Shown here: one piece after another, positions 1-64,000 of the stretch
Layout: every line of letters begins with the position of its first letter
How positions within the stretch are numbered: position 1 is the stretch's first letter
Virus record (IMG/VR): IMGVR_UViG_3300042922_001018
DNA: 64,000 nucleotides
Source of the DNA: a virus
Taxonomy: Duplodnaviria > Heunggongvirae > Uroviricota > Caudoviricetes
Direction: 5' to 3' (one strand)
Made by a program: the position numbers and the translations under genes
The notes under the pieces: model-generated
What the model was told of the DNA's origin: nothing
What the model saw: only the letters and a program-made list of their open reading frames with translations
The model's database searches: none

Positions 1-297
1 CTCGCGCTGTACACGGTCTAGAGCGGTCTCTTCGCCTTCACGGCGCTTCCGTTCCTGGTCAAGCCAGAATCGGAACTCAGGAGTCTCCGTCATTCGGATG
101 AAGGCATTGCGCTTGTTGCGCTTCTGCTCACGGTTGTCACGAGCTTCGCCGACCGCGCCGGACGCGGTATGCACGATGCGTACACCTGTCTTCGCGCGGT
201 CGCGATGCTGTCCACCAGCGCCGGAGACGGTGAACGTCTGCACGTCACAGTCGTCCAGCGTCACGCTGAACAATGGGGCATCGCTTCTTGTCGTCAT
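1..297 (-). CDS. GGQ-motif peptide chain release factor-like protein (RF-1 domain; ArfB/PrfH-like), 3' end outside window
   Basis: Not in ORF track; hand translation from ATG 297: MTTRSDAPLFSVTLDDCDVQTFTVSGAGGQHRDRAKTGVRIVHTASGAVGEARDNREQKRNKRNAF..., open to base 1; overlaps upstream stop (ATGA). Confidence 0.9.
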   Translation of the reverse strand, partial: MTTRSDAPLFSVTLDDCDVQTFTVSGAGGQHRDRAKTGVRIVHTASGAVGEARDNREQKRNKRNAFIRMTETPEFRFWLDQERKRREGEETALDRVQRE

Positions 298-713
298 GAT
301 GGGAGTCGTTCCTGTACTTGCTCCCACGTCACCTGTTCGGCTCCCCAGAAGCAGACCACGGGGATGTTCTTCTTTACAGCCAACAGCGTAGCACCTCGGG
401 TACCCGCATTGCGCTCACCCGGCTGGAAGAAGGCCAACACCCCGTCAGGCTCTCGCGCAATCATTCGGGCATTGCGACGGTGGCCTGCGGCCTTGTCGGT
501 TGAACCATCCGGCCGCTTCCAGTCAGTCACCGGATGCGGTTCAAGCTGCCAGCCACGACGACCCGCGACTCGCGCGCAGAGCTGGTCGGCGCCACGCGCG
601 GCGCCGTGAATGAGTGTGCCTGTGCCGTGCTTGCGCTCGATGCGTCGGAAGGCGTCATCGACGGTTTCCTCATTGCCGTACTCGCGTGAACCTGTGACCA
701 TGACCGTGAACAT
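294..713 (-). CDS. SLOG/YspA-like (DUF2493-type) protein
   Basis: VMVTGSR, LIHGAARGAD, AGHRRNARM motifs. Confidence 0.8.
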   Translation of the reverse strand: MFTVMVTGSREYGNEETVDDAFRRIERKHGTGTLIHGAARGADQLCARVAGRRGWQLEPHPVTDWKRPDGSTDKAAGHRRNARMIAREPDGVLAFFQPGERNAGTRGATLLAVKKNIPVVCFWGAEQVTWEQVQERLPS

Positions 714-1330
714 CAGTCTTCTCCTGCAATCTCGTGGAGCCAGATGCTACCGGGGATGAAATGCCACTCGGTTCGCGACTCATCGTCAACCATGTTGTTC
801 CACACGGGTTCGCGTGCTTCCCACTTCGCTGAAGCGTTCTCGTCGTCGTAGTAGGAGAACTCCTCTACGCCTTCAATGCCGAGCAGCGCAATGTACGTCT
901 CGTCCACGGCGCTGCACACGATGCGCCCGTAGACGTAGTCCGCATCCCGTCCAGAAGCATCGGCGTAGGGCATCCACAGGTCTACGCGGATAGTGAGGTC
1001 GAACGACGACCAGAGCTGGTGCGGGTGCATGTAGTACGGAGCGAAGTCCGCCAGCAGCTCGATAGCGAACTCTTTGTCGGTGACGCTCCCCTCCCGTAGC
1101 CGATGCCGAACGAATATGGACGGCGAGTAGCCTCGTGGCGCAATGACTTTCGTTACGAAGCCCTCAGCGTTCGACGGGTCGCCTCCGGCCATATCACCGT
1201 GCAGCTCGTCGAGCTTCACGCGCGCATACGGCGCAAGTGCCGCTGGGAGCCGTCCTGCGAGCATAGCGGGGAACGCCCGGTACTGAGAGTACGGAACGCG
1301 GAAGCCGTTGAGGATGCGGACGTTGCTCAT
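713..1330 (-). CDS. hypothetical protein
   Basis: 205 aa ORF translationally coupled to neighbours. Confidence 0.7.
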   Translation of the reverse strand: MSNVRILNGFRVPYSQYRAFPAMLAGRLPAALAPYARVKLDELHGDMAGGDPSNAEGFVTKVIAPRGYSPSIFVRHRLREGSVTDKEFAIELLADFAPYYMHPHQLWSSFDLTIRVDLWMPYADASGRDADYVYGRIVCSAVDETYIALLGIEGVEEFSYYDDENASAKWEAREPVWNNMVDDESRTEWHFIPGSIWLHEIAGED

Positions 1331-1333
1331 CGC

Positions 1334-2194
1334 TCAGTCGTCGCTGAAGCCCCAGTCGTCATCCTCATCGTAGTCGTCGTCGTCCTCATCGTAGTGAGTC
1401 TCGGTGTACTCGACATCGGAGGCTTCGAGAACGACGTAGCGGGTGACGCGCACCTTCTGGTAGTTGCAGTCGCGCGGGACGCTGACGACATCGCGAGGGT
1501 TCACGCGGACGCGGAGGAGCACGCCCTGAGCGAAGCCACTGGCGTATGCGTAGGTGCCTGCGTGCAGTCCTCGCGAGCAGCCACGGTCGATGTTCGAGTC
1601 CACGTACGAACGCTGAATCTCGATGGTCGAGCCGACCTGATTGAGGAGGTGTCCGCGGGTCGGGACGCCGTCGATGATGCCAGGGCCGGAGTGGATGCTG
1701 CGGTAGTCGCGACGGACACCCTTATACGCGATGAAGTCGCCGTCGTTGGTGATGGCGAAGTCGAAGCGGCGCAGGAAGCCGTAGAGCGACTGACGGGACG
1801 CCTCGGAGGGGTTCTGGTAGAGCTTCTCCAGGAACCGCACTGCGGGCTTCCACTTGTCCTCATCGCCGATGCCGTACTTCTCGATGGTACGGCGGATGAA
1901 GCGGGCGATGCCTTCGTCGATGGGGTCGTGGTCGTAGAGGACGTTCGTGCCGTCGTACGTGATGTTGTCGGAGAGCTTCGCGAGCCGGTCACCGATGACG
2001 ACTGCCAGCGAGAGAAGCTCCTCGATGCGTTCGATGTCGTCGGTCTTCTCCACCTCCAGCAGCTCCAGCACCCGGTTGTAATGAGGGCTGTCGCTCAGGA
2101 CGGTCAGCGGAAGGCCCGTCGGCCGATAGATGGTGATGGCCGATGGGATGTTCTCGCCCTCGCCGGGCGTGTACGTGCTGTACGGAAGTACCAT
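1334..2194 (-). CDS. rIIB: RIIB-like protein
   Basis: LYQNPS, DGDFIAYKGV, CSRGLHAG, VNPRDVVSVPRD motifs; follows rIIA. Confidence 0.88.
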   Translation of the reverse strand: MVLPYSTYTPGEGENIPSAITIYRPTGLPLTVLSDSPHYNRVLELLEVEKTDDIERIEELLSLAVVIGDRLAKLSDNITYDGTNVLYDHDPIDEGIARFIRRTIEKYGIGDEDKWKPAVRFLEKLYQNPSEASRQSLYGFLRRFDFAITNDGDFIAYKGVRRDYRSIHSGPGIIDGVPTRGHLLNQVGSTIEIQRSYVDSNIDRGCSRGLHAGTYAYASGFAQGVLLRVRVNPRDVVSVPRDCNYQKVRVTRYVVLEASDVEYTETHYDEDDDDYDEDDDWGFSDD

Positions 2195-2224
2195 GATTGT
2201 GTCCTCTCGGGCCTCAGTCTAGCA

Positions 2225-4645
2225 TCACTCTACGACGTTGAGAAGCTGGTCGTAGGCAGCGTTCACGTAGAGCACCGCGTGCTTGATGCGACCGTCTCCG
2301 CGCTCCAGCCCAGACAGCAGCGGGTACCGCTCGATGATGGTCAGCTCAGTGATGTAATCGTGAACGGCAAGAACACGCTCGCGCTGGTCTTCAGTCAGCC
2401 CGAGGGTGTGAACGTTCTGCTGCACCGTCGTAGTGAAGTTCTCCTTGTCACCCCGCCAGTAGCTCACACGGGCGCCCTTGCGGAGCATCGCGAGGAACTG
2501 TTCGACGGAGTGAGAGGGACGCTTCCCGCCTTCGCGGAAGATAGGGTCTTTCAGCTCGTCAAGGCGTGGTTCCAGCTTCATCATGACGGCCTGGGACTTC
2601 GACTCGGTCCACAGCGCCATCGAGGTGTCAGCGGCTTCGAACTCATCCACGAGACTCTCGAAGAGTTCAGTGACGACCTCATCGAGCGGGCGAATACCGG
2701 GCGCGTCCTGGATGAGGTCTTCGAGCTTCTGTGAAGCACGCAGCACGATGACACGATAGCCCGCACGGCTGACCTGCTTCATGACATCGAGGGCGAGTTC
2801 TGCCGCCAGCCGTCCAGGGTGCGCGCCACGGTCCGCGAGCTTCGCCACGAGGTCTGCGGCGGTACCCGTTGCGGCCTGCGAGTCGGGAAGGACGTAAGCC
2901 ATCTTCCCGCCGCCACCGACACGCTCGTTCTCCAGGAGCGCCCGTTGGGTCTCGGTTGCATCCTCAGGGATTTCGACGCGCTCCCCCAGGATGAAAGTCT
3001 CCATCTCGGAGTTGTCCATCGAGTCGGTGTTCAGGCGCGCCCGGTCGGAGGTAGATGACAGCGCAGGCTGGAGGACCGAGTAGTCTCGCTTCTCGCGGGC
3101 CGCACGCTTCACGTAATCGCTTCGCGACCGCCGCGCCGAAGCATCCCGTCGGTACTCGCGCCGCTCCTCCATCGCCTCTTCTTCGATGCTCTGGACCGGC
3201 ACGAACTGTGCCAGCTCACGGAACCACGGGGAGAAGTCCTCGGGGCGTCCGAGCGTGATGTAGCGCGTCGTCGTTTCGACGGTCTCGACACCCGCGCGGC
3301 GGAGCCACCGCTCGTAGTCGCGGATGTCGCGTTCAGCGTTGCTGATGGTCTTCGAGTAGTCGTCGGGCAGCGTGTACACGACCGTCAGCTCATCGAGAGT
3401 CTCCGGGGCGTCGTGGGTGTCCGCGTGCTTGATGGAACGCGCCGTGTACCGGGTTCCGGTGTTGCGTGGTGCCACCTCAGACAGGTAAGGCGGGCGCACA
3501 TAACGAAGGTGGTCTTCCGGCGTCACGGCGATGAACTCGCCTGTTGCCTTGCCTTCCTCGTTGAGCCTCGGCCGCTCCTGGGCGGGGAAGAACGGGACTT
3601 CCCCCTTCGTAGGAATCACTTCACCGTGCCACGTGCTCAGCTCCTCCTGGAGGAACTTCGGAAGGGAGCTGTGGTAGAGCAGCGCTTCGTTCCGCGATGA
3701 GTTCTCGATGCGGGCCGCGGCCTGCACACGGAACTCTTCCACCCATGCCTCAGCGATGCGCGTGATGGTTTCGCGGCTCTGGGACACTGCCCGAATGCCT
3801 TCACGGCTGGTCTCAACCTTGACCTGGCCGTTCGGAAGTGAGAGGAAGATGCGCTTCGCACCGTCGATGCGCGACACAACGCCGCCGTCGAGTTCGGACG
3901 TGATGTCGTACCGGACGCCGAGAATCTCGGCTGACGCGCCCTTGAACCCTTCCACCGCGTCTTCGTCGAGTGCGTACCAGCCATGCTCACCGATGCGCTG
4001 GAACTGCGTCGGGTTGTGCAGGCTGTACTTCGGCGCCTGGCCGTTGACGAGGATGCTGCCGGGCGGGTAGGAGATGAACAGGTTCTCGGCAGCGGCCTGC
4101 ATCGCATCGACATCCGCAACGGGGATGCAGACGGTGACACCGTTCGGCTCATCCGTCTCCTCGTAACCGATGAACTTGAAGTCGGGGATGCCGTCTTCGT
4201 CGCGGATGACCGCGATGGTGTGCTTCTCGCCGTTCTTGATGGTGATGAGCGAGAACGACGGCGTGATAGCGAGTGGGGACTTGGACCCGAGGCCGAACCC
4301 GCCGCGTTCCTCATTCGAGCCACGCTTATCGGATGCGCCGACCTTCGAGTAGGTGTCGCGGATGTCCGCCTTCGACATCCCTGTTCCCCAGTCCTGAATC
4401 ACGAGGACCGGGTTGAGCGAACTCGGCAGAGAGATTTCGATGGGACGGGTCTGCTTCGCGCGGATGTGCGCGTCGGCAGCGTTCGACCCCAGCTCTTGCA
4501 GGATGGCTCGCCACGGGTTCTTGTACAGCGACTCCGAGATGGACTGGAGGAGGAAGACCGTAGCTTCCTCGTCGATGGTCAGCTTGATGCTGTCCTTGAC
4601 ATCGACGTTGTCTTCGACCGTACCCTTGATGCTTTCGATAATCAT
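2225..4645 (-). CDS. rIIA: RIIA-like protein with N-terminal GHKL ATPase domain
   Basis: LYKNPWRAILQELGSNAADAH, DWGTGMS, GGFGLGSK; adjacent to rIIB. Confidence 0.88.
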   Translation of the reverse strand: MIIESIKGTVEDNVDVKDSIKLTIDEEATVFLLQSISESLYKNPWRAILQELGSNAADAHIRAKQTRPIEISLPSSLNPVLVIQDWGTGMSKADIRDTYSKVGASDKRGSNEERGGFGLGSKSPLAITPSFSLITIKNGEKHTIAVIRDEDGIPDFKFIGYEETDEPNGVTVCIPVADVDAMQAAAENLFISYPPGSILVNGQAPKYSLHNPTQFQRIGEHGWYALDEDAVEGFKGASAEILGVRYDITSELDGGVVSRIDGAKRIFLSLPNGQVKVETSREGIRAVSQSRETITRIAEAWVEEFRVQAAARIENSSRNEALLYHSSLPKFLQEELSTWHGEVIPTKGEVPFFPAQERPRLNEEGKATGEFIAVTPEDHLRYVRPPYLSEVAPRNTGTRYTARSIKHADTHDAPETLDELTVVYTLPDDYSKTISNAERDIRDYERWLRRAGVETVETTTRYITLGRPEDFSPWFRELAQFVPVQSIEEEAMEERREYRRDASARRSRSDYVKRAAREKRDYSVLQPALSSTSDRARLNTDSMDNSEMETFILGERVEIPEDATETQRALLENERVGGGGKMAYVLPDSQAATGTAADLVAKLADRGAHPGRLAAELALDVMKQVSRAGYRVIVLRASQKLEDLIQDAPGIRPLDEVVTELFESLVDEFEAADTSMALWTESKSQAVMMKLEPRLDELKDPIFREGGKRPSHSVEQFLAMLRKGARVSYWRGDKENFTTTVQQNVHTLGLTEDQRERVLAVHDYITELTIIERYPLLSGLERGDGRIKHAVLYVNAAYDQLLNVVE

Positions 4646-4678
4646 GCGGCTGCAAGCCTTCCTCTGCGAGTCCCTGCC

Positions 4679-4708
4679 ACCCTAGCAGACGATACGGGGA
4701 AGTGTCAA
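4679..4708 (-). promoter_or_regulatory. sigmaA-type promoter for rIIA operon
   Basis: Minus strand TTGACA-18 nt-TAGGGT with TG extension. Confidence 0.6.
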
Positions 4709-4757
4709 TGTGAGGGATAGTGCACATCCACCCTAATGTGCACTATCCCTCACATTG
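4706..4757. terminator. 22-bp perfect inverted repeat (probable terminator)
   Basis: CAATGTGAGGGATAGTGCACAT / ATGTGCACTATCCCTCACATTG, 8-nt loop, just after stop of 4759..5538. Confidence 0.7.
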
Positions 4758-4758
4758 C

Positions 4759-5538
4759 TCAGCGGCCGGAGAGAATCCCGCGGAGCACTTCAGCGCACTT
4801 CTCGGCTGGTACAACCTCGTTCCGGTGCACAAGCACGATACGCACGTCCGGCGTCTTGCGGCGGGCGCCGAGCACATCGTTGACGAGGGCGCGGTCGTCA
4901 CGGCCTCCATTGAGAAGGAGGAAGACGACATCAGCGGTCTGCACGGCTCGTGTCATGTCGGTGCACACTTCAACGGCAGTCTCGTTCCGCGCACGGTCCA
5001 GCAGGTCGAGAGACGTGGTGTGAAGGACGACGGCGGGCCGCTGCGGGTTCTCGAAGCCTCGGCCTTCACGGAGCGAGACGGTCTCCAGGTCAGTCTCGTA
5101 CGCGCGCTCCAGAATCTTGCGGATAGCGGCGGTGTTGCCACGGACGGGACCGACGAACGTGAAGCGGTAGTACCAGCCGCGGGGGAACTCGGTAATCCAG
5201 TTGTACCGCTGCATCCCCGTGTTCGGGTCCAGGTACGTGATGGGGGCACCATCCGGGTTCTCAGCGCGGGCGCGGGCTGAGAGCAGCCCGTAGCGAGCGC
5301 GCGTGCGACGCACGAAGGAGACGCTGCGCTTCACCTTGTTTGCAATCTGGCTGTCAGAAAGGCCTTCCTCGTATGCCGCCATGACTGCGACGACATCGGT
5401 GGGAAGCTCCTCACTGATGAACACGCAGTCGTCACACAGCGCTTGGTTCTTGGGTCGGGCCTGACCGCAACGGGGGCAGGACGGCTTGCTGGAGGAGGTG
5501 GTCGCGGACGAGCCGACGAGGGTGCCAGTGATACTCAT
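4759..5538 (-). CDS. Zn-ribbon plus HTH protein, putative regulator
   Basis: CPRC...CDDC; GLSDSQIANKVKRSVSFVRR HTH-like segment. Confidence 0.6.
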   Translation of the reverse strand: MSITGTLVGSSATTSSSKPSCPRCGQARPKNQALCDDCVFISEELPTDVVAVMAAYEEGLSDSQIANKVKRSVSFVRRTRARYGLLSARARAENPDGAPITYLDPNTGMQRYNWITEFPRGWYYRFTFVGPVRGNTAAIRKILERAYETDLETVSLREGRGFENPQRPAVVLHTTSLDLLDRARNETAVEVCTDMTRAVQTADVVFLLLNGGRDDRALVNDVLGARRKTPDVRIVLVHRNEVVPAEKCAEVLRGILSGR

Positions 5539-5594
5539 ACACCCTTTATGCAGCTCGTTCCAAGTTACCTGTCAACTTTAGCCCTTGACAAGGA

Positions 5595-5632
5595 ACAGGT
5601 TTTCCTGTATACGCGATTACAGGTTTTCCTGT
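5595..5632. promoter_or_regulatory. two palindromic ACAGGTTTTCCTGT boxes (operator-like)
   Basis: Identical 14-mers at 5595 and 5619, next to TTGACA hexamers on both strands. Confidence 0.5.
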
Positions 5633-5662
5633 TCGCTGGTATCTGCCACAGGAGCGCTCTTT

Positions 5663-5833
5663 TCAGGCGGACTGCTTGTCGTAATAGACGACGGTGGGGA
5701 CTTCTTCGCCCAGGATAGCGAGGATGTCGCGAGCAAGAGGAATAGCGCGCTCAGGGACCGGACCGTAGGTGCCCCGTTCGATTTCATAACACAGTTGCCG
5801 TATGCGTGTGATGACATCGAAATCGGCCGTCAT
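5663..5833 (-). CDS. small hypothetical protein (MTADFDVITRIRQLC...)
   Basis: C-terminal part of ORF 5663..6232 that does not overlap the + gene. Confidence 0.55.
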   Translation of the reverse strand: MTADFDVITRIRQLCYEIERGTYGPVPERAIPLARDILAILGEEVPTVVYYDKQSA

Positions 5834-5887
5834 AGCAGCGAGTCTATCAGACGCATACTCGACCCATGGGATGCTAGGCTGTGAGGC

Positions 5888-6406
5888 ATGAAGAAGCCGT
5901 TGAAGCTCCTGCCGTTCATCCTGCTTGCGTCCATCTTCGCTGTGTGGATGACGACCGCGGGGATGACCGGGCAGGCTTCGCTCGAAGCAGAGTTCGCGAA
6001 GGCGGAGCAGCGTCTCGCCGATGGAACCGGGACTCAAATCACGGTCCAGTCGGAAGGTCAGGACCGTATCCGAACTGGTCGTCGTGCATCCTACAAGTGG
6101 TGCTACAAGTTCGAGTATCAGGCGGATGGCTACTCGGTGCCTTTCACTGAAAAGCGCTGGTGCGAACGCTCGCAGACCAGCGAGCCTGTGTCGGCCACCC
6201 TGGTGTACCGGGAAGACTTCCCGCAGATTCACTACTGGGTACGCTCCGACGCCACTGAGGAGATGTACTACGGTACGAGCATTCAGCTCTGGTCAGGCTG
6301 GGCAAGCGGCGCGGCTGCGCTCGGCCTGTCTGGGTTTGCGGTCATCTCTGCTGTGGTGAACCGCAAGCGAAAGACCCCGTCAGCCGAAGCCAACGGGGTC
6401 TCATAG
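5888..6406 (+). CDS. membrane protein with N- and C-terminal TM helices
   Basis: Hydrophobic ends; leaderless TGCTAGGCT-N7-ATG. Confidence 0.75.
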   Translation: MKKPLKLLPFILLASIFAVWMTTAGMTGQASLEAEFAKAEQRLADGTGTQITVQSEGQDRIRTGRRASYKWCYKFEYQADGYSVPFTEKRWCERSQTSEPVSATLVYREDFPQIHYWVRSDATEEMYYGTSIQLWSGWASGAAALGLSGFAVISAVVNRKRKTPSAEANGVS

Positions 6407-6413
6407 CGGCGAC

Positions 6414-6635
6414 TCAGTCGTCGAGGATTTTCGTCTCCCAGGTGCCGTCCGGCCGCTGGTTGGCGATGCCCGCCTTGCCTGTCGTCATGGCCTCCATCAT
6501 GAAGTTCCATGCCGGGTCACCCTCGCGGATGCTCCCATCGGCGCGGTAGTCAAGCGGGTTGTCCACAGGCGCGTCCCGCATGTCGTTGGACGGCTCCGCC
6601 TCTGTCTTCGCCTTCTTCCGACTGAACCAGCCCAT
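6414..6635 (-). CDS. small hypothetical protein
   Basis: Coupled to upstream gene. Confidence 0.65.
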   Translation of the reverse strand: MGWFSRKKAKTEAEPSNDMRDAPVDNPLDYRADGSIREGDPAWNFMMEAMTTGKAGIANQRPDGTWETKILDD

Positions 6636-7372
6636 CAGACCGAGGCGGGGTCGGAGTTGAAGCCGATGTACGCGGCGCCGACGATGAAACGGTCATCGTA
6701 CGCGAGCGTTTCATCCGCAGCCGCATCGTTTGCCGAGAAGTCGAGCAGCGTGAACGCGTAGTATGCCGTCAGCGCGAGGTTGTGGAACCCCGTCGCCTCA
6801 TCGACCGAGCGACCCGCCCAGTATTCGTTGACGTGATGCTGGAGCAGCGAGTAGTACACGCCCCAGTTCTTCGTCTCGGCGACTCCGAGCGTCCCGTAGA
6901 CCTCCGCGACCATCGCGAGGGGACGCAGCGGGATGAGGTCGTACCGAGCCGTCACGCCTTCAACCACGCGGTCCGGGTCTTTCATGTTCTCGTCGTTCTC
7001 GCGGTATGCCAGCGGGGCACGGGTGAAGCTCTCGCCCACGTAGTCGTACTGGCGGTCGTCGAACTCCGGGTGCATCTCCTGCGACTCGATGAGCGTGAAA
7101 GCGTGCCAGGCCACCGACGAAAGGTGGCTGAGCTGCATCTCGATGTCGATGTTCTCACCAGCCCAGAAGAGGTTCGCGTGGCGCTGGAGGGCAGAGTACG
7201 ACTTCGACTGCTCGTAGCCGCGACGGAAGTTGTGCGCGTCGTACTTGCGGGCACCGTTGCCGTAGAGGGTCGCCAGCTCTCGTAGAGCGAAAGGCGGGAT
7301 GAGCGCGTAGGCCTGCTTCTTCACGCCCTTCGCACCGCCGGTCGATGAGACGCTTCGTGTTTCCTTCGTCAT
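6635..7372 (-). CDS. dATP/dGTP diphosphohydrolase-like (DUF5664) protein with tandem domains
   Basis: YALIPP..GARKY..HNFRRG..ALQRH..WAGENID..SHL; degenerate second copy YDLIP..WAGRSVDEATGFHNL. Confidence 0.8.
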   Translation of the reverse strand: MTKETRSVSSTGGAKGVKKQAYALIPPFALRELATLYGNGARKYDAHNFRRGYEQSKSYSALQRHANLFWAGENIDIEMQLSHLSSVAWHAFTLIESQEMHPEFDDRQYDYVGESFTRAPLAYRENDENMKDPDRVVEGVTARYDLIPLRPLAMVAEVYGTLGVAETKNWGVYYSLLQHHVNEYWAGRSVDEATGFHNLALTAYYAFTLLDFSANDAAADETLAYDDRFIVGAAYIGFNSDPASV

Positions 7373-8964
7373 GCGTTGTTCCTGTTCTTCTTGATGTCAG
7401 CGGTGATACCTGCGATGTCGAGACCCGAGAACGCCTTCTTCGCGATGGCCTTCTCCTGAGCGAACGTTTTCTTCTTCTCTTCCTCCGACGTGGCGGCACC
7501 TGAGAAGGTCTCGACCCACTCTACACCCAGCGGGTCGAGATGCCGCTGGGCGCGAGTGACGGCCACGTAGGAGAGCATGACCTCTTCCACGGACACCGTG
7601 TCACCACGAGGCGCTCGGAAGTCATCGGCAACGGTGACCTGGAACCACTCCAGACCCTTCGCCGCGTGAGCGGTCGAGACGATGGTCCGCGCCTGTCCTG
7701 CCTCCACGCAGTTGTCGATGGAGCGGACCACAGCGTCAGGGCCGTAGTCGTCGATGAGGGAGACGAGCTTTCCCAGCTCAGCGTCAGCCTCTTCCTCGAC
7801 ATGGTTCTGAACCTGCTTCCAGGAGCCGAACATCGAGAGGTCAGCGTGATTCGTCTTGCCCTTGTCGTGGAGTTCCTTCGCCGCAACGGCGAGCTTCCGA
7901 AGCTCCTGTGGGACGTGGCGTCCGCCGATAGCCGTGGAGTGGCCCTGCTGCTGCGCCTTCGCCAGCTCGACCAGCGCGCCCATGTTGGTGCGGGTGAGGA
8001 TGGCTTCCGGCTGACGCTTCGTTGCGCGGAACACACTGGAAGGCAGTCCGGGCATACCGCTGAGACGGAAGTCACCGAGGAGCGCTAGGAAGCGGTTCGC
8101 GTAGTCCGCGATGGCGTCTCCGAAGCGGAAGGACTGTGAGAGGTCATACCCAGTGCCACCGAACGCGTCCATCGCAGAGATAGCGCCACGCCACCCGTAG
8201 ATGGCCTGTGCCCGGTCGCCGACGACGACGACCTGAGCGTTCTTCTGGGACTCGATGAGGCCAATCATCAGGGGGTCCGTGTCCTGCGCCTCGTCCAGCA
8301 GGATGAAGTCGTAAGGTAGCTCGGGGTTGGAGAGCGCGTACATCTTCAGGTAGTGGTCGTGGCTGAACTTCAGCTTGCCGTCGAGCGCGACGACATCGTT
8401 CCAGTACGACTTCGCGTACCCGAGAACATAGTCGCCGAGCTGGCGCTTGCCTTCCTCGGTGAGGCGGAACGCCGGGTCGAACGCGATGTGGGAGACCTGG
8501 AACTCCGTGTCGGCCGAATGGCAGAAGCCGGAGACGGCGCTTTCCACGAGCTTGACAAGCTGCTGAGCGCTCACGGCGCCAACAGAGCCACCATCGTTCA
8601 GGCCACGGAGGCTGAACTTCCCCTGGCGGTTGATGCTCAGCACGTCCGCCTTGTCGGTCCAACGCTGCCACTTGCTCGCGTTCATCCGGTGCTGACGCGG
8701 AGCGCCGAACTCGGCATAGGCGAGGGAGTGGATGGTCCGCGAGACGACAGGGGTGCCAGCGAAGCGTCGCTGTGCTTCCTCGGCGATGGGCTTGTTGAAC
8801 GCGAGGTAGATGCCGTTCTGGCCCTTCGGCTTCGCCTCATCCGCAAGAAGCCGAAGCGAGGCGGTCTTTCCCGTCCCCGCTCCTGCGTTGATGACGAGGT
8901 TCTGGCCGGTACGGAAACCGTCGCGAATGGCTACTTGCTCGTCTGTAGGAGAAAACTCAGGCAC
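7369..8964 (-). CDS. UvrD/REP-like SF1 helicase
   Basis: AGAGTGKT, DEAQD, VGDRAQAIYGWRG, TAHAAKGLE, YVAVTRA. Confidence 0.92.
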   Translation of the reverse strand: MPEFSPTDEQVAIRDGFRTGQNLVINAGAGTGKTASLRLLADEAKPKGQNGIYLAFNKPIAEEAQRRFAGTPVVSRTIHSLAYAEFGAPRQHRMNASKWQRWTDKADVLSINRQGKFSLRGLNDGGSVGAVSAQQLVKLVESAVSGFCHSADTEFQVSHIAFDPAFRLTEEGKRQLGDYVLGYAKSYWNDVVALDGKLKFSHDHYLKMYALSNPELPYDFILLDEAQDTDPLMIGLIESQKNAQVVVVGDRAQAIYGWRGAISAMDAFGGTGYDLSQSFRFGDAIADYANRFLALLGDFRLSGMPGLPSSVFRATKRQPEAILTRTNMGALVELAKAQQQGHSTAIGGRHVPQELRKLAVAAKELHDKGKTNHADLSMFGSWKQVQNHVEEEADAELGKLVSLIDDYGPDAVVRSIDNCVEAGQARTIVSTAHAAKGLEWFQVTVADDFRAPRGDTVSVEEVMLSYVAVTRAQRHLDPLGVEWVETFSGAATSEEEKKKTFAQEKAIAKKAFSGLDIAGITADIKKNRNNA

Positions 8965-9505
8965 CCGCCAAGCCTAACACATGTCCGCGCGGACGAACCG
9001 GCCGAACCATGATTTGCACTGGCTCATCGGGAGACTCCATCGCCACTTCGTCACCGGGATTACCCAGCGGCAGGAAGCCCTCCGCCGCATACAGCGGCCC
9101 CACTCCGGCGGAGACCCGCGTGAAGTACGAAAGCCCTACCGCTGCACGTTCCGCGTCGGCATGTTCGAGTGCCCGGCTGAGAAGCGCACGAGCGATGCCA
9201 GACCGACGAGCGGACGGCACAGTGAACAGTCTGCTCACTTCGTAGTAGCTCGTGTATCCAGCCAGCGCTCGCTGCATCGGTTCCCAAATGGGGAGGGACA
9301 GGCTGACGTGACCAACTACTTCGTCACCGTCCAGTGCGATGAAGCGCGCCAGCGTTTTCCCGTCGGATGTGTCGAGGTAGCCGTCGATTCCCTGTTCGCG
9401 CTGAAGTGGCGTAGGGTACTGCTCCTGTGCTGCGAACATCTCGGCGGTTGCGGAACGCAGCGCGTCGCTGTAACGACCTTCGTATGGGAGGTATCGAGCT
9501 GTCAC
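8957..9505 (-). CDS. GNAT acetyltransferase
   Basis: VSRLFTVPSARRSGIARALL, LYAAEGF. Confidence 0.85.
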   Translation of the reverse strand: MTARYLPYEGRYSDALRSATAEMFAAQEQYPTPLQREQGIDGYLDTSDGKTLARFIALDGDEVVGHVSLSLPIWEPMQRALAGYTSYYEVSRLFTVPSARRSGIARALLSRALEHADAERAAVGLSYFTRVSAGVGPLYAAEGFLPLGNPGDEVAMESPDEPVQIMVRPVRPRGHVLGLAGA

Positions 9506-10128
9506 TGGTCTTCGAGACGACGGCGCGGCCGACGCTCCGTGTTCTCCTGTGCTGCTTCGACTGCGTCCCTGGTCGCAGAATCGCTCAGAACGGCCTTCTC
9601 GTCGTCTGTGAGGACCGAAATGCTCTCCCGCGTCCCGTACAGCGTCTTGACGTACTCGGCGTGCTCAGCGGCTTCGTCCTCGCTAACGAGTGCGACGTTC
9701 GGCTCCTTCGCCTCGCCCTTGACGTACTCCTCACCGTTGCCCGTACGGCGCATGGTGTACTCGCCGTTGCGACGTTCCAGCACGAGACCGATGCCGTGCG
9801 CGATGTACGAGTTCTTGCCGCGCACGTCGGCCTCGTCATCAGGGAAGTCCTTCGTCAGCTTGAACGCGTCGCCGACATCGAGGTTCAGCCCGTATCGCTC
9901 ATTGATGGCCTTCAGGTTCGCCCGCGCGGCTCGAAGGTCACCCTGCTCGTTCTTGACGCGCTGGTAGAGGAAGAGAGCAGTCGCGATGACGAACAGGCCC
10001 ACGGTGCCCCAGACCCAGTTCACGTACGTCGTGATGACGGCGATGAAGATGGGAGCGATAGACAGGCAGAGCAGGGCCATGCCGATGTAGCTGAGGTTCT
10101 TGTTGGGCTTGTAGAGGACGATGTTCAT
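9502..10128 (-). CDS. membrane protein (2 N-terminal TM)
   Basis: Hydrophobic N-terminus; leaderless promoter. Confidence 0.75.
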   Translation of the reverse strand: MNIVLYKPNKNLSYIGMALLCLSIAPIFIAVITTYVNWVWGTVGLFVIATALFLYQRVKNEQGDLRAARANLKAINERYGLNLDVGDAFKLTKDFPDDEADVRGKNSYIAHGIGLVLERRNGEYTMRRTGNGEEYVKGEAKEPNVALVSEDEAAEHAEYVKTLYGTRESISVLTDDEKAVLSDSATRDAVEAAQENTERRPRRRLEDQ

Positions 10129-10165
10129 TCGTACAGCCTAGCACTTGCTGCTGTGGTCGCTGCGC

Positions 10166-10597
10166 TCAGTACAGCTCTCGCTGCGGCGGCGTGTAAGGCG
10201 CACCATCGTGGTCCAAGTCCTCACCCGCATCGTACTCGGTCGCTGCGACCCGAAGGGAATCCCGCGAGCTACGCCGGACATGGCGGATGCGCTCGCGTCG
10301 GTTCTTCTTCTCCCACCGCCCCGTGTCCCGGTTGACCCACATCATCCCCTTGTGACAGGGAGCCAGGAGGCCACCCAACTGCGACGAGTCCACGTCCACG
10401 GTGCAGAAGTCCGCGAACGTGCCCTGAAGTGTCTTCACCCGGTCGTACTCACCGTCGGCGTTCTTGACGAGACGGTCGTAGTAGTGGTCCCGGCCGAAGA
10501 GGACATGCGAGTGGTACTCGTAGCGACGAACATCCGGGTACGCCGCATCGTCGCGCACCATCACGTGATGCGGCAAGTCTTTCCTCGTGCGGGACAT
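10166..10597 (-). CDS. basic MSRT-family protein, paralog 1
   Basis: MSRTRKDLPHHV; TGCTAGGCT-N7-ATG supports start 10597. Confidence 0.75.
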   Translation of the reverse strand: MSRTRKDLPHHVMVRDDAAYPDVRRYEYHSHVLFGRDHYYDRLVKNADGEYDRVKTLQGTFADFCTVDVDSSQLGGLLAPCHKGMMWVNRDTGRWEKKNRRERIRHVRRSSRDSLRVAATEYDAGEDLDHDGAPYTPPQRELY

Positions 10598-10617
10598 AGC
10601 GCTCAGCCTAGCACGAA

Positions 10618-11148
10618 TCAGTACCACCAGGAAGCCCCGCGGCGGTGGCGGGTTTCCAGCACGTCGAAGCTGTCCTCGATGTCACCGTTGGCGCGGTACT
10701 CAGCGACGTGGCGTCGCAAGGTGTCGCGAACGTGGCGCCGGTCACCCGCGTACCAGTCGCGCTCCTCAGCCTGGCTGTTGCCCTGGCGCATGCGGCCGAA
10801 GGCGGGACGGCAGGGCGGCAGGATGCCAGCGGGCAGGTCACGCGGGTGGATGTCCGCGGTGCAGTAATCCGCGAAGTGACCCACGACCACCGACTCGAAG
10901 CGGTACCGCTTCACGAGACGCTTCTCGTACCGGTAGACCGGCCACTGCCCGCTCGTGTCGAGAACGGCGCGGTCCACCTCTTCGATGGTGAAGAGCGGGT
11001 TGCCGCGCTCGTCCTTCATCATCCGGGTGCGGTGGCGCGCACGACCGAACATGAAGTGCCAGTGGAGCGCGTAACGGGGGTTCTCCGGGTAAGCCGTCTT
11101 GTCGCGAGCGATGACATCGTACGGCCGGTCCTTGTCCGTGCGGGACAT
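10618..11148 (-). CDS. basic MSRT-family protein, paralog 2
   Basis: MSRTDKDRPYDV; AGGAG RBS. Confidence 0.75.
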   Translation of the reverse strand: MSRTDKDRPYDVIARDKTAYPENPRYALHWHFMFGRARHRTRMMKDERGNPLFTIEEVDRAVLDTSGQWPVYRYEKRLVKRYRFESVVVGHFADYCTADIHPRDLPAGILPPCRPAFGRMRQGNSQAEERDWYAGDRRHVRDTLRRHVAEYRANGDIEDSFDVLETRHRRGASWWY

Positions 11149-11271
11149 GGTGTTCTCTCCTTAGTGCAAGATGCGCGAAACAACCGTGACGCAGGTACGT
11201 CACGGTGCACGTCGCGCTAGGCAAGGTGCCTAACTATGCACTAGGTGGAAGAACTTCATGGAGCTATCGTA

Positions 11272-12237
11272 TCACACGATTGTTTCAAGTGAATGAGCAT
11301 CCAGAGCCGCAAGGACCGCGCGCACCACAGGAGGCGGTGTAGCGCGGGTGATTTGGGTGAACACCGACTTCCGGTTTCCCGCGAACTTCGTGGTGGGGGT
11401 GAACCCCTGAAGAAGTGCGGCCTCCTCTGGCGAGATGAGACGGGACTGCATCTGCGTCACCGGCGTCTGCACAACGTCGCGGTACAGGAGGCGTTCGCGC
11501 GCATTCGGTCGTTCGTTGAACGAGTCGATGAGCACAAGGTCGCGTGCGCGCGGCGTGAGAGTGCGGATGGGGACGCTCAGCGGCGTGCAGACGCGCTCGG
11601 AGAGGAACCACAGGTCCGGCGGGAGGCTCAACACGTCAGCAGCGCTACGCCAGAGCGGGAGGCTGTCATCCGTGCGGTACGGCGCCTGATGGTTGTACCG
11701 AGAGTGAGTCGGCGCGGGACACTTCGCTTCCACGCCATCGCGACGAGCGAGGAGATAGGCGCGAGGTCGAAGCTGAGCGACGCCGTACTGTTCAGCGTGC
11801 AGGATGCCTGCCCACACGCTGTACCCGATGGCGCGGAACACGTCAGCGACGGCCTCGAAGAGAGGCAGGTACTCCGGCTCTTGCTCGAAAGCGGCAGCTC
11901 GCGGGAGGAATCGAGCAACATGCGTCACGGGGAGCAGCGCGTCTCCGACATCTTCCAGCTCACGGAGTGCGGCCATGTCATCCCACAGACCGCCGTGGAT
12001 GCGTTCCGCAAGCTGCGCGGGCTTGACACCCTTCGGCAGCGGCAGGTAGGCCCAGTACAGGTCGGTGGGGAACTCCCGCACCGTGTCGAAGTCCCAGATG
12101 TCCACGAAAGGTGTGGACAGACCGAGAAGGCTGCGAGTGGCAAGCAAGTCGTCCATGACGCCGAGGTCTTGGGTTTTCGAGCCGTACTCCTTCGCGGCTA
12201 CGGTCACGCCGATACCGCCGAATGCGTTGAGAATCAC
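11272..12237 (-). CDS. degenerate DNA cytosine-5 methyltransferase-like protein
   Basis: NAFGGIG, YGVAQLRPRAYLLA, EAALLQGF, ATPPP; catalytic PC and ENV absent. Confidence 0.7.
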   Translation of the reverse strand: MILNAFGGIGVTVAAKEYGSKTQDLGVMDDLLATRSLLGLSTPFVDIWDFDTVREFPTDLYWAYLPLPKGVKPAQLAERIHGGLWDDMAALRELEDVGDALLPVTHVARFLPRAAAFEQEPEYLPLFEAVADVFRAIGYSVWAGILHAEQYGVAQLRPRAYLLARRDGVEAKCPAPTHSRYNHQAPYRTDDSLPLWRSAADVLSLPPDLWFLSERVCTPLSVPIRTLTPRARDLVLIDSFNERPNARERLLYRDVVQTPVTQMQSRLISPEEAALLQGFTPTTKFAGNRKSVFTQITRATPPPVVRAVLAALDAHSLETIV

Positions 12238-12557
12238 GCTGCTACATACTCCTTCTGGGCGCGAAGGGATTCCATCTTGCCTGCACGCCTCGTCTGCTTG
12301 GTCTTCTTACGGCGTCCGTCGCGGTCAGTACACATCGGGCATCCACACGTAGAGACGTGGGAGAACCAGTCGTAGCGGCAGCGGAGACGCACGTACCGAG
12401 GGTTGTCGTGGAGGTACATCTCGCGGGCCTCTGCCATGGACGGCAGTTCGCAGGGCGCGCCATCGCGATGGTCATGGTCTTCCTCGAAACGGACCTTCGT
12501 GTCGGCCGTATCGAAAGCTCGAACGAGAGGAGGCCGAGTCTTACGAGTCCTGGACAT
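12234..12557 (-). CDS. basic MSRT-family protein, paralog 3
   Basis: MSRTRKTRPPLV, HDH..C..C..CGCPMC; leaderless promoter. Confidence 0.75.
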   Translation of the reverse strand: MSRTRKTRPPLVRAFDTADTKVRFEEDHDHRDGAPCELPSMAEAREMYLHDNPRYVRLRCRYDWFSHVSTCGCPMCTDRDGRRKKTKQTRRAGKMESLRAQKEYVAA

Positions 12558-12569
12558 GGCCTCAGTCTA

Positions 12570-13148
12570 TCACGATGCAGCGGGGAGGGATGTTGCCCCA
12601 GGCAATGTACAGGTTCCGAGGTAGTGCAGGCGCTCGTACGGGATGCCTTGCGACGATGCGTAGATGTCAGCCCAGCACTCGCTGTCGAGAGTTCCCATAC
12701 CGGTGGTTGTAGACCCGCCAACCGGCCAGGCTCCGCGAGCTTGAAGGATGTGCGCGTATTCGTGGATGAGGACGTAGACATGCTCGTCTTCGCCCATCTC
12801 CGGGGACAAGTAGATGCGCTCCGGGGAGGTGCCCATGTAGACGCAGCCGCCCTTGCTTATTGCGCCGTTGGCATCCGGCTGCGCGGCACAGTTCAGCTCC
12901 GGGTCTTCAGTGTAGACGAGCTGAACTCCGTCAGCTTCGATGCGCTCAGCCAGTTCGTCAGACGACAACACGGCGCTGCCGGTCACGACTTCGTCCTGCT
13001 TCGTGGTGCTCGACTCGGTGCCGAGGTACCAGCCGCCCATCAGCAGCGCCAGGCCGATGATGACGGCGATAGGGTACATCAGGATGCTTGTGCGCCGCTT
13101 CTCTGGCGGCGCCGCAATGATGTCGATGTCAGTGGTGACGGTGTTCAT
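12570..13148 (-). CDS. membrane-anchored HExxH zinc metallopeptidase-like protein
   Basis: TM then VLIHEYAHILQ...ECWAD. Confidence 0.75.
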   Translation of the reverse strand: MNTVTTDIDIIAAPPEKRRTSILMYPIAVIIGLALLMGGWYLGTESSTTKQDEVVTGSAVLSSDELAERIEADGVQLVYTEDPELNCAAQPDANGAISKGGCVYMGTSPERIYLSPEMGEDEHVYVLIHEYAHILQARGAWPVGGSTTTGMGTLDSECWADIYASSQGIPYERLHYLGTCTLPGATSLPAAS

Positions 13149-13858
13149 GCAGCCTTCGACTCTTCGGCCAACGCGGCCTCGACACGGGCAAGGTCTTCAG
13201 CGAAGTCAACTTCGATGGCAGTGTACGGCGTGATGTCAACCGGCTCGAAAGCGATACGCGACGCAGAAGCGGACAGCTCGATAGCGCGCTCGAAATAGTC
13301 CTGCTCGCGCACAGCATTCAGCCAGTACAGGAACTCGCCCTTGTCGTCGGCCGAGATGTAGTTGATGCCTACAGCTTCACCGAGAGCCACGGTGGGCGAG
13401 ATGTCCTTGGAGATGCGGTCGATGTGCCCGTACTCGTCCAGCGTGTACTTGACTTCCTCATCCGCTACCCGCGAGCGGTCAACCGCCACCCCGTTCCGGC
13501 CGGTCACAACGATGGGCTGAAACGCCCGAAGAACGCCTTCATCGAACACAAGGTCGCCGTTTACCCAGAGCACGCCTTCATCGAAGGGCGTCCCGTGCAT
13601 AGCGCCGAGTAGCGTCTTCGCGGTATTCGTTGAAGCGAAGTCCGCGTTGTAGTGCTTCCGGATGTCCGGGTAGGCGTCCACAATGTCTTCGACCTGATGG
13701 CCTACTGCAATCGTGATGGAGGCTTCGGGGAACACGGAACGAAAAGCTCGAAGCTGGCGCTCCAGGATGGTCGTGCCGTCGCCGACTGGCGTCAGAGACT
13801 TCGGGAACGGCTTGCCGAGACGCGTTCCCTTCCCCGCTGCCAGGATGACGATGTGCAC
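13145..13858 (-). CDS. NTP transferase (phosphocholine cytidylyltransferase-like)
   Basis: ILAAGKGTRL..PKSL, NGDLVF, EVDFAEDL. Confidence 0.85.
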   Translation of the reverse strand: MHIVILAAGKGTRLGKPFPKSLTPVGDGTTILERQLRAFRSVFPEASITIAVGHQVEDIVDAYPDIRKHYNADFASTNTAKTLLGAMHGTPFDEGVLWVNGDLVFDEGVLRAFQPIVVTGRNGVAVDRSRVADEEVKYTLDEYGHIDRISKDISPTVALGEAVGINYISADDKGEFLYWLNAVREQDYFERAIELSASASRIAFEPVDITPYTAIEVDFAEDLARVEAALAEESKAA

Positions 13859-13947
13859 GTCACCCAGGATACCATCACGCTCGCAGGACGGGCGGTTAGC
13901 CTACTCGGCGAGCCAGGAAGATGCCGACTGGCACGAGGTCGAATCCG

Positions 13948-14907
13948 TCATCTCCCCGACGCCGCAATCGACTGAGGAGGCACCACGGTCAGCGTGACGG
14001 TATCATCACGGCCTTCCAGGAGACGGGGACGCGCCTCGAACGTCTCTCGCAGCTCGTCATCCGAATGCTTCCGGATGTCCACCGATACCCACTCGCCGCC
14101 GTCCCAGTCCAGGCTCCGGTCCCACGGGCAGATGACGCGGCGCCACTTGTAGTGCGAGTGGCGTTCGGTGTCCGTCGGGTCAGTGGGGTTCACACTCGAA
14201 TACTGCATGACCATCGTGTTGTGGACCTTGCGTGCCGGGTCTGCTTCCAAGGCAAGGAAGTCCTCCGGTGCCAGACGCTCGACGACGAACTGGAACACAC
14301 GGAACACCTCGCCATGACCGACGGCCACCATGTTCTCCACACCGTCACGACGGTAGAAGGAAGTCATCAGCGACTCGACCCGGCCCCGCAGACCGGTCGC
14401 GAGCGACTCGCCGCCCTGCGGCTTCCAGTACCACTCGTGCAGCGAACGGACACGACGCGTTGCGTCATCCATCGCTCGGTGCGAAACGACCTCGCCCCAG
14501 TCGCGCTCGCGCAGACGGTCTTCGACGCGCCATTCGCCGTCCAGGTGGAGATGGAACGCCGTCTCACGGGTACGAACGTGAGGGGAGACGTAGAACCGGT
14601 CGAAGCCTGCGTGCGGAGTCCCCGCCTCGATGTACTCGCGGATACGCTCCGCGCGCTCGACACTTCCCATCGCTTCGGCGAACTGGAGAGCGTCCTGCGC
14701 TTCGCGGAGCGCTTCAGCGAACAGCCACTCGCCAGCCGCTTCTGCCTGCTCTACACCGAGCGGGGACAGACGCATGTAGCTGTCATGACGCCCATCGTAA
14801 GCGTCGATGGGCAGCTCGGTCTCACGTCCCGCCTTGATGAGGCGCTGCGCGACGTTCGCCTCGGACTCGCCGTGGCGGATGAGCGTGAGTCGTGTGGGGA
14901 GCGTCAT
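13948..14907 (-). CDS. histidine phosphatase family protein
   Basis: LIRHGESEAN, SPHVRTRETA, ERDWG, GES, VGHG. Confidence 0.9.
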   Translation of the reverse strand: MTLPTRLTLIRHGESEANVAQRLIKAGRETELPIDAYDGRHDSYMRLSPLGVEQAEAAGEWLFAEALREAQDALQFAEAMGSVERAERIREYIEAGTPHAGFDRFYVSPHVRTRETAFHLHLDGEWRVEDRLRERDWGEVVSHRAMDDATRRVRSLHEWYWKPQGGESLATGLRGRVESLMTSFYRRDGVENMVAVGHGEVFRVFQFVVERLAPEDFLALEADPARKVHNTMVMQYSSVNPTDPTDTERHSHYKWRRVICPWDRSLDWDGGEWVSVDIRKHSDDELRETFEARPRLLEGRDDTVTLTVVPPQSIAASGR

Positions 14908-14940
14908 GGCACCAGTGTACCACGACAGGACGAGAGCTGT

Positions 14941-15129
14941 CTACCGACGCTGTGTCTGAAGGTCGCGCCGTGCCGCAGCCGCGGACTTACCTTCACCGAC
15001 GATGAAGTGACCCTGGACGCTGCGGCCGGTCACGTAGTAGTTCCACCCGAGAGGCCACTTGCGCTTCTTCGCGAGCAACCGGAAAGTGGGGTGGTCCGGG
15101 AGGCGGTCGTACGAGCGAGTCGTTCTCAT
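14941..15129 (-). CDS. small basic hypothetical protein
   Basis: Coupled to macrodomain gene. Confidence 0.55.
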   Translation of the reverse strand: MRTTRSYDRLPDHPTFRLLAKKRKWPLGWNYYVTGRSVQGHFIVGEGKSAAAARRDLQTQRR

Positions 15130-15572
15130 CGGTCGAAAGTCCAGACCTCGATGTCAACACCGTGCTTCGTGGACAGAGCGTCATAGACAGGTTCCACATC
15201 ATCCCACTGGAGACCGCCGATGCCACAGCCGATGAGCGGAAGAGCGATGCGGTCGAACCCCTGGGTCGCGGCGTGGCCGAGAGCGCGGTCTAGGCCGTCC
15301 TCCAGCCATTCCAGACGCGCGTTCGCGCCGGGAGCGTCCTGCGACGCGATGTTGTACACGTCGGGCTTCTCCGGGTCTTTCCAATAGAACACGCGGCCCG
15401 GCTGGAGGAGCTTCTGCGCACAGTGAGCCGCGTACTGCTCATACATTGCCGGGTACTCACGGCGGAACCGCACCGCGATGCCTGCGCCCATGACACCGAA
15501 GACGTTGACACCATGGCCGAGAGCCGGAGCGTCCGAGTCGAACAAGTCGCCGGAGAAGTGGAGAAGGGTCAT
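15126..15572 (-). CDS. macrodomain (ADP-ribose processing) protein
   Basis: GDLF, HGVNVFGVMGAGIA, LPLIGCGIGGLQW. Confidence 0.9.
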   Translation of the reverse strand: MTLLHFSGDLFDSDAPALGHGVNVFGVMGAGIAVRFRREYPAMYEQYAAHCAQKLLQPGRVFYWKDPEKPDVYNIASQDAPGANARLEWLEDGLDRALGHAATQGFDRIALPLIGCGIGGLQWDDVEPVYDALSTKHGVDIEVWTFDR

Positions 15573-15611
15573 GCCGCTGAGCCTACCACAGTTTCATCGC
15601 GAGTAGGGTGC

Positions 15612-16136
15612 TCAGCTTCGGAAATGCGTGATGCCGAGCTGGGCCGCATGCAGGACCACTACGAAGTACATCGCGTCCTGCGAAACGCCAGACTCCTCCG
15701 CTACCCACTTCGAGAACTCCGAGTCGTACAGGCCGTCGAGACGGTTCTTCTCGGTGCTCGCGCCCGAGAGGTCAGCGCCACGGACTTCGGCGGTAACGGC
15801 CGAATCCGGCGCTGCCGCACCGATGTAGCCTAGGTTCCAGATGAAGGGTTCGGGGAGGCTCTCGTTCACCATTCGAGTGTTGATGTCAGCCGAGTTCAGG
15901 ATGCTGTCCCAGTAAGCGGTCTTCTGCGCATCTGTCGCCTCGATGCCGCGCGTGTTGAGCTGTGCTCCAATCGCGCGCTCAGAGATTTCGTACTCCTGGT
16001 CAGTCGTGTCAGTCACGCCGTCTTCCGTCGCGACTGATGGAGTCGGCGGAAGAGGAGGCGTCGAAGGTGCGCACGCGCTGAGCGTCAACGCCAGAGCGGC
16101 TGCGGAGACGAAGAGAACGAGACGATTACGAGGCAT
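15612..16136 (-). CDS. lipoprotein, family A
   Basis: Lipobox LSAC, Pro/Thr linker. Confidence 0.8.
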   Translation of the reverse strand: MPRNRLVLFVSAAALALTLSACAPSTPPLPPTPSVATEDGVTDTTDQEYEISERAIGAQLNTRGIEATDAQKTAYWDSILNSADINTRMVNESLPEPFIWNLGYIGAAAPDSAVTAEVRGADLSGASTEKNRLDGLYDSEFSKWVAEESGVSQDAMYFVVVLHAAQLGITHFRS

Positions 16137-16150
16137 GTACCCATCTTACC

Positions 16151-16741
16151 TTACGGAGTCAGCGATGAGAACTGTGGACCGCAGAGCGTGGCAAGACCCA
16201 TCTTGATGATGGGAGCATACCCGCGTTCAACGACCTCATCCGCGACCGCGTAGTTGAGAGCTTCCGCAGTCTCATTGATGATGCGCTGTGCCATCTGGTC
16301 GATAGGCGTCGCGGTCGTGTCTGCCTGCGCTTCTGCACATCCGACGTACAGAACGTTCAGGAGATAGTCGCCTGTCGGAGCGACGCCTTCGAGCTTCTCG
16401 ATGACCGACGCATACGTCTGCCCCTGGTCGTCGAGGATAGGCTCCCCGCCCAGGCCCGCCTGGCTGAGGAAGAGAGCCTCCGCCGTCGCGTCTCGCTCTA
16501 CGCCCTGCGGGTCCACGCCCTCACGGGGGAAAGTCTCCAGAGGTGACGCGCCCGGTGTAGGCGTCGCGTCCGGCGTCGTGGTGGGCGTAGGTGTCGCGGT
16601 CACGACAGGCGCGTCCGGCATCTTGATAGTGCCCCGAGTCGTAGAGGTCGGCGTGGGAGCAGGCTCAGGCGCAGAGCAACCGGCGAACAGAAGCGTCGCG
16701 GCTACAACGGCCGCTGCGCTAGCAACGGTCTTGAACTTCAT
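16151..16741 (-). CDS. lipoprotein, family A
   Basis: Lipobox FAGC; YLLNVLYVGC. Confidence 0.8.
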   Translation of the reverse strand: MKFKTVASAAAVVAATLLFAGCSAPEPAPTPTSTTRGTIKMPDAPVVTATPTPTTTPDATPTPGASPLETFPREGVDPQGVERDATAEALFLSQAGLGGEPILDDQGQTYASVIEKLEGVAPTGDYLLNVLYVGCAEAQADTTATPIDQMAQRIINETAEALNYAVADEVVERGYAPIIKMGLATLCGPQFSSLTP

Positions 16742-17379
16742 CCTCGGAAGACTCCATTTTCCAGGTCACGTCGAGCTTGCTCGTCGAACAGGGGGACACA
16801 GACGTACGAGTAGCTGGTCGTGGCCGCAGCCATGTACGCCGTGGAGAGTTCTGCATCCTCAGAGGAGGAGAAGCCCACCCACATCGGAACTTCGGCCAGC
16901 GCCTTAGTGAAAGCGTCATTCAGACTGAGGTTCTGGCTCTGGTATGCCTGCACAGCATTGCAGAGCTTGTACGTCAGGTTCAGCACGTAGTCGGTCGTGG
17001 GGGCAGTACCGCCCGCCTGGATGATTTTCTGGACCGGAAGCTCCTCAGTGCGGTCCGACGGCACGACGTAGGCCGAGTCGGTCTTCACACCGACGGCGAT
17101 GAGGGCTTCATCTTCGAGAATGGGGTATTGCGGAAGACCGCCCGTCTGGACTCCGCTCGCAGGAAGGATTTCCGTTGACGGTGCAACCAGCTCTTCCGGC
17201 TCTTCCGCAGGTGACTCTGACGGTTCCGAAGATGATGTGGGGTCAGCGCCCGGAGATTGAATGCCGCCAGGGTCCGTGGGCAACGGCCCAGGCGTGTTCG
17301 TGGTTGGCGCACACGCAGTCAGCATCAGGGCGACGCTCACTGCGGCGAGAATGCCGGGGAGAACCTTCAGCTTCTTCAT
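16738..17379 (-). CDS. lipoprotein, family A
   Basis: Lipobox LTAC; YVLNLTYKLC. Confidence 0.8.
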   Translation of the reverse strand: MKKLKVLPGILAAVSVALMLTACAPTTNTPGPLPTDPGGIQSPGADPTSSSEPSESPAEEPEELVAPSTEILPASGVQTGGLPQYPILEDEALIAVGVKTDSAYVVPSDRTEELPVQKIIQAGGTAPTTDYVLNLTYKLCNAVQAYQSQNLSLNDAFTKALAEVPMWVGFSSSEDAELSTAYMAAATTSYSYVCVPLFDEQARRDLENGVFRG

Positions 17380-17921
17380 TCCGCACCCTCCTTCGGCGTG
17401 TACCCATCGAACGGAGTCAGCACGGGTTCACAGAGGAGCGACATTCCGCGGAACATCAGTTCACTGTAGACGTTGGCCTGCCGCGACTCAGCCGCGTAGC
17501 CGGTGACTTCGGGGAGCTTCGCGTAGAGGGACTCGACGAGAGCCTGGATGTTCTCAGCTTGACCGGTCTGCTGCTTGGCCTGGTCGCAACCCCAGTAAGT
17601 GAGGTTGAGCGCGTATTCCGCCGTGGGTACCGTGGCACCGCTCTCCTCAGCATAGTCGGGGAAGCTGAGTGCGCCTGGCTCTGGTTCGGCACTGGGAACG
17701 TCGCCGAGACTAGCGAAGCTCAACATCTGGTTCTCAGCTTCGGTGTTGCGCTCGAACCCGATGGAGTCCACCTCTGTCTCCGAGATGACCTCAGTGCTGG
17801 GAGCGACCGCCGGAGCAGGGGTGCTGGTCACGTCGGGCGGAAGGGGAGGCTCGGAAGCGGTGCAGCCCGCAAGCAGGAGCGCAGCGACGAGCGGTACGCC
17901 TACAGCGATAAGTCGCTTCAT
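17376..17921 (-). CDS. lipoprotein, family A
   Basis: Start MKRLIAV with AGGAG RBS; lipobox LAGC; YALNLTYWGC. Confidence 0.8.
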   Translation of the reverse strand: MKRLIAVGVPLVAALLLAGCTASEPPLPPDVTSTPAPAVAPSTEVISETEVDSIGFERNTEAENQMLSFASLGDVPSAEPEPGALSFPDYAEESGATVPTAEYALNLTYWGCDQAKQQTGQAENIQALVESLYAKLPEVTGYAAESRQANVYSELMFRGMSLLCEPVLTPFDGYTPKEGAE

Positions 17922-17966
17922 CGGTGCGCTCCTGTCTTGACGGCCGCGGATTTCACAACCGTGTTG

Positions 17967-18038
17967 TGGAGAGGGTGGGACTTGAACCCACATCCTTACG
18001 CTGAAGAACGCGTTGCTCTGAACCTGAGCTACCTCCCC
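17967..18038 (-). ncRNA. tRNA-like RNA with irregular anticodon arm
   Basis: Normal acceptor, D and T arms; ACGC/GCGT stem closing 8-nt GTTCTTCA. Confidence 0.7.
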
Positions 18039-18126
18039 GAGGACTGGCGGGCAAGCGCCCGCCAGCTAGAGCAAAGCTCTACGTGAACAGTGTAGCACAC
18101 GCGGAATGCTCCATAGTGGATGAAGT

Positions 18127-18327
18127 TCAGAGGGGTCCGTGCTCAGCTTCCCAAGCCGCCCACTCTTCTGGGGTCTTCGGTCGTTCGCGTTCGAGCCAGT
18201 AGTCGAGCGTACCGTCTTCGTACGCCTTCTTGACTTCCAGGTACGTGTCGTAGCGACCGAGACCCACTCCGACATCAACGCCCGCGTCGAACTGTGGGTC
18301 GCTGTGCGGCTTCTGCATGTCTGCCAT
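18127..18327 (-). CDS. small hypothetical protein
   Basis: MADMQKPH...; GAAAGGA RBS. Confidence 0.6.
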   Translation of the reverse strand: MADMQKPHSDPQFDAGVDVGVGLGRYDTYLEVKKAYEDGTLDYWLERERPKTPEEWAAWEAEHGPL

Positions 18328-18341
18328 ATCGTTCCTTTCTG

Positions 18342-18415
18342 TGCAGCTAAGAGGACTTGAACCTCTGACCTCCACCGTGTCAAGGTGGCGCTCTAACCGC
18401 CTGAGCTATAGCTGC
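18342..18415 (-). tRNA. tRNA-Val(GAC)
   Basis: Cloverleaf; loop TTGACAC. Confidence 0.92.
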
Positions 18416-18768
18416 GTGATGCCCTAGCGAGCGACGCTCGCGTCGGACTTCACATGCGTTCGGTGAACGATGTGATGCCCTTGGAGCCTGCGCCGCGGTC
18501 GGCTCCAGAAGCGGTGAGCAGGGACTTTGCTCCCGGTGGACAGCCCGCACCTCCGCGGAGGTCGTTGCAACAGCAGGCCGTTAGTTCGCCAGAGACAACT
18601 CACACCCACCCCGCGCTCTGACAGACGGATTGTGGGAGAGCTACGACACGACACTCGACTTGTCCTCGTCGTGTTGCAGCCGTCTACAGCCTACCACGCG
18701 TGGTAGACATTGTGCCCTAGCGAGCGAAGCCCGCACCGGACCCGACATGCGGCCGTTGGCCGATGGTG

Positions 18769-18841
18769 TGCCCTCGACAGGAATCGAACCTGCGACCTCT
18801 GGTACCGGAAACCAGCCTTCTATCCACTGAAGTACGAGGGC
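18769..18841 (-). tRNA. tRNA-Arg(CCG)
   Basis: Cloverleaf; loop TTCCGGT. Confidence 0.9.
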
Positions 18842-18896
18842 AAAGGAAAACGCGGCCCGGTATCTAATCGGACCGCGTCTCCACCCCACGCCCCTT

Positions 18897-18971
18897 GATT
18901 GCAAGAGGGGACTTGAACCCCTGGCCCATACGCCTTGTGGCGTCGCTCTTCCAACTGAGCTACAAGCAATC
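18897..18971 (-). ncRNA. tRNA-like RNA with 4-nt loop in place of anticodon loop
   Basis: Good D and T arms; ACGCC-ACAA-GGCGT. Confidence 0.72.
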
Positions 18972-18997
18972 GCAGGATGTGGAGTTATTGCGAGGGT

Positions 18998-19064
18998 GAG
19001 AGACCCTGGGATTCGAACCCGGCGCCCGAAGGCGCTTCACCCGCGTGCTCGCGTTCAGTCTCTC
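18998..19064 (-). ncRNA. minimal tRNA-like RNA with UUCG-capped arm
   Basis: GAGAGAC/GTCTCTC stem, GGGTTCGAATCCC T arm, GCGCC-TTCG-GGCGC hairpin. Confidence 0.6.
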
Positions 19065-19142
19065 GGCCGAATGGTTACAGCCATCCGGTTGTATCGCCCG
19101 CTGTAACGAGCGACATGTACAGCGTACCACACGTCTCAGACA

Positions 19143-19412
19143 TCACTGTCGTTCGTCGGAACGCTCGTTCAGGAAGGCGTGAAGCGCCTCATCGGACACC
19201 TTCGCGCGTACCGTCCGGGCATGCACCCAGCGCTTGATGTGGTTGGCATCATTCCACAGACCGCGGAACGCGGCGGGGAGGAAGTAGAACAGCGGCAGGA
19301 GAATCCAGAAACCGCCTGGCAGCCCGTTGTAGAGGAGGGGCATGGCGAAAATCCCCAGGAGCAGGGTCGCGATGAAAGTGGCTACGGGCCACCGTGACAT
19401 GAGCGCGCGCAT
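19143..19412 (-). CDS. small membrane protein
   Basis: 2 TM; TGGTACACT-N6-ATG. Confidence 0.65.
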   Translation of the reverse strand: MRALMSRWPVATFIATLLLGIFAMPLLYNGLPGGFWILLPLFYFLPAAFRGLWNDANHIKRWVHARTVRAKVSDEALHAFLNERSDERQ

Positions 19413-19443
19413 AGGGCGAGTGTACCACGGTTCCGCCGAAAGC

Positions 19444-19759
19444 GAACACACCTGTAAGCCGGGTTCTGTCCAGGACGCGAGTCCCTGGGCTGCCATCTTT
19501 CTGAAGCGCAGAGCGCCCCGCGGCTTAGCCGCTGCCACTTACCCGTCCATCATCGAGGCACGACGCCCTAGGACTGTTTGTGTTGCACCGGTCCTCACCC
19601 TACTTCTTAGGCTGGGCTTAGTGGTATGAAGGTGTCAAGTTCGGCACGTTAGTCACCGAATCAGTAACCAACGTGCCGACTCTGACACTCCCACATGGAT
19701 GTCGTGTTGGTGCCCGGACTTTCCTCAACGCTTATGCGCTGCGACAGCCTGGTGTGTTC
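19444..19759 (-). ncRNA. rnpB: RNase P RNA with atypical specificity domain
   Basis: GAGGAAAGTCCGGGC and GACAGAACCCGGCTTA universal P4 motifs; P1 GAACACACC/GGTGTGTTC; P5 GCACC/GGTGC. Confidence 0.92.
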
Positions 19760-19837
19760 TGGAGGCGCTGACGGGATTTGAACCCGCGATTGTACGGTTT
19801 TGCAGACCGTTCCCTTTGGCCGCTCGGGCACAACGCC
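19760..19837 (-). tRNA. tRNA-Cys(GCA)
   Basis: Cloverleaf, U73, encoded CCA. Confidence 0.93.
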
Positions 19838-19842
19838 GTGTA

Positions 19843-20418
19843 TCAGTCGTCTTCTGACGAACCGAAGAGGGAGGACAGCGGCCCCGGCTGTCCAGATTCA
19901 GGAGGGTTCTCGATGCCATGCACTGACAAGGCCGTGAAGAAGGTACAGATGGCGAACGCGAACGCGAAGATACCCACAGCCATCTTCCTGGCGTCCGAGA
20001 TTTCGCCAAGGGTGTCATCAAGACGCTCGCGGGGGAACTTGTCCCAGGCTTCCGGGTTCTCGGCCTTGTACGTTCTGACGAGCGACATGAGCAGCGAATC
20101 GGTCAACGGGGTGAACTTCTTCACCGCCCGGCTGTCGGCCGTCGGAAGCGCGTACATGCTCGACGCTGAAGGCAGGAGGATGCGTTCCAGCCGCGAGTAG
20201 ACATCACCGGGGCGGTAGATGACGACGGTCGCTGTAGATGATGCCCCAATGCTGGAAGCGTTCGTCGTCATCTTCACCCCGGACTTCGGGTCGATGATGA
20301 CGAACTTCCGGTCGATGACTCGGAGGATGTAGCGGTCTCCGAAGACGTGGTCTGCGGACGTTGCGATGTCCTCCCGGTAGTAAACCCGTTCCAGGCCGGT
20401 GATTTCGAGCTTAGCCAC
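19843..20418 (-). CDS. membrane protein (C-terminal TM)
   Basis: Probable GTG start 20418 with GGAGG RBS. Confidence 0.65.
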   Translation of the reverse strand: MAKLEITGLERVYYREDIATSADHVFGDRYILRVIDRKFVIIDPKSGVKMTTNASSIGASSTATVVIYRPGDVYSRLERILLPSASSMYALPTADSRAVKKFTPLTDSLLMSLVRTYKAENPEAWDKFPRERLDDTLGEISDARKMAVGIFAFAFAICTFFTALSVHGIENPPESGQPGPLSSLFGSSEDD

Positions 20419-20641
20419 GGTCAACCTCCAGTCGGCGAATGACGAGCCAGTACATCGCCTGTTGGAATCCGATGAGAACCGTGAGCGACACAATGGCCAT
20501 CGTGGCGTACGCGAAGATGTCGCCGTCGAGGAGGGACACGAAGTCGAAGATGTACGGCACGCCGCGCACGAGGAGCAGGAACACTGCGCCGATGGCGAAG
20601 AAGACGATACCGGCGCCGAGCGCCTGAAGCTGCTGCTTCAT
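20411..20641 (-). CDS. small membrane protein
   Basis: 2 TM, coupled. Confidence 0.7.
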   Translation of the reverse strand: MKQQLQALGAGIVFFAIGAVFLLLVRGVPYIFDFVSLLDGDIFAYATMAIVSLTVLIGFQQAMYWLVIRRLEVDRG

Positions 20642-20994
20642 CAGTTGACCTTCCCGATGGCGAAGATGACTTCGCGGGCGATGACAAAGAGAACCAGCGG
20701 CACGCCACCGGCAAGAAGGACCAGGCCGATGATGTCCCAGAACGGTCCAGGAACTCGCTCGGTGGCATACACGAGGCTCGCGGTGAGTGTACCCAGAAGG
20801 TACGACACGATGGCTGCGGCCGGGACTGCGGCAAGGACACCGAGCGCTTTCAAGCTAGCCCGGCCCATCGTGTCGGGTTCCCGGTCAGCGTCGGCGTACT
20901 TCAGATACGCCGACCGCTTCCAGTAGGCCAGTGCGGACATCACCCCGATGAGCAGGAAGATGAGCACCGCGTGGACGATGGACATTGCGAACAT
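20641..20994 (-). CDS. membrane protein (3 TM)
   Basis: Hydrophobic; TGGTAGGCT upstream. Confidence 0.7.
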   Translation of the reverse strand: MFAMSIVHAVLIFLLIGVMSALAYWKRSAYLKYADADREPDTMGRASLKALGVLAAVPAAAIVSYLLGTLTASLVYATERVPGPFWDIIGLVLLAGGVPLVLFVIAREVIFAIGKVN

Positions 20995-21039
20995 GTTCCG
21001 AGCCTACCACGAGTCTCGGCCGTCCGCCCAGTCGTTACG

Positions 21040-21113
<74 letters not shown>

Positions 21114-21194
21114 TGGAGCCATCGGTTGTTACGGAGTCCCATGACTTACTCCGGGCGCGAGAGGCGAGCGCTACGCCCCTCGTTTACGCCGTTG

Positions 21195-21265
21195 CTCCCC
21201 GTCCAGGACTCGAACCCAGGCGACTGGGTCCAACGCCCAGCGTGCTGCCATTACACCAACGGGGA
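21195..21265 (-). tRNA. tRNA-Gln(TTG), G33 variant
   Basis: Gln-type D arm; loop CGTTGGA. Confidence 0.82.
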
Positions 21266-21467
21266 ATAGGGTATCCTGACGAGCTACCCTGGAGCGTTCT
21301 CCGTGACCGTGCAGACCCGAAGGCCCGGACAGTGCGGCAAGAACGACATCGGCACGCCCTCGCCAGAGCGCCTTAGACGCCCTGACTCTCTTTTCGGGGG
21401 CTGCGACCCTGCCTGATGTGTTTTCGCGGCGTACGCCCGCTTGTGGCGCCGTTCCGTGCATCGTGCG

Positions 21468-21540
21468 CTCCCCCGCCTGGACTCGAACCAAGAACAACTG
21501 AACCAGAATCAGCCGTGTTACCGAATTACACCACGGGGGA
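21468..21540 (-). tRNA. tRNA-Gln(CTG)
   Basis: Cloverleaf; loop TTCTGGT. Confidence 0.92.
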
Positions 21541-21600
21541 ATAGGAGTGTCCGTGGAATCTGACACTCCTGAAGATGTCCGAGTTTACGGACAAGTTGAG

Positions 21601-21765
21601 GACCGGCGCTCTGCCTGGTTGAGCTACCACCCGCGTGTGCGAGGTGAATCCGCCGACGCCGCTAGCAAGCGTCTTGGCGAACCGTTACGGTCTTCCCGAT
21701 TCATCGTGCGCACGAGTCGTCGTTCAGACCGGAACGCCGGGATTTGAACCCGTATCTCCGGCCGG
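21601..21765 (-). ncRNA. circularly permuted tRNA mimic (YrlA-like) with ~90-nt acceptor-loop insert
   Basis: T arm (ACGGGTTCAAATCCCGG) precedes D arm (TAGCTCAACCAGGCAGAGC); ends GCCGG/CCGGT pair. Confidence 0.65.
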
Positions 21766-21840
21766 TGGGCGTGACGGGACTTGAACCCGCGAATCGTTCC
21801 ATTATGAGTGGAGTGCCTTGACCAGCTTGGCTACACGCCC
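21766..21840 (-). tRNA. tRNA-CAT (Ile2 or Met)
   Basis: Cloverleaf; loop CTCATAA. Confidence 0.88.
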
Positions 21841-21844
21841 ATGC

Positions 21845-21890
21845 CAACTATACACATTCGTTATCATGTAACAACAAATGTGTATAGTTG
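21845..21890. repeat. AT-rich 14-bp inverted repeat
   Basis: CAACTATACACATT / AATGTGTATAGTTG. Confidence 0.8.
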
Positions 21891-21894
21891 ACGA

Positions 21895-21969
21895 TGGAGC
21901 CGACAGCGGGGATTGAACCCGCGACCCCCGTATTACGAGTACGGTGCTCTACCACTGAGCTATGTCGGC
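21895..21969 (-). tRNA. tRNA-Thr(CGT)
   Basis: Cloverleaf, encoded CCA. Confidence 0.93.
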
Positions 21970-21972
21970 ACT

Positions 21973-22176
21973 GCCAGGGTGCTACGGGATTCTACCTCTC
22001 CAAGTGTGAGGCCAGCCACCGCCGTCGCGATGACCGCTGCTTTCGCAGTCCGTAGTCGTTCTTACACGGACGAGGGCTTGGAGTCCCTGCCGTCAAACGG
22101 GAGATTACGCAACTGACCTTTCGGTGACGAGCTTTACTGAGACAACCGGAGCCTCAATCCCGCCGTACAACCTGGC
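21973..22176 (-). ncRNA. structured ~200-nt RNA, possibly manA-motif-like
   Basis: Ends pair (GCCAGGTTG/CACCCTGGC); contains GTTGTCTCAGTAAA and GNRA hairpins; flanked by tRNAs; no credible ORF. Confidence 0.45.
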
Positions 22177-22187
22177 TTCCCGTTCTG

Positions 22188-22260
22188 TGCCACCAGCGGG
22201 GTTCGAACCCGAGACCTCGCCCTTACCATGGGCGCGCTCTACCAACTGAGCTATGGCGGC
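22188..22260 (-). tRNA. tRNA-Thr(GGT)
   Basis: Cloverleaf; loop ATGGTAA. Confidence 0.9.
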
Positions 22261-22289
22261 ATCGCCCGATTGGGACCGGGCCTATCCTG

Positions 22290-22361
22290 AGCCACCAGTG
22301 AGGATTGAACTCACGACCTCTTCCTTACCAAGGAAGCGCTCTACCACTGAGCTATGGCGGC
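22290..22361 (-). tRNA. tRNA-Thr(GGT)
   Basis: Cloverleaf; loop TTGGTAA. Confidence 0.92.
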
Positions 22362-22364
22362 ATG

Positions 22365-22705
22365 ACCCAGCCAGCTAGCCGACCGTCCGGAAGGCTGCCG
22401 CTGGGCGCATGTTCGGGCTACTGCCCGGACTTCATGGTATCAGACAGTGTGCGATTAGGCCAAACACTCTGACGGTAGTACATCCGGCTACGCGGTTACC
22501 AACCCGCTTTCGGTTTCGGAGCGCGTTCGCCGCACGCTCCTACTCGATACGACCGGCCTTCCCCTGAGTCCGTGGTTCAGGGCATCCCGTGGGGTCTGTG
22601 TATGCGACTTCAACGAGCGTGTTGCAACACGCACCGTCCGCGACAAGCGCGGCCCCCTCGTGACTCCTTAGATGATGACGTTCTAGGCCAACATTCTGAC
22701 GGATA
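22365..22705 (-). ncRNA. candidate ~340-nt structured RNA starting with a 23S rRNA L11-site-like segment
   Basis: GAATGTTGGCCTAGAACGTCATCATCTAAGGAGT at 5' end; multiple hairpins; no credible ORF. Confidence 0.45.
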
Positions 22706-22708
22706 CCG

Positions 22709-22778
22709 TGCCGGAGTGGGACTCGAACCCACGCCCTCCAGCCCTTTCAAGGCGGCGCTCCCCTGGAGCTGTCCAGCT
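22709..22778 (-). ncRNA. degenerate tRNA-like RNA (Phe-like GAA loop)
   Basis: T arm intact, shortened D loop, bulged anticodon stem. Confidence 0.6.
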
Positions 22779-22793
22779 AGACCTTTCAGTCCG

Positions 22794-22867
22794 TACCTGC
22801 GGGGAGGCTTGAACTCCCGACCTCGCGATTATGAGTCGCGCGCTCTCACCAACTGAGCTACACAGGC
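22794..22867 (-). tRNA. tRNA-CAT (elongator Met or Ile2)
   Basis: Cloverleaf; loop CTCATAA. Confidence 0.9.
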
Positions 22868-22899
22868 ATAAGGGCGCGAGCGCCCCCGTGGAGAGGCTA

Positions 22900-23778
22900 T
22901 CACGCCTCGCCAGGTTCCGGTGTCCAGAAGTCCGCGATGAGACCCTTGTGGTCGCTCACCGGCAAATCTCCCAGCTCCGGGTCGTAGAACGTCTCCGAAC
23001 CGAACGTCCGGGCCGCGGCAGGCTGCCCCGCGCTACCCCAAGCCCATTCGTAAGCCATGATGTAGTCGATGCGCCGCTTCGGCGTCTGCTCCGGACGGTA
23101 GATGGAGCCAACCGACTCGAAGGTGCGCTTCGACCAATGATTCACGTCACCTGACGTGTGCCCCGATTGTTCCGGGTCACCGCACTCGTTCCACGCATCC
23201 AACCAGAGCGTCGAATCATCTTCTACACCCAGGTCCAGACCGCGAAGATACCGAACCGTCCGAGATTCGGGTACAGCGTTCAGGTCTCCCGCAAGCAGAA
23301 TGATGGGACGGTGCTGCCGGTGGTGTCCACCGGGCTGACGAGTGAAGATGTCGTGAGCGTTCACGCTCACATGCCGCGCTTCCTTCATCCGGGACTTCTC
23401 GAACCCGGCGCCCCACTTGAAGTGCGCGTTGAAGATGTAGACGGCGCGGCCATCGACTTCCGATTTCGACACGAGTACCGGCACGTTCACGTCCGGCGTC
23501 TGCATCTTCACGTTCAGCTCGTGCACGGCGATGGGGTGACGGGACAGGGTGATGTTCCCGTACTCACCTTTCTTCGTTTCGCCGATGACCTTGTAATCCA
23601 TCCCCAGCTTGAAGCTCAGGACATCACCGACGTAGAAGCCCGCCGCCTCAGGGCCGGGCACTTCCTGAAGGCACAAGAAGTCGAGGTCTTCGAACTTCAG
23701 CGTGTCTACGAGAAGGTCAAGCCGCTCTTTGAGCAGCTTCGGCTCTTTGAGCAGGTTCAGGGTCGCAACGCGTATCAC
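22900..23778 (-). CDS. endonuclease/exonuclease/phosphatase (EEP) family protein
   Basis: ATLN, LQEV, AGDLN, RIDYI, SDH motifs. Confidence 0.92.
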   Translation of the reverse strand: MIRVATLNLLKEPKLLKERLDLLVDTLKFEDLDFLCLQEVPGPEAAGFYVGDVLSFKLGMDYKVIGETKKGEYGNITLSRHPIAVHELNVKMQTPDVNVPVLVSKSEVDGRAVYIFNAHFKWGAGFEKSRMKEARHVSVNAHDIFTRQPGGHHRQHRPIILLAGDLNAVPESRTVRYLRGLDLGVEDDSTLWLDAWNECGDPEQSGHTSGDVNHWSKRTFESVGSIYRPEQTPKRRIDYIMAYEWAWGSAGQPAAARTFGSETFYDPELGDLPVSDHKGLIADFWTPEPGEA

Positions 23779-23810
23779 GTCACGACCCTATCACGAAACT
23801 GCGCCCTACG

Positions 23811-24047
23811 CTACTGAGCGATAGGCTGCGCGGTCTTACGCGCGTGGACTTCGAGCGGCGATTCCGCCGGGAGTCGGGCACCGTACACCTGAGCGTAATC
23901 GGCAGCACGGTCGCGCTCCTCGCGGAGCATGTCCATGTCGTCACGCGTCGCAGGCGTATCGCGAGACTCGATGTAGTTTCGGGTGGCGATGTACGCCTCC
24001 ACAGGGTTGAGCTTTCCGCGCTTCTTCCCTACGCCTTTCAAAGACAT
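23811..24047 (-). CDS. small hypothetical protein
   Basis: MSLKGVGKKRG...; GAAAGGA RBS. Confidence 0.6.
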   Translation of the reverse strand: MSLKGVGKKRGKLNPVEAYIATRNYIESRDTPATRDDMDMLREERDRAADYAQVYGARLPAESPLEVHARKTAQPIAQ

Positions 24048-24104
24048 GATGAATCCTTTCTGGGGCCAGTCTAGTGGCCGTCGTCGTGCGCTGCGATGCA
24101 GCGC

Positions 24105-24180
24105 TGGTGCCCCCGACCCGAATCGAACGGGCAACCGACGGATTAGAAGGCCGTTGCTCTATCCGTTGAGCTACGGGGGC
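24105..24180 (-). tRNA. tRNA-Arg(TCT)
   Basis: Cloverleaf, encoded CCA. Confidence 0.92.
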
Positions 24181-24193
24181 GTAGAAGAACTTG

Positions 24194-24266
24194 TGCCGAC
24201 TGTGGGACTCGAACCCACAACCCCCGCATTACAAGTGCGGTGCGCTACCAGTTGCGCCAAGTCGGC
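24194..24266 (-). tRNA. tRNA-Thr(TGT)
   Basis: Cloverleaf; loop CTTGTAA. Confidence 0.92.
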
Positions 24267-24335
24267 ATGCGACGGGAGGCCTCACCCGCTTGGGGCAACC
24301 TACGCGACCGAAGCCGCCGCTCTTCGGCCGAACCG

Positions 24336-24407
24336 AGCGGATGACGAGATTCGAACTCGCGACCCTCACCTTGGCAAGGTGATGCGCTACCACTGCGCTA
24401 CATCCGC
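24336..24407 (-). tRNA. tRNA-Gly(GCC)
   Basis: Cloverleaf; loop TTGCCAA. Confidence 0.93.
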
Positions 24408-24452
24408 GTATGCAACTACTCTAGCACGCGCTCGTTGCCCTTCACGTTACTG

Positions 24453-24528
24453 CGGAAGCGGTAGGGGTCGAACCTACAGACCTTCTCGGCACCGGATTAC
24501 GACCGGCTGCTCTCCCCAGCGCGCCTCC
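24453..24528 (-). ncRNA. tRNA-like RNA: Ser-like acceptor/G73, long variable arm, loop TCGTAAT, abnormal D arm
   Basis: GGAGGCG/CGCTTCC-G; T arm GTAGGTTCGACCCCTAC. Confidence 0.62.
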
Positions 24529-24608
24529 ACGACTCTCCAACCGGTATCGGTGTCGCTTCTGACGCTGCCTGATTGAACTGCACTTCCATGAGACTCCGTG
24601 GAGTCTTG

Positions 24609-24681
24609 TGGGACCAACGGGGATTGAACCCGTGACCTTTCGATTTTCAGTCGAACGCTCTACCAACTGAGCTACAGCCCC
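24609..24681 (-). tRNA. tRNA-Phe(GAA)
   Basis: Cloverleaf; loop CTGAAAA. Confidence 0.93.
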
Positions 24682-24855
24682 ATCCGGCCCGCCCAGCTCA
24701 ACCGCCATGAGCTATCGGGCAGACCTTCCCGTGAACGCGGTGCTTCGCCGCAATGTCCCCGCCTGGGAGCACGAGCACTCCCACCGAGTAAGGTTGCGAG
24801 AGGGGACGGAATCCTCCCACATCCAGACCACGGACCTAAGCCCGTGACCGTAGCG

Positions 24856-24929
24856 TAGCCGAGGGGAGACTTGAACTCCCGACCTTTGCATTATCAGTGC
24901 AACGCTCTAACCAACTGAGCTACACGGCT
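24856..24929 (-). tRNA. tRNA-Ile(GAT)
   Basis: Cloverleaf; loop CTGATAA. Confidence 0.92.
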
Positions 24930-25058
24930 GTAGCCAGGGTAGCCTTACGGCTAGCTTCACGAGTCGCCCTGGCGCCGACTCACTACCCTTCTGACCACTC
25001 CGGGTGGGGCGCTCGCAGACTAGGCGTTTGCCTGTTCTCAGCGCTCTCATTCGAGCTG

Positions 25059-25132
25059 TTGCGGGAGGTGGATTTGAACCACCGGCCTCCAGGTTATGAG
25101 CCTGGCGGGCTACCGAGCTGCCCTACCCCGCG
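25059..25132 (-). tRNA. tRNA-fMet(CAT)
   Basis: C1:A72 mismatch, CGCGGGG start. Confidence 0.9.
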
Positions 25133-25315
25133 TCAAGGTCACACGTGACCTGCTACTGTATTCGTGTCCTGAGCGCCCGGTTCATAACGCCGAGCAGGAC
25201 GTTTTCATTGCGAGGAGTCACCGAGGGCCGCAGCATTACTCGGTAACCCAGTTAGCTGGAGAGCTTACGCCGACGCACCAACTGTTCCTACGTGACCAGT
25301 GTAGCACACTAGTTG

Positions 25316-25388
25316 TGACCCCAGCGGGATTCGAACCCGCGCTAACGCCGTGAAAGGGCGCCGTCCTGGGCCGCTAAACGATGGGGCC
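25316..25388 (-). tRNA. tRNA-Glu(TTC)
   Basis: Cloverleaf; loop CTTTCAC. Confidence 0.92.
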
Positions 25389-25570
25389 AGGTGGTTCCCG
25401 AGCGAAGAATCCGGCTCGGGAACCAGTTCGCAGCGACCCCAGCTATCAGCCCACCCAGCGCAGTGAACCTATCCGAGACCGGCGCTCTGCCGGGCTGCTG
25501 ACATTGAGCTTATCACACCGCGAGCGAGACGACAAGCTAAGACACGCCGGAGATGCACTCCGACGCCATG

Positions 25571-25643
25571 TGACCCCAGCGGGATTCGAACCCGCGTTAC
25601 CGCCGTGAGAGGGCGACGTACTAGGCCGCTATACGATGGGGCC
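25571..25643 (-). tRNA. tRNA-Glu(CTC)
   Basis: Cloverleaf; loop CTCTCAC. Confidence 0.92.
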
Positions 25644-25665
25644 ATACGAACCGCAGTGCGGTCCT

Positions 25666-26172
25666 TCAGCTCCCCATGTGCGCGTCCACAAGCTCGTCAA
25701 GGAACTCGCGGAGACGGTTACGGGGAACCTTCTCGATACGAGCTGCTCCGGCCTGGAGCTGCTCGTCGAAGTGTTTCAATAGTGCCTCTGCGTCGAGGTG
25801 CAACCGACGCGCCAGCCGAGGCACGTCTTCGTTCTTCTTGTACTCGGCCGGGCCGACGGGGGTCGGCGCGCTATCGGCTGACGCAGCGCTCACGATACGG
25901 ATGCCCCGCAGTCGTGAGAGGCGGTGGTTATACCCCGCCGGTTGCAGCGCGTGTATCGCGTCATTCGTGACGAACCCTAGAAGCATCTTGTCCCGTTGAG
26001 CGGCCCAAGCGGACACCTCGTCGTAGGAGCGAGGGATGCTCAGGTATCGCATGAACTCTGCAACATCAGCGGATACGTGTCTTCCCGCGTACCCTGGGCC
26101 GGGGACGATTCGCCTCCCGTCCAGATGGCCGACGAGGAAGTAAGTCCGCTGGTGCTTAGCTGCAAGAGTCAC
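25666..26172 (-). CDS. hypothetical protein
   Basis: 168 aa; TGATACACT-N6-GTG leaderless start. Confidence 0.65.
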   Translation of the reverse strand: MTLAAKHQRTYFLVGHLDGRRIVPGPGYAGRHVSADVAEFMRYLSIPRSYDEVSAWAAQRDKMLLGFVTNDAIHALQPAGYNHRLSRLRGIRIVSAASADSAPTPVGPAEYKKNEDVPRLARRLHLDAEALLKHFDEQLQAGAARIEKVPRNRLREFLDELVDAHMGS

Positions 26173-26325
26173 CGGACCAGTGTATCAAGCCTGTACAGGC
26201 GGGGACGGTACGACATTACGCATCTCCGGTTCGCGGGGCAACCCGCCTGTCAGTTCTATCCGCTTCGAGCGGTTTTCTCATGAGCCTGCGTTTACGCCTG
26301 AATCGTGAGAAAACTCGAAGCGTTG

Positions 26326-26411
26326 CGGAGGGCAAGGGATTTGAACCCTTGTGCGCTTGCACGCTCACCGTTTTCAAGACGGGCACCTTAGGCCAACTCA
26401 GTCAGCCCTCC
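26326..26411 (-). tRNA. tRNA-Ser(TGA)
   Basis: Long variable arm, G73. Confidence 0.92.
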
Positions 26412-26511
26412 ATGCTTGCGTCCGCGGACCCGCTCAACCCACGATGCTCTGCTGCGTTTCCGCCCTGAAGCTTGTCGTGAACGTCGCGCCCCGCGGACGC
26501 AAGTTGTGACA

Positions 26512-26596
26512 GTCTCGGCAAGAGGATTCGAACCTACTCTTGGGGTAGCTGACCCCACGGCTCCACGCCGCTACTTTTTCTCGAATCGAACGAGAC
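26512..26596 (-). ncRNA. highly derived tRNA-like RNA
   Basis: GTCTCG/CGAGAC terminal stem, AGGTTCGAATCCT T loop, TGGGG-TCAGCTA-CCCCA arm. Confidence 0.45.
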
Positions 26597-26687
26597 GCAA
26601 CCAGCACCGAGACTGCAAGAGATTCCAGGAGCCTCTCCACGAGAAGCGCCCTGGAACATACATCTAGGTCTCGCGAATGAGACCCTG

Positions 26688-26776
26688 CGGAGCGAGAGGG
26701 ATTTGAACCCTCGATGCCCTTGCGGGCATACCACCTTTCCAGGGTGGCGCACTAGGCCGGACTATGCGACCGCTCC
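26688..26776 (-). tRNA. tRNA-Ser(GGA)
   Basis: Long variable arm, G73. Confidence 0.93.
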
Positions 26777-27199
26777 AGGCTCCGACCTCCCCGGCAGATT
26801 GAACCGCCAGTAACCCGTTGTCGGAATCACGGGGATTTTGGACCTGGCACCAGACCCAAGAAAATGAGGGGCACAAACCATGTGCCAACCCTTGTCTTTC
26901 CCATCGCTTTCTTCGCTACGCGTACGCTTCACGATGAGGGTGTCAAGACCGCCCCCGAATCGAACGGGGAACATCCTCCGTGAGTATGAAGCCTCTGACA
27001 GCGTCATACCCTCTACCCGGTAGTGGGTGCCGGACTCGAACCGAACTCCTAAGAGCGCGCATTGTTCCTAAAACCGGCCATGTCGTGAGGAACGCCTCCC
27101 CGCGACAGGACCAGCCCAATGGTGCCGGGCGCCTGCCTGTTCTACCCTCTACCGGCAGCCACCGCACGGAAGAGCGACCAACCTGCGTGATGACTGTCG

Positions 27200-27272
27200 T
27201 ACCCCGACTCGGATTCGAACCGAGAACCTCCGGTGTTTGAAGCCGTCGCCTCTGCCATTGGGCTACCAGGGT
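27200..27272 (-). tRNA. tRNA-Leu(CAA), short variable loop
   Basis: Leu-type D loop; loop TTCAAAC; weak anticodon stem. Confidence 0.78.
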
Positions 27273-27317
27273 GTATGAGACAACTTTACAGGATGTCTCA
27301 GTCTGTTGTCAAGTCGG

Positions 27318-27701
27318 TTACCACCAGACCCGGACGACGTACTTTCCGTGAGGAAGTTCGCCCTTGCTGATGAGGTCGGCAAGGATGTAGTCCGGCTCAG
27401 GGGCCGAACGGATGAGCTTGATTTCCTCGCTACGGTCAGCGGGCGACGCCGCGTCCAGCCATCGTTGGAGGCTGTCGAACCCGGAGTATTCGCGCTCCTC
27501 TTCGAGGTTCGCGATGAGCTGCTCCACCATGTCCTCGTCCATGTCGTAGACGACGTGTGAATCGTTGGGGAGCATATCGCCCGTCTGCTGACCGATGTAC
27601 TTCCGCCCGTAGAAGCGGGTAGCGATGGCGTCGAGAGTGTCGGGGCCGTCGTGGTCCAGCATGTCCATGATGAACACGTTCTCTTGCTGCGGTGTATGCA
27701 C
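27318..27701 (-). CDS. acidic hypothetical protein
   Basis: 127 aa; leaderless TAGACT upstream. Confidence 0.7.
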   Translation of the reverse strand: MHTPQQENVFIMDMLDHDGPDTLDAIATRFYGRKYIGQQTGDMLPNDSHVVYDMDEDMVEQLIANLEEEREYSGFDSLQRWLDAASPADRSEEIKLIRSAPEPDYILADLISKGELPHGKYVVRVWW

Positions 27702-27740
27702 GCGGCTAGTCTACATCATGAAAACGACTTGCGTCAGACG

Positions 27741-27829
27741 CGGAGCGAGAGGGATTTGAACCCTCGGTTCCCTTACGGGAACACCACCTTAGCAGGGTGG
27801 CGCACTAGGCCGGACTATGCGACCGCTCC
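27741..27829 (-). tRNA. tRNA-Ser(GCT)
   Basis: Long variable arm, G73. Confidence 0.93.
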
Positions 27830-27883
27830 ATTCGGCTGGATTAAGCGCCAGCCCGCTGTGTGGATTCCAACAGCAGAATCTCG

Positions 27884-27956
27884 TACCCCGCCCCGGACTC
27901 GAACCGGGAACTCCCAGATTTTAAGTCCGTTGCCTCTGCCGTTGGGCTAGCGGGGC
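27884..27956 (-). tRNA. tRNA-Leu(TAA), short variable loop
   Basis: Loop CTTAAAA. Confidence 0.88.
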
Positions 27957-28406
27957 TTAGTCGCCTCCGCCACCACCTCCGCCGCCACCACCTCCACCGC
28001 CGTCGCCACCCGACGAACCTCCAGTGTCGCCGCCATAAGAACTGGGCGAGTCGTAGCTGGGGGTGTCGGAGTAACTCGGAGTATCGGACTGGGGGCGCGG
28101 GTTGTTGTCGTAGCTGCTGGTAGTAGCGAGGAAGGCGACGGATGCTGCTCCCGCCGATGCTCCCCCGTCCCCACTGTCATTGCGGCGTTCCTCGCGAAGA
28201 CGCGCGCGGGTGAGAGGAGCCTCAGCCGGTGCGGTACGCGAGACGGTTGCGACCGGGGCACTGGGCGTGATGCGAGGCATCGCTTCGGTCATTGGGGCAG
28301 CGGTTTCTGTCGTCGCGGTCTTCCGTCTGGCGCGTACGACCAGGAGGACGATGACGACGATTGCGACGAGGACAAGTGCCCCTCCGATGATGAACTCTGG
28401 CTGCAT
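27957..28406 (-). CDS. N-terminal TM protein with Gly/Ser-rich tail
   Basis: TM, poly-Gly C-terminus; leaderless promoter. Confidence 0.75.
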   Translation of the reverse strand: MQPEFIIGGALVLVAIVVIVLLVVRARRKTATTETAAPMTEAMPRITPSAPVATVSRTAPAEAPLTRARLREERRNDSGDGGASAGAASVAFLATTSSYDNNPRPQSDTPSYSDTPSYDSPSSYGGDTGGSSGGDGGGGGGGGGGGGGD

Positions 28407-28429
28407 GGTGCTATCTTAGCACCTCTGTG

Positions 28430-28502
28430 TGCCCGCGGCCGGATTTGAACCGGCGACCTACCGATTAGGAGTCGGTCGCTCTATCCGCTGAGCTACGCAG
28501 GC
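28430..28502 (-). tRNA. tRNA-Arg(CCT)
   Basis: Cloverleaf; loop CTCCTAA. Confidence 0.93.
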
Positions 28503-28814
28503 TTAGCCTTTGCTGATGCGATTGTAGAACGCTTCCAGCTCGTCGGGACTGTACGTGTGCCACACATCGAAGCCGAGAGCGCCCGCGGTCTGGAACACAG
28601 CGAAGGTCGTTCCGACTGCCATCATGATGGCGATGGCACCTACCGCCATGCCGATGAGTGCGAAACCGGGGTGCGAGCGTTCGCGCCTCGCGATGAAGAG
28701 CGAGACCGTGCTGACGATGAACCCGACGAATGGGACGAAGGCCAAGGTCAACCCGACGACGCTTGTCAGGTTCGCGTCCTGAAGCTTAGGCTTCGGTGTG
28801 GCTACCGTTGTCAT
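28503..28814 (-). CDS. small membrane protein (DUF4190-like)
   Basis: Two TM with basic loop; TGGTACCCT-N6-ATG. Confidence 0.7.
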   Translation of the reverse strand: MTTVATPKPKLQDANLTSVVGLTLAFVPFVGFIVSTVSLFIARRERSHPGFALIGMAVGAIAIMMAVGTTFAVFQTAGALGFDVWHTYSPDELEAFYNRISKG

Positions 28815-28843
28815 GGGGCTAGGGTACCACATGGGTTAGCGAG

Positions 28844-28934
28844 CGGAGCGGGTGGGATTTGAACCCACGGAACGGGATGAACCGTTCACCTGATTTCGAA
28901 TCAAGCGCACTCGGCCGGACTATGCGACCGCTCC
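28844..28934 (-). tRNA. tRNA-Ser(CGA)
   Basis: Long variable arm, G73. Confidence 0.92.
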
Positions 28935-29040
28935 ATAGGGCAAGGACTCCTTAGGTAGCGACCCCAGGAGGTTGAGACTTCCGCACAGGCCTCGCCAGCC
29001 CCATGCTCCCACCCGAAGGCAGGCTCTCGAAGTTGTTTCC

Positions 29041-29117
29041 GCCCCGAGGGTGGACTTGAACCACCGACCCTCCGCACCAACTGGGGGTGTTCCGCCGTCA
29101 CGAACTTGCAGCGGGGA
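29041..29117 (-). ncRNA. degenerate tRNA-like RNA
   Basis: T arm GGTGGTTCAAGTCCACC and D-like GTTC..GAAC; no regular anticodon arm. Confidence 0.5.
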
Positions 29118-29230
29118 CAGCATCCGGGAACCTCCCGGAACGCAGTTTCCTGCGCGTAGAGGTCAGTGAGTTGTTCGCAGGTTGAACGCGTATTGCCTGC
29201 GACCGCTTCTCTGCATCAGCGGTACGTCAC

Positions 29231-29314
29231 GAACCGGACAGGCTACCCAGCCAGTCGTTTTACCAAGCCGTCTATGTGGCACAGGCGGGGACTCGAACCC
29301 CTTGCATCCGGTTC
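29231..29314 (-). ncRNA. circularly permuted tRNA mimic (YrlA-like)
   Basis: Ends GAACCGGA/TCCGGTTC pair; T arm, then acceptor-like stem closed by CCA loop. Confidence 0.58.
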
Positions 29315-29317
29315 TCG

Positions 29318-29701
29318 TGGAGATGGGGGGAATCGAACCCCCGTCCATTGTCATCTTTCCAGGCCTTCTACGAGCGTATCCTCTTGTTCTTCCTGTCCGT
29401 CGCGGCGTTGGAGGCACCGGAGCGCGGGGACACCACACCCTCATACTCAGTACCGCCGAGTGTGAGACTCGGTACTGCGCCTGTGTCTTGGGTTTGATAC
29501 CGGGCCGTCCAGGTGTTCAGGCTACCTGATTGACGGTGCGGCAGACCTCATTGAGGCCGTCGCGGCTTACGCTGCGAGGGCGAGGTCGTTGCGAGTTGCG
29601 TTGGCATCTCTTGGTGGACTGGCATTGATGCGGGGTTACCAGACCAATCCCCGGCTCGCTTCTCCTCGAAGCAACTGACGATGTCGAAACCGGTCATCCC
29701 C
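29318..29701 (-). ncRNA. ssrA: tmRNA, tag ANATRNDLALAA
   Basis: 5' GGGGATGACCGGTTTCGAC; 3' GACGGGGGTTCGATTCCCCCCATCTCCA (G3:U); tag frame 29605-29567. Confidence 0.95.
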
Positions 29702-29827
29702 AGTCGTGACCTGCCGAAGCGGGTCACTGGTTGAGAAACAGGACAAGTTCGTTTACACAGGCCTCGTCACGCCTCGATACAACTCATCCCCGGCCGTTTC
29801 TCCTGACCGTTGAGGGACTTCGTTTCG

Positions 29828-29899
29828 CACGCCTGCCTGGACTCGAACCAAGAACAAAGGTACCAGAAACCTCCGTGTTGCCAATTACACCACAAGCGT
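29828..29899 (-). tRNA. tRNA-Gln(CTG)
   Basis: Cloverleaf; loop TTCTGGT. Confidence 0.9.
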
Positions 29900-30047
29900 A
29901 TAGCGCCGAAGCGCTGTCATGCATCCGATATCTCGTATCGGAAACCGTTGAGCTACATCTCGTTCTCGGAGAAGCTGCGCGAACCTCTCTGGCCGATGTC
30001 ACGGACCCGAACCGTACGCCACCATCATCGACTGTCTCTTAGAACGA

Positions 30048-30099
30048 GCGGGCGAGGAGTTGAACCCACCGTCTCCCGAGCGTGCATCGGGTGCTCTCT
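30048..30099 (-). pseudogene. 5'-truncated tRNA-like fragment
   Basis: CCCGA-TGCACGC-TCGGG arm and T-like loop directly after tRNA-His; no 5' D/acceptor strand. Confidence 0.45.
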
Positions 30100-30101
30100 A
30101 G

Positions 30102-30175
30102 GGTGAATAACGGGATTCGAACCCGCGACATCCGCGACCACAACGCGGCGCTCTACCGACTGAGCTATATCCACC
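30102..30175 (-). tRNA. tRNA-His(GTG)
   Basis: G-1:C73; loop TTGTGGT. Confidence 0.93.
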
Positions 30176-30415
30176 ATGCGCCGTTGCGGCTACCTGCTCC
30201 GCGGGAGTCGAACCCAACGGACAGCGGGATTTGAACCCGTAGCGACAACAGCCTTCGCGCTGCTCGCCCCGTGGCGAGTTGTTCAGCGCTGACCGAACCT
30301 GGGGTGCATGCTGCGTCAGGTTCAGAAGAAGTGAGGGACGGGCGGCATAACGCGTACTTGGAAGCGTCCGTGCACAGACTTGTATTCCGACCGCCAGAGG
30401 CCGACCCCGCCCCCG

Positions 30416-30488
30416 TGGACCCAGAGGGACTTGAACCCCCGACATCCTCGGTGTAAACGAGGCGCTCTACCAACTGAGCTATAAGTCC
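30416..30488 (-). tRNA. tRNA-Val(TAC)
   Basis: Cloverleaf; loop TTTACAC. Confidence 0.93.
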
Positions 30489-30571
30489 ATTCGAGTGTCC
30501 GATGCAAGCACCGTCAGACGCACTCGACGCCTGTGACCGCTTATTTCTAGGGTGCAGTTCACTATACCCCG

Positions 30572-30670
30572 TACCCTCTGCGGGACTCGAACCCGCACCT
30601 TGTATCCAGGCTTCGAAAACGCGCTTCCCTGCCGGGGGCTAAGGTTCCCCAACCTCGTACCTTCTGGGTA
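30572..30670 (-). ncRNA. derived tRNA-like RNA
   Basis: Perfect T arm GCGGGTTCGAGTCCCGC; TACCC/GGGTA ends; remainder non-canonical. Confidence 0.45.
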
Positions 30671-31105
30671 GCGAGGCCCGGTCCCGGTGCATCCGCAACG
30701 TTCCTGGAATGACACCCCACCGTTTTTGGGCCGCTCTTCCTTTTGAGCTAAGAAGGTATGCAAGTGGGACTCGCCCGGCTCAGGCTTCACCCACATCCGC
30801 CGTCCCGGACCCATTTCGCACCGAACAGTGGCGGGATTCCTTCGTTTGTCGAACACGCGAAGTGTTCAGTCGCCAGACGACTGGCTGCTCTACCCCGAGC
30901 CAGGGCCGTGGTTCTTGCGGTGCCACGGTACCGTCGGGGCGCCAACCCCTGCTCCTGGCGAATCAGGCATGATGTGAGCGTACAGCATTCATAGCGAGTA
31001 CGCAAGTGGCAAGGCCCGTTAGCCCTCGGGTAGCGAGACGCGTCCCGCCGACTTGCGGAAGCAACGCCGCGCATCTTTTGCTGAGTTGCCCCTCAGCGAG
31101 CCTTG

Positions 31106-31177
31106 CTCCCCCGACTGGATTCGAACCAGTGACGCATCGGTTAACAGCCGAACGCTCTGCCGCTGAGCTACAGGGGA
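31106..31177 (-). tRNA. tRNA-Asn(GTT)
   Basis: Cloverleaf; loop CTGTTAA. Confidence 0.92.
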
Positions 31178-31402
31178 ATAGTGGTGGACGACCCTCACGC
31201 CGCCCGGCCTCACACCGGGACTGAGGCTTGCTTCGCAAGCTGCCTCTCTTCAACGTTGGGCTACGGTCTAGGGGTCGCCCGGTGACGGCTGTTTGTGTCA
31301 TAGGGGCCGTCGGTCCCCATCTCGGGAGAGTCTAGAATCTCCGAGCACGGCGCGTACGCGACGCTGTGTTACAAGCGCCACGGTTTGTATGCCGTCGTAC
31401 AG

Positions 31403-31475
31403 TGGACCTGAGGGGAATCGAACCCCTGACCTCCTCGATGCGAACGAGGCGCGCTACCAACTGCGCTACAGGCCC
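31403..31475 (-). tRNA. tRNA-Ala(CGC)
   Basis: G3:U70; loop TTCGCAT. Confidence 0.93.
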
Positions 31476-31629
31476 GTATGGGCCGACCCGTTGACTGCCC
31501 TCCGGTTTACACACCGGTTCGTGTGGCTGCCCTCCCTCAGTCGCGCGTACGGGTCAAGCCGCGCGGGTGTTCTTTCCTACAGCCGAGGGGAGCGCGAGGC
31601 GCTCTTGCTTCCGCTCCGAGGAGCGGCAG

Positions 31630-31712
31630 TGCCGGACACGGGACTCGAACCCGCACGAGCTAATGCTCACTGCGACCTGAACGCAGCGCGTCTACCATTC
31701 CGCCAATCCGGC
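31630..31712 (-). tRNA. tRNA-Leu(CAG)
   Basis: Long variable arm. Confidence 0.93.
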
Positions 31713-31870
31713 ATAGCAGCGAGCGCCCGAAGACACCCACCGCCACGACGAGCCACCTGTTCTAGCCAGTCCTCTACTGACCCCGGAGTGGTAGCTCCGT
31801 AACCCGCTCGTCATCGGGGTCACAGCTCCTTTCTAGATGCCTCGGGCGAGACTATGCTGTGACTGCTCGG

Positions 31871-31943
31871 TACCCCGCATCGGACTTGAACCGATAACCT
31901 TCCGACCCTAAATCGGACGCCTCTTCCATTGGGCTAGCAGGGC
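31871..31943 (-). tRNA. tRNA-Leu(TAG), short variable loop
   Basis: Loop TTTAGGG. Confidence 0.88.
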
Positions 31944-32038
31944 GAATGGAGCCGCGAGCAAATACCACCGACTGCTCCTTCTCCTCTTCCAGCCCGGATT
32001 GTGGGATGCCGCTGGAAGCGGGCCTCCGAGGAGGCTTG

Positions 32039-32125
32039 TGCGCATGACTGGACTCGAACCAGCACGCCCGTTGTATAGGGCACGGCGACCTCAACGCCGC
32101 GTGTCTACCATTCCACCACATGCGC
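32039..32125 (-). tRNA. tRNA-Leu(GAG)
   Basis: Long variable arm. Confidence 0.93.
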
Positions 32126-32363
32126 ATACAAGGCCGACTCAGTTGTGAACGTGGTCCGCACCTTGCTTACCGTTCTCAGCCGGTGTGTCTGCCTGCCGTA
32201 ACGTGGCAGGGGCCAGAAGGTTCCGTTTCCAGCTCGACGCCTCATGTTGTCGCCAATGAGGAGCTATCCGTCTACGTGACGGCCCGCTCCGAGTACGACT
32301 CGGAGTTCATTGGTGTCGCTACTCGCCAGTAGCGCTCTTTCACGGTGTACGTCCCACCGGCCG

Positions 32364-32436
32364 TGCCCTCAGAGGGACTCGAACCCCCGACCCCCTCATC
32401 CGTAGTGAGGTGCTCTATCCACTGAGCTATGAAGGC
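32364..32436 (-). tRNA. tRNA-Arg(ACG)
   Basis: Cloverleaf; loop CTACGGA. Confidence 0.93.
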
Positions 32437-32634
32437 GTACGGACTCGACACAGCCGCTAAGCCACGCCTGTCCGCGACGGACACTACCCAGCCGCCCTGG
32501 GGCACTCCCTGTCGCCGTGCACGCGCCTGGATATCGAACCGATTTCTCACGGTCTTGTCCTCAACTCCAGGTCTAGGAACTCGCACCAGCCCCGGCGAGT
32601 TGGGGTTACGTCGGGCGGGAAACTCGACGCGTTG

Positions 32635-32707
32635 CTGGAATAGAAGGACTCGAACCTTCAACCTACCGGTTAACAGCCGGTCGCTCTGCCGATTGAGCTA
32701 TACTCCA
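32635..32707 (-). tRNA. tRNA-Asn(GTT)
   Basis: Cloverleaf; loop CTGTTAA. Confidence 0.92.
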
Positions 32708-32713
32708 ATACTG

Positions 32714-32979
32714 TGACCCACCCCACCGGGACTCGAACTCGACTCGCAAGTCACTAGGCTTACGAATCGCTCGGACGCTCGCGCAATCCGACCGGACGTG
32801 TCGTTCGCGACCACGACTGCACAGAGCAAGCCGCCGTCCACCTAAGTGGACCCGCCCCGTTTCCGAGGGCCGCTGAGACCAGATGGTTTCCCACCATGCC
32901 TCCCGAAGTAGCCTCTTGGCAGCCCTCGGGCGGTTTAGGTGTAGACCACCGCGTGTACCAATTCCGCCATAAAGCGGTC
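32714..32979 (-). ncRNA. tRNA-scaffolded RNA with ~190-nt multi-hairpin variable region
   Basis: Leu-type D arm at 5' end, 10-nt anticodon-position loop, T arm and paired acceptor at 3' end. Confidence 0.65.
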
Positions 32980-33005
32980 ACATTGAAACGTCTTGCGACG
33001 TTCCG

Positions 33006-33078
<73 letters not shown>

Positions 33079-33082
33079 ATAA

Positions 33083-33193
33083 CCTACCGTCTCGTTCATA
33101 GAGCCAGCCCGCTCTGCCGATTGAGCTACCGCCCCTTAGAGGAGCGAATGGGACTCGAACCCACAACCGGCCAGCCGTGCACGATACGGCAAG
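33083..33193 (-). ncRNA. YrlA-like Y RNA (circularly permuted tRNA mimic)
   Basis: Long terminal stem, then T arm, acceptor stem closed by CTA loop, then D arm. Confidence 0.85.
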
Positions 33194-33250
33194 TCCCTCC
33201 AACGCTCCGGAGCGCTGGGTTGAATCGAACGCTTGCAACCGTCCGACCAG

Positions 33251-33324
33251 TCGGGATAACAGGATTTGAACCTGCGACTTCTCGCTCCCAAAGCGAGCGC
33301 TCTACCAAGCTGAGCTACACCCCG
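33251..33324 (-). tRNA. tRNA-Pro(TGG)
   Basis: Cloverleaf; loop TTTGGGA. Confidence 0.93.
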
Positions 33325-33563
33325 ATGTGAGCTGTATCGGGCATCCCCGCCGGACTTCTCGCGTGTCGCAAGACACGCGATTCACCGGAGCGACTTCATC
33401 ACGGGGTTCGCGCCCTAAGGGTACGCGTTACCGCGACTGGTCACTGTTCATGAACACGTGGAGTCCAAACCTTTAGGCGCCCGTCGGCCCCTGTCAAGGT
33501 CTGTCGCTCCTCCGCCTTGGAGCACGCCCGTTACCGGGTCGAGGTGAGTGTTCATCACCACCG

Positions 33564-33636
33564 TGGAGCCTAGGAGATTCGAACTCCTGACATCCTGCTT
33601 GCAAAGCAGGCGCTCTACCAACTGAGCTAAGGCCCC
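33564..33636 (-). tRNA. tRNA-Ala(TGC)
   Basis: G3:U70; loop TTTGCAA. Confidence 0.93.
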
Positions 33637-33878
33637 ATTCGGTTCAGGAAGATGCGAGACTCGGCCTTGCTCACGGGTGCCCCCGCGAACTACCTCCACT
33701 CGACGCTGTGTTCTGTCTTCCATCGCCTAGAAGTTGTCGCACCGTTCCATCATCCCGGCAACCCCTTGCGGGACCAGTCGGAGAATCGAACTCCCCGGAA
33801 ACTTCAACTTCCTAAGCACGAGCGTACCATGCATCCACATCGTACGCAAGTCGAGAACTCGATGAGTCTCGAAGAATC

Positions 33879-33957
33879 AAGGGAGCGCGCTCTTATGCCG
33901 ATTGCACCACCCCGCCCGACCGGGCGGGGACGGGACTCGAACCCGTATCTCTCCCTT
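33879..33957 (-). ncRNA. compact circularly permuted tRNA mimic (YrlA-like)
   Basis: AAGGGAG/CTCCCTT ends; T arm; CCCCGCCCG/CGGGCGGGG closed acceptor; D-like segment last. Confidence 0.75.
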
Positions 33958-33959
33958 CG

Positions 33960-34033
33960 TCTGGGTAACAGGATTTGAACCTGCGACCTCCGCGTCCCGA
34001 ACGCGGCGCTCTACCAAGCTGAGCCATACCCAG
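33960..34033 (-). tRNA. tRNA-Pro(CGG)
   Basis: Cloverleaf; loop TTCGGGA. Confidence 0.92.
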
Positions 34034-34226
34034 TCATCGAATGGTCAGACGCCCTGTCGAACAGGTTCGGCCCTGGTCACTCCGGACTCGCAAGCTGTTT
34101 TCTGATTTCACTCGACTTTACAGTTCCACGCGGCGAACTCCCCATCCACGGCGCTCACCGTGACCGAGGAGTGGACCCCGGCGCCGTACACTAGCGCGGA
34201 GCTACTTGCGCTAGGTGTCGAACTTG

Positions 34227-34300
34227 CGACCCTGACGGGACTTGAACCCGCGACCTCCGCCGTGACAGGGCGGCACGCTAACCAACTGCGCTACAGGGCC
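34227..34300 (-). tRNA. tRNA-Asp(GTC)
   Basis: Cloverleaf, G73. Confidence 0.93.
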
Positions 34301-34377
34301 ATAGGCGGACCGAAGTGTCAACCCGCCATGGCAACACCCTAACGTGGGTGTCAGACGACAACCGAATGGTTGCACTG

Positions 34378-34451
34378 CGAGACCGACGGGACTTGAACCC
34401 GCGACTTCCACCGTGACAGGGTGGCACTCTAACCGACTGAGCTACGGCCCC
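34378..34451 (-). tRNA. tRNA-Asp(GTC)
   Basis: Cloverleaf, G73. Confidence 0.92.
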
Positions 34452-34572
34452 AGAGAACGACAAGTAGTGGTGCATCCCGCCTGCGCCCCATTCAGGCGCG
34501 CCGACCCATATAGGGCCGAAGGCACTTCTCGTCGCAGGAACAGTCCACGATGCACTCGCTCGCCGTTCTTTG

Positions 34573-34646
34573 TCGCCCACGCTGATTTCGAGTCAGCGAC
34601 CTCCGTCCCCCTATGGGACGGTGCTCTACCTCTGAGCTAGTGAGCG
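34573..34646 (-). ncRNA. tRNA-like RNA with 9-nt anticodon-position loop
   Basis: CCGTC-CCATAGGGG-GACGG; T loop CTCGAAA. Confidence 0.68.
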
Positions 34647-34979
34647 TCAACGCCACCGTAGCGGCGCCGTGGTGTTCTACAGCCGCTCCGATGCCTCGGC
34701 CTACGGACTGCTCACCACTCGGGACTTTCACCCGTGTGACCCCCGCTCGCGCCCTTCCTATGTATTGCGACGCGGCGTCCGAGGCGGTCGCTATCTCCGC
34801 CTCAGTGTTCTACTCGGCCCTAGGTCTTGCCGAGTCACGCGTGACCCACCCGGAGGCGTCACGCTTACAGTTTCAAGCTGGGCACTTGTTCCCTACACTG
34901 CCAGGAAGTCGGTTTCACGCTGACCGACCTAACGGGGAGGACGACACGCAGCGAACGTATCGGCGGACCCTGTCACCAG

Positions 34980-35052
<73 letters not shown>

Positions 35053-35383
35053 ACACAGACCGCCTACCAGTTGACCGCTGGTCGGCTTCCGGACGCTTCA
35101 GAGAAGGTCAACTGTCCTTCACGCCGGGTACCCTCGTCTGCAAGGGGTTGACTCAACAGGCGGACTCCCGAGTCGAAGGAGCGGGATGAACCGAAGCCAG
35201 GACACCATCCTGCTCACAATGAGTATGCTTCGGCATGACTGCCCTACGCCGTGCGTAGCACGGTCGCTGATGGAGTGGTCTCAGAAAGCTTAGGGCTGCT
35301 TCGCGCTCCGTATCGCTAGGCTGCCAGTATTACGGCGGACCGCATTGACCTTATCCTGAGAGAGCAAGACCTTGCTTGCTACG

Positions 35384-35456
35384 AGGGACGTGGGGGATTC
35401 GAACCCCCGTCATCACTTTGGAAGAGTGAGGTACTAGGCCTCTATACGAACATCCC
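35384..35456 (-). tRNA. tRNA-Gly(TCC)
   Basis: Loop CTTCCAA, U73; Glu-like D arm. Confidence 0.88.
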
Positions 35457-35714
35457 ATAGCCTGATTCACGGTTGTTGTTACCGAGAGTCGCTCGCACCA
35501 TCGAGCACAGGCCGCTGACTGTTTCGCGCATCGGAGGTAGATGGTTGCAACGTCCGAGTCGCCATGCGTCAAGGACACCTACCTGTTCCCGCTTACGGCG
35601 GTGAAGCTATTCGACTTGCTCACACTCTGCTGACAGCCAACGGATTCCGTAAGCTCTCAGCAAGAGTGCGAGCGCAGGTCGCTACCCCTGTCCTATCCGT
35701 CAGACTGGAACGGT

Positions 35715-35912
35715 CTAGTTGCCACTCTCGAAGAGAGCAGTTTCAAGTTCGTCGCGACTCGACAGCGGCATGACCCGCCAGAAGTAGTCACCGTCATCCT
35801 CCGGAAGCCGGAACTCCAGCTCCCCGATTTCTTCAGCGCTGAACGGTCCGTACACCGTGGTGTAGTCCGCGTCGCCGTCGCTCCGTACGATGACGTGTGT
35901 CTTGTCACTCAT
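35715..35912 (-). CDS. small acidic hypothetical protein
   Basis: TGATAGAGT-N6-ATG. Confidence 0.65.
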   Translation of the reverse strand: MSDKTHVIVRSDGDADYTTVYGPFSAEEIGELEFRLPEDDGDYFWRVMPLSSRDELETALFESGN

Positions 35913-36086
35913 TCCCCTACTCTATCACGAGATGAGGGGACCAGACCGGCCGCTGACGCACGCGATTTGCGGCTCCACCGTCCACACGGCCGGTCATGGG
36001 GTCTGCGCTAAAGTCAAAGACTGGGCGATTCGTCAAAATGAACCCATCAGCCGGGAGACAAGCGGCGCATTCGCCTGCTATTCCTG

Positions 36087-36158
36087 TAGGCCCATAGGGA
36101 ATCGAACCCTAGACACTCGGATTAAAAGTCCGCAGCTCTACCACTGAGCTATAGGCCC
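36087..36158 (-). tRNA. tRNA-Lys(TTT)
   Basis: Cloverleaf; loop CTTTTAA. Confidence 0.92.
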
Positions 36159-36292
36159 GCAGCACGCTGCACCTTTGCCATTTACGCCACCACAGCGTCA
36201 GGGTCATTGGATAAGGCGAGCTTCACCTTGGATGCCCACCGTAGCTTCCGTCCGCCTTGGTAGTGCGACGCGAGAAGCATGGTGAGCAGGGG

Positions 36293-36377
36293 TGGTGCCA
36301 GTGGAGAGATTCGAACTCCCGAAGCATTACACGGCTGATTTACAGTCAGCTCCCTTTGGCCACTTGGGTACACTGGC
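36293..36377 (-). tRNA. tRNA-Tyr(GTA)
   Basis: Long variable arm, encoded CCA. Confidence 0.93.
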
Positions 36378-36535
36378 ATTCATTCGCCCGACCGGAAGCC
36401 GGGTGAATCAATAGCGGATTGAGACCGAGTCTGCGGGGCTACCCACTCCCTCGAAGAAGACGCTGCCTCCTACCGCTCTATGGTTGGTCGGCTACCCCTC
36501 TTTCCGCTTCATGACGCGAGGTCGAGGAGACCTTG

Positions 36536-36608
36536 TGCACCCCCTGGGACTTGAACCCAGAACCCACTGATTAAGAGTCAGTTGCTCTGCCGATTGAGCT
36601 AGAGGTGC
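36536..36608 (-). tRNA. tRNA-Lys(CTT)
   Basis: Cloverleaf; loop CTCTTAA. Confidence 0.93.
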
Positions 36609-36824
36609 GTAGCCAAGGGCGCTCCCCGGCAGTTCCATCGCTTCGAGCAGTGCGCTCGCGAGGCATACCGATTAGCGGCCCTTGGCCGTTAAAACTTCAT
36701 CCACTATGGAGTTCCCAAAGAACACCCGCCGTATCAACTTCCGTCTCCCGACGAAAGAGGTTGCCCACCATGGTGGGGGCGGTGGACTCGACGTTACCGG
36801 GTTACCCCGATTCTGTCAAGTTCG

Positions 36825-36897
36825 CGGGTCTGACAGGACTTGAACCTGCAACCGGCGGTTTTGGAGACCGCTGCTCTACCAATTGAGCTACATACCC
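36825..36897 (-). tRNA. tRNA-Trp(CCA)
   Basis: Cloverleaf; loop CTCCAAA, G73. Confidence 0.92.
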
Positions 36898-37018
36898 ATG
36901 TATCTTGCTGTTGAGTTATACGAGAAGAGGCCTCCCGGTGTGGGAAGCCTCTGGGTTTTGGTCCGATTTCTCGGACTTCTCGGTCTGATTCTTGTGAACC
37001 ATCCGGGTCTGCTTTCGC

Positions 37019-37171
37019 TTACCGGTTGACCTCCAGAGGCTGCGCCGTCCCATCGAAGCTATACGGCTTCTGGGTGCGCCAATTCGCCTTCGACAGGTGA
37101 ATGGACGCGGGGGATTCGACGGCGCCACAAAGCACTGCGCGTCCTGCGCCTTGCTTCATTTTGTTCGCCAT
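37019..37171 (-). CDS. possible 50-aa peptide leading the RNA island
   Basis: MANKMKQG...; AAGGAG RBS. Confidence 0.4.
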   Translation of the reverse strand: MANKMKQGAGRAVLCGAVESPASIHLSKANWRTQKPYSFDGTAQPLEVNR

Positions 37172-37347
37172 GCGAATCTCCTTGGTTGGTGACCTGGGTA
37201 GGTCGTTCGTGTTCACTCTAGCACACGCACCCGAAGATGTGTGAACTATGTCGTGCGTACTTCGTGTAGGCGGCGGATGTAGACCCGTGATTCCGTCCAA
37301 CAACAAGCAGCCTATCACACGTTCCGAAGAACGCGCAACCCCTAGTT

Positions 37348-37902
37348 TCAGGGAAGGTCGTCAGCGGGAGAGAAGAACTCCGGAGACGTGCGCGCCCGCT
37401 CATGCGCAGCGCGAACCTCGGGGTCAGCGAGAGCCAGCTCTTCCAGCGGCATCGCCACGCGCGGCTGAGAGGCCAGGCTGCTCGTGCGCATGAGATTCAG
37501 CCGCTCCCCGGAAGACTGAATCATCCGGCGCATGGCGTCCGAGAACTCTGGCGAGATGGAGTGGTAATGCCCCAGCATCGAGGTCAGCGCCGCACGCGAC
37601 TCGGGAGACATGTCCTCGTTCTCGGCTGCCTTCGCCTTCAACTCCTCGATAGTCAGCGGCTCTTCCGCGGGCAGCAGCGCCCGCAGCGTGTCAACGTCGA
37701 TAGAAACTTCACGGGTCTCGAACCCCTGTCCATCGTCGTACACCTCTTCTCGGAGGATACGACGCGCTTCCTCAACGGCGTCATCATGCGCTGACGATGA
37801 TGCGTCCAGAACGACTTCCGGAGACGACCCCGACTTCTCAGCGAACTTGCCGTCAGATGAACGCGGCGTCTCGAACGGGTCGAAGTAGCGAGGCCCAGGC
37901 AT
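37348..37902 (-). CDS. PR..DG.F..PE-tagged protein 1
   Basis: N-term ETPRSSDGKFAEKSGSSPEVVL. Confidence 0.8.
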   Translation of the reverse strand: MPGPRYFDPFETPRSSDGKFAEKSGSSPEVVLDASSSAHDDAVEEARRILREEVYDDGQGFETREVSIDVDTLRALLPAEEPLTIEELKAKAAENEDMSPESRAALTSMLGHYHSISPEFSDAMRRMIQSSGERLNLMRTSSLASQPRVAMPLEELALADPEVRAAHERARTSPEFFSPADDLP

Positions 37903-38180
37903 CAGTCGTCCCAGCGGTCATCGAAGCCGTGGGCGTCCGTTGTCCGCAGAGCGTCCGGGTCGGCATTCCCCACGATACCAGCGTAGTACGCGGCTTCGGC
38001 TTCAGTGTCATGGTTCGAGCAGTGGTAGTCCACGTCGCACTCGCACTCGCGGCCGGGAAGGAGAAAGCCGTTCTGCGGACCGGGAATGTCGGCGTCCAGT
38101 GCAACCTCGGGCGACGCGCCGGTCTTCTCGGCGAACTTGCCATCGGTTGCTCGCACGACTTCGTTTTCGTTGAAGCTCAT
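37902..38180 (-). CDS. PR..DG.F..PE-tagged protein 2 (Cys/His-rich body)
   Basis: MSFNENEVVRATDGKFAEKTGASPEVAL; GCCTACA-N7-ATG. Confidence 0.8.
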   Translation of the reverse strand: MSFNENEVVRATDGKFAEKTGASPEVALDADIPGPQNGFLLPGRECECDVDYHCSNHDTEAEAAYYAGIVGNADPDALRTTDAHGFDDRWDD

Positions 38181-38196
38181 GAACGGATGTAGGCGG

Positions 38197-39270
38197 TCAA
38201 GCGACCGCGCCATTCCATACGCGCTGGGCGAAAGCCATCTCGTCCCCGTCGCAGTCAGCCTGGTACGGGCCGCGCCACGTAGGGACGATGACCTTCGCCA
38301 TGCAGTCGGCCAGCAGTTCCAGCCCGGCATTCCCCGTGGTGAACAGCGCAGCCAGCGTTGGGGAGTCGATGAGCGCCCAGTAGTTCTTGAACTGAATCTG
38401 ATGAGCGTACTCGTGAGCCATCGGCCCCATCCAGTAGCCCTTCGAGTTGCCTGCGACACGATTCGCTACGATGACGCGACCATCCGGGTGAGCACACGCG
38501 ATAGCCGCTGCCATCTCACATACGATGTCCGCCCGCTCTAGATGCACCCATCCGCCGCCCACTGCGTCTAACGCAGAACGAGCGCCTGCCAGAACGGGGT
38601 CTGTGGCAGGCGCTGCGTTTGTATTCGCGGAAGGGTCAGGTGTCGGTGGAGGCTCCTCGTTCGGGTCTAGGCCTTCACGCTGCTCCCGTTCCAGCTCTTG
38701 CTGTTCTTGTTCAGCGCGAAGACGTTCCTGCTCCGCGTCGTATTCCTGGACTTCGGTCCGCAGAACGTTCATCGCGTCTCGTACTGTAGCCGTGGAGTTC
38801 GCCACGACGGCTGGATTCTCGCGTTCAGCCGCTACCCGGTCCTGCTCAGCAGAGACCGTTCGCTCGAACCCGGAGACATCCACCTTCGGCCGAGCCTCAT
38901 CGAGGAGAGCTGCGGCTTCGCCCAACGTGGTGAGGAAGCCTTCCCGGCTAGCGAGAAGCTCCTCCTGCGTCGCGATAGTCGCGTCTTTCTCCGCCACCGC
39001 CGACTCTAGCTCAGCGATACGCGCCTCAGCGTCCCCCGTCTGTTGACGGGCTTCCGCCGAAGTCGATTCCAGCTCAGCCACGCGCGCACTCGCCGAAGCG
39101 TACTGCGCGCCGAAGAAGATTGCAGCGATGATTGCGATGACTGCCACAGCGAGCATGGCAGCGAACATTGTCACCTTGACCCGAGAGAGTCGCTTCTCCT
39201 GGCGACGACGCTTCGCCCCGTCATGGTTGACGAGGATTTGCGCCGAGCTGTCGTCGAATAGTTCGCTCAT
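38197..39270 (-). CDS. TM + coiled-coil + HExxH metallopeptidase-like protein
   Basis: MAHEYAHQIQ...ELLADC; paralog of 12570..13148. Confidence 0.78.
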   Translation of the reverse strand: MSELFDDSSAQILVNHDGAKRRRQEKRLSRVKVTMFAAMLAVAVIAIIAAIFFGAQYASASARVAELESTSAEARQQTGDAEARIAELESAVAEKDATIATQEELLASREGFLTTLGEAAALLDEARPKVDVSGFERTVSAEQDRVAAERENPAVVANSTATVRDAMNVLRTEVQEYDAEQERLRAEQEQQELEREQREGLDPNEEPPPTPDPSANTNAAPATDPVLAGARSALDAVGGGWVHLERADIVCEMAAAIACAHPDGRVIVANRVAGNSKGYWMGPMAHEYAHQIQFKNYWALIDSPTLAALFTTGNAGLELLADCMAKVIVPTWRGPYQADCDGDEMAFAQRVWNGAVA

Positions 39271-39698
39271 ACTCCAGCCAGGCCGTCATCTCGGTCGTCG
39301 GAGCCGGGGCGGCGAGGCTTCAGTAGCCCCTTCTGGTGAGACTTCTCAGCCTCAGCGTCAGCGAGGCGACGCTCGTCGTCCACCGGCTGTGGGGTGCCGA
39401 ACCCGGTGATGAGCGCCTCATCCTTCGAGCCGAAGGGAAGCGCCTTGAAGCGGAACCGTTCGAACTCGTTGAGGACGCGCGAGACATCCTGCGCGGAGCC
39501 GTGAACCTCGATGATGGCGATGCGCGTCTGACTGTCCTTCCAGCCGTACGCGCCATGCGCCGAGTAGTTCACAGACGACCCGTCGAGAACGCTCCAGACG
39601 CGCCACAGGCGACGAAGGTTCGCGGCAACCCGAATGAACCTGGGGGTGGACAGACTCGTGTCTGCCTCGGGGCGCTCCAGAACAGCAGCCTCAGACAT
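39267..39698 (-). CDS. hypothetical protein
   Basis: MSEAAVLERPE...; GAGG RBS. Confidence 0.65.
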   Translation of the reverse strand: MSEAAVLERPEADTSLSTPRFIRVAANLRRLWRVWSVLDGSSVNYSAHGAYGWKDSQTRIAIIEVHGSAQDVSRVLNEFERFRFKALPFGSKDEALITGFGTPQPVDDERRLADAEAEKSHQKGLLKPRRPGSDDRDDGLAGV

Positions 39699-40305
39699 AA
39701 GCGATTCCTCTCGCGCTGGGGGTAAGAAGCTCGGGGATAACCGTCGCCCACTCACTCCAATGATACATCCTACGACCCGGCGTTGCGACGTTGTAGGGGT
39801 GGTCGAAAACGACGTGCTCCCAGAAGGGCGCGATGGCGCCCGTGATGACCGGCTTGTCATCGAGCAGCACGTCACCGAACTCGGTGGTCTTGTCCCACTT
39901 CAGCACGGCGCTATGCGCCAGTTCCGGGGAGAAGTCACGGCCGAGCGCGAGAATCTTGTCGCTCGCGCACGTCGGGTTCGAGGCCGTCGGCGCAGAGCAG
40001 ACCTTCGTCAGGACGCCCTGCATCGCCGAGATTTCAGCCATGGCCTCCTGCGCGCCTTCCATGACCGGAATGCGCTTGTAGAAGTGCGGCAGGTCGAAGA
40101 CGAGCTGCTTCTGCTCCTGGGTCAGAAGCGGAGCGTTGACCATGGGGTTGTAGTCCAGACGCGCCAGGCGGTCCGGCACCGGTACATGCGGGAACCGCTG
40201 TCCTACTTCCTCCCAGAACAGAGCGTCCCAGTCGTAGAGGACATTGTCCATGTCCACCAGGAAGATGAACGGCCGGTCGCTGAACGGCCTAATGATGTCG
40301 TTCAC
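39691..40305 (-). CDS. 5'(3')-deoxyribonucleotidase (HAD, NT5C-like)
   Basis: VDMDNVL, DKT..GDVLLDDKP, FDHPYN. Confidence 0.9.
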   Translation of the reverse strand: MNDIIRPFSDRPFIFLVDMDNVLYDWDALFWEEVGQRFPHVPVPDRLARLDYNPMVNAPLLTQEQKQLVFDLPHFYKRIPVMEGAQEAMAEISAMQGVLTKVCSAPTASNPTCASDKILALGRDFSPELAHSAVLKWDKTTEFGDVLLDDKPVITGAIAPFWEHVVFDHPYNVATPGRRMYHWSEWATVIPELLTPSARGIAYV

Positions 40306-40562
40306 TGCATCCCACTTTCGTCAGTCGTGCTGTTCATCGTACCACTGGTCTCAGAGGACGAGTCGAATCGCTCAGACGCGAAGTCTCCGTTGTGTCGCAA
40401 CGCCTCGGCTTCCAGGAACTCCAGGTTCTCGGGAGAGTCCTTCATAAAGCCCCAACGCAGCGGATTTTGAGGGCACTCGAAGCACTCAACCATCAAGGTC
40501 AGGTGCGTGTCCTCGGGACTCAAAGAGACCGGGACGACCGTAGCACGATGCTCATTCGGCAT
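40302..40562 (-). CDS. small CxxC...H protein
   Basis: ECFECP...HN; coupled. Confidence 0.6.
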   Translation of the reverse strand: MPNEHRATVVPVSLSPEDTHLTLMVECFECPQNPLRWGFMKDSPENLEFLEAEALRHNGDFASERFDSSSETSGTMNSTTDESGMQ

Positions 40563-41235
40563 CCGAAGCCTCCAGCTCCGTTCCTTCGGCGTTCATGTCG
40601 CCGAAGTTTGCCACCGTGAAAGGACCGGCATGAGTCCATGCGAAGACGAAGTTCGAGCCGTCACCTTCAAGGTCACCGAAGGACACCACCCAGGAAGTCT
40701 CGCTTCCCAGAAGCTCATTGAACCGCTCATCGTCCTTGTAAGACAGCACGCAAGGAAGTTCATCCAGGCCGAGGTGACACTGCGCGGAACCATCCGAGAA
40801 CAGCGTAGCCTGGACCGTGCCGTACTCGAACTGGACCGTTGCACCTTCGACGCGCTCGCGACCCTGCTCGAAGAACCATCCAGCGGAGAGAAGGATGAGC
40901 GCCCCGAGAAGGGAAGCAGCGACGAGCGGGAAGAGAGCATTAGCGAGAGTGCGCCAGAACGTCGGGCGGAGGGGAGAGTCAGCAATCTCCGGGTCGTCGG
41001 CCGCAATCGTCTGAGCCGCGCCATACTCGCGGAAACGCCTGGCCGCATGAGAGCTGATGAACCACGCTACGACGCCGACGATGAGGAAACCTGCGGCAGC
41101 CCACGGGATTGTGTCCGGGTTCGCCGCGAACAGCAGTTCCGCTCGACGGTCTACCGCACCGACAGCCTTGAAGCCGAACAACGCGGTGAACACGACGAGG
41201 GCGAAGGCCACAACGGGCCACAGAACGAAACGCAT
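40552..41235 (-). CDS. membrane protein (3 TM)
   Basis: Hydrophobic segments. Confidence 0.72.
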   Translation of the reverse strand: MRFVLWPVVAFALVVFTALFGFKAVGAVDRRAELLFAANPDTIPWAAAGFLIVGVVAWFISSHAARRFREYGAAQTIAADDPEIADSPLRPTFWRTLANALFPLVAASLLGALILLSAGWFFEQGRERVEGATVQFEYGTVQATLFSDGSAQCHLGLDELPCVLSYKDDERFNELLGSETSWVVSFGDLEGDGSNFVFAWTHAGPFTVANFGDMNAEGTELEASDAE

Positions 41236-42056
41236 CAGACTCCTACCAGGCCCATTCTCTTGGGCTGTACCATAGTGTACACGTATTCGTCGGGTACGTT
41301 ATCGGCGACGATGCGCGCGGCGACACGAGGGTCGGTGACGCCGATGCCACGAAGGCGTGTCGCCTCGGCCGGGGAGCATCCTGCGGCGACCAGGAACGGA
41401 AGTGCCTCGATGAGGTCGTCACGCTCGAACCCGTGCGGACCGGTCTCGCAGAGAGACGCCCACGCAAGGGAGTCCCGGCGAGGACCGCGCACCATACCGA
41501 GCTGTGCCAGAATCTTGCGCATCGTGTCCGTGGACAGGCGGCTGAGGAAGGCCTGAGCGTTGTACCCCGACTTAGCCTCCTCGTGGACTTCGTAGAGGCG
41601 CTCGAAGTAGTCGTACGGGATGTTGAACTCAGCGACCGTCTGCACGAACGCTTCGCCGAGAACGTGGGAACCATTCATCACGCGGCTGAGGGTGGCTTCG
41701 AACCATGTCTTCGCTGCCTTCTCGTCCATGCCGAAGCACAGAACCAGAGGGTGAACATCCGGGTTCGCCGCGAGAAGCCGCTCGGTGAAGCCGACGAGAC
41801 CGTCAGCGGCGGCAGCGTTGAACGCGGCTTCATTCTTCAGATAGCCCCGCGCCCATGCTCGGGCCGGGCGAACGCTGGTATGCCGACGATTGCGAAGAGC
41901 GACGCGAAGCCCGGTGTAGAAGTTCGACTTGATGAACCGACGCTCGGCGTAGAAGGCATCTTCCGTCTTGTCCGGACGCATGCCGACGATGACCTGCTTC
42001 ATCAGGTCCAGCGGCGCCAGGGGAATCGAAAGCACCATCTTCGTCATGAGGTTCAT
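41235..42056 (-). CDS. hypothetical protein, GVP.EY-repeat family
   Basis: C-terminal DNVPDEY; start estimated. Confidence 0.65.
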   Translation of the reverse strand: MNLMTKMVLSIPLAPLDLMKQVIVGMRPDKTEDAFYAERRFIKSNFYTGLRVALRNRRHTSVRPARAWARGYLKNEAAFNAAAADGLVGFTERLLAANPDVHPLVLCFGMDEKAAKTWFEATLSRVMNGSHVLGEAFVQTVAEFNIPYDYFERLYEVHEEAKSGYNAQAFLSRLSTDTMRKILAQLGMVRGPRRDSLAWASLCETGPHGFERDDLIEALPFLVAAGCSPAEATRLRGIGVTDPRVAARIVADNVPDEYVYTMVQPKRMGLVGV

Positions 42057-42156
42057 ACCCACGAGAATAACACGAGCGCTGTCCTCCTGCAAGTCGAGGC
42101 GTGGATTGACACCCCGCGAGCTGGCATGATACGCTCGCGGGGACGAAAGGAATCGA

Positions 42157-42660
42157 GTGCCTCGTAAGCTAGACTTCAACGCAGACCCACTGCTGTTGCC
42201 CGGTATCGGCGCGCCTCGAATCACCGTCAAGCACCAGGGTGCTTACCATCTCACCTCCGCCTACGTCCGCGCCGGTTCCTGGGCGAAGGGCATCTTCATC
42301 GTCGAGGTGGACAGCCGCGAGAAGCGCATCGAGGTGCCCTCGTATTCGTACGCTTCGTTCGGCACTCCCGCCTACGGAGACGAGGTGCCTGGTGTCGCTG
42401 AAGTCTGCATTGGTCCGCGTGGCGACGGTGACTCGACTATCTTCTACACGGAAGACGATGCCGCAGAAGCGCCCGAAGATGTGGACATTGACGCATGGAC
42501 GACGCTGAGCATCCAGTTCCCGCGGCCGTGGACAACTCGCATCCCCACACGACTGCGAAAGCTACTGCGTATCCCCGCACACGACTGGCACTTCTCCGTC
42601 GATGAGAACTACGACAAGTACGGCTTCGTGTTCATTGCGTACCGCTACCGCGGTCTCTGA
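42157..42660 (+). CDS. hypothetical protein
   Basis: 167 aa; AAAGGA RBS; divergent. Confidence 0.7.
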   Translation: MPRKLDFNADPLLLPGIGAPRITVKHQGAYHLTSAYVRAGSWAKGIFIVEVDSREKRIEVPSYSYASFGTPAYGDEVPGVAEVCIGPRGDGDSTIFYTEDDAAEAPEDVDIDAWTTLSIQFPRPWTTRIPTRLRKLLRIPAHDWHFSVDENYDKYGFVFIAYRYRGL

Positions 42661-42662
42661 AG

Positions 42663-43406
42663 TCAGCGGCGACGGCCGTGCGACTCGGAGTCGCGCTGGG
42701 CAATACGCGCGTCCCGCTCAGCCATGAAGCTGTCGAACTCGTCAGTCTGACGGAAGTCGCGCAGGTCTTCACGGAGCTGCTCCAGCTCGGCCAGGATACG
42801 GCTGTCGTACGGCTCGAAGCCTGACTGGTCGAAGCCTGCATCCGTGCAGAACGCGTATCGTGCGCGTACTGTTTCTACGGTGCCCTGGGCACCACCGATT
42901 GTGACGGGCGACTGACGAACCTTCGCCGCCTCGATGTCGCTTCCCGTGAGGTCAGCGTAGTACCACATCTGGAGCGCGCGAGCAACCTCGCGCGCCTCAT
43001 GACGGGGGATTTCCGGCTCGTAGGAAGCCGCCCACTGCTGTTCGGCACTCTGAGCGCCACTGGCGCGGGCGCTATCGACCTTGGTAATCCAGGCAGCAGG
43101 GTTCGCCTCCTGCTGGACCTCCCAGTCCGGGTTCATGTCGTAGAGCGCCTGTCCTGCCGCGTCCGCGCCGCTTTCGATGTAGCGGGTGCGTGCGATGGCG
43201 TAGGAGACCCGCATGGCGTCCAGCGCCGACGAGGGAACCGGGACACTCTTCCAGAACCGGATGACCTGCTCCGCGTTGGTGTAGCTGGCAGGCGGGTACT
43301 CGAAGCTTGCGTCGCCGAACTCGTTCAAGCCGATTTCTGGAGCAGAGCCTTCCTTCTCCGAGAACTGGCCGGTGGCGGTACGGGGTTGCATGTCACTCAT
43401 GGTCAT
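42663..43406 (-). CDS. PR..DG.F..PE-tagged protein 3
   Basis: QPRTATGQFSEKEGSAPEIGL; GCCTACA-N7-ATG. Confidence 0.8.
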   Translation of the reverse strand: MTMSDMQPRTATGQFSEKEGSAPEIGLNEFGDASFEYPPASYTNAEQVIRFWKSVPVPSSALDAMRVSYAIARTRYIESGADAAGQALYDMNPDWEVQQEANPAAWITKVDSARASGAQSAEQQWAASYEPEIPRHEAREVARALQMWYYADLTGSDIEAAKVRQSPVTIGGAQGTVETVRARYAFCTDAGFDQSGFEPYDSRILAELEQLREDLRDFRQTDEFDSFMAERDARIAQRDSESHGRRR

Positions 43407-43428
43407 AGTTCAGTGTAGGCAGGAGCGC

Positions 43429-46400
43429 TCAACGGAAGCGAGGCGGCGTCGAAGCGCTCGAACCCGGCTGCGGCGCCACGGACGGTGCCGCAGCCTTACC
43501 GTCCAGGATGAGCCGTCGTGTCGGTCCTGCGGTCGGCGTGGCCGGTCCTGCGTTGCCTCCAGGAATGACGCGACGCGTCTGCGGCGTGCCAACGCCACTC
43601 AGCTTCGTGTTCGGGTCAAAGAGAATCTGACGCGGTGCGACCTTCGCGAACGGAGTCGCCGAGTTCGCGGGGGCCGCAGGAAGCGGCGGGACCGGACGGC
43701 CAGCGACCGGAGCACCCGTTACCGGGGTACGGGGCTTCGGAGGACGCGAGGACGGCGCTGGGGCCGAACCGCCGCCACCGTCGCGACGGTCGCGACGCGT
43801 CTGGTTGTTCGCCTTCTGCTGCTCCGCAGCCTGCACAGCCTGCTCCGCCTGGTAGTTGCGGTATGCCGCCATACGGTCACGTCCCGTGACGTTCGACGCT
43901 GCGCGCTTCGTAACGCCCCACGCCGCGCCAGAGGCCTTCGCCGTGGCGTAGGTTGCTCCGACTGCGGTCGCACCGATGACCCACGAGGAGCCTGCGGTCA
44001 TGACGCCGCCACCGACGACAGCCGCGCCGACGGCCACCTTCTTGGCGTCCGACTTCAGACGGTCCTGACGCGCGATGCGGAAGCCGACCTCGTCGAACGT
44101 ACCGTTCTCGTCGGTGTACTGCGCCCGCAGGTCGTCGCCACGGATGTGCTGAATCGGGTGCGCCATCGTGTTCGCGGTCGCCTTGACACCGTTCCACAGC
44201 TCGGAGCGACGCTCGGCCACGTTCTGCTTCGTGCTGAGCCATGCGTTGCGCATACCGTCCGCGCCCGCGGCACGCAGGTTGCGAGGGCCGTTGGCGGTGC
44301 CACCAGCCGCGAGGCCACCGGCCACCCGAGCTTCGGACTTCTGCTGAGAGGCGTACACGCGAGCAGCCATGCGCTCCTGACGCGCTGCGGCGTGTGCCTG
44401 CTGGCGCTGGTCGCGACGAGCAGAACCGAGGAACCCGCCAGCCGCAGCGCCACCGGCAGCCGCAGCGGCCGTACCCAGACCCTTGCCTGCACCAGCGGCA
44501 CTCGCTGCACCAGCCGCAGCCGTACCAACGCCACCAGCGGCAGCGCCCGCGGCACCGAGACCACGTCCAGCCGCACCCTTGCCTCCGGTAGCCGGAGCGA
44601 GCATGCCGCGGCCCATCGAAGCGCGGCGCTCGGCCATCGTCGTGCCGAAGCGACCACCCGAGACCTTGCTGAGGGCGGAAGAGCCAGCGCCCTGGATAGC
44701 CTGACGGCCCGAACGTTCGATAGCGCTCCGAGCCATACGGCCACCGATGAAGCCGCCGACAGCGCCACCCGCCGCTCCAGAGGCGAGACCGTAAGCGATG
44801 CCGCCCTTCATGGACATCGGCGAAGGCATCTTCAGCACCTTCTTGAAAATCATGTTCAGCGAGATGACCGCTAGCACAGGAGCCGCAGCCGCCCATCCCA
44901 GGGCCATGACGGTACCAGCGCCGAAGGAGCCGTTACCGAACTGCACCAGGATGAACGTGGTGAGAACCACCACGGAAAGCAGGACAAGCGACAGCGCTGC
45001 GAACAGCATCGACCCGATGAACTGCTTAGCCGCCGCCCCGAGCTGCTCCAGACCGTTCGCACGGAAGAGCGCCAGAATCATGATGGGCAGGATGGTAATG
45101 GTGCCGAGGACCACGAAGAGCTTCGCGATGACAACGGCAAGCGCCATGCCGAAGAAAATGCACATCATGATGAACGCGCTTACTGCGTAAATCAGCAGCG
45201 GGAACATGTTGCCAGCCGCGTTAGCGCCGTTCAGCGATGCGAGGTAATCCTGGATGTTCGCCTGCGTCGAAGCGTTCGAGATGTTCTCGGTCTTCTTCTC
45301 GATGTCGCTCATGGTGTAGCCGACCGAGAGACCACCCTCGAACTCGTTGTCCGTAGGCTTCTTGTTCCACCACTTCTGGCACTCGTCGGCAGCAACCCCC
45401 GAGAGCTGGTCCCAGCCCGTACGCCACTGCCACGTGCCAGCGCCACGGTTCGACGGCTCACAACCGGCCCAGCCGACCATCGCGCGCTGAATCTGCTCAG
45501 CCGAGGAGGCGGTCCAGACGAGCTGTCCCGTGTCACGAGCGCTCGCCGGGATGCCCGACGCGGCCGTGAAGTCGGCAGCGTTACGGGCGGGAGTCTGAGT
45601 CCAGCCATCCAGGAGACGGCAGTAGGAGTATTCAGCGTACTGGCTGGTTCCGAGCTGAGCGCTCTTCCAGACGGGCAGACCCGTCGTACGCCACATCGAG
45701 TCCATCGTCTGCGTCAGAGCGATACGAGGGGTCGCCAGAGCCGTCGGAGACGCACTCTCGCGGAAGCGCTTGTCGTACAGGTTGACGGACTCCGCGCAGA
45801 GGTTGTTGTTCGCAGTTCCCGGCGCACGGGAGCGGTCCGCGTCAATCTGGCCGCTGGTCTGAGTCTGAACGGTAGCGAGAACTGCACCGACAGGGACGCT
45901 TGCGGCGGTCGAGAGGGAGTCGTTCGCGATGGTGACAATCCAGCCCGGCGAACCGACGCCAGGCTTGTACTGACCGCCCGCAGTGGTCGTGGAGTTCTGC
46001 GCTCCGACCACCATAACGACGAACACGGCCATCGTCGCGACCAGCCCGGCGATACGCCGGAAGAGCATAGCGCTGGCGCCTGGCCCGGCCTTACGCCAGG
46101 ATGCGAACATCCAGATGCCCACCACCACAATCAAGATGAGAGGGATGAGAGCTACGCCGGAAGATGGATTCAGCATCGACTGGCCGAGGGTGGCGCCGAT
46201 TTGGTCCATCTGTGCACCCAGCATGTTGATGGGTTCGAAGTTGATAGCGAGGTCAGCGACCCACTGCGAGACGGTCCAGAAGCCGTTGCCGACGGCCATG
46301 ATGTTGCCCTGGAGCATCGTGCGCGAAGCGGCGTTCATCAGGTCGCCGATGGCCCACATGTCGTACTTGTTCTGGAAGCTCGCCGTAGCGTCACGCCAGC

Positions 46401-46869
46401 GATTCAGCAGAAGGTTCTGCGAGATAGCCGCACGCTCTGCCTGGGCCTCAGGGGACATGTACGGGCCACACGAGCCATCACAGGCTCCGATGGGCGCCCG
46501 GCTGCCATCCGCTGAAGTGATACCGCTGGGCAGGGCGGTAGACGATGCCTGTTGCTGCGTCGGCGCTCCATCGACGAAAGCAACAGCACCCTGCCCAGCG
46601 GATTCCGGGGTCGCGCCGATGACGGCAGGCGCGACAGAGTTGGCGATGGAGTCAGAAGGCTCCACGGATGCGACAGCCACACCGGTAACGGCGACCGTCG
46701 CGAGCATCAGACCAGCGAGAGCTGCGATGCCGGTCTTTGCGAAGCGTCCACGCCACGTTGCGCGCTTCGATGAATCTTTGGCCTTGCGGGGCGTGCCCGT
46801 CAGGCGTGCGCGGGAAGCCTCAGCAGCCTCATGCATCGGAAGGAAGATGCCACCAGTCACTTTAGCCAT
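43429..46869 (-). CDS. large polytopic membrane protein, VirB6/TrbL/TcpH-like architecture
   Basis: Multiple TM blocks, Cys-containing extracellular domain, long Ala/Gly-rich and Pro-rich tail; family is inference. Confidence 0.55.
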   Translation of the reverse strand: MAKVTGGIFLPMHEAAEASRARLTGTPRKAKDSSKRATWRGRFAKTGIAALAGLMLATVAVTGVAVASVEPSDSIANSVAPAVIGATPESAGQGAVAFVDGAPTQQQASSTALPSGITSADGSRAPIGACDGSCGPYMSPEAQAERAAISQNLLLNRWRDATASFQNKYDMWAIGDLMNAASRTMLQGNIMAVGNGFWTVSQWVADLAINFEPINMLGAQMDQIGATLGQSMLNPSSGVALIPLILIVVVGIWMFASWRKAGPGASAMLFRRIAGLVATMAVFVVMVVGAQNSTTTAGGQYKPGVGSPGWIVTIANDSLSTAASVPVGAVLATVQTQTSGQIDADRSRAPGTANNNLCAESVNLYDKRFRESASPTALATPRIALTQTMDSMWRTTGLPVWKSAQLGTSQYAEYSYCRLLDGWTQTPARNAADFTAASGIPASARDTGQLVWTASSAEQIQRAMVGWAGCEPSNRGAGTWQWRTGWDQLSGVAADECQKWWNKKPTDNEFEGGLSVGYTMSDIEKKTENISNASTQANIQDYLASLNGANAAGNMFPLLIYAVSAFIMMCIFFGMALAVVIAKLFVVLGTITILPIMILALFRANGLEQLGAAAKQFIGSMLFAALSLVLLSVVVLTTFILVQFGNGSFGAGTVMALGWAAAAPVLAVISLNMIFKKVLKMPSPMSMKGGIAYGLASGAAGGAVGGFIGGRMARSAIERSGRQAIQGAGSSALSKVSGGRFGTTMAERRASMGRGMLAPATGGKGAAGRGLGAAGAAAGGVGTAAAGAASAAGAGKGLGTAAAAAGGAAAGGFLGSARRDQRQQAHAAARQERMAARVYASQQKSEARVAGGLAAGGTANGPRNLRAAGADGMRNAWLSTKQNVAERRSELWNGVKATANTMAHPIQHIRGDDLRAQYTDENGTFDEVGFRIARQDRLKSDAKKVAVGAAVVGGGVMTAGSSWVIGATAVGATYATAKASGAAWGVTKRAASNVTGRDRMAAYRNYQAEQAVQAAEQQKANNQTRRDRRDGGGGSAPAPSSRPPKPRTPVTGAPVAGRPVPPLPAAPANSATPFAKVAPRQILFDPNTKLSGVGTPQTRRVIPGGNAGPATPTAGPTRRLILDGKAAAPSVAPQPGSSASTPPRFR

Positions 46870-47342
46870 CCTTCGGTATCAATCTGCTGCTTGCGACGCC
46901 GTGGCGTCGGGGTGGTCAGGACCGCGGTAGGTGCGACCTGTTCGTATTCGGGACGAAGCTCGATGTCCAGCGGACCGACCATAGCCAGATACGAAGGAGA
47001 GATGGTTTCGTTACATACGAATACTACACCATTCTGCGCCTTACGCTTGTCCCACATGGCCTCGTAACGACGAAGGCCGAGACCGTCGCGCGTACGACCC
47101 TCCACGAAGAAGAAGGTCAGGGCCACGACAATGAGGGGGATGGTCAGAAGAACTACTACGCCCGGCATCATGCCGAACGAGAAGGCGACCGGAGCAATAA
47201 GGCCCACAGGGATAAGAGAAGCCAGGAGAGCCATCACGGTCACGATGAACGACCGACGCGAGATTTCGAACGTCGCCAGGACCATTGTCCGGCCGGTGTT
47301 CTTCTTCGCGCCAGTCAGGCTGGTCATCGAGAACATGTACAT
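46857..47342 (-). CDS. two-TM protein, PrgI/TcpE (VirB3)-like architecture
   Basis: TM hairpin then RTRDGL basic region; family is inference. Confidence 0.5.
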   Translation of the reverse strand: MYMFSMTSLTGAKKNTGRTMVLATFEISRRSFIVTVMALLASLIPVGLIAPVAFSFGMMPGVVVLLTIPLIVVALTFFFVEGRTRDGLGLRRYEAMWDKRKAQNGVVFVCNETISPSYLAMVGPLDIELRPEYEQVAPTAVLTTPTPRRRKQQIDTEGWLK

Positions 47343-47434
47343 GGTTGTTACCTATTATCCCATCTGGGCGAACGAGAAGTGGCCGAGCACCCGAAGGTGA
47401 CGGCCACTTCCCTGCCGTTGGAAGGCCGTCGGGG

Positions 47435-47728
47435 TTACCGTACGACCGAGTTGACGATGGTGATGAGGAAGCCGACGATGAACTGAAGAACACCGATGAT
47501 GGCCGGAATGACGAGCTGTGGACCAGCCAGTGCGCCCGCGAGGACGACGGCAATCCACGGGAAGCCCTGCATGCCAGCCCCGCCACCCTTGCGTCGCTGC
47601 CACAGCCATACGACCACGGAGATGACGAGGATGACCACACCCAGCACCGTCATGAACGTCAGAACGTTCGACGGTACGACTGCGATGAGACGGTTCCAGC
47701 CGTCCACCCAGTTGAGGCCACTACCCAT
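47435..47728 (-). CDS. small two-TM protein, TcpD/VirB2-like architecture
   Basis: 97 aa, two hydrophobic helices, basic Gly loop; GAAAGG RBS. Confidence 0.5.
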   Translation of the reverse strand: MGSGLNWVDGWNRLIAVVPSNVLTFMTVLGVVILVISVVVWLWQRRKGGGAGMQGFPWIAVVLAGALAGPQLVIPAIIGVLQFIVGFLITIVNSVVR

Positions 47729-47866
47729 TGTTGTCTACCTTTCGCTAAGAACCGCTTGATGCGGGCATAGGGGTTGTAGGCGGCGAACGGGTCGCGGGTG
47801 TCACTGTAAGAGACTTGGAGCGCCTCCTATGCACCCATCAGAATAGCAAGTCCACGCATCAAGAGT

Positions 47867-47919
47867 GAACGCGGTGCCAACCCCGAGATAGCTGTCATCT
47901 CAGGGTTGGCACCGCGTTC
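47867..47919. terminator. long inverted repeat, probable terminator
   Basis: GAACGCGGTGCCAACCC / GGGTTGGCACCGCGTTC after stop of 47931 gene. Confidence 0.7.
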
Positions 47920-47930
47920 GGTAGAAGGAG

Positions 47931-48713
47931 TCAGCAGCCCGCCAGAACCGAGGTGAGCGCCTGCTGGTCCGCGGCCGGAATCGTCAGCTCATACTTCTGG
48001 AGGACGGACGTGAAGTCAACGGCATATGTGCAGTGGTAGGAAGCCGAAGCGGGCATCCACGTGGACGGTCCCTGGTCCGACTTGGAACCGTTCTGCGGTC
48101 CGTCCACGGCCTTCAAGTTGATGGGGTCGTTGGCGAAGAGGATGCGCGTGTCCTGGTCCCAGCTCTCAGCGCCGTTCTGCCAAGCCCAGCTCAGCGGGAT
48201 GACGTGGTCAATCTGGACAGCCATCGAGTCGCCCGTGTTCTTGCCGAAAGCGTTCGTGTGAACGAAGTCGATGGTCTTGCCGGTGTACACATCGTTCAGG
48301 ACGCCGACCTGGACCTCGCAGTCGCCCCGGAAAGTCTCGAACGAAGCGAAGTCACGCTTCAGGATGTCGTTGCGCGTGTCGCAGCCGTTGCCGTCCACGT
48401 CAATCCATCCGTCGCCGAACTGCGCCTTGCGGTCATAGTCCGTGCTCGGGTCAGCCTGCGTCGCCGGAAGCGAAGCGACGAATGCGCTTGCCTCATCGTA
48501 GATGTCGCCCGCGACCGGCTGCTCAGGAGCCGTGGACTCGACAGGGGCCGGAACGACCGCCGACTCGGTCGGCGCCGGGGAGAAGGTCTCGACCGCGGCG
48601 GGGCGCTGTGCCTGCATCGCGTTGAACCCGGCGACAGCGACCAGGACGGCCCCGAGGAACACCAGGATGCCGATGATGGCGACCGGGCGGAAGAAGCGGT
48701 GAGAGTTCGTCAT
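47931..48713 (-). CDS. secreted/membrane HNH nuclease (DUF1524-like)
   Basis: TM; CDTRNDILKRD, QIDHVIPL, ANDPINL, NGSKSD. Confidence 0.88.
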   Translation of the reverse strand: MTNSHRFFRPVAIIGILVFLGAVLVAVAGFNAMQAQRPAAVETFSPAPTESAVVPAPVESTAPEQPVAGDIYDEASAFVASLPATQADPSTDYDRKAQFGDGWIDVDGNGCDTRNDILKRDFASFETFRGDCEVQVGVLNDVYTGKTIDFVHTNAFGKNTGDSMAVQIDHVIPLSWAWQNGAESWDQDTRILFANDPINLKAVDGPQNGSKSDQGPSTWMPASASYHCTYAVDFTSVLQKYELTIPAADQQALTSVLAGC

Positions 48714-48858
48714 GTGTATCAGTGTACAGACGAACCACTGTCAACGCAAATTGGATTCCAGAAACGTCAAAGCTGCCGTTGCCGCCCAGGTTCCTCCGAC
48801 AAGGAAGACAATCCCAACGGCACTCAGCAGAATGTTCTGAGTACGGCTCAGCTCCGTA

Positions 48859-49317
48859 TCATCCGGGTGTCGGCTCATCCTCCGCCTTCGGAGCACGGGC
48901 CTGGCCGGTCGTCGCCTTCCAGGGGGTTCCACCGCATCCCAGCGTCAGCGAACACTTCTTCGTGGAAGGTGCGCTGAAGGCCAGGAAAGAGTAACGCTCG
49001 CACTTGTCGCAGACGGCGACTGTAACGCCATCCCCGTCACGGTCCGTTGGGACGCGAAGATACTGGATGATGTCGAGATGCTTCTCCAGCAGCTCACGCT
49101 GGTCGTCCGGAAGGACGAAGCCCATCATGTTCTCCGGCGTCAAGTCCGCGAAGCTCTTGATGTTCTCCGGGAGCAACGGCTCCTCAGCCTTCGCTCGCTC
49201 ACGATTCAGCGTGGTCACGTTCGACTGGGCAGCCTTCATCAGGACAATCGCCAAGTTCGCAGCGCGCGCCAAAGGCGGCAGAACCGGGTTGGTGCGGAAA
49301 GTACGAGAGCGGGCCAC
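48859..49317 (-). CDS. hypothetical protein with C-terminal Zn ribbon
   Basis: CDKC...CSLTLGC. Confidence 0.7.
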   Translation of the reverse strand: MARSRTFRTNPVLPPLARAANLAIVLMKAAQSNVTTLNRERAKAEEPLLPENIKSFADLTPENMMGFVLPDDQRELLEKHLDIIQYLRVPTDRDGDGVTVAVCDKCERYSFLAFSAPSTKKCSLTLGCGGTPWKATTGQARAPKAEDEPTPG

Positions 49318-49354
49318 GGAAGCAGTCTAGCATGACCTCGCCCACATCGCCAAG

Positions 49355-49732
49355 TCAGCGCAAGGCGGGAAGGTACTCGACCGCGACACCCTGGTTCCAG
49401 TAGTGGATGATGGAGAGGATAGAGAACGAGTTCATCAACCCGACCACACCGAACTCAGGTGGGACTGACGCATGCGACAGGAACACAATCTGGTCGGCGG
49501 ACACCTTGCCTGCGGCTGGGATGAACGCATTCGCGTACTCAGGAGCGACACCCTGCTCGTAGAGTCGCTGCACATCGAACGCAGAGAAGCCTACGGGGTC
49601 GTCGTAGACGAGAGCCGTGACAAGCTGGTCCGTGTACTCACGCGGCACATCGGCGCGGCGTAAGTTCTCGTACATCTGCGCTCGGATGGCGTCCTTCATC
49701 TGGTCGAAGGTGACCACTTCTTCACTCGGCAT
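49355..49732 (-). CDS. GVP.EY-repeat family protein
   Basis: DVPREY, GVAPEY, SVPPEF, GVAVEY. Confidence 0.72.
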   Translation of the reverse strand: MPSEEVVTFDQMKDAIRAQMYENLRRADVPREYTDQLVTALVYDDPVGFSAFDVQRLYEQGVAPEYANAFIPAAGKVSADQIVFLSHASVPPEFGVVGLMNSFSILSIIHYWNQGVAVEYLPALR

Positions 49733-49898
49733 GGCGCCGCTCGTCGATGTGCACAGCAAGCAGCCAAGCGCCGGGCGCTCCGGCTCCCAGGATGGCGAGC
49801 ACCAGGCCATCCGTCTGTGCATCGCCCAGCACAAGGCGCGTGACACCCGCGATGGTTGCCACAGCAAGGAGGATGAGCGCCGTACGAAGCTTGTTCAT
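49722..49898 (-). CDS. small two-TM protein
   Basis: MNKLRTALILL... Confidence 0.55.
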   Translation of the reverse strand: MNKLRTALILLAVATIAGVTRLVLGDAQTDGLVLAILGAGAPGAWLLAVHIDERRHAE

Positions 49899-49951
49899 GG
49901 TCCCATCCTTGCACCCCCGTAAAGCGATGTCAAGTCTGCTAGGCTCAGGAC

Positions 49952-50275
49952 GTGCGCTACACCGTCCTTGCCGCCCTAGCGATACTCGGTACGTTGATAG
50001 ACGCAACCGCCTCCTGGTACAGCATCGAACATCTCGGCATCGCCGCTGAAGGCAATCCCATTCTTGACTCGGTGGCATCCACCGTAGGGTTCACTGCCAC
50101 GATGGCGATACGCGCCGTCATCGGAGTTGCCCTCATCGCCGCACTCTACGGTTTCGCGACTCGAAGCAAACGACCACAGGCTAGAAAGCTGGCACGGGCT
50201 GGACTCTGGCTATCTGCCATCGTGCTCGACGCGCTTGCCGTCTACCACGTGGTCGGCATCCTCCTTTACGGCTGA
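49952..50275 (+). CDS. small membrane protein (DUF5658-like)
   Basis: D..T/S..EGNP motif, 3 TM; leaderless promoter. Confidence 0.72.
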   Translation: MRYTVLAALAILGTLIDATASWYSIEHLGIAAEGNPILDSVASTVGFTATMAIRAVIGVALIAALYGFATRSKRPQARKLARAGLWLSAIVLDALAVYHVVGILLYG

Positions 50276-51009
50276 AGCATCACGTCGATGTACTCGGCCG
50301 CGACATTCGCGCAGAGGTAGTCCACATCGTCGGCTGAAAGCTTCATCTCGAAGAACCGCTGCACCAGCACCGGAGGCATCCCGGTCCATGCGCATTTCGC
50401 GACCACGTCCAGATGCCCGGTCCACTTCGCAGGAACTTCCGCCATGTAGCGAATCGGGAACGCTTCATCGAGCAGGACCGTCAGACCACCAAAACGCAGA
50501 GCGGCGCCCATCCGATGAACACCCTTCGCGCCATGAATCTGTACCGCAGTCATGAACTCTTTCGGTTCCAGACCGGTGCGGACCACGGCGGCGATGGCCG
50601 AATGAATCCCCAGCTCAGGTTGCGGGTTCTTCTGCTTGCCGAAGATGCTCTCACGAACCTCTGGGTCGCTGACGAAAGCCAACAGCTCTTCGGCTTCCGG
50701 AGCGGTCTTGAACCACTGGAAGGCCTGTTCAGTGTACAACGCCACAGGAGCCTGGCTCTTGTTGTACTTGCCGTAGATGTCCGGCGGGAAGATGTCCCAC
50801 CGCCCACGCCACATCTCTGCCAGCGCAGAACCCTCCAGGTTGAAGCGGCGTGCAAGAACATCCAAGCCCTGTTCGAGCATGACCGCCCCGCGAGCGAGGT
50901 CATCATCCGAGTGCAGCTTCGCATTGTCACTGCCCCACGGCTTAGCCGCGGCAGGCCAGTTCGGGAGCATCTGCTCGTAACCTTCAGGGGCGAACACGTT
51001 GTCAGTCAC
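50266..51009 (-). CDS. GVP.EY-repeat family protein
   Basis: GMPP.., NVAAEY C-terminus. Confidence 0.7.
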   Translation of the reverse strand: MTDNVFAPEGYEQMLPNWPAAAKPWGSDNAKLHSDDDLARGAVMLEQGLDVLARRFNLEGSALAEMWRGRWDIFPPDIYGKYNKSQAPVALYTEQAFQWFKTAPEAEELLAFVSDPEVRESIFGKQKNPQPELGIHSAIAAVVRTGLEPKEFMTAVQIHGAKGVHRMGAALRFGGLTVLLDEAFPIRYMAEVPAKWTGHLDVVAKCAWTGMPPVLVQRFFEMKLSADDVDYLCANVAAEYIDVMLQP

Positions 51010-51820
51010 GGAACCGAATACCTAGTCTGTCGAAGTCAGGGGTGTCGGCGTTCAACGCCTCACGCGCATAGTCTAGCGGCATACCACTCTCCAACGCAAG
51101 GATGATTTCCTCAGCCGTTCCCCACCAGTCATGCAAGAGCGCCACATCGGCCAGCGGGACACTCCGCTCCCGAGCGAGATGCAGAAGGTCACATCGGACG
51201 AAAGCCGGAACCGTCAGCAAGCCCTGCGTGATGAGTGCCTCTCGGAGCGGCCCTGTGGGCCTGTAGACGAAGAACTCGGCCAGCTCCGGTCCGGAGAAGC
51301 CCTCGTCCAGAAGCCACCGCACAGCGCCATCCTGGGTCGATGCATACAGCCCGGCCGCGAACAGCATGAGCGCGGACTCATCGGAAGCGTCGAGGAACGC
51401 ATTCCGAAACGACTGCGGCATAAGGGCCGCATACGCTGGATGGAAAGCCAGGTCGCGAATGAGGCCCGCCATCTCCTCGGCAGTCAGACGCAGCGCAGCG
51501 GGGACGGCTAGAACGATACTCAGCGCGTTCGTCCGGTCCCCGAAGTCTGAAGGGTCCGCTCCAGAGCTTCGGAGAAAATCCTGCACCTCGTTCTGGTCCT
51601 TGAACGTCTCCGCCGCTTGCAGCCAGTTCATTGCATCGTACGGCGACGGAGATACCCGAGCGCCTACAAGCCTCTCAGCAAGGTCCGGAGTGACGCCCAT
51701 TCGGTTCAACGCCTCAGACATCGGTACCCGCGAGCTACCGTCGGATGAGGCCATCGCGTGTCGCGCGAGAGCGGTCGGTGACTGCGCCTCCACAACGACA
51801 TTCGGCCACTCCACGGTCAC
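51002..51820 (-). CDS. GVP.EY-repeat family protein
   Basis: SGMPLDY C-terminus. Confidence 0.7.
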   Translation of the reverse strand: MTVEWPNVVVEAQSPTALARHAMASSDGSSRVPMSEALNRMGVTPDLAERLVGARVSPSPYDAMNWLQAAETFKDQNEVQDFLRSSGADPSDFGDRTNALSIVLAVPAALRLTAEEMAGLIRDLAFHPAYAALMPQSFRNAFLDASDESALMLFAAGLYASTQDGAVRWLLDEGFSGPELAEFFVYRPTGPLREALITQGLLTVPAFVRCDLLHLARERSVPLADVALLHDWWGTAEEIILALESGMPLDYAREALNADTPDFDRLGIRFRD

Positions 51821-53958
51821 CGCTTCCTAGCGAACTTCTTGCCAGTCGGGGTCTTCAGGAAGCGTTCCAATGCGATGTCGATGAGCTTCATCATGATTTC
51901 CGACGGAGTGTCCAGGTCACGGTCACCCGTTGCCACAGCGACCTGAGTGTCCGCCTGGTCGCCGTAGATGGCCTTCAGGGTCATGCCCTTTCGCAACAGT
52001 GCGCTCTGGATGTGCTCGTCGAGTGTGCCCAAGGCCACCATCGTCGTGAGCATGAGATGGTCTGCGGATGCCCCGACTCGGTGCGACCGGTCCTCAGCCT
52101 GCACAACCATCGCAGGAGTCCAGTCCGTCTCCACGAACAGATGGTCACTCGAACGCGTCAGAGTAACGCCCACACCCACGGCGGTAATGGAGCAGACCAG
52201 CACAGCAACCTCGCCGCGCTGGAAACCATCAATCAGCTCGTCCTTCTCATCCGTCGTCGTACGACCGTCGATAAGACCGGAGCGGCCGAGAGACGGGTCG
52301 AGAGCCGCGACCATAGCATCCGCCGTATCATGGTGATGAACCCAGACGATGAGAGGACGCTCCGGCGCCGAAGCCACGAAGTCCCGAATCCATTCGGCGG
52401 CGATGTCCACCTTCGCGAGCGCTGCCGCCACACGAAGGCGGGAGACGAAACGCAGGTTCGACTTCGCGAACTCCTCCATCTCCTTCCCCTGAGGCAGCTC
52501 GCCGGTCTTCTTCACCGTCGAATCGAACCACTCCTCGATGTGCTCGATGATGGCCTTGTGCGCTTCTCGATACGCCTTCAGTTCCACCTCAACGGCCAAC
52601 TCGCTACGGAGCTTCTTCGGGAGGTTGGGGAGCACCTGTGCCTTCGTACGACGTACCCACACGTGCTGTTCAAGCTTCTGCCGCAGCTCACCGAGCGTCG
52701 TCTTCCGAGGCACCCAGGCATCGAACGAGTTCTGGTAGCAGTAGCGCTCCAGGAACTTCTCCGCACCGCCGAAGACAGGACCGAGATGCCCGGTGAAGTC
52801 CAGCAGTGCCACGAGTTCCTGCGGACTCTGGAACACAGGCGTGCCCGTAAGACAAATGGGCAGCTCTGCCTGGTATCCGAGAGCAATCATCGCGCGAGCA
52901 CGATGCGAGGTCGGCGTCTTGATACGGTGCGCTTCGTCAAGGATGACTGCCTGCGGCGCCCACGCGAGCATCCTCTTCAACAGCTCGGGACGGGCGCCGA
53001 GAAGAGAGTCGGCAACGACGATGACGCCGCTCTCGGGGAACTCCGGCTCTTTCTTCTTCGAGCTGATGACAACCACTTCGCTATCCGGGAACTGGCCTCC
53101 CAGAGTGGGTAGTCCGGAACGCTTCGCCTCACGCGCCCAGTGGGTAAGAACGACAGGCGGAGCCGCGATGAGTGTCCGCCGGACACCCTTGATGGACGCA
53201 GCCGCAAGGGCCTGAAGGGACTTGCCGACCCCAGGCTCATCGAACAATCCGAAGTGTCCGGCCGCAACCGCCATCGAGCCGACACGCTGGTACGGGAAGA
53301 GGTTGATTTCGTCGCCACCGAACCACTCCGGCACATCCCCGATAGCGTCGATGAGGCGTTGAGCTTCCTCATCGTTGATGTCGAGGATAGTCGTCGCCTT
53401 CGCGATGTCGGCCACGCCAGCGGCAATGTCCGAGCGGGTGTGTACTCGGGCGACATTCTCCCGTGCCAGCTCGATGACTTCACCCATGAAGATGACCCCA
53501 GGGCGAGGCTCACCGTTCAGGAGCGCGTCGGTGACAGGCATCTCGAACCGGGAAGTCGCCTTGTCCCAGCGGGTGCCGTTCCCCAAGCGCTTCTTCGCTT
53601 CGTCGTATCCGGCAAGCCTGTGACGCGCGAGCAGACCACTCTTCGTGGCGTTCAAGATGACGACCGGCTCGAACAGCTCGTTGAGAGAGGTCAGACCTTC
53701 GAACGTAGGGTCGGTAGCAAGCGAGTAGTCCACGGAGATACCCGCGCGTTCGAATAGCGCGTCCGGCATGATTCCGTCACGGGTACCGCGCACCAGCCAC
53801 CAGCCCGACTGGCGACTGAAATAAGCGCCCAGCCACTCCATGAACTGAAGCATGTTCTTCTCACCGTTGTGAGGATGAATGGCCGTCGGCTCTACTCGAA
53901 CCTCCAGATACGGGTTCCAGCGAGTGCCGCGGAGCCGCGCGTATCCAGTATGTGCCAC
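51817..53958 (-). CDS. SNF2-family (SF2) helicase
   Basis: DEPGVGKS, DEAH, LTGTP, GVGVTLT, QAEDRSHRVG. Confidence 0.92.
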   Translation of the reverse strand: MAHTGYARLRGTRWNPYLEVRVEPTAIHPHNGEKNMLQFMEWLGAYFSRQSGWWLVRGTRDGIMPDALFERAGISVDYSLATDPTFEGLTSLNELFEPVVILNATKSGLLARHRLAGYDEAKKRLGNGTRWDKATSRFEMPVTDALLNGEPRPGVIFMGEVIELARENVARVHTRSDIAAGVADIAKATTILDINDEEAQRLIDAIGDVPEWFGGDEINLFPYQRVGSMAVAAGHFGLFDEPGVGKSLQALAAASIKGVRRTLIAAPPVVLTHWAREAKRSGLPTLGGQFPDSEVVVISSKKKEPEFPESGVIVVADSLLGARPELLKRMLAWAPQAVILDEAHRIKTPTSHRARAMIALGYQAELPICLTGTPVFQSPQELVALLDFTGHLGPVFGGAEKFLERYCYQNSFDAWVPRKTTLGELRQKLEQHVWVRRTKAQVLPNLPKKLRSELAVEVELKAYREAHKAIIEHIEEWFDSTVKKTGELPQGKEMEEFAKSNLRFVSRLRVAAALAKVDIAAEWIRDFVASAPERPLIVWVHHHDTADAMVAALDPSLGRSGLIDGRTTTDEKDELIDGFQRGEVAVLVCSITAVGVGVTLTRSSDHLFVETDWTPAMVVQAEDRSHRVGASADHLMLTTMVALGTLDEHIQSALLRKGMTLKAIYGDQADTQVAVATGDRDLDTPSEIMMKLIDIALERFLKTPTGKKFARKR

Positions 53959-53992
53959 TGGGCTATCCTAGCACAAGGCTCGCAGGTAGAGC

Positions 53993-54466
53993 CTACGCGC
54001 AGGCGTCGTCCATCGACACATTGATTCCCGCATCCCCTAGCACCGTCACGTCAGGGTGGGCAGCGGCATACGCCGTATGGATGACCATTTGCGATTCGAC
54101 ATCCTCGGCGTAGACGGAGAGGTCAAGGTAGTCGTACCTGCCCTGTTCAACCGAACCACACACGGCTTCGATGATGGCTTCCGGCATGTCTTCATAGAAC
54201 TCCGCTGCGACGGGGACACTGACGAAGACACCCAGTTCCAGCGCGAAACCGTTCTTGTGCGAAGTGACCGTAGTCTCGCTCTCCGGTACGGCTAGCGAGA
54301 TGGCTTCCTTCATGTCTGCAATACTTCCCGACCCCGAGTCATCCCCGACAATCGGTCGTATCTCATCGCGCAAGGCGGCACAGCCTGTCAGCCCTCCCAG
54401 GAGGAACAACGAGAGACCGACAGCCACTATGGCAGCCTGTATCCTGGTCTTCTCAGCCATGCCCAA
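53993..54466 (-). CDS. lipoprotein, family B
   Basis: Lipobox LTGC; IIEAVC, terminal Cys. Confidence 0.78.
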   Translation of the reverse strand: MGMAEKTRIQAAIVAVGLSLFLLGGLTGCAALRDEIRPIVGDDSGSGSIADMKEAISLAVPESETTVTSHKNGFALELGVFVSVPVAAEFYEDMPEAIIEAVCGSVEQGRYDYLDLSVYAEDVESQMVIHTAYAAAHPDVTVLGDAGINVSMDDACA

Positions 54467-54493
54467 TATCCCTCTCGTGCACCTGACTTATAG

Positions 54494-54994
54494 TCAGGAT
54501 GACCCTAACTTGTTCTCCAACGACCCAGGGGTCGGTCGGGGAACGGGTGCAGGCGATACCTCGCACACCTCGGGGAGAGAGAACACGGCCGTAGTACGGT
54601 GACCAATCACAAGGTCATCACCGTACATCTCTTTGCCCACCGAGAGAACATCGTAATAGTCGTGGCTGTCCTTCTGCGAGAACGAGATGTCTACCCCGTC
54701 GAAAGGGCCACCCTCGTCGCAGACGACGTTGACTGCGCGTACGATGTCGTCGGGCTGCACCTCTTCAAGGTCATCCACCGCGATGTCGAACCCGAGACTG
54801 TACGTGAAGCCGCTCAGGCTGCCTCCGCCGAGCACCTCAGAGTCCGGGAACGCCTCCTCGACAGCGGCGATGACCTCCTCCGCCTGAGCATCAGCGCCAT
54901 CACGATTCAGTTCGCTCGACAGTGCGTTGCAACCGGTGAGTACACTCACCAGAACGAGACCGCCGCCAAGAGCCGCGGCATGCTTCAGACGCAT
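54494..54994 (-). CDS. lipoprotein, family B
   Basis: Lipobox LTGC; VNVVC. Confidence 0.78.
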   Translation of the reverse strand: MRLKHAAALGGGLVLVSVLTGCNALSSELNRDGADAQAEEVIAAVEEAFPDSEVLGGGSLSGFTYSLGFDIAVDDLEEVQPDDIVRAVNVVCDEGGPFDGVDISFSQKDSHDYYDVLSVGKEMYGDDLVIGHRTTAVFSLPEVCEVSPAPVPRPTPGSLENKLGSS

Positions 54995-55431
54995 GCCTTG
55001 CCCAAGTCCACTTCGCCTTCCGGCGTCAGCGCACCGGTTGCGCTGTACAGCTCGGTGAGCATCGGCTGGACATCCGTGGGGGTCTCTGCTCCCGCGCTAC
55101 CCAGCGAGAGACGCAGGAAGTCGAAGTTCCCGCTGCTCGATTGGCAGACGGCGGTGACAAGACGCTGGATGTCCTCGGTTGCCGGGACAGCCTCCGTCGG
55201 TGCCTTGACCGTGACGCTCAGGGCGCGAATAGCGCCAGAACCAGAAGCTTCGACGATGGTCTCCGACTCGGGCGGCACGACCTCGGCGACAGCCGTCTTC
55301 ACAACTTCAGTGGCCGGAGTTCCGTCAGAAAGAGTCGGCTGGTTGTCCTCGGCTGAAGGAGAGCTGCACCCTACGAGCGCCATGACGAGGACAGCAAGGG
55401 AAGCTCCGAGAGCGGCACGGTTCGTTTTCAC
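54985..55431 (-). CDS. lipoprotein, family B
   Basis: Lipobox LVGC; VTAVC, terminal Cys. Confidence 0.78.
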   Translation of the reverse strand: MKTNRAALGASLAVLVMALVGCSSPSAEDNQPTLSDGTPATEVVKTAVAEVVPPESETIVEASGSGAIRALSVTVKAPTEAVPATEDIQRLVTAVCQSSSGNFDFLRLSLGSAGAETPTDVQPMLTELYSATGALTPEGEVDLGKACV

Positions 55432-55440
55432 TCCTGAAGT

Positions 55441-56184
55441 CTACAGTATCGTCAGGTATTCCAGTGGCACCCCGTCACGCCAACCGGCGCGTGCTGCGAG
55501 CGCTGTTATCTGAGCCTCCATGCACTGAGCGAGGTATGCGGAGGGAACGCCGTCCCGGTAGCAGCGTTCAACGTCCATCGCGTCTACCCACAGAGCATCG
55601 TCAGACAACGAGACGAAGACATCGCGAAGGTAATCGGGCGGAACGCCTACAGACTCGGTGTAAGCCGCACGCTCACACAGCGCTGCCACTGTGACCCAAC
55701 CCATCCACTTCCCCGTGGAGAGAGCGCGAAGATACTCAGGCGTCGCACCACGCTCTAAGGCAGCAACCAGCGCTTCGTAGGCAGGCAACTGCGCCTCGAT
55801 GAAGAACGAGCCGAGCACTTCACCTATAGGAAGCGTCTGTTTGCGAAAGTCGTTGAGCATGTCCATGTAGATGCTGCGCTCCAACGGCGAGCCGAGTGCC
55901 CCCGTCAGACCGCATGCTCGGACGAACGGAGCAAAACGTACGCAATCCTGTGGCGACGCCTGCATCCATTTCAGGTTCTTGAAGAGGAAGGCAACAGACC
56001 GGGAAACCTCATCACTGTCGATGATTCCTCCGCGCGCCACCACGGCCCTAGCCGGAGCGCAGTCGGCGACGAACTGCCTCAGCTCATCGACGTTGCGGAG
56101 TTCCCACTTGTAGTCGTGGAGCCAGGTGGCATCGTACACACCCCATGCAGTGAGCTGGATGTGCGCACGATACCACCCGAACAT
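55441..56184 (-). CDS. GVP.EY-repeat family protein
   Basis: GATPEY, GVPPDY, GVPSAY, GVPLEY. Confidence 0.72.
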   Translation of the reverse strand: MFGWYRAHIQLTAWGVYDATWLHDYKWELRNVDELRQFVADCAPARAVVARGGIIDSDEVSRSVAFLFKNLKWMQASPQDCVRFAPFVRACGLTGALGSPLERSIYMDMLNDFRKQTLPIGEVLGSFFIEAQLPAYEALVAALERGATPEYLRALSTGKWMGWVTVAALCERAAYTESVGVPPDYLRDVFVSLSDDALWVDAMDVERCYRDGVPSAYLAQCMEAQITALAARAGWRDGVPLEYLTIL

Positions 56185-56186
56185 GC

Positions 56187-57410
56187 TCAGCCCTTCACGC
56201 AGAGGCGTGTCTCCAGGAACGCTTCGACCTCGACCAGCTCAGACTGCGCGCGGATGACCGCGTGCACGTCCTTGTAGGCCTCCGGAAGCTCATCCAGGAT
56301 GCCCGCGTCACGGCGCGACTCGATGTTCCCGAGCTGGCGCTTGATTTCTGCCTGACCGTCATCGTCGCCCCGGAACTTCTCCTTCGCCTTGTTACGCGAC
56401 AGCACGCGACCGGCGCCGTGTGATGCGGAGAAGAACGACTTCGGGTTACCCAGCCCACGGACCACGTAAGAACCGGTCGCCATCGAGCCAGGGATGAGCG
56501 CAAGCTCCCCCTTCGTCGCACGGATAGCGCCCTTTCGGGTCACCAGCATGCTCTCGCCGTCGATGACCTCCTCAGACACGTAGTTGTGGTGGACGTTGAT
56601 GTCCGGCTCGAACGTGACCTTCTTCGAGTCGCCGTAGTGCTCCACGACGGCCCGCTTCACGAGCGCCATCATGATGGCACGTGAACGGAGAGCGTACTCC
56701 TGCGCCCACATGAGGTCGTGGCGGTATGCGTCCATCTGCGCCGTGCCCGAAAGGAACACCGCCATGTCTGCATCGGCGATGCCTTCGTTGTGCGAAAGCC
56801 CCTTCGCAACGGAGATGTGGTAGTCCGCCAGCATCTTCCCGATGTTGCGCGAGCCGGAGTGCAGCGTCAGCCAGACATTGCCGTCGGCATCGGTACAGAC
56901 CTCAATGAAGTGGTTGCCTCGGCCGAGCGTGCCAATCTGCGACTGCGCCTTGCTCTCGATACCACGGACGTACGGCGTGAGGTCGCGGTATGCGCCCCAG
57001 AACTTGTCCCAGCCGCGGTCCAGACCGTACCGACGCACGTTGACGGGCGTGTCGTGGCCCTCGTGGCCGAGAGGAATCGCGCCCTCGATGGCAGCGCGCA
57101 GCGCAGGAAGACGCTCCAGGTCTTCGACCTTCAGGGAAGTCTTCGTCGCCACGACGCCGCATCCGATGTCCACGCCGACCGCAGACGGCGCAACAGCCTG
57201 CTTCATCGCGATGACAGAGCCAACCGTGGCTCCCTTACCAAGGTGCACATCCGGCATGACGCGGACGCCGTGGACCCACGGCAACTCGGCGATGTTCCGG
57301 AGCTGCTGTAGAGCGGCCTGCTCCACATCCTGCTCATGTGCCCACATCAGGGTAGGCGCGGCGGCGCCGCGAAGCGTTACAGGGAACTCGTGAACAGTCA
57401 TGCGGCCCAC
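56187..57410 (-). CDS. rtcB: RtcB RNA ligase
   Basis: MPDVH.GKG, VGVDIGCG, GNHFIE, LHSGSR, HHNY, SHGAGR, DELPEAYK. Confidence 0.96.
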   Translation of the reverse strand: MGRMTVHEFPVTLRGAAAPTLMWAHEQDVEQAALQQLRNIAELPWVHGVRVMPDVHLGKGATVGSVIAMKQAVAPSAVGVDIGCGVVATKTSLKVEDLERLPALRAAIEGAIPLGHEGHDTPVNVRRYGLDRGWDKFWGAYRDLTPYVRGIESKAQSQIGTLGRGNHFIEVCTDADGNVWLTLHSGSRNIGKMLADYHISVAKGLSHNEGIADADMAVFLSGTAQMDAYRHDLMWAQEYALRSRAIMMALVKRAVVEHYGDSKKVTFEPDINVHHNYVSEEVIDGESMLVTRKGAIRATKGELALIPGSMATGSYVVRGLGNPKSFFSASHGAGRVLSRNKAKEKFRGDDDGQAEIKRQLGNIESRRDAGILDELPEAYKDVHAVIRAQSELVEVEAFLETRLCVKG

Positions 57411-57434
57411 GATAGCACAAAATCGTGGCGCTCG

Positions 57435-58208
57435 CTAGCCTCCAGCGACCACCAGAGCCGCATACTCAGGCGCTAGGCCATCCGTCCAGCAGGAGAGGAC
57501 GATTTCGTGCGCCCGGAAACCTGCGAAGTAGTCAGAGGATGCGCTCACGAGAGACGTGACTAGCTCAACTGAGTAGGCAACGGGGACGCCTTCAATCGTG
57601 AGCCGCATGATGACATCGTGGTACGTCGCCAACGCCTTCAACTGTTCACCGCGGTACCCCTGACGGATAGCTAGCGCAGTGTACTCGAACCGTCCAGCCG
57701 TACGGTTCACCCACTCATGGAATGGGTCAGCCTTCTTGCCTTCACCGCCCCAGCGCCAGGCATCCTCCCACTCCAGTTCGACCACGAAACTCCGGGTCTG
57801 GTCCTTCTGGAGTTCTGAGAAAGCTTGGAGATGCTCCAGCGGCTCATCTTTCAGGAGAAGGATGCCAGCGAGGGCTGGCACACTCCCTGAGAGTGCGATG
57901 CCCTCACGACCTCGTTCCCAGCCGAACAGAAGCTCGCCCGGCGTCTTACCTTCACGAGCAGCGAGAGGAGCAAGGAACCTCTCAACGTTCGGGTTGTACC
58001 CGTAAGAGGGCTTCTCCCCGAGTTCTGCACGCATCTGCTCAAACAGCTCCGGCCGCGACTTATACGACTCCGCGAGAGCGCGTCCAATCAGCGGGGTCGC
58101 CTGCTCCATGAAGTCGCGAGTGTACCCGCCTCCGGTGAAGACGTTCGGAAACCACTCCGGCAGGGCATAGTCAGCGACCATCTTCGGAGTGCAGAAGGGC
58201 GTTGTCAC
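57435..58208 (-). CDS. GVP.EY-repeat family protein
   Basis: GVPVAY, GLAPEY. Confidence 0.7.
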   Translation of the reverse strand: MTTPFCTPKMVADYALPEWFPNVFTGGGYTRDFMEQATPLIGRALAESYKSRPELFEQMRAELGEKPSYGYNPNVERFLAPLAAREGKTPGELLFGWERGREGIALSGSVPALAGILLLKDEPLEHLQAFSELQKDQTRSFVVELEWEDAWRWGGEGKKADPFHEWVNRTAGRFEYTALAIRQGYRGEQLKALATYHDVIMRLTIEGVPVAYSVELVTSLVSASSDYFAGFRAHEIVLSCWTDGLAPEYAALVVAGG

Positions 58209-58230
58209 ACCTTCAGTCTACCGCAGAAGT

Positions 58231-58461
58231 TCAGGACGAGTAGCCGGAGAACATGTCCGATTCGTAGTAGTGGTCCTGGGAGCGCGAATAGTCCCGCTCT
58301 TCCCAGTCACGCTCCTGGGAGCGCCACTCCTGGCCCTGGCGTTCCTGCTCGATGAGGAGGTCTTCTTCGACCTGAGCCGGGTCTAGGATGAAGACTTCCG
58401 GAGCCGAACCCGTCTGCGCGGTGAACCGCCCGAGGTCGTCACGGTTCGCCTCGTTGCTCAT
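58231..58461 (-). CDS. PR..DG.F..PE-tagged protein 4 (divergent tag)
   Basis: NRDDLGRFTAQTGSAPEVFIL. Confidence 0.72.
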   Translation of the reverse strand: MSNEANRDDLGRFTAQTGSAPEVFILDPAQVEEDLLIEQERQGQEWRSQERDWEERDYSRSQDHYYESDMFSGYSS

Positions 58462-58769
58462 GCCGCGAACAGCTCGAACTCTTCGAACTCGACTGCGCCG
58501 CCACGGACATCGAACTCCACAATCTTCCTGGGGAGGACGACACGGAGCGGGGCGTTCGGAAGCGGCGGGCCGTGGACAATGAGCTTCTCACCCTCATCCA
58601 CCCAGTCAGGGATGCGGACGACTCGGCTGCCGTAGCTTGTCTTGCGTCCGAGCGGGTCCAGCAGCGCGATTACCAGCTCGTCGCGCGTTTCAGGGGTAAC
58701 GATTGTCATGTTCACAGTGTACCTTTCGCCAGCAACTCTGCTGGTCACTTGTCCTTCGAATCGAGCCAA
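58458..58769 (-). CDS. small hypothetical protein (true start probably downstream of 58769)
   Basis: Fills gap between tagged genes; ATGA coupling. Confidence 0.55.
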   Translation of the reverse strand: MARFEGQVTSRVAGERYTVNMTIVTPETRDELVIALLDPLGRKTSYGSRVVRIPDWVDEGEKLIVHGPPLPNAPLRVVLPRKIVEFDVRGGAVEFEEFELFAA

Positions 58770-59764
58770 GACAGGAGAGCCTCGGCCTTTCGCTGCTTCT
58801 GCGTGAAGACAGTTGCCGCACGGGTCGCTTCGAGTCCATCACGCAACGCACTCGAACGGGTCGCGTATCCATTCTTCGCGAGGGACTCGATTTCCTCCTG
58901 GTACGGTCCGCTCCACTCGTCGCCCGAGAGGGAGCGGGCTACGGCGATGGCCTCTGCGTCCGTTGGCGCTACCGTCGTACGCTTCGGTGAGTCGGCGATT
59001 GCACCTGCGTCCAGCCCTTCAGCGTCCTTCAGGGCGGTCCAGCGGTCGCTTGCAACAACGGCCTCATCGAGCTGTTCGCGAAGGTCCGCGTATGCGTAAG
59101 GGCTGCCGTACGTTCCGGGGTCGTGCTCGTTGACGAACTTGATGAACTGCATACGGTCTTCTGACGTGTTCGCGACCAGGGAAGGGGAGAACTCTTCCGG
59201 CTTGTACGTCGTCGAGAACTCCAGCATGACGCTGTTCCAGCTCTCCCCGTTGTCGATAATCTCGGCACCGAACCGGTCCCGGAAGAACTTCTCGACGATG
59301 GGGTAGGCGTCATCGAGTTCGTCGGGCGTGAAGTCATCAGCCCAGAGCATGTCCTCGTAGTAGTTTCCGGTGAGGAGGATGTCACCGTCGTCTGTGAGAC
59401 GCGCATACGGGTTGGTCATCTCGCCACCGGAAGGCTCCCACTCGACATCGCTCAGGTCCATGTCGTAGCCGTCTTCGCTGGGAAGGTCGAAACGCTTCTC
59501 CTTGAACTGTGTCGGTAGGCCCCAATCGCGCTCCCCACCCTCGCGCATGTTCTCGATGACTTCGTCCAGAGTCTCGCGCGGTTCGGTGGCCGGGATACCG
59601 AGTTGGGCGCGAATGCCTTCCTCAGTGAAGGTGTCCCCCTGGTAACGGTACAGCGTGTTCTCGTTCGTCGGAGGGGAAGTCAGCTCGAACTCGGGAGCGG
59701 CGCCAAGCTTCTCAGCGAAGGTTCCGTCAGTCGCGCGCGGGTGGTCGGTCTCAGAGAAAGTCAT
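58745..59764 (-). CDS. PR..DG.F..PE-tagged protein 5 (acidic)
   Basis: DHPRATDGTFAEKLGAAPEFEL; GCCTACA-N7-ATG. Confidence 0.82.
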   Translation of the reverse strand: MTFSETDHPRATDGTFAEKLGAAPEFELTSPPTNENTLYRYQGDTFTEEGIRAQLGIPATEPRETLDEVIENMREGGERDWGLPTQFKEKRFDLPSEDGYDMDLSDVEWEPSGGEMTNPYARLTDDGDILLTGNYYEDMLWADDFTPDELDDAYPIVEKFFRDRFGAEIIDNGESWNSVMLEFSTTYKPEEFSPSLVANTSEDRMQFIKFVNEHDPGTYGSPYAYADLREQLDEAVVASDRWTALKDAEGLDAGAIADSPKRTTVAPTDAEAIAVARSLSGDEWSGPYQEEIESLAKNGYATRSSALRDGLEATRAATVFTQKQRKAEALLSWLDSKDK

Positions 59765-59927
59765 GCCTGGATGTAGGCGGTGCCGCGAACTTCTAGAAGC
59801 GACAGATGCCCAGCGCGCGACTCAGTGACACAGAGTCCACAGCCGCCCATCTGTCAGGCAAGTCCACACTACGCACACTGCTCATAGGCTCGATGTAGAG
59901 CGTTGTGTCCTGCGCCCAGCCCGCCGG

Positions 59928-60482
59928 TCAGTTGAGTCGGTAGAGGTAGAACGTCTCATCGTCCGTCTCGATTTCAGTCTCTTCACCATCGTACTGCGCG
60001 AGGTACGGGCCACGGCCGTCTTCCTCGATGGCCCGTTCGACGAAACCTTCCGAGCCGCCATCGGCAAGACCATCGACCATCCGCTTGATGTTCTCCTGGT
60101 GCTTCTCGCCGCCGCCCGAGTCGTTCGCGAGCGCCAAGAACACGCTTACGTCGAGACCCGTCTCCTTAGCGAGAAATCCGCTACCCATGCTCCACATGTT
60201 CTCGTCGATGTAGAGCTTCGCGGCGTCCTGCGCCTGCTCTTCCGTACCGACCCCGTACTCAACTTCACGGCCGTCCGCGTCGATGGCTGTGAACGTGGGG
60301 AGGTGTTCGTAGTGCGTGTCGCCAGTCGAAGTGACGCCGCTGGCGTCGATACCCAGGTGTTCTGCCAATGCGACGCGAGCCTCAGAGGTCTCATCGTCCA
60401 GTTCCAGCTCGGGCGCAGCGCCCAGCTTCTCGGCGAACTTACCGTCAGTGGAACGTGGGTGCTCGGTCTCAGAGAAAGTCAT
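59928..60482 (-). CDS. PR..DG.F..PE-tagged protein 6 (acidic)
   Basis: EHPRSTDGKFAEKLGAAPELEL; paralog of next gene. Confidence 0.82.
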   Translation of the reverse strand: MTFSETEHPRSTDGKFAEKLGAAPELELDDETSEARVALAEHLGIDASGVTSTGDTHYEHLPTFTAIDADGREVEYGVGTEEQAQDAAKLYIDENMWSMGSGFLAKETGLDVSVFLALANDSGGGEKHQENIKRMVDGLADGGSEGFVERAIEEDGRGPYLAQYDGEETEIETDDETFYLYRLN

Positions 60483-60504
60483 GCCCGGATGTAGGCGGTC
60501 GCGG

Positions 60505-61044
60505 TCAGTTCAGCCGGTAGAGATAAAGAGTCTGGCCGTCTGCTGCCGCGATTTCGTTCTCCTCGAAATCGTATCCGGCGAGAAGCTGACCGCGACCGTT
60601 CTCCGCGATGAATCGCTTCCCCGCTCCCACTGAGCCACCATCAGCGTGCTCATCGAGCAGACGCGTGAGTTCCTCCAGGTTTTCAGTCCCCTCATCCGCC
60701 GTCTCGTCCAGCTCGGCGAACACCGCCTCGTCCAGACCTGTCTCTTTGGCGAGGTGGGAGTTGGTGAGCGCCCAGATGTTCTTCTGGAACGATTCTTCGG
60801 CCGCAGTCGTGGCCTGTCCATCCGTACCGATAGCGTATTCCTCCTCACCGACCCGGAACGTCGGAAGGTTGTCGTAGTGGACGTAGTCGTCTCCTACCAC
60901 ATCCGCTACGTCCACTTCGAGATGGTCGGCAAGCACAGAGCGGATAGCTTCAGTGTCGGCGATGCTTACCTCCGGTGCTGCGCCGAGCTTCTCAGCGAAC
61001 TTGCCATCGGATGCTCGCGGGTGCTCAGTATTGTCGAAGGTCAT
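60505..61044 (-). CDS. PR..DG.F..PE-tagged protein 7 (acidic)
   Basis: EHPRASDGKFAEKLGAAPEVSI; both paralogs end YLYRLN. Confidence 0.82.
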   Translation of the reverse strand: MTFDNTEHPRASDGKFAEKLGAAPEVSIADTEAIRSVLADHLEVDVADVVGDDYVHYDNLPTFRVGEEEYAIGTDGQATTAAEESFQKNIWALTNSHLAKETGLDEAVFAELDETADEGTENLEELTRLLDEHADGGSVGAGKRFIAENGRGQLLAGYDFEENEIAAADGQTLYLYRLN

Positions 61045-61107
61045 GAACCGCTGTAGGCGGTTGTAGGAACCCTACAACAGAAACCGGCCATCCTTGTACA
61101 CGTCAAA

Positions 61108-61157
61108 CAAGCCCGTGCAGAATAGTGCCAGCAGCGGCACTATTCTGCACGGGCTTG
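61108..61157. terminator. 22-bp perfect inverted repeat
   Basis: CAAGCCCGTGCAGAATAGTGCC / GGCACTATTCTGCACGGGCTTG. Confidence 0.72.
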
Positions 61158-61177
61158 TAGGAACCCTACAAGGAATC

Positions 61178-61687
61178 TCAGATGAGCTTGTCGGGAACGT
61201 ACAGGAAGACGGGGTCGCTCTCGAAAACGTCAGACGCGTGGAACCCGCCGTACGAGTTCGTGAACATGCAGTCGCCGAACTCTTCAGAGTCCAGGTTCAC
61301 GAAGCCGGGAGCGAACGTGAACGTGGACTCCGGCTCGGACTCGTGCTCGCGGATGTGGACGACCAGACCGATGGTCTGAGGGCCGGACTCGTTGACCATA
61401 GCGACAAGGTCGGGACGCTCAGAGGCCGGGAAGGTCTCGACGACCAGCTCCGGGTTGCGAGCGAGGATGAACTCCTCCGAGAAGACGTTGCCCTTGTCCT
61501 CGGGGTCGTCCACGTAGGCGGACGCCCAGACGGCCGAGTGAATCTCACCGTCGGTGTCGATGTGTCCGGGGATGAGAGTCGCGACGTGCATCATCGGCTC
61601 GTCATACGACTGCGGGTCCGTCAGGTAATCCTCGGGCTGCACGATGAACTTGACGACGGAGCCAGGGTTCGTGGGGAGCTTGTCCAT
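61178..61687 (-). CDS. acidic hypothetical protein
   Basis: 169 aa; leaderless promoter. Confidence 0.7.
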   Translation of the reverse strand: MDKLPTNPGSVVKFIVQPEDYLTDPQSYDEPMMHVATLIPGHIDTDGEIHSAVWASAYVDDPEDKGNVFSEEFILARNPELVVETFPASERPDLVAMVNESGPQTIGLVVHIREHESEPESTFTFAPGFVNLDSEEFGDCMFTNSYGGFHASDVFESDPVFLYVPDKLI

Positions 61688-61733
61688 ACCTCTACGGTAG
61701 CACCCCGGCTCCGTCGTGTCAAGCGCGTGGTAT

Positions 61734-62465
61734 TCAGCCGAACAGTTGCTCGTCCGTGGTGTAAAGGCGTACGTTGGTCGTGTATGTGCGCTCAGGCGGC
61801 GCCCATCCGCCTTCCGTCTTTCGGTTCCAGGCTTCAGCGATGTTCAGAGCGCCGTGGTAGGCAAGCGAAGCATCGCGTGTCCACTGGCCGTCTGGTGTGT
61901 GCAGAGCACCGTTAGGCGCTTCGATGAACACCTCGACACTCTGTTGTGGAGTTCCTACATTCGCTGTACGCACAGAGTATTCGAAAGGAGGCATCTCGCC
62001 ATTCGATACGGCTTCCTTCACCCGGTTCGTCACGCGCTGTCCCACAACATCAGCTCGCTCCCAGCCGTCGTACAAGGCTCCTACCTGAGTTACGCGGCCG
62101 TCCGCGCGGTCAAGTCGAACGGGCGGCGGCGGAACCGGACGGTCGTTCGAGAACCGGCCCAGAGCGATGCACACGGCCTGATGCATTGGGTCGTTCGGGG
62201 AAAGCTGGGAGCCTTCCTCGTCCACGACGTAAACGGCTTCCGGGGCCGCGCGCACCGCGTATGCCCGGTCGTCGAAAGTGCCGACGAACGAGCCATCACT
62301 ACGCCACATCACCCGGCCGAACAGCTCGTCGATAGTGTCCTCAGGGGCGACGTTGGCCGCAGAAGGCGCGGGCGGGAGAAGCGAAATCTCCGGAGTGGAG
62401 CCATGCTTCTCGGCGAACCGTCCGTCAGTTGCGCGGGGCTGGTTGAAGGAATCCCAGGTACTCAT
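61734..62465 (-). CDS. PR..DG.F..PE-tagged protein 8
   Basis: MSTWDSFNQPRATDGRFAEKHGSTPEISL; GCCTACA-N7-ATG. Confidence 0.82.
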   Translation of the reverse strand: MSTWDSFNQPRATDGRFAEKHGSTPEISLLPPAPSAANVAPEDTIDELFGRVMWRSDGSFVGTFDDRAYAVRAAPEAVYVVDEEGSQLSPNDPMHQAVCIALGRFSNDRPVPPPPVRLDRADGRVTQVGALYDGWERADVVGQRVTNRVKEAVSNGEMPPFEYSVRTANVGTPQQSVEVFIEAPNGALHTPDGQWTRDASLAYHGALNIAEAWNRKTEGGWAPPERTYTTNVRLYTTDEQLFG

Positions 62466-62484
62466 GTCTTCGTGTAGGCAGCGG

Positions 62485-63105
62485 TCAATACCAGCCGACA
62501 GACTGGGAATGGTCCCATGCCCCGCAAGGTGTCCCATACCGCGAACCGATGTACCCGAGACCCCACGAAATCTGAGTCGCCGGGTTAGTCTCCCAGTCTG
62601 CGCCCGCACTCGCCATCTTCGACCCTGGAAGAGCCTGGGGAATACCGTGCGCACCAGACGAGCTGTTGTGCGCGTTGATGTTCCAGCCGCTCTCCTTGTT
62701 CCACAACGCTACGAGGCAGCCAAGCTGGTCGCTGTCCCAACCGCGAGCAGCGACCTGCTCGGCAGCGATAGCCTGTGCTCCTTCGGGGTTGGAAGGTGCG
62801 GCCGGGTAGCTGCGAGGAGCGGACCCTCGAACTGGCTGTTTCTCCTCGACGGGCGGCGGGACAGGCTTCGGCTTCTCGATGACGACCACGCTGTACGAAT
62901 AGCGCTCTAGAGAGGTCTGCGCCGCATCCGCCGAGACAGTGAATGTCTGAACATCCGACATCTCGGTCGCGGTGCCGTCAGGAGCTACAGCGGCCCACGC
63001 CGGAGCGAAAGAGAGCGTAGCGACTGCCGCAGCCCCGATGAGACCGAGCGTTAGCGCGCGGGCGCGCCGAAGAACAGATGAACGCATGAGAAGCCGGAAG
63101 ACCAC
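62485..63105 (-). CDS. secreted lytic transglycosylase-like protein
   Basis: Signal peptide; LWNKESGWN..A.NSSSGAHGIPQALPG, YIGSRYG. Confidence 0.88.
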   Translation of the reverse strand: MVFRLLMRSSVLRRARALTLGLIGAAAVATLSFAPAWAAVAPDGTATEMSDVQTFTVSADAAQTSLERYSYSVVVIEKPKPVPPPVEEKQPVRGSAPRSYPAAPSNPEGAQAIAAEQVAARGWDSDQLGCLVALWNKESGWNINAHNSSSGAHGIPQALPGSKMASAGADWETNPATQISWGLGYIGSRYGTPCGAWDHSQSVGWY

Positions 63106-63116
63106 CTACCGGCGAG

Positions 63117-64000
<884 letters not shown>

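Follow-up and report, generated by a model that had tools for sequence, protein, structure and literature searches.

Capsid-targeting sequences are short N-terminal peptides carried by the internal proteins of phage T4 and by DarB of phage P1 (Mullaney and Black, 1996; PMC9024508); in both phages, N-terminal peptides of at most 30 residues suffice as capsid addresses (PMC9024508). Polyvalent proteins carry two to fifteen effector domains per polypeptide, drawn from a family set of MPTase, ART, LPD1-39, PBECR and others, and the MPTase is predicted to cut them into units (Iyer, Burroughs, Anand, de Souza, Aravind, 2017; PMC5512222). The text of that description makes no mention of a peptide, linker or leader. 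A polyvalent protein has been detected in virions by mass spectrometry (bioRxiv 10.64898/2026.04.10.717836). The leading regions of conjugative plasmids hold anti-defence and establishment genes, whose expression takes place in the recipient, with the incoming DNA as template, and whose products have no common protein tag (Samuel et al., 2024, PMC11541004).

The window analysed here is a stretch of 64,000 nucleotides from a virus (IMGVR_UViG_3300042922_001018). It is part of a 450-kb contig, which we read as a giant plasmid-like element of actinobacteria. Between positions 37348 and 62465, eight minus-strand genes are headed by the consensus M-T-F-x-E-x-x-HPR-x-x-DG-K-F-A-E-K-x-G-x-x-P-E-V-x-L. 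Like the T4 and P1 sequences, this tag is a short and portable N-terminal peptide (about 28 residues) on unrelated cargo, and its conserved Glu might be a cleavage point as it is there. However, the two share no sequence similarity, neither capsid nor scaffold nor prohead protease was found in the window, and the tag spans bacterial phyla whereas the T4 and P1 sequences are phage-specific. A preliminary description of this DNA had noted the eight tags, with looser versions in the genes at 58231 and 37902, and in both respects it was accurate: regular-expression and HMM scans of all six frames find exactly eight copies in the window, each at the N-terminus of an open reading frame, and none in positions 1-37000. 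Domain scores range from 63 to 79 bits with an HMM that was built from these same eight sequences.

Six residues are invariant in all eight tags (R10, G14, F16, G21, P24 and E25), and all four synonymous codons are used at the invariant R, G and P. Since the synonymous sites of invariant residues vary, selection acts on the tag peptide, and a DNA- or RNA-level repeat as its source is ruled out. Chance does not account for the match either, because the tags are 54-93% identical where the bodies reach about 20%, and because the tag recurs at the head of proteins encoded by other contigs and by plasmids from cultured bacteria. Searches of Pfam and PHROGs returned no match for any of the eight proteins and no model of the tag. 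Sec and Tat signals have a basic n-region, a hydrophobic h-region of at least 10 residues, or a twin-arginine motif. The tag, which is acidic as a whole (pI 4.3-5.5), has no hydrophobic run or core and no RR motif; a Sec, Tat or lipoprotein signal is excluded.

The true start of each gene is the higher of its two coordinates. The gene at 37348..37902 (184 aa) carries the tag in residues 1-32 (MPGPRYFDPFETPR..DGKFAEK.G..PEVVL) ahead of a body of pI 4.5, and its start overlaps the stop of the upstream tagged gene at 37902..38180 (92 aa; MSFNENEVVR..DGKFAEK.G..PEVAL), so that the two are translationally coupled. The latter starts at the ATG at 38180 (MSFNENE) and not at an upstream GTG at 38459. 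The product of 42663..43406 (247 aa) bears a QPR/TGQF variant of the tag; its orthologues P0017, P0024 and P0026 match it at 60-68% identity over the body and at 82-93% over the tag. The loosest of the eight tags (NRDDLGRFTAQTGSAPEV) belongs to the 76-aa product of 58231..58461, a gene coupled to a 103-aa gene upstream (58458-58769). The remaining genes are 58745..59764 (P0006, 339 aa), 59928..60482 (P0001, 184 aa), its paralogue 60505..61044 (P0002, 179 aa), and 61734..62465 (P0005, 243 aa; MSTWDSFNQPR..DGRFAEK.G..PEISL).

In six of the eight genes the hexamer CCTACA ends exactly 7 nt before the start codon (the ATG), and no Shine-Dalgarno sequence is found there. The box, GCCTACA in full and promoter-like, lies on the minus strand at 38188..38194 and, identical and with the same spacing, at 43414-43420, 59772-59778, 60490-60496, 61052-61058 and 62473-62479. 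Copies at 47775-47781, before a membrane operon, and at 37265-37271, at the head of the tRNA array, do not keep the 7-nt spacing to a gene start. The window holds 15 copies of GCCTACA (4.7 expected), and 42 of 78 tagged genes of related contigs have the box at the fixed spacing. Judged from these patterns, an own box and the lack of a Shine-Dalgarno sequence suggest one co-regulated set of leaderless transcripts.

The preliminary description took the bodies behind the tag to be mostly acidic and unrelated, apart from the products of 59928 and 60505. After removal of the tag only that pair matches (44% identity, E 2e-33), and all eight bodies are indeed acidic (pI 4.05-4.70; whole tagged proteins 4.1-4.8). 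AlphaFold2 leaves residues 1-29 of P0001 disordered (pLDDT <50) and folds its body (residues 30-184) at pLDDT 81-96; in P0006 the tag (residues 1-32) stays below pLDDT 40 and the body model is of moderate confidence. These two models agree with the earlier view of a portable tag on unrelated bodies, as opposed to a part of one shared fold. A homologue search with the P0001 body gave two relatives only; an untagged homologue occurs in Alicyclobacillus phage KKP_3916, a Firmicute phage, and Foldseek found no match of the model in the PDB at E <=0.001. On these predictions, the eight genes encode soluble, acidic and mostly novel proteins with a disordered leader of about 28 residues.

A profile scan including relatives, as the preliminary description had proposed, found 586 representative proteins (clusters), most of them without a known domain. 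Small tagged proteins have one full tag each, placed at residue 1 in 125 of 144 cases, and 143 of their bodies form 55 clusters unlinked by BLAST, which excludes a single paralogous family. Any Pfam domain at all is present in about 9 of 129 tagged relatives, among them one SprT-like and two GmrSD_N domains. Large proteins, on the other hand, contain just the first half of the tag, in internal positions: 45 of them have 2-9 such copies at a median spacing of 254 aa, which match profile positions 3 to 17-23, and the second half accompanies just 1 of 157. Such multi-copy forms occur in other genomes only, none of them in the window. Sequence comparison therefore divides the tag into two parts, a core, (F/W)-x-E-x-x-H-P-R-x-x-(D)-G-(K/R)-F, and an extension, A-(E/D)-K-x-G-x-x-P-E-(V/I/L)-x-L, which is restricted to a lineage of giant Micrococcales-type plasmid-like elements. 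A strict DNA pattern of the full tag retrieved nothing but core-type copies from GTDB genomes, and three matches from IMG/VR, all of them unrelated.

The core connects the locus with polyvalent proteins, with which it shares this sequence element. Proteins with internal core copies carry ART-PolyVal, ADPrib_exo_Tox, Zeta toxin, portal, LPD3 or LPD13 domains, and where positions were mapped, ART-PolyVal, Zeta-toxin and Pyr_redox domains follow the core at a distance of about 40-130 aa. A DNA pattern of the core matches at least 117 IMG/VR contigs, compared to 17 for a reversed-order control. Portal fusions account for 21 of 67 core-containing ORFs of viral contigs, and many of the 67 carry ADPrib_exo_Tox, LPD3, NUDIX, Zeta toxin, ART-PolyVal, LPD13, InPase or PBECR1, so that the core precedes modules of proteins with hallmark domains of the family (ART-PolyVal, LPD3, LPD13, PBECR1, InPase, Zeta toxin, NUDIX and portal fusions). 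Xanthomonas phage PhiXhv-5 provides a cultured example, the core following the portal domain of its portal protein. Both systems are sets of varied effector modules encoded by mobile DNA and believed to reach a new host alongside it. However, each of the eight window proteins (76-339 aa) combines a single tag with a single body, the modules are encoded by separate small genes under promoters of their own, and Pfam finds no member of the polyvalent domain set among the eight bodies. The core is the same in four portal families and nearly invariant between Helicobacter and Xanthomonas phages, actinobacterial plasmids and a planctomycete MAG, which would be easier to reconcile with a universal ligand, or with some intrinsic property, than with a receptor specific to one lineage. 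The phage analogy drawn in the preliminary description thus holds in so far as cargo modules on phage portal fusions are preceded by the peptide that forms the first half of the tag; it lends no support to virion loading at this locus. In tblastn searches against phages, the 32-aa tag gave chance matches only (a match in Gordonia GMA6 is unrelated), and queries with a 31-aa internal motif and with a C-terminal piece of a portal returned no match. The tagged genes matched nothing in the phage collection beyond the one untagged body homologue, and window DNA showed no similarity to phages and plasmids beyond nrdF.

The full tag is present on plasmids of 150-600 kb from cultured Micrococcales (Curtobacterium, Glaciihabitans, Arthrobacter and Paenarthrobacter), including those of Glaciihabitans sp. 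INWT7 and Curtobacterium sp. MCSS17_016 and MCBD17_040. On the Glaciihabitans plasmid, nine PGAP-annotated CDSs begin with the tag; they lie in one co-oriented block that also includes genes for FtsK/SpoIIIE and for secretion-type ATPases. Five related replicons are plasmids of circular form, and RepA and ParA are annotated on one of them. Searched whole, five Micrococcales megaplasmids contain VirB4-type (AAA_10), T4CP-type (TraG-D_C), FtsK-type and TrbL-like genes; the VirB4 family PF03135 is absent from them, though AAA_10 is present, and the HK97-type capsid (PF05065) has no match. Long FtsK/SpoIIIE proteins (1419-1787 aa) are encoded on the related plasmids, so that a type VII route, whose substrates combine a WXG helical hairpin with a C-terminal YxxxD/E signal, may also be conceivable.

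Within the window, a minus-strand membrane operon at 43429..47728 encodes 97-aa and 161-aa proteins with two transmembrane segments each and a polytopic protein of 1146 aa. Pfam gives no match for the operon; in a feature search of the ESM Atlas the nearest clusters are actinobacterial and partly TrbL (score 0.91, to be read as a lead only), and homologues of the TrbL-like protein (28-30% identity) exist on four of the five megaplasmids. We regard it as a candidate TrbL/VirB6-like channel component. Also on the minus strand, 62485..63105 encodes a secreted SLT-like transglycosylase (weak Pfam match, SLT E 0.0018, below the curated cut-off), possibly a wall-opening enzyme of a transfer apparatus.

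Based on this dataset, we hypothesize that the tag may label proteins for passage into a new cell together with mobile DNA. We read the leader as a portable peptide that would descend from the junction peptide of polyvalent proteins and would act as an addressing or handling peptide on "invasion cargo", made in the donor and passed to the next cell along with the element's DNA. In the phage version the modules would ride in the head, tethered behind the portal; in the element version they would be split into separate genes, and the likely route would be the element's conjugation-type apparatus (VirB4-, T4CP-, TrbL- and FtsK-type proteins) and not a virion. The probable role of the leader is thus to direct cargo that is handed over along with the DNA, conjugation being a likelier route than a virion. 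The preliminary description had left the choice between virion loading and a VirB6-like membrane module. Because the five megaplasmids lack a PF05065 match and carry VirB4-, T4CP-, FtsK- and TrbL-type genes, the membrane module looks the better of the two, a route that we infer, whereas loading into a virion finds no support. Taken as a whole, a portable address for invasion cargo handed over with the element's DNA is the best explanation at hand, to which we would give somewhat less than an even chance. Several observations count against it. Type IV secretion signals are C-terminal, positively charged or hydrophilic, and read by the coupling protein; the tag differs from them in being N-terminal and acidic. 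The near-invariance of the core, which suits a lineage-specific receptor less well, counts here too. The related megaplasmids are typed as non-mobilizable by MOB-suite. The core is found in named phages and is absent from the plasmid collection searched, so that its documented setting is the phage head and not conjugation.

The portal fusions also speak for the capsid-targeting proposal of the preliminary description, under which the element would be a giant phage and the tag would load cargo into its head for injection. N-terminal capsid addresses are used by T4 and P1, and the window looks phage-like, with 54 tRNAs, a tmRNA, RtcB and NrdF. We nevertheless consider this quite improbable: the window has no capsid, portal, terminase or other structural gene, the five related replicons are circular plasmids with conjugation-type ATPases and no PF05065 match, and the phage collection yielded nothing but one untagged body homologue. 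The near-invariance of the core across phages, plasmids and the planctomycete MAG argues for a universal partner, and the disordered peptide has many aromatic and basic anchor residues; it might therefore be a short linear motif, without a role in transport, that binds DNA, ssDNA or a conserved host protein and gathers effectors, e.g. at incoming DNA. The acidity of the whole tag, the lack of likeness to known DNA-binding or host-factor-binding motifs and the lack of a Pfam or PHROG model make this rather unlikely.

Alternatively, the leader could be a recognition site for a protease or chaperone, serving as module junction in polyvalent proteins and as pro-peptide or timing/degradation tag in solo genes, cut e.g. 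after (A/S/T)-P-E. The core stands ahead of each mapped module of multi-module proteins, cutting of polyvalent proteins by MPTase is predicted (PMC5512222), and one tagged relative has a SprT-like peptidase domain. The prohead proteases of giant phages cleave by an A-X-E rule (PMC10052503), and the conserved P-E formally fits this rule as seen in SPN3US gp245, a fit that is formal only; a prohead protease of A-X-E type was not found here. Directly upstream of two tagged genes, 38197..39270 (minus strand) encodes a membrane-anchored coiled-coil protein with a C-terminal HExxH (HEYAH) metallopeptidase-like domain, which in an Atlas structure search resembles M78/ArdC-type, M48 and Mx1 peptidase clusters (TM 0.5-0.72). 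A role of this protein in tag processing is speculative; by the positive-inside rule it is predicted to face outward. Co-folding of the HExxH domain (215-357) with the tag alignment scored 0.02, which speaks neither for nor against binding. Furthermore, the same core occurs in four portal families with different maturation proteases, and a mere cut site would have no reason to persist, under strong purifying selection, at the very N-terminus of single-module proteins, hundreds of which carry it. Such a handling signal appears unlikely to us. Finally, promoter box and tag travel together at fixed spacing, as expected if the tag had no common function and were either left over from the expansion of a single gene family or a by-product of a 5' cassette (promoter and start region) aiding leaderless translation. 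However, the peptide is kept while synonymous sites vary freely, at least 55 body clusters are unrelated, the core is also found inside large proteins far from start codons, and the Glaciihabitans tagged genes lack the CCTACA box. Codon variation, internal copies and body clusters already largely refute this explanation, which we hold to be extremely improbable.

The locus also resembles the leading-region genes of conjugative plasmids (PMC11541004). Both are dense arrays of small, fast-evolving and mostly unknown genes with individual promoters, on a conjugative-type replicon and presumably needed at entry; unlike in leading regions, the common peptide suggests handling at the protein level. 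A bolder version, which we think doubtful, would make the HPR-GKF leader a universal and hitherto undescribed "cargo handle" of mobile DNA, read by one conserved mechanism behind the portal in phage heads and in actinobacterial conjugation that suffices to send any protein, with giant Micrococcales plasmids having turned the polyvalent strategy into a regulon of separately tagged effectors.

The core suggests that polyvalent proteins have a conserved feature not covered by their 2017 description (PMC5512222), and the presence of the system in cultured strains makes it accessible to bench tests. If the leader is a transfer address, it would define at once a very large candidate set of proteins that mobile elements inject to establish themselves. 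The 586 representative clusters would then be a rich source of anti-defence functions, the leader would offer a short portable tag for protein delivery with phages or plasmids, and phage ejection and conjugation would be linked through one peptide.

The products of eight minus-strand genes open with the same peptide of about 28 residues (referred to as tag or leader), which consists of a first half carrying HPR and GKF (the core) and a second half reading A-(E/D)-K-x-G-x-x-P-E (the extension). When the 64-kb window is scanned in all six frames, with a regular expression and with an HMM, exactly eight copies are recovered, every one at an ORF N-terminus (true starts at 37902, 38180, 43406, 58461, 59764, 60482, 61044 and 62465), and none in positions 1–37000. 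Residues R10, G14, F16, G21, P24 and E25 are invariant. Once the tag is removed, the products of 59928 and 60505 are the sole related pair (44% identity), and all bodies are acidic (pI 4.05–4.70). The preliminary description, namely eight mostly acidic proteins with a common N-terminal tag and bodies that are unrelated except for this pair, is hence accurate; the HMM adds no further copy to those it listed.

The leader is portable, disordered and under selection as a peptide. Comparing orthologues and unrelated proteins, tag identity remains at 54–93% where bodies drop to about 20%. Across 21 tag copies, all four synonymous codons serve to encode the invariant R, G and P, so that conservation acts on the peptide rather than on DNA or RNA, and recent gene conversion is ruled out as its cause. 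The preliminary description had itself named a tag folding within one shared domain as grounds for refutation. The tag does not belong to a shared fold, as AlphaFold2 leaves it unstructured ahead of a folded body: in the 184-aa product of 59928–60482, residues 1–29 display pLDDT <50 and no secondary structure, and the body is folded confidently (pLDDT 81–96, pTM 0.73); residues 1–32 of the 339-aa product of 58745–59764 are likewise disordered. An untagged homologue of the former body is found in Alicyclobacillus phage KKP_3916 (31% identity, E 6e-16), with the alignment beginning at residue 28.

A profile of 41 tags, run against 1.84 billion representative proteins, yields 586 matches at E ≤0.001 and 54 at 1e-10. 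The best matches, taken together with proteins found earlier, divide cleanly into two classes. Small proteins (n = 144, median 234 aa) carry one full-length tag each, which starts from residue 1 in 125 of the 144. Large proteins (n = 45, 481–4660 aa) carry 2–9 internal copies each at a median spacing of 254 aa; these copies cover profile positions 3 to 17–23 only, and the second half of the tag is present in just one of 157. The bodies of 143 small proteins fall into 55 clusters without a BLAST link, and a Pfam domain of any kind is found in only about 9 of 129 (GmrSD_N, LRV, FtsK_gamma, SprT-like and a few DUFs).

The core points to phages. Searched in IMG/VR as a DNA pattern for E-x-x-HPR-x-x-x-GKF, it is found in at least 117 contigs, versus 17 for a control of the same composition in reversed order. 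In the matches listed, 146 motifs are spread over 126 ORFs of 658 aa median length, and a single ORF has up to six. Portal fusions (Phage_portal_3, Phage_portal_2, Portal_Mu, P23-45) make up 21 of the first 67 ORFs with the motif, and domains in others are ADPrib_exo_Tox, LPD3, NUDIX, DUF2213, Zeta toxin, ART-PolyVal, LPD13, InPase and PBECR1. The same set of domains characterizes the polyvalent proteins, multi-module effectors of mobile elements (Iyer et al., 2017; PMC5512222). In mapped cases the core precedes the next domain by 40–130 residues, usually with a Gly/Ser-rich linker after it. Named phages contain the core as well: the annotated portal protein of Xanthomonas phage PhiXhv-5 has its portal domain at 99–453 and the core near residue 519, followed by a C-terminal extension. 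A portal extension with the core is also a feature of the Pseudomonas phages Orimi01 and Orisa01–03. The 20-residue query that matched named phages found nothing in a plasmid collection three times larger. The core is homologous to the peptide heading each module of head-borne polyvalent proteins. Proteomics has detected a polyvalent protein in phi24B virions (bioRxiv 10.64898/2026.04.10.717836). The text of Iyer et al. (2017) nowhere mentions HPR, a linker or a leader, and literature searches turned up no account of the peptide. A match to the strict tag pattern in a scaffold-like phage protein (DAFGKFVEKFGDDPE; IMG/VR) lacks the HPR core and is a chance match.

The full tag also occurs on conjugation-type megaplasmids. 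Cultured Micrococcales, among them Curtobacterium sp. MCSS17_016 and MCBD17_040, have it on the Curtobacterium plasmids pS16 (546 kb) and D40 (608 kb), on plasmids of C. pusillum (567 kb) and Arthrobacter sp. zg-Y1110 (401 kb), on Paenarthrobacter pYJN5-1 (440 kb) and on a plasmid of Glaciihabitans sp. INWT7 (149 kb; NZ_CP043654.1). On the last, nine PGAP-annotated CDSs start with the variant M-T-F-x-E-x-x-HPR-x-x-GKF-x-DK-x-QS-APE-x-x-L, in a single co-oriented block; RepA and ParA adjoin it, and genes for secretion-type ATPases, an A24 peptidase and an FtsK/SpoIIIE protein lie among the tagged ones. Five megaplasmids were searched: AAA_10 (VirB4-type) ORFs lie above cut-off in four, TraG-D_C is found in two to three, and one long (1419–1787 aa) plus one short FtsK/SpoIIIE protein in all five. 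Four of them also encode homologues (28–30% identity) of the 1146-aa polytopic protein from the membrane operon of the window (43429–47728, minus), for which ESM features provide a first lead that it may be TrbL-like. The MOB-suite type of the related megaplasmids is non-mobilizable. Plasmid pYJN5-1 has its own DnaE, SSB and CHAP hydrolase near the TrbL-like gene (NZ_CP053545.1, 5000–50000).

The window itself lies within JGI contig Ga0456364_0000048 (450,372 bp). It holds 54 tRNA genes plus a tmRNA arrayed over 19 kb (17966–36897, minus; tmRNA tag peptide ANATRNDLALAA) and genes for RtcB, SNF2, UvrD, NrdF, GmrSD_C and a C5 methylase. Contigs of metagenome GCA_011800935.1 are syntenic with it; one of them (JAAIGE0100521822.1) keeps the order nrdF, SLT-like, tagged genes, RtcB, SNF2, GmrSD_C, membrane operon of 43429–63998. 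The 59928/60505 pair is missing from this otherwise syntenic contig, which indicates that tagged cassettes come and go. A second lineage (contigs of 68 and 395 kb) has at least 15 tagged ORFs within 20 kb, and 116 kb of related contigs from JGI and NCBI contain 63 tags. Among untagged minus-strand neighbours, four genes (49355–49867, 51002–51820, 55441–56184, 57435–58208) share repeats ending G-(V/L/M/A)-(P/A/T)-x-(E/D/A)-Y, of which 55441–56184 has as many as four, spaced by about 30 residues; this repeat family has no Pfam match. Three tandem small proteins at 53993–55431 (148–166 aa), with a hydrophobic N-terminus and then a lipobox-like L(T/V)GC, are probably paralogous lipoproteins.

In six of the eight tagged genes, GCCTACA ends exactly 7 nt ahead of the start codon, without a Shine-Dalgarno sequence (38188, 43414, 59772, 60490, 61052 and 62473, minus); the remaining two show translational coupling to the upstream gene. 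The same spacing is found in 42 of 78 tagged genes of related contigs. Further minus-strand boxes lie at 37265–37271, at the head of the tRNA array and on its strand, and at 47775, where only a 7-codon mini-ORF intervenes before the membrane operon. As it also precedes these two units, the box is promoter-like and not a translation signal. It probably yields leaderless mRNAs, and suggests reading by an element-specific sigma factor; close to its TrbL-like gene, the related pYJN5-1 has a gene for a sigma-70 family protein of 989 aa. Tag and promoter can be separated, since on the Glaciihabitans plasmid the tags come without the box.

The closest known kind is the polyvalent-protein/LPD system, although the eight tagged proteins have neither its multi-domain architecture nor known LPD bodies. 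In function, the N-terminal capsid-targeting sequences of T4 and P1 (PMC9024508) come closest, and the preliminary description had proposed such a sequence here. This appears improbable: the 64-kb window contains no structural phage gene, and the five megaplasmids have no PF05065 capsid match. The tag is unlike known capsid-targeting, T4SS, Sec and Tat signals. Given tagged relatives that are plasmids without PF05065 and with VirB4-type, TraG-D_C and FtsK genes, we interpret the element not as a phage but as one of a family of giant Micrococcales plasmids that have a conjugation-type apparatus.

A signal for processing or degradation, or a pro-peptide, seems unlikely, if less so than capsid targeting. 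Directly upstream of two tagged genes lies an HExxH metallopeptidase-like coiled-coil protein (38197–39270, minus), which is anchored in the membrane and has a C-terminal HEYAH motif. Its ESM Atlas model is similar to zinc peptidases (M78/ArdC-type, M48 and Mx1; TM 0.5–0.72); co-folding of its HExxH domain with the tag gave no binding call either way. A linear motif that binds a ligand after entry is somewhat more doubtful than processing, and that the leaders share no function at all is very hard to credit. That the core hardly varies across portal families and phyla points to a universal partner or to an intrinsic property, and cautions against a lineage-specific receptor.

Ahead of these alternatives, we tentatively hypothesize that the leader marks proteins for hand-over together with DNA, which in this element would proceed by conjugation. 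The cultured hosts of the megaplasmids make such a hand-over testable.

Follow-up and report, generated by a model that had tools for sequence, protein, structure and literature searches.

Three co-oriented membrane-protein genes lie side by side in the 64,000-nucleotide stretch of DNA analysed here (the window), and they raise the question of whether this locus belongs to a conjugation apparatus, to a phage or to a membrane complex of another kind. A preliminary description, made from the sequence alone, had taken the genes for VirB2/VirB3/VirB6-like parts of a type IV secretion system (T4SS), set inside a phage-like genome.

Layout and boundaries of the operon

The locus consists of three open reading frames (ORFs), all on the minus strand, which encode proteins of 97 residues (47435–47728), 161 residues (46857–47342) and 1146 residues (43429–46869). 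Hydropathy analysis assigns 2, 2 and ~7 hydrophobic helices to the three proteins, respectively, and the stop of the 161-residue gene overlaps the start of the 1146-residue gene by 13 nt. The preliminary description had reported three co-oriented membrane genes with GCCTACA in front and a tagged gene behind; the ORFs, the hydropathy and the motif positions all confirm this layout.

A stem-loop with a perfect stem of 24 bp (47867–47919, minus strand) separates the operon from the nuclease gene upstream of it. Its predicted RNA fold has a ΔG of -50.2 kcal/mol and a z-score of -7.7; 0 of 200 shuffled sequences were equally stable. It likely acts as a transcription terminator or insulator and delimits the operon on its 5′ side. 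The promoter-type motif GCCTACA (47775–47781, minus strand) follows, with 46 nt between it and the ATG of the 97-residue gene. The next copy (43414–43420, minus strand), which delimits the operon on its 3′ side, lies 8 nt past the stop of the 1146-residue gene and precedes the ATG of the tagged gene by 7 nt; relatives show this arrangement too. With the strong hairpin and a GCCTACA motif in front of it, the small-small-giant set is one co-transcribed unit.

The window contains 15 copies of GCCTACA, compared to 4.7 expected, and none of 100 shuffles reached this count. The core of the extended motif is C-n-GCCTACA, both at the operon and at the tagged genes. The tagged gene (42663–43406, minus strand) directly follows the 1146-residue gene and has its own GCCTACA; its N-terminal tag is shared with 5 other genes of the window, whose starts lie exactly 7 nt after the motif.

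Metagenomic relatives with identities as low as 62% keep the order of the genes, the position of the motif and the neighbouring genes; the bare gene order is still kept at ~28% identity, also on two named plasmids. Relatives sit on megaplasmids of Arthrobacter, Curtobacterium and Bifidobacterium. In the relatives L010, L011 and L012, GCCTACA is retained at the operon position, although the flanks of L012 have diverged. Such conservation shows that the arrangement of the module is more than chance.

The three membrane proteins

The family of the 1146-residue protein comprises 614 representative clusters and has no model in Pfam. By hydropathy, its hydrophobic helices span residues 46–70, 231–260, 267–294, 551–605 (counted as two), 615–648 and 651–679. 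A central hydrophilic and mostly helical domain of ~255 residues (residues 295–550; 45220–45987, minus strand) contains four cysteines (C358, C417, C470 and C497) that are invariant in the family. Folded alone, the domain reached a pLDDT of 81.5. No structural relative of it was found; the best VIA Z was 4.0, and Foldseek gave nothing below an E-value of 1. The tail (residues ~701–1146; 43432–44769, minus strand), judged by composition in 100-residue blocks and by the family consensus, is of low complexity, first Ala/Gly-rich and then Pro-rich, with one conserved Gly/Ala-rich hydrophobic patch (residues ~945–985). 'Extended VirB6' proteins are described as possessing 5 or more hydrophobic helices together with large domains, central or C-terminal, that are hydrophilic or unstructured (PMC12857230). 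With its ~7 helices, 255-residue central domain and ~450-residue low-complexity tail, the 1146-residue protein fits this plan.

The AlphaFold2 model of the core (residues 130–700) has a pLDDT of 88.2 and a pTM of 0.85. In an all-against-all structure comparison with 48,161 chains, its top match is chain F of 7o3v, the TrwI/VirB6 protein of R388 (Z 11.5, rmsd 5.0, 255/261 aligned); this Z falls in an ambiguous range in which long-helix proteins can match by arrangement alone, and a designed helical repeat reached a Z of 10.4. Legionella DotA, which is classed as a VirB6 homologue in a 2025 T4SS review (PMC12857230), ranked third with a Z of 8.0.

Profile comparison points in the same direction. 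When the family profile was aligned by HHalign to TcpH of pCW3, the match scored 90.4% with an E-value of 1.4e-6 (query 569–659, TcpH 328–418); for Orf15 of Tn916 it scored 60.2% with an E-value of 8.5e-5 (query 559–646, Orf15 322–407). Both alignments cover the same region of the protein, residues 559–659 (44893–45195, minus strand), which holds hydrophobic helices 4–7 and is the counterpart of the stretch that resembles Pfam TrbL in the plasmid homologues. TetA(P), an unrelated 12-TM MFS protein used as a negative control, scored 0.4%, and the match to PrgH of pCF10 (3.8%) was not significant. On the whole of pMP7017, a plasmid of Bifidobacterium breve, the sole match to Pfam TrbL/VirB6 (PF04610; E 2.1e-5) falls within its homologue of the giant protein; likewise, the sole PF04610 match on the Arthrobacter plasmid (E 0.045) falls within its giant homologue. 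The window's protein itself has zero Pfam matches, and no member of the family reached the PF04610 gathering threshold of 25.9 bits, the best relatives scoring 16.9–20.9 bits; owing to these sub-threshold scores we class it only as a remote VirB6-type homologue and not as a member of PF04610.

From these sequence and model comparisons, the 1146-residue protein is best read as a very divergent and oversized 'extended VirB6' (TcpH/Orf15-type) membrane subunit of a T4SS. The VirB6/TcpH-type identity that had been proposed for it is thus supported by the fold, by the TcpH and Orf15 profile matches and by the TrbL matches in the plasmid homologues. As for profile and structure searches, HHalign bore the proposal out, whereas Foldseek with the core model found nothing.

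The 161-residue protein starts with a cytoplasmic stretch, continues with one two-helix hairpin (residues 30–84) and ends in a tail of ~75 residues; its hairpin matches the single-hairpin small-protein plan of VirB3, PrgI (PF12666) and TcpE (PF12648). It belongs to a family of Micrococcaceae megaplasmid proteins, and on the Arthrobacter plasmid its homologue (29% identity, E 4e-11) adjoins the giant gene. Weak PrgI signals recur: 2 of 36 family members matched at an E-value of ~0.1 and the L012 orthologue at 0.23, and the sole PrgI match on pMP7017 (E 0.007) is a small gene just upstream of the giant homologue, syntenic with the 161-residue gene; all of these are sub-threshold. In addition, the E-x-R-T...[LI]-R-R-Y-[EQ] pattern that follows the hairpin aligns with PrgI on residues invariant in the family. 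HHalign gave no significant match to TcpE (0.15%), PrgI (4.3%) or Orf17 of Tn916 (1.5%). Because the profile matches are sub-threshold, the protein is not classed as a member of VirB3, PrgI or TcpE; we lean, tentatively, towards regarding it as a VirB3/PrgI-like small subunit. Of the VirB3/PrgI/TcpE assignment made in the preliminary description, the two-helix plan and the recurrent PrgI signals stand, and a significant profile match does not.

In the 97-residue protein, a basic loop, RRKGGG, links the two hydrophobic helices. Its orthologues occupy the same position in the relatives L010–L013, on the Arthrobacter plasmid and on pMP7017. The protein is 94–98% identical where the giant protein is 74–86% identical. 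No Pfam match at E ≤ 5 was obtained for seven orthologues, nor any PHROG; HHalign scored 0.2% against TcpD and 0.1% against the 98-residue ORF upstream of PrgH in pCF10. VirB2 is absent from Gram-positive T4SSs, according to the 2025 review (PMC12857230). The suggestion that this protein is a VirB2/TrbC pilin or TcpD is therefore not supported, the grounds being the absent Pfam match, the TcpD score and the absence of VirB2 from Gram-positives. Encoded by the first gene of the module, it is conserved and has no match among known families.

Genomic context and competing explanations

The 64-kb window contains neither VirB4 nor a coupling protein, a relaxase or a VirB8-like gene; the preliminary description had likewise noted no VirB4 or coupling ATPase. 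On the Arthrobacter plasmid, a VirB4-type AAA_10 ATPase (46.9 bits, cut-off 27.5) is located ~17 kb from the giant gene, and a 779-residue CHAP hydrolase 1.6 kb from it. AAA_10 ATPases above the cut-off are present on the relatives' plasmids, and T4SS-DNA_transf gave no match at its cut-off there. Transfer of pMP7017 by conjugation has been shown experimentally (PMC10832533).

Taking this context together with sequence and modelling, we consider it probable that the three genes are the module for the membrane core of a conjugative T4SS, a very divergent one of Gram-positive (MPF_FA-like) type, carried on an actinobacterial megaplasmid-like replicon of ~450 kb. The giant protein would consist of a VirB6-like helix bundle interrupted by a family-specific cysteine-bearing domain and followed by the long low-complexity tail. 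By analogy with the pentamers of VirB6 and DotA, it may act as the channel or platform at the centre of translocation, serving the exit of DNA, and possibly of proteins, from the donor cell. The 161-residue hairpin protein, translationally coupled to the giant, would probably be the VirB3/PrgI-like small subunit, and the highly conserved 97-residue hairpin protein an obligatory small partner. The operon would be transcribed from the GCCTACA promoter type of the replicon; since this type is common to the tagged genes, operon and tagged genes may be switched on together.

The shared motif also suits a different emphasis, in which a VirB6-type channel was repurposed or dual-purposed mainly for the export of the tagged proteins, as an effector-translocating T4SS and not a simple DNA pore. 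C-n-GCCTACA is shared by the operon and the tagged genes and is kept at the operon in relatives, a tagged gene comes directly after the module in the window as well as in three relatives, and hundreds of proteins pass through a T4SS channel such as DotA (PMC12857230). However, the distance from motif to ATG is 38–46 nt for the operon, in the window and its relatives, compared to 7 nt for the tagged genes, so the regulation of operon and cargo need not be identical; moreover, the module-bearing pMP7017 is known simply as conjugative, and its own regulon motif was not found before its module. We regard mainly protein export as unlikely, if the most credible of the alternatives. Considerably less probable is a membrane complex with no role in secretion (acting, for example, in entry or surface exclusion, in remodelling of the envelope or as a transporter), whose likeness to VirB6 would be generic helix packing. 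Every Pfam signal is indeed sub-threshold, the Z of 11.5 is ambiguous for helical models, the central domain lacks a known fold, and no T4SS ATPase is adjacent within the window. Against it, two of the top three structural matches among the 48,161 chains are VirB6-family proteins, HHalign independently matched two VirB6 homologues of Gram-positives in one register, with a clean hydrophobic control, and the family occurs on plasmids carrying VirB4-type ATPases.

The phage-like genome, or phage-plasmid hybrid, of the preliminary description is not supported. Least probable of all is a reading in which the genes are those of a jumbo phage or phage-plasmid, with a tape-measure-like giant and holin-like small proteins. 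The window does carry phage-like accessories (53 tRNAs and a tmRNA, RtcB, an RNR subunit), and one look-alike cluster of the 97-residue protein bears the automatic Atlas label 'putative phage holin'. However, the 1146-residue protein has no tblastn match in 50,697 phage records and no relative in IMG/VR, megablast also being without a match, and no PHROG was found for the three module proteins or seven neighbours; a tape-measure or other virion protein was rejected on these results. The relatives are on plasmids from cultured actinobacteria, the named plasmids with homologues gave no HK97 capsid match, and a tRNA array with a tmRNA is also present on the conjugative pMP7017. A phage origin is extremely improbable, and the module is probably ordinary conjugation equipment in unusual guise.

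Comparison with known systems

Like TcpH of pCW3, Orf15 of Tn916 and ConG of ICEBs1, which belong to MPF_FA, the 1146-residue protein is large and polytopic, and combines a VirB6-like hydrophobic bundle with hydrophilic or unstructured domains (PMC12857230). Small two-helix membrane proteins accompany the TcpH and Orf15 systems and the window module alike. Different from TcpH (832 residues) and Orf15 (725 residues), the window protein is 1146 residues in length; the similarity is confined to ~90 columns, and the window protein has an N-terminal region of ~160 residues, the ~255-residue four-cysteine domain and the ~450-residue Ala/Gly/Pro tail. In pCW3 and Tn916, VirB4, a hydrolase and this gene are packed into one compact operon, whereas the window module is separate from any ATPase.

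TrwI/VirB6 of R388 (PDB 7o3v) and DotA of Dot/Icm (PDB 9ngy, 267 aligned) resemble the core model of the window protein in fold, and both assemble into pentamers that serve as a central channel or platform (PMC12857230); their sequence identity to it is 7–13%. Both systems are Gram-negative, with VirB5 and VirB2 partners that Gram-positive systems lack. PrgI of pCF10 and TcpE, the Gram-positive VirB3 analogues, are small proteins with one hairpin of two hydrophobic helices, as is the 161-residue protein; its gene, however, is coupled to the VirB6-like gene instead of preceding VirB4, and its profile matches to them are not significant.

pMP7017 differs from the window's replicon in size (190 kb compared to ~450 kb) and in the large AAA ATPase directly upstream of its module, and the giant proteins are just ~18–26% identical. 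Its B7017_RS00270 (1252 residues), accompanied by B7017_RS00275 and RS00280 as counterparts of the small genes and named a hypothetical protein in the RefSeq record, is a full-length homologue of the 1146-residue protein (HHalign 99.96%, E 6e-39, 546 columns). pMP7017 also shares the small-small-giant order with overlapping stop and start, as well as the tRNA array, the tmRNA and the DUF1524 nuclease of the window.

Organization and conservation of the membrane module

The module consists of three minus-strand genes, which encode a 97-aa protein (47435–47728), a 161-aa protein (46857–47342) and a 1146-aa polytopic protein, hereafter the giant (43429–46869). All three ORFs were found exactly where the preliminary description had placed them, and the stop of the 161-aa gene overlaps the start of the giant gene by 13 nt. 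As judged by hydropathy, the 97-aa protein has one RRKGGG loop between two hydrophobic helices, the 161-aa protein has a single two-helix hairpin (residues 30–84), and the giant contains ∼7 hydrophobic helices. Residues 295–550 of the giant form one hydrophilic loop of ∼255 residues. From about residue 700, the giant is Ala/Gly-rich and then Pro-rich; this low-complexity tail (residues ∼701–1146) is encoded by 43432–44769 on the minus strand. The Ala/Gly-rich part holds a conserved Gly/Ala-rich hydrophobic patch at ∼945–985, and the terminal segment is Pro-rich. The tail may serve as a wall spacer or in cargo docking, or may be disordered only.

The order 97-aa gene, 161-aa gene and giant gene is retained at four metagenomic loci. 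Three of them also retain, upstream, the genes for SNF2, the 152-aa protein and the membrane-anchored GmrSD_C nuclease, together with the tagged gene downstream. The slowest-evolving member is the 97-aa protein, which shows 94–98% identity where the giant shows 74–86%. On one Arthrobacter megaplasmid and on the Bifidobacterium breve megaplasmid pMP7017, the small-small-giant order with overlapping stop and start is found again, with all three genes annotated as ‘hypothetical’. In the window, the 152-aa protein (48859–49317) and the SNF2 helicase (51817–53958) are encoded upstream of the module on the minus strand; the Arthrobacter megaplasmid has both of them in synteny with its copy of the module (locus L001, 3865–7194; 41% identity for SNF2), so the conserved block exceeds the three membrane genes. 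Pfam and PHROGs searches with the three proteins and their neighbours returned nothing, and single-protein scans of IMG/VR and genome contigs gave no relatives. The three genes constitute a genuine membrane module that is conserved.

The gene directly upstream of the module (minus strand, 47931–48713) encodes an HNH-type nuclease of the GmrSD_C/DUF1524 kind that carries a membrane anchor at its N-terminus. The nuclease is present at the same place in three relatives (50–76% identity); pMP7017 encodes a DUF1524 protein, 36% identical to it, ∼5 kb from the module. A membrane-anchored nuclease accompanies the channel genes. The gene two positions downstream of the module (minus strand, 40552–41235) has a 227-aa product in which hydropathy shows three helices; this protein has no family match, is 81% conserved in the relative locus L011 and is possibly another envelope component. 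The minus-strand gene at 62485–63105 encodes a small secreted protein with a clear signal peptide and an NKESGW motif; it matches SLT transglycosylases weakly and not significantly (E 0.0018). This protein is a possible wall-opening enzyme, but its gene is located 15 kb from the module.

The GCCTACA motif and the tagged genes

The motif GCCTACA occurs 15 times in the window, compared to 4.7 expected copies; none of 100 shuffles reached 15. One copy is located 46 nt 5′ of the ATG of the 97-aa gene, and the next begins 8 nt past the stop of the giant gene, where it drives one tagged gene (42663–43406). The motif ahead of the operon and the tagged gene behind it, both claimed previously, are in place. 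The operon copy is retained in three relatives, in one of them with diverged flanks, and only C-n-GCCTACA is common to the aligned promoters. For pMP7017, a 34-bp regulon motif has been published; it was not found upstream of the module of that plasmid. We also considered one 7-codon mini-ORF immediately following GCCTACA; one relative keeps it, another has it fused and a third lacks it, and owing to this patchy conservation it was not accepted as a functional uORF. Between the nuclease gene and the operon, there is one perfect 24-bp hairpin (47919–47867; dG −50 kcal/mol, z −7.7).

Six genes of the window have their ATG exactly 7 nt after one minus-strand GCCTACA (motif starts at 62479, 61058, 60496, 59778, 43420 and 38194), and their products share the same N-terminal peptide, or tag. 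The tag is ∼28 residues in length, with the core PRAxDGKFAEKxGxxPE. The arrangement of motif, 7 nt and ATG looks like a leaderless-type promoter dedicated to the tagged set. One reading would place the channel operon in the same dedicated regulon; in that case, the conjugation machine of giant actinobacterial plasmids of this type would also act as a protein injector, delivering the many tagged proteins into the recipient with the DNA as a large ‘establishment proteome’, with the family-specific four-cysteine domain or the long tail of the giant involved in cargo handling. We regard this reading as rather unlikely. The point of greatest interest is the promoter type common to the tagged genes and the operon of the channel; it offers a concrete, testable tie between the secretion channel and one candidate cargo set.

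Nature of the replicon

The window holds 53 tRNA genes and one tmRNA gene in one minus-strand array (17966–36897; tmRNA at 29317–29701, tag ANATRNDLALAA), and it also encodes RtcB, the RNR small subunit, and SNF2 and UvrD helicases. This content had prompted the label ‘phage-like’. Two ARAGORN calls in the array, at 17966–18038 and 18897–18969, have two-base anticodon loops.

Comparison with other replicons gave no support to the phage frame. By tblastn, homologues of the giant were found on nine actinobacterial megaplasmids, from Arthrobacter, Pseudarthrobacter, Paenarthrobacter, Curtobacterium and B. breve (pMP7017), and none was found in 50,697 phage records. The replicon that carries the giant gene is ∼450 kb in size. 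Its relatives are plasmids of cultured strains; they also encode DnaE, LigA, RNA ligase and helicases, along with one VirB4-type AAA_10 ATPase and one CHAP hydrolase, and they gave no HK97 capsid match. Neither the Arthrobacter VirB4-type ATPase nor the 873-aa ATPase encoded next to the pMP7017 module had any PDB sequence match. Plasmid pMP7017 is conjugative by experiment and carries 20 arrayed tRNA genes and one tmRNA gene (PMC10832533), an array smaller than that of the window. The tRNA array, tmRNA, RtcB and RNR do not make this replicon a phage, and one tempting misreading of it is thereby corrected.

According to MOB-suite (PLSDB), all nine plasmids carrying the family of the giant are ‘non-mobilizable’, including the experimentally conjugative pMP7017 (NZ_KM406416.1); the conjugative plasmid pCW3 (NC_010937.1) is called only ‘mobilizable’. 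Automated mobility calls are unreliable for such Gram-positive systems. Giant actinobacterial megaplasmids have transfer machinery that standard typing misses, and the analysis localizes part of it to the module.

Relation of the three proteins to type IV secretion subunits

The preliminary description had read the three genes as VirB2-, VirB3- and VirB6-like. The VirB2 reading of the 97-aa protein is not borne out: HHalign found nothing between its family and TcpD or the 98-aa pCF10 ORF upstream of PrgH, and the assignment is unlikely on published grounds too (PMC12857230). The 161-aa protein has clear homologues that adjoin the giant gene in Micrococcaceae megaplasmids. For its VirB3/PrgI reading, there are several weak signals. 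One comes from its language-model look-alike cluster. A few of its orthologues show sub-threshold PrgI matches, and the sole match of the PrgI model on pMP7017 is the gene syntenic with the 161-aa gene. The protein and PrgI also have one short post-hairpin motif in common, on family-invariant residues. However, every HHalign comparison, with the 134-aa gene product of pMP7017, TcpE, PrgI and Orf17, was non-significant. Complex prediction for the giant core and the 161-aa protein scored 0.00, which speaks neither for nor against binding.

The VirB6/TrbL-like claim for the giant fared better. When 1.84 billion representatives were searched with the family profile, 614 matched at E ≤ 1e-3, of which 364 did so at E ≤ 1e-30; among the 150 matches listed, lengths are 596–1782 aa, mostly ∼900–1200. 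The family amounts to 614 clusters at 50% identity, has no Pfam model and is ‘hypothetical’ on every plasmid record examined; the pMP7017 homologue is a full-length member (HHalign, 99.96%, 546 columns). The AlphaFold2 model of residues 130–700, built with 73 family sequences, is confident, with a pLDDT of 88.2 and a pTM of 0.85. In a search that did not depend on Foldseek, the best structural match of the core among 48,161 representative chains is R388 TrwI/VirB6 (7o3v_F; Z 11.5, rmsd 5.0, 255/261 aligned) and the third is Legionella DotA (Z 8.0), but with helical proteins Z values of this size are ambiguous; therefore, sequence-level tests were sought. DotA is the VirB6 homologue of Dot/Icm in one 2025 T4SS review (PMC12857230).

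By HHalign, the family profile matched pCW3 TcpH (90.4% probability, E 1.4e-6; residues 569–659 to TcpH 328–418) and, in the same region, Tn916 Orf15 with 60.2% (E 8.5e-5; 559–646 to 322–407); one unrelated 12-helix MFS protein, the negative control, gave 0.4%. On each of two complete plasmids (Arthrobacter and pMP7017), the Pfam TrbL model has its sole match within the homologue of the giant, again in this helix region. On the other side, the comparison with pCF10 PrgH was not significant, Foldseek against the PDB gave no match to either the core or the loop domain, and no family member scanned reaches a Pfam threshold. PDB sequence profile searches returned only noise from the low-complexity tail. 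This central loop domain has four invariant cysteines; when modelled by itself, it shows no recognizable fold, and the structural search with it yielded no relative (best Z 4.0).

These profile and model comparisons make it very probable that the giant is an extended-VirB6 T4SS subunit, of divergent sequence, from a giant conjugative-type plasmid. The analysis gives a function to one large unnamed family lacking a Pfam model, and the giant adds a Pfam-invisible member to a known kind of protein. The architecture of the giant matches the published description of ‘extended VirB6’ (PMC12857230).
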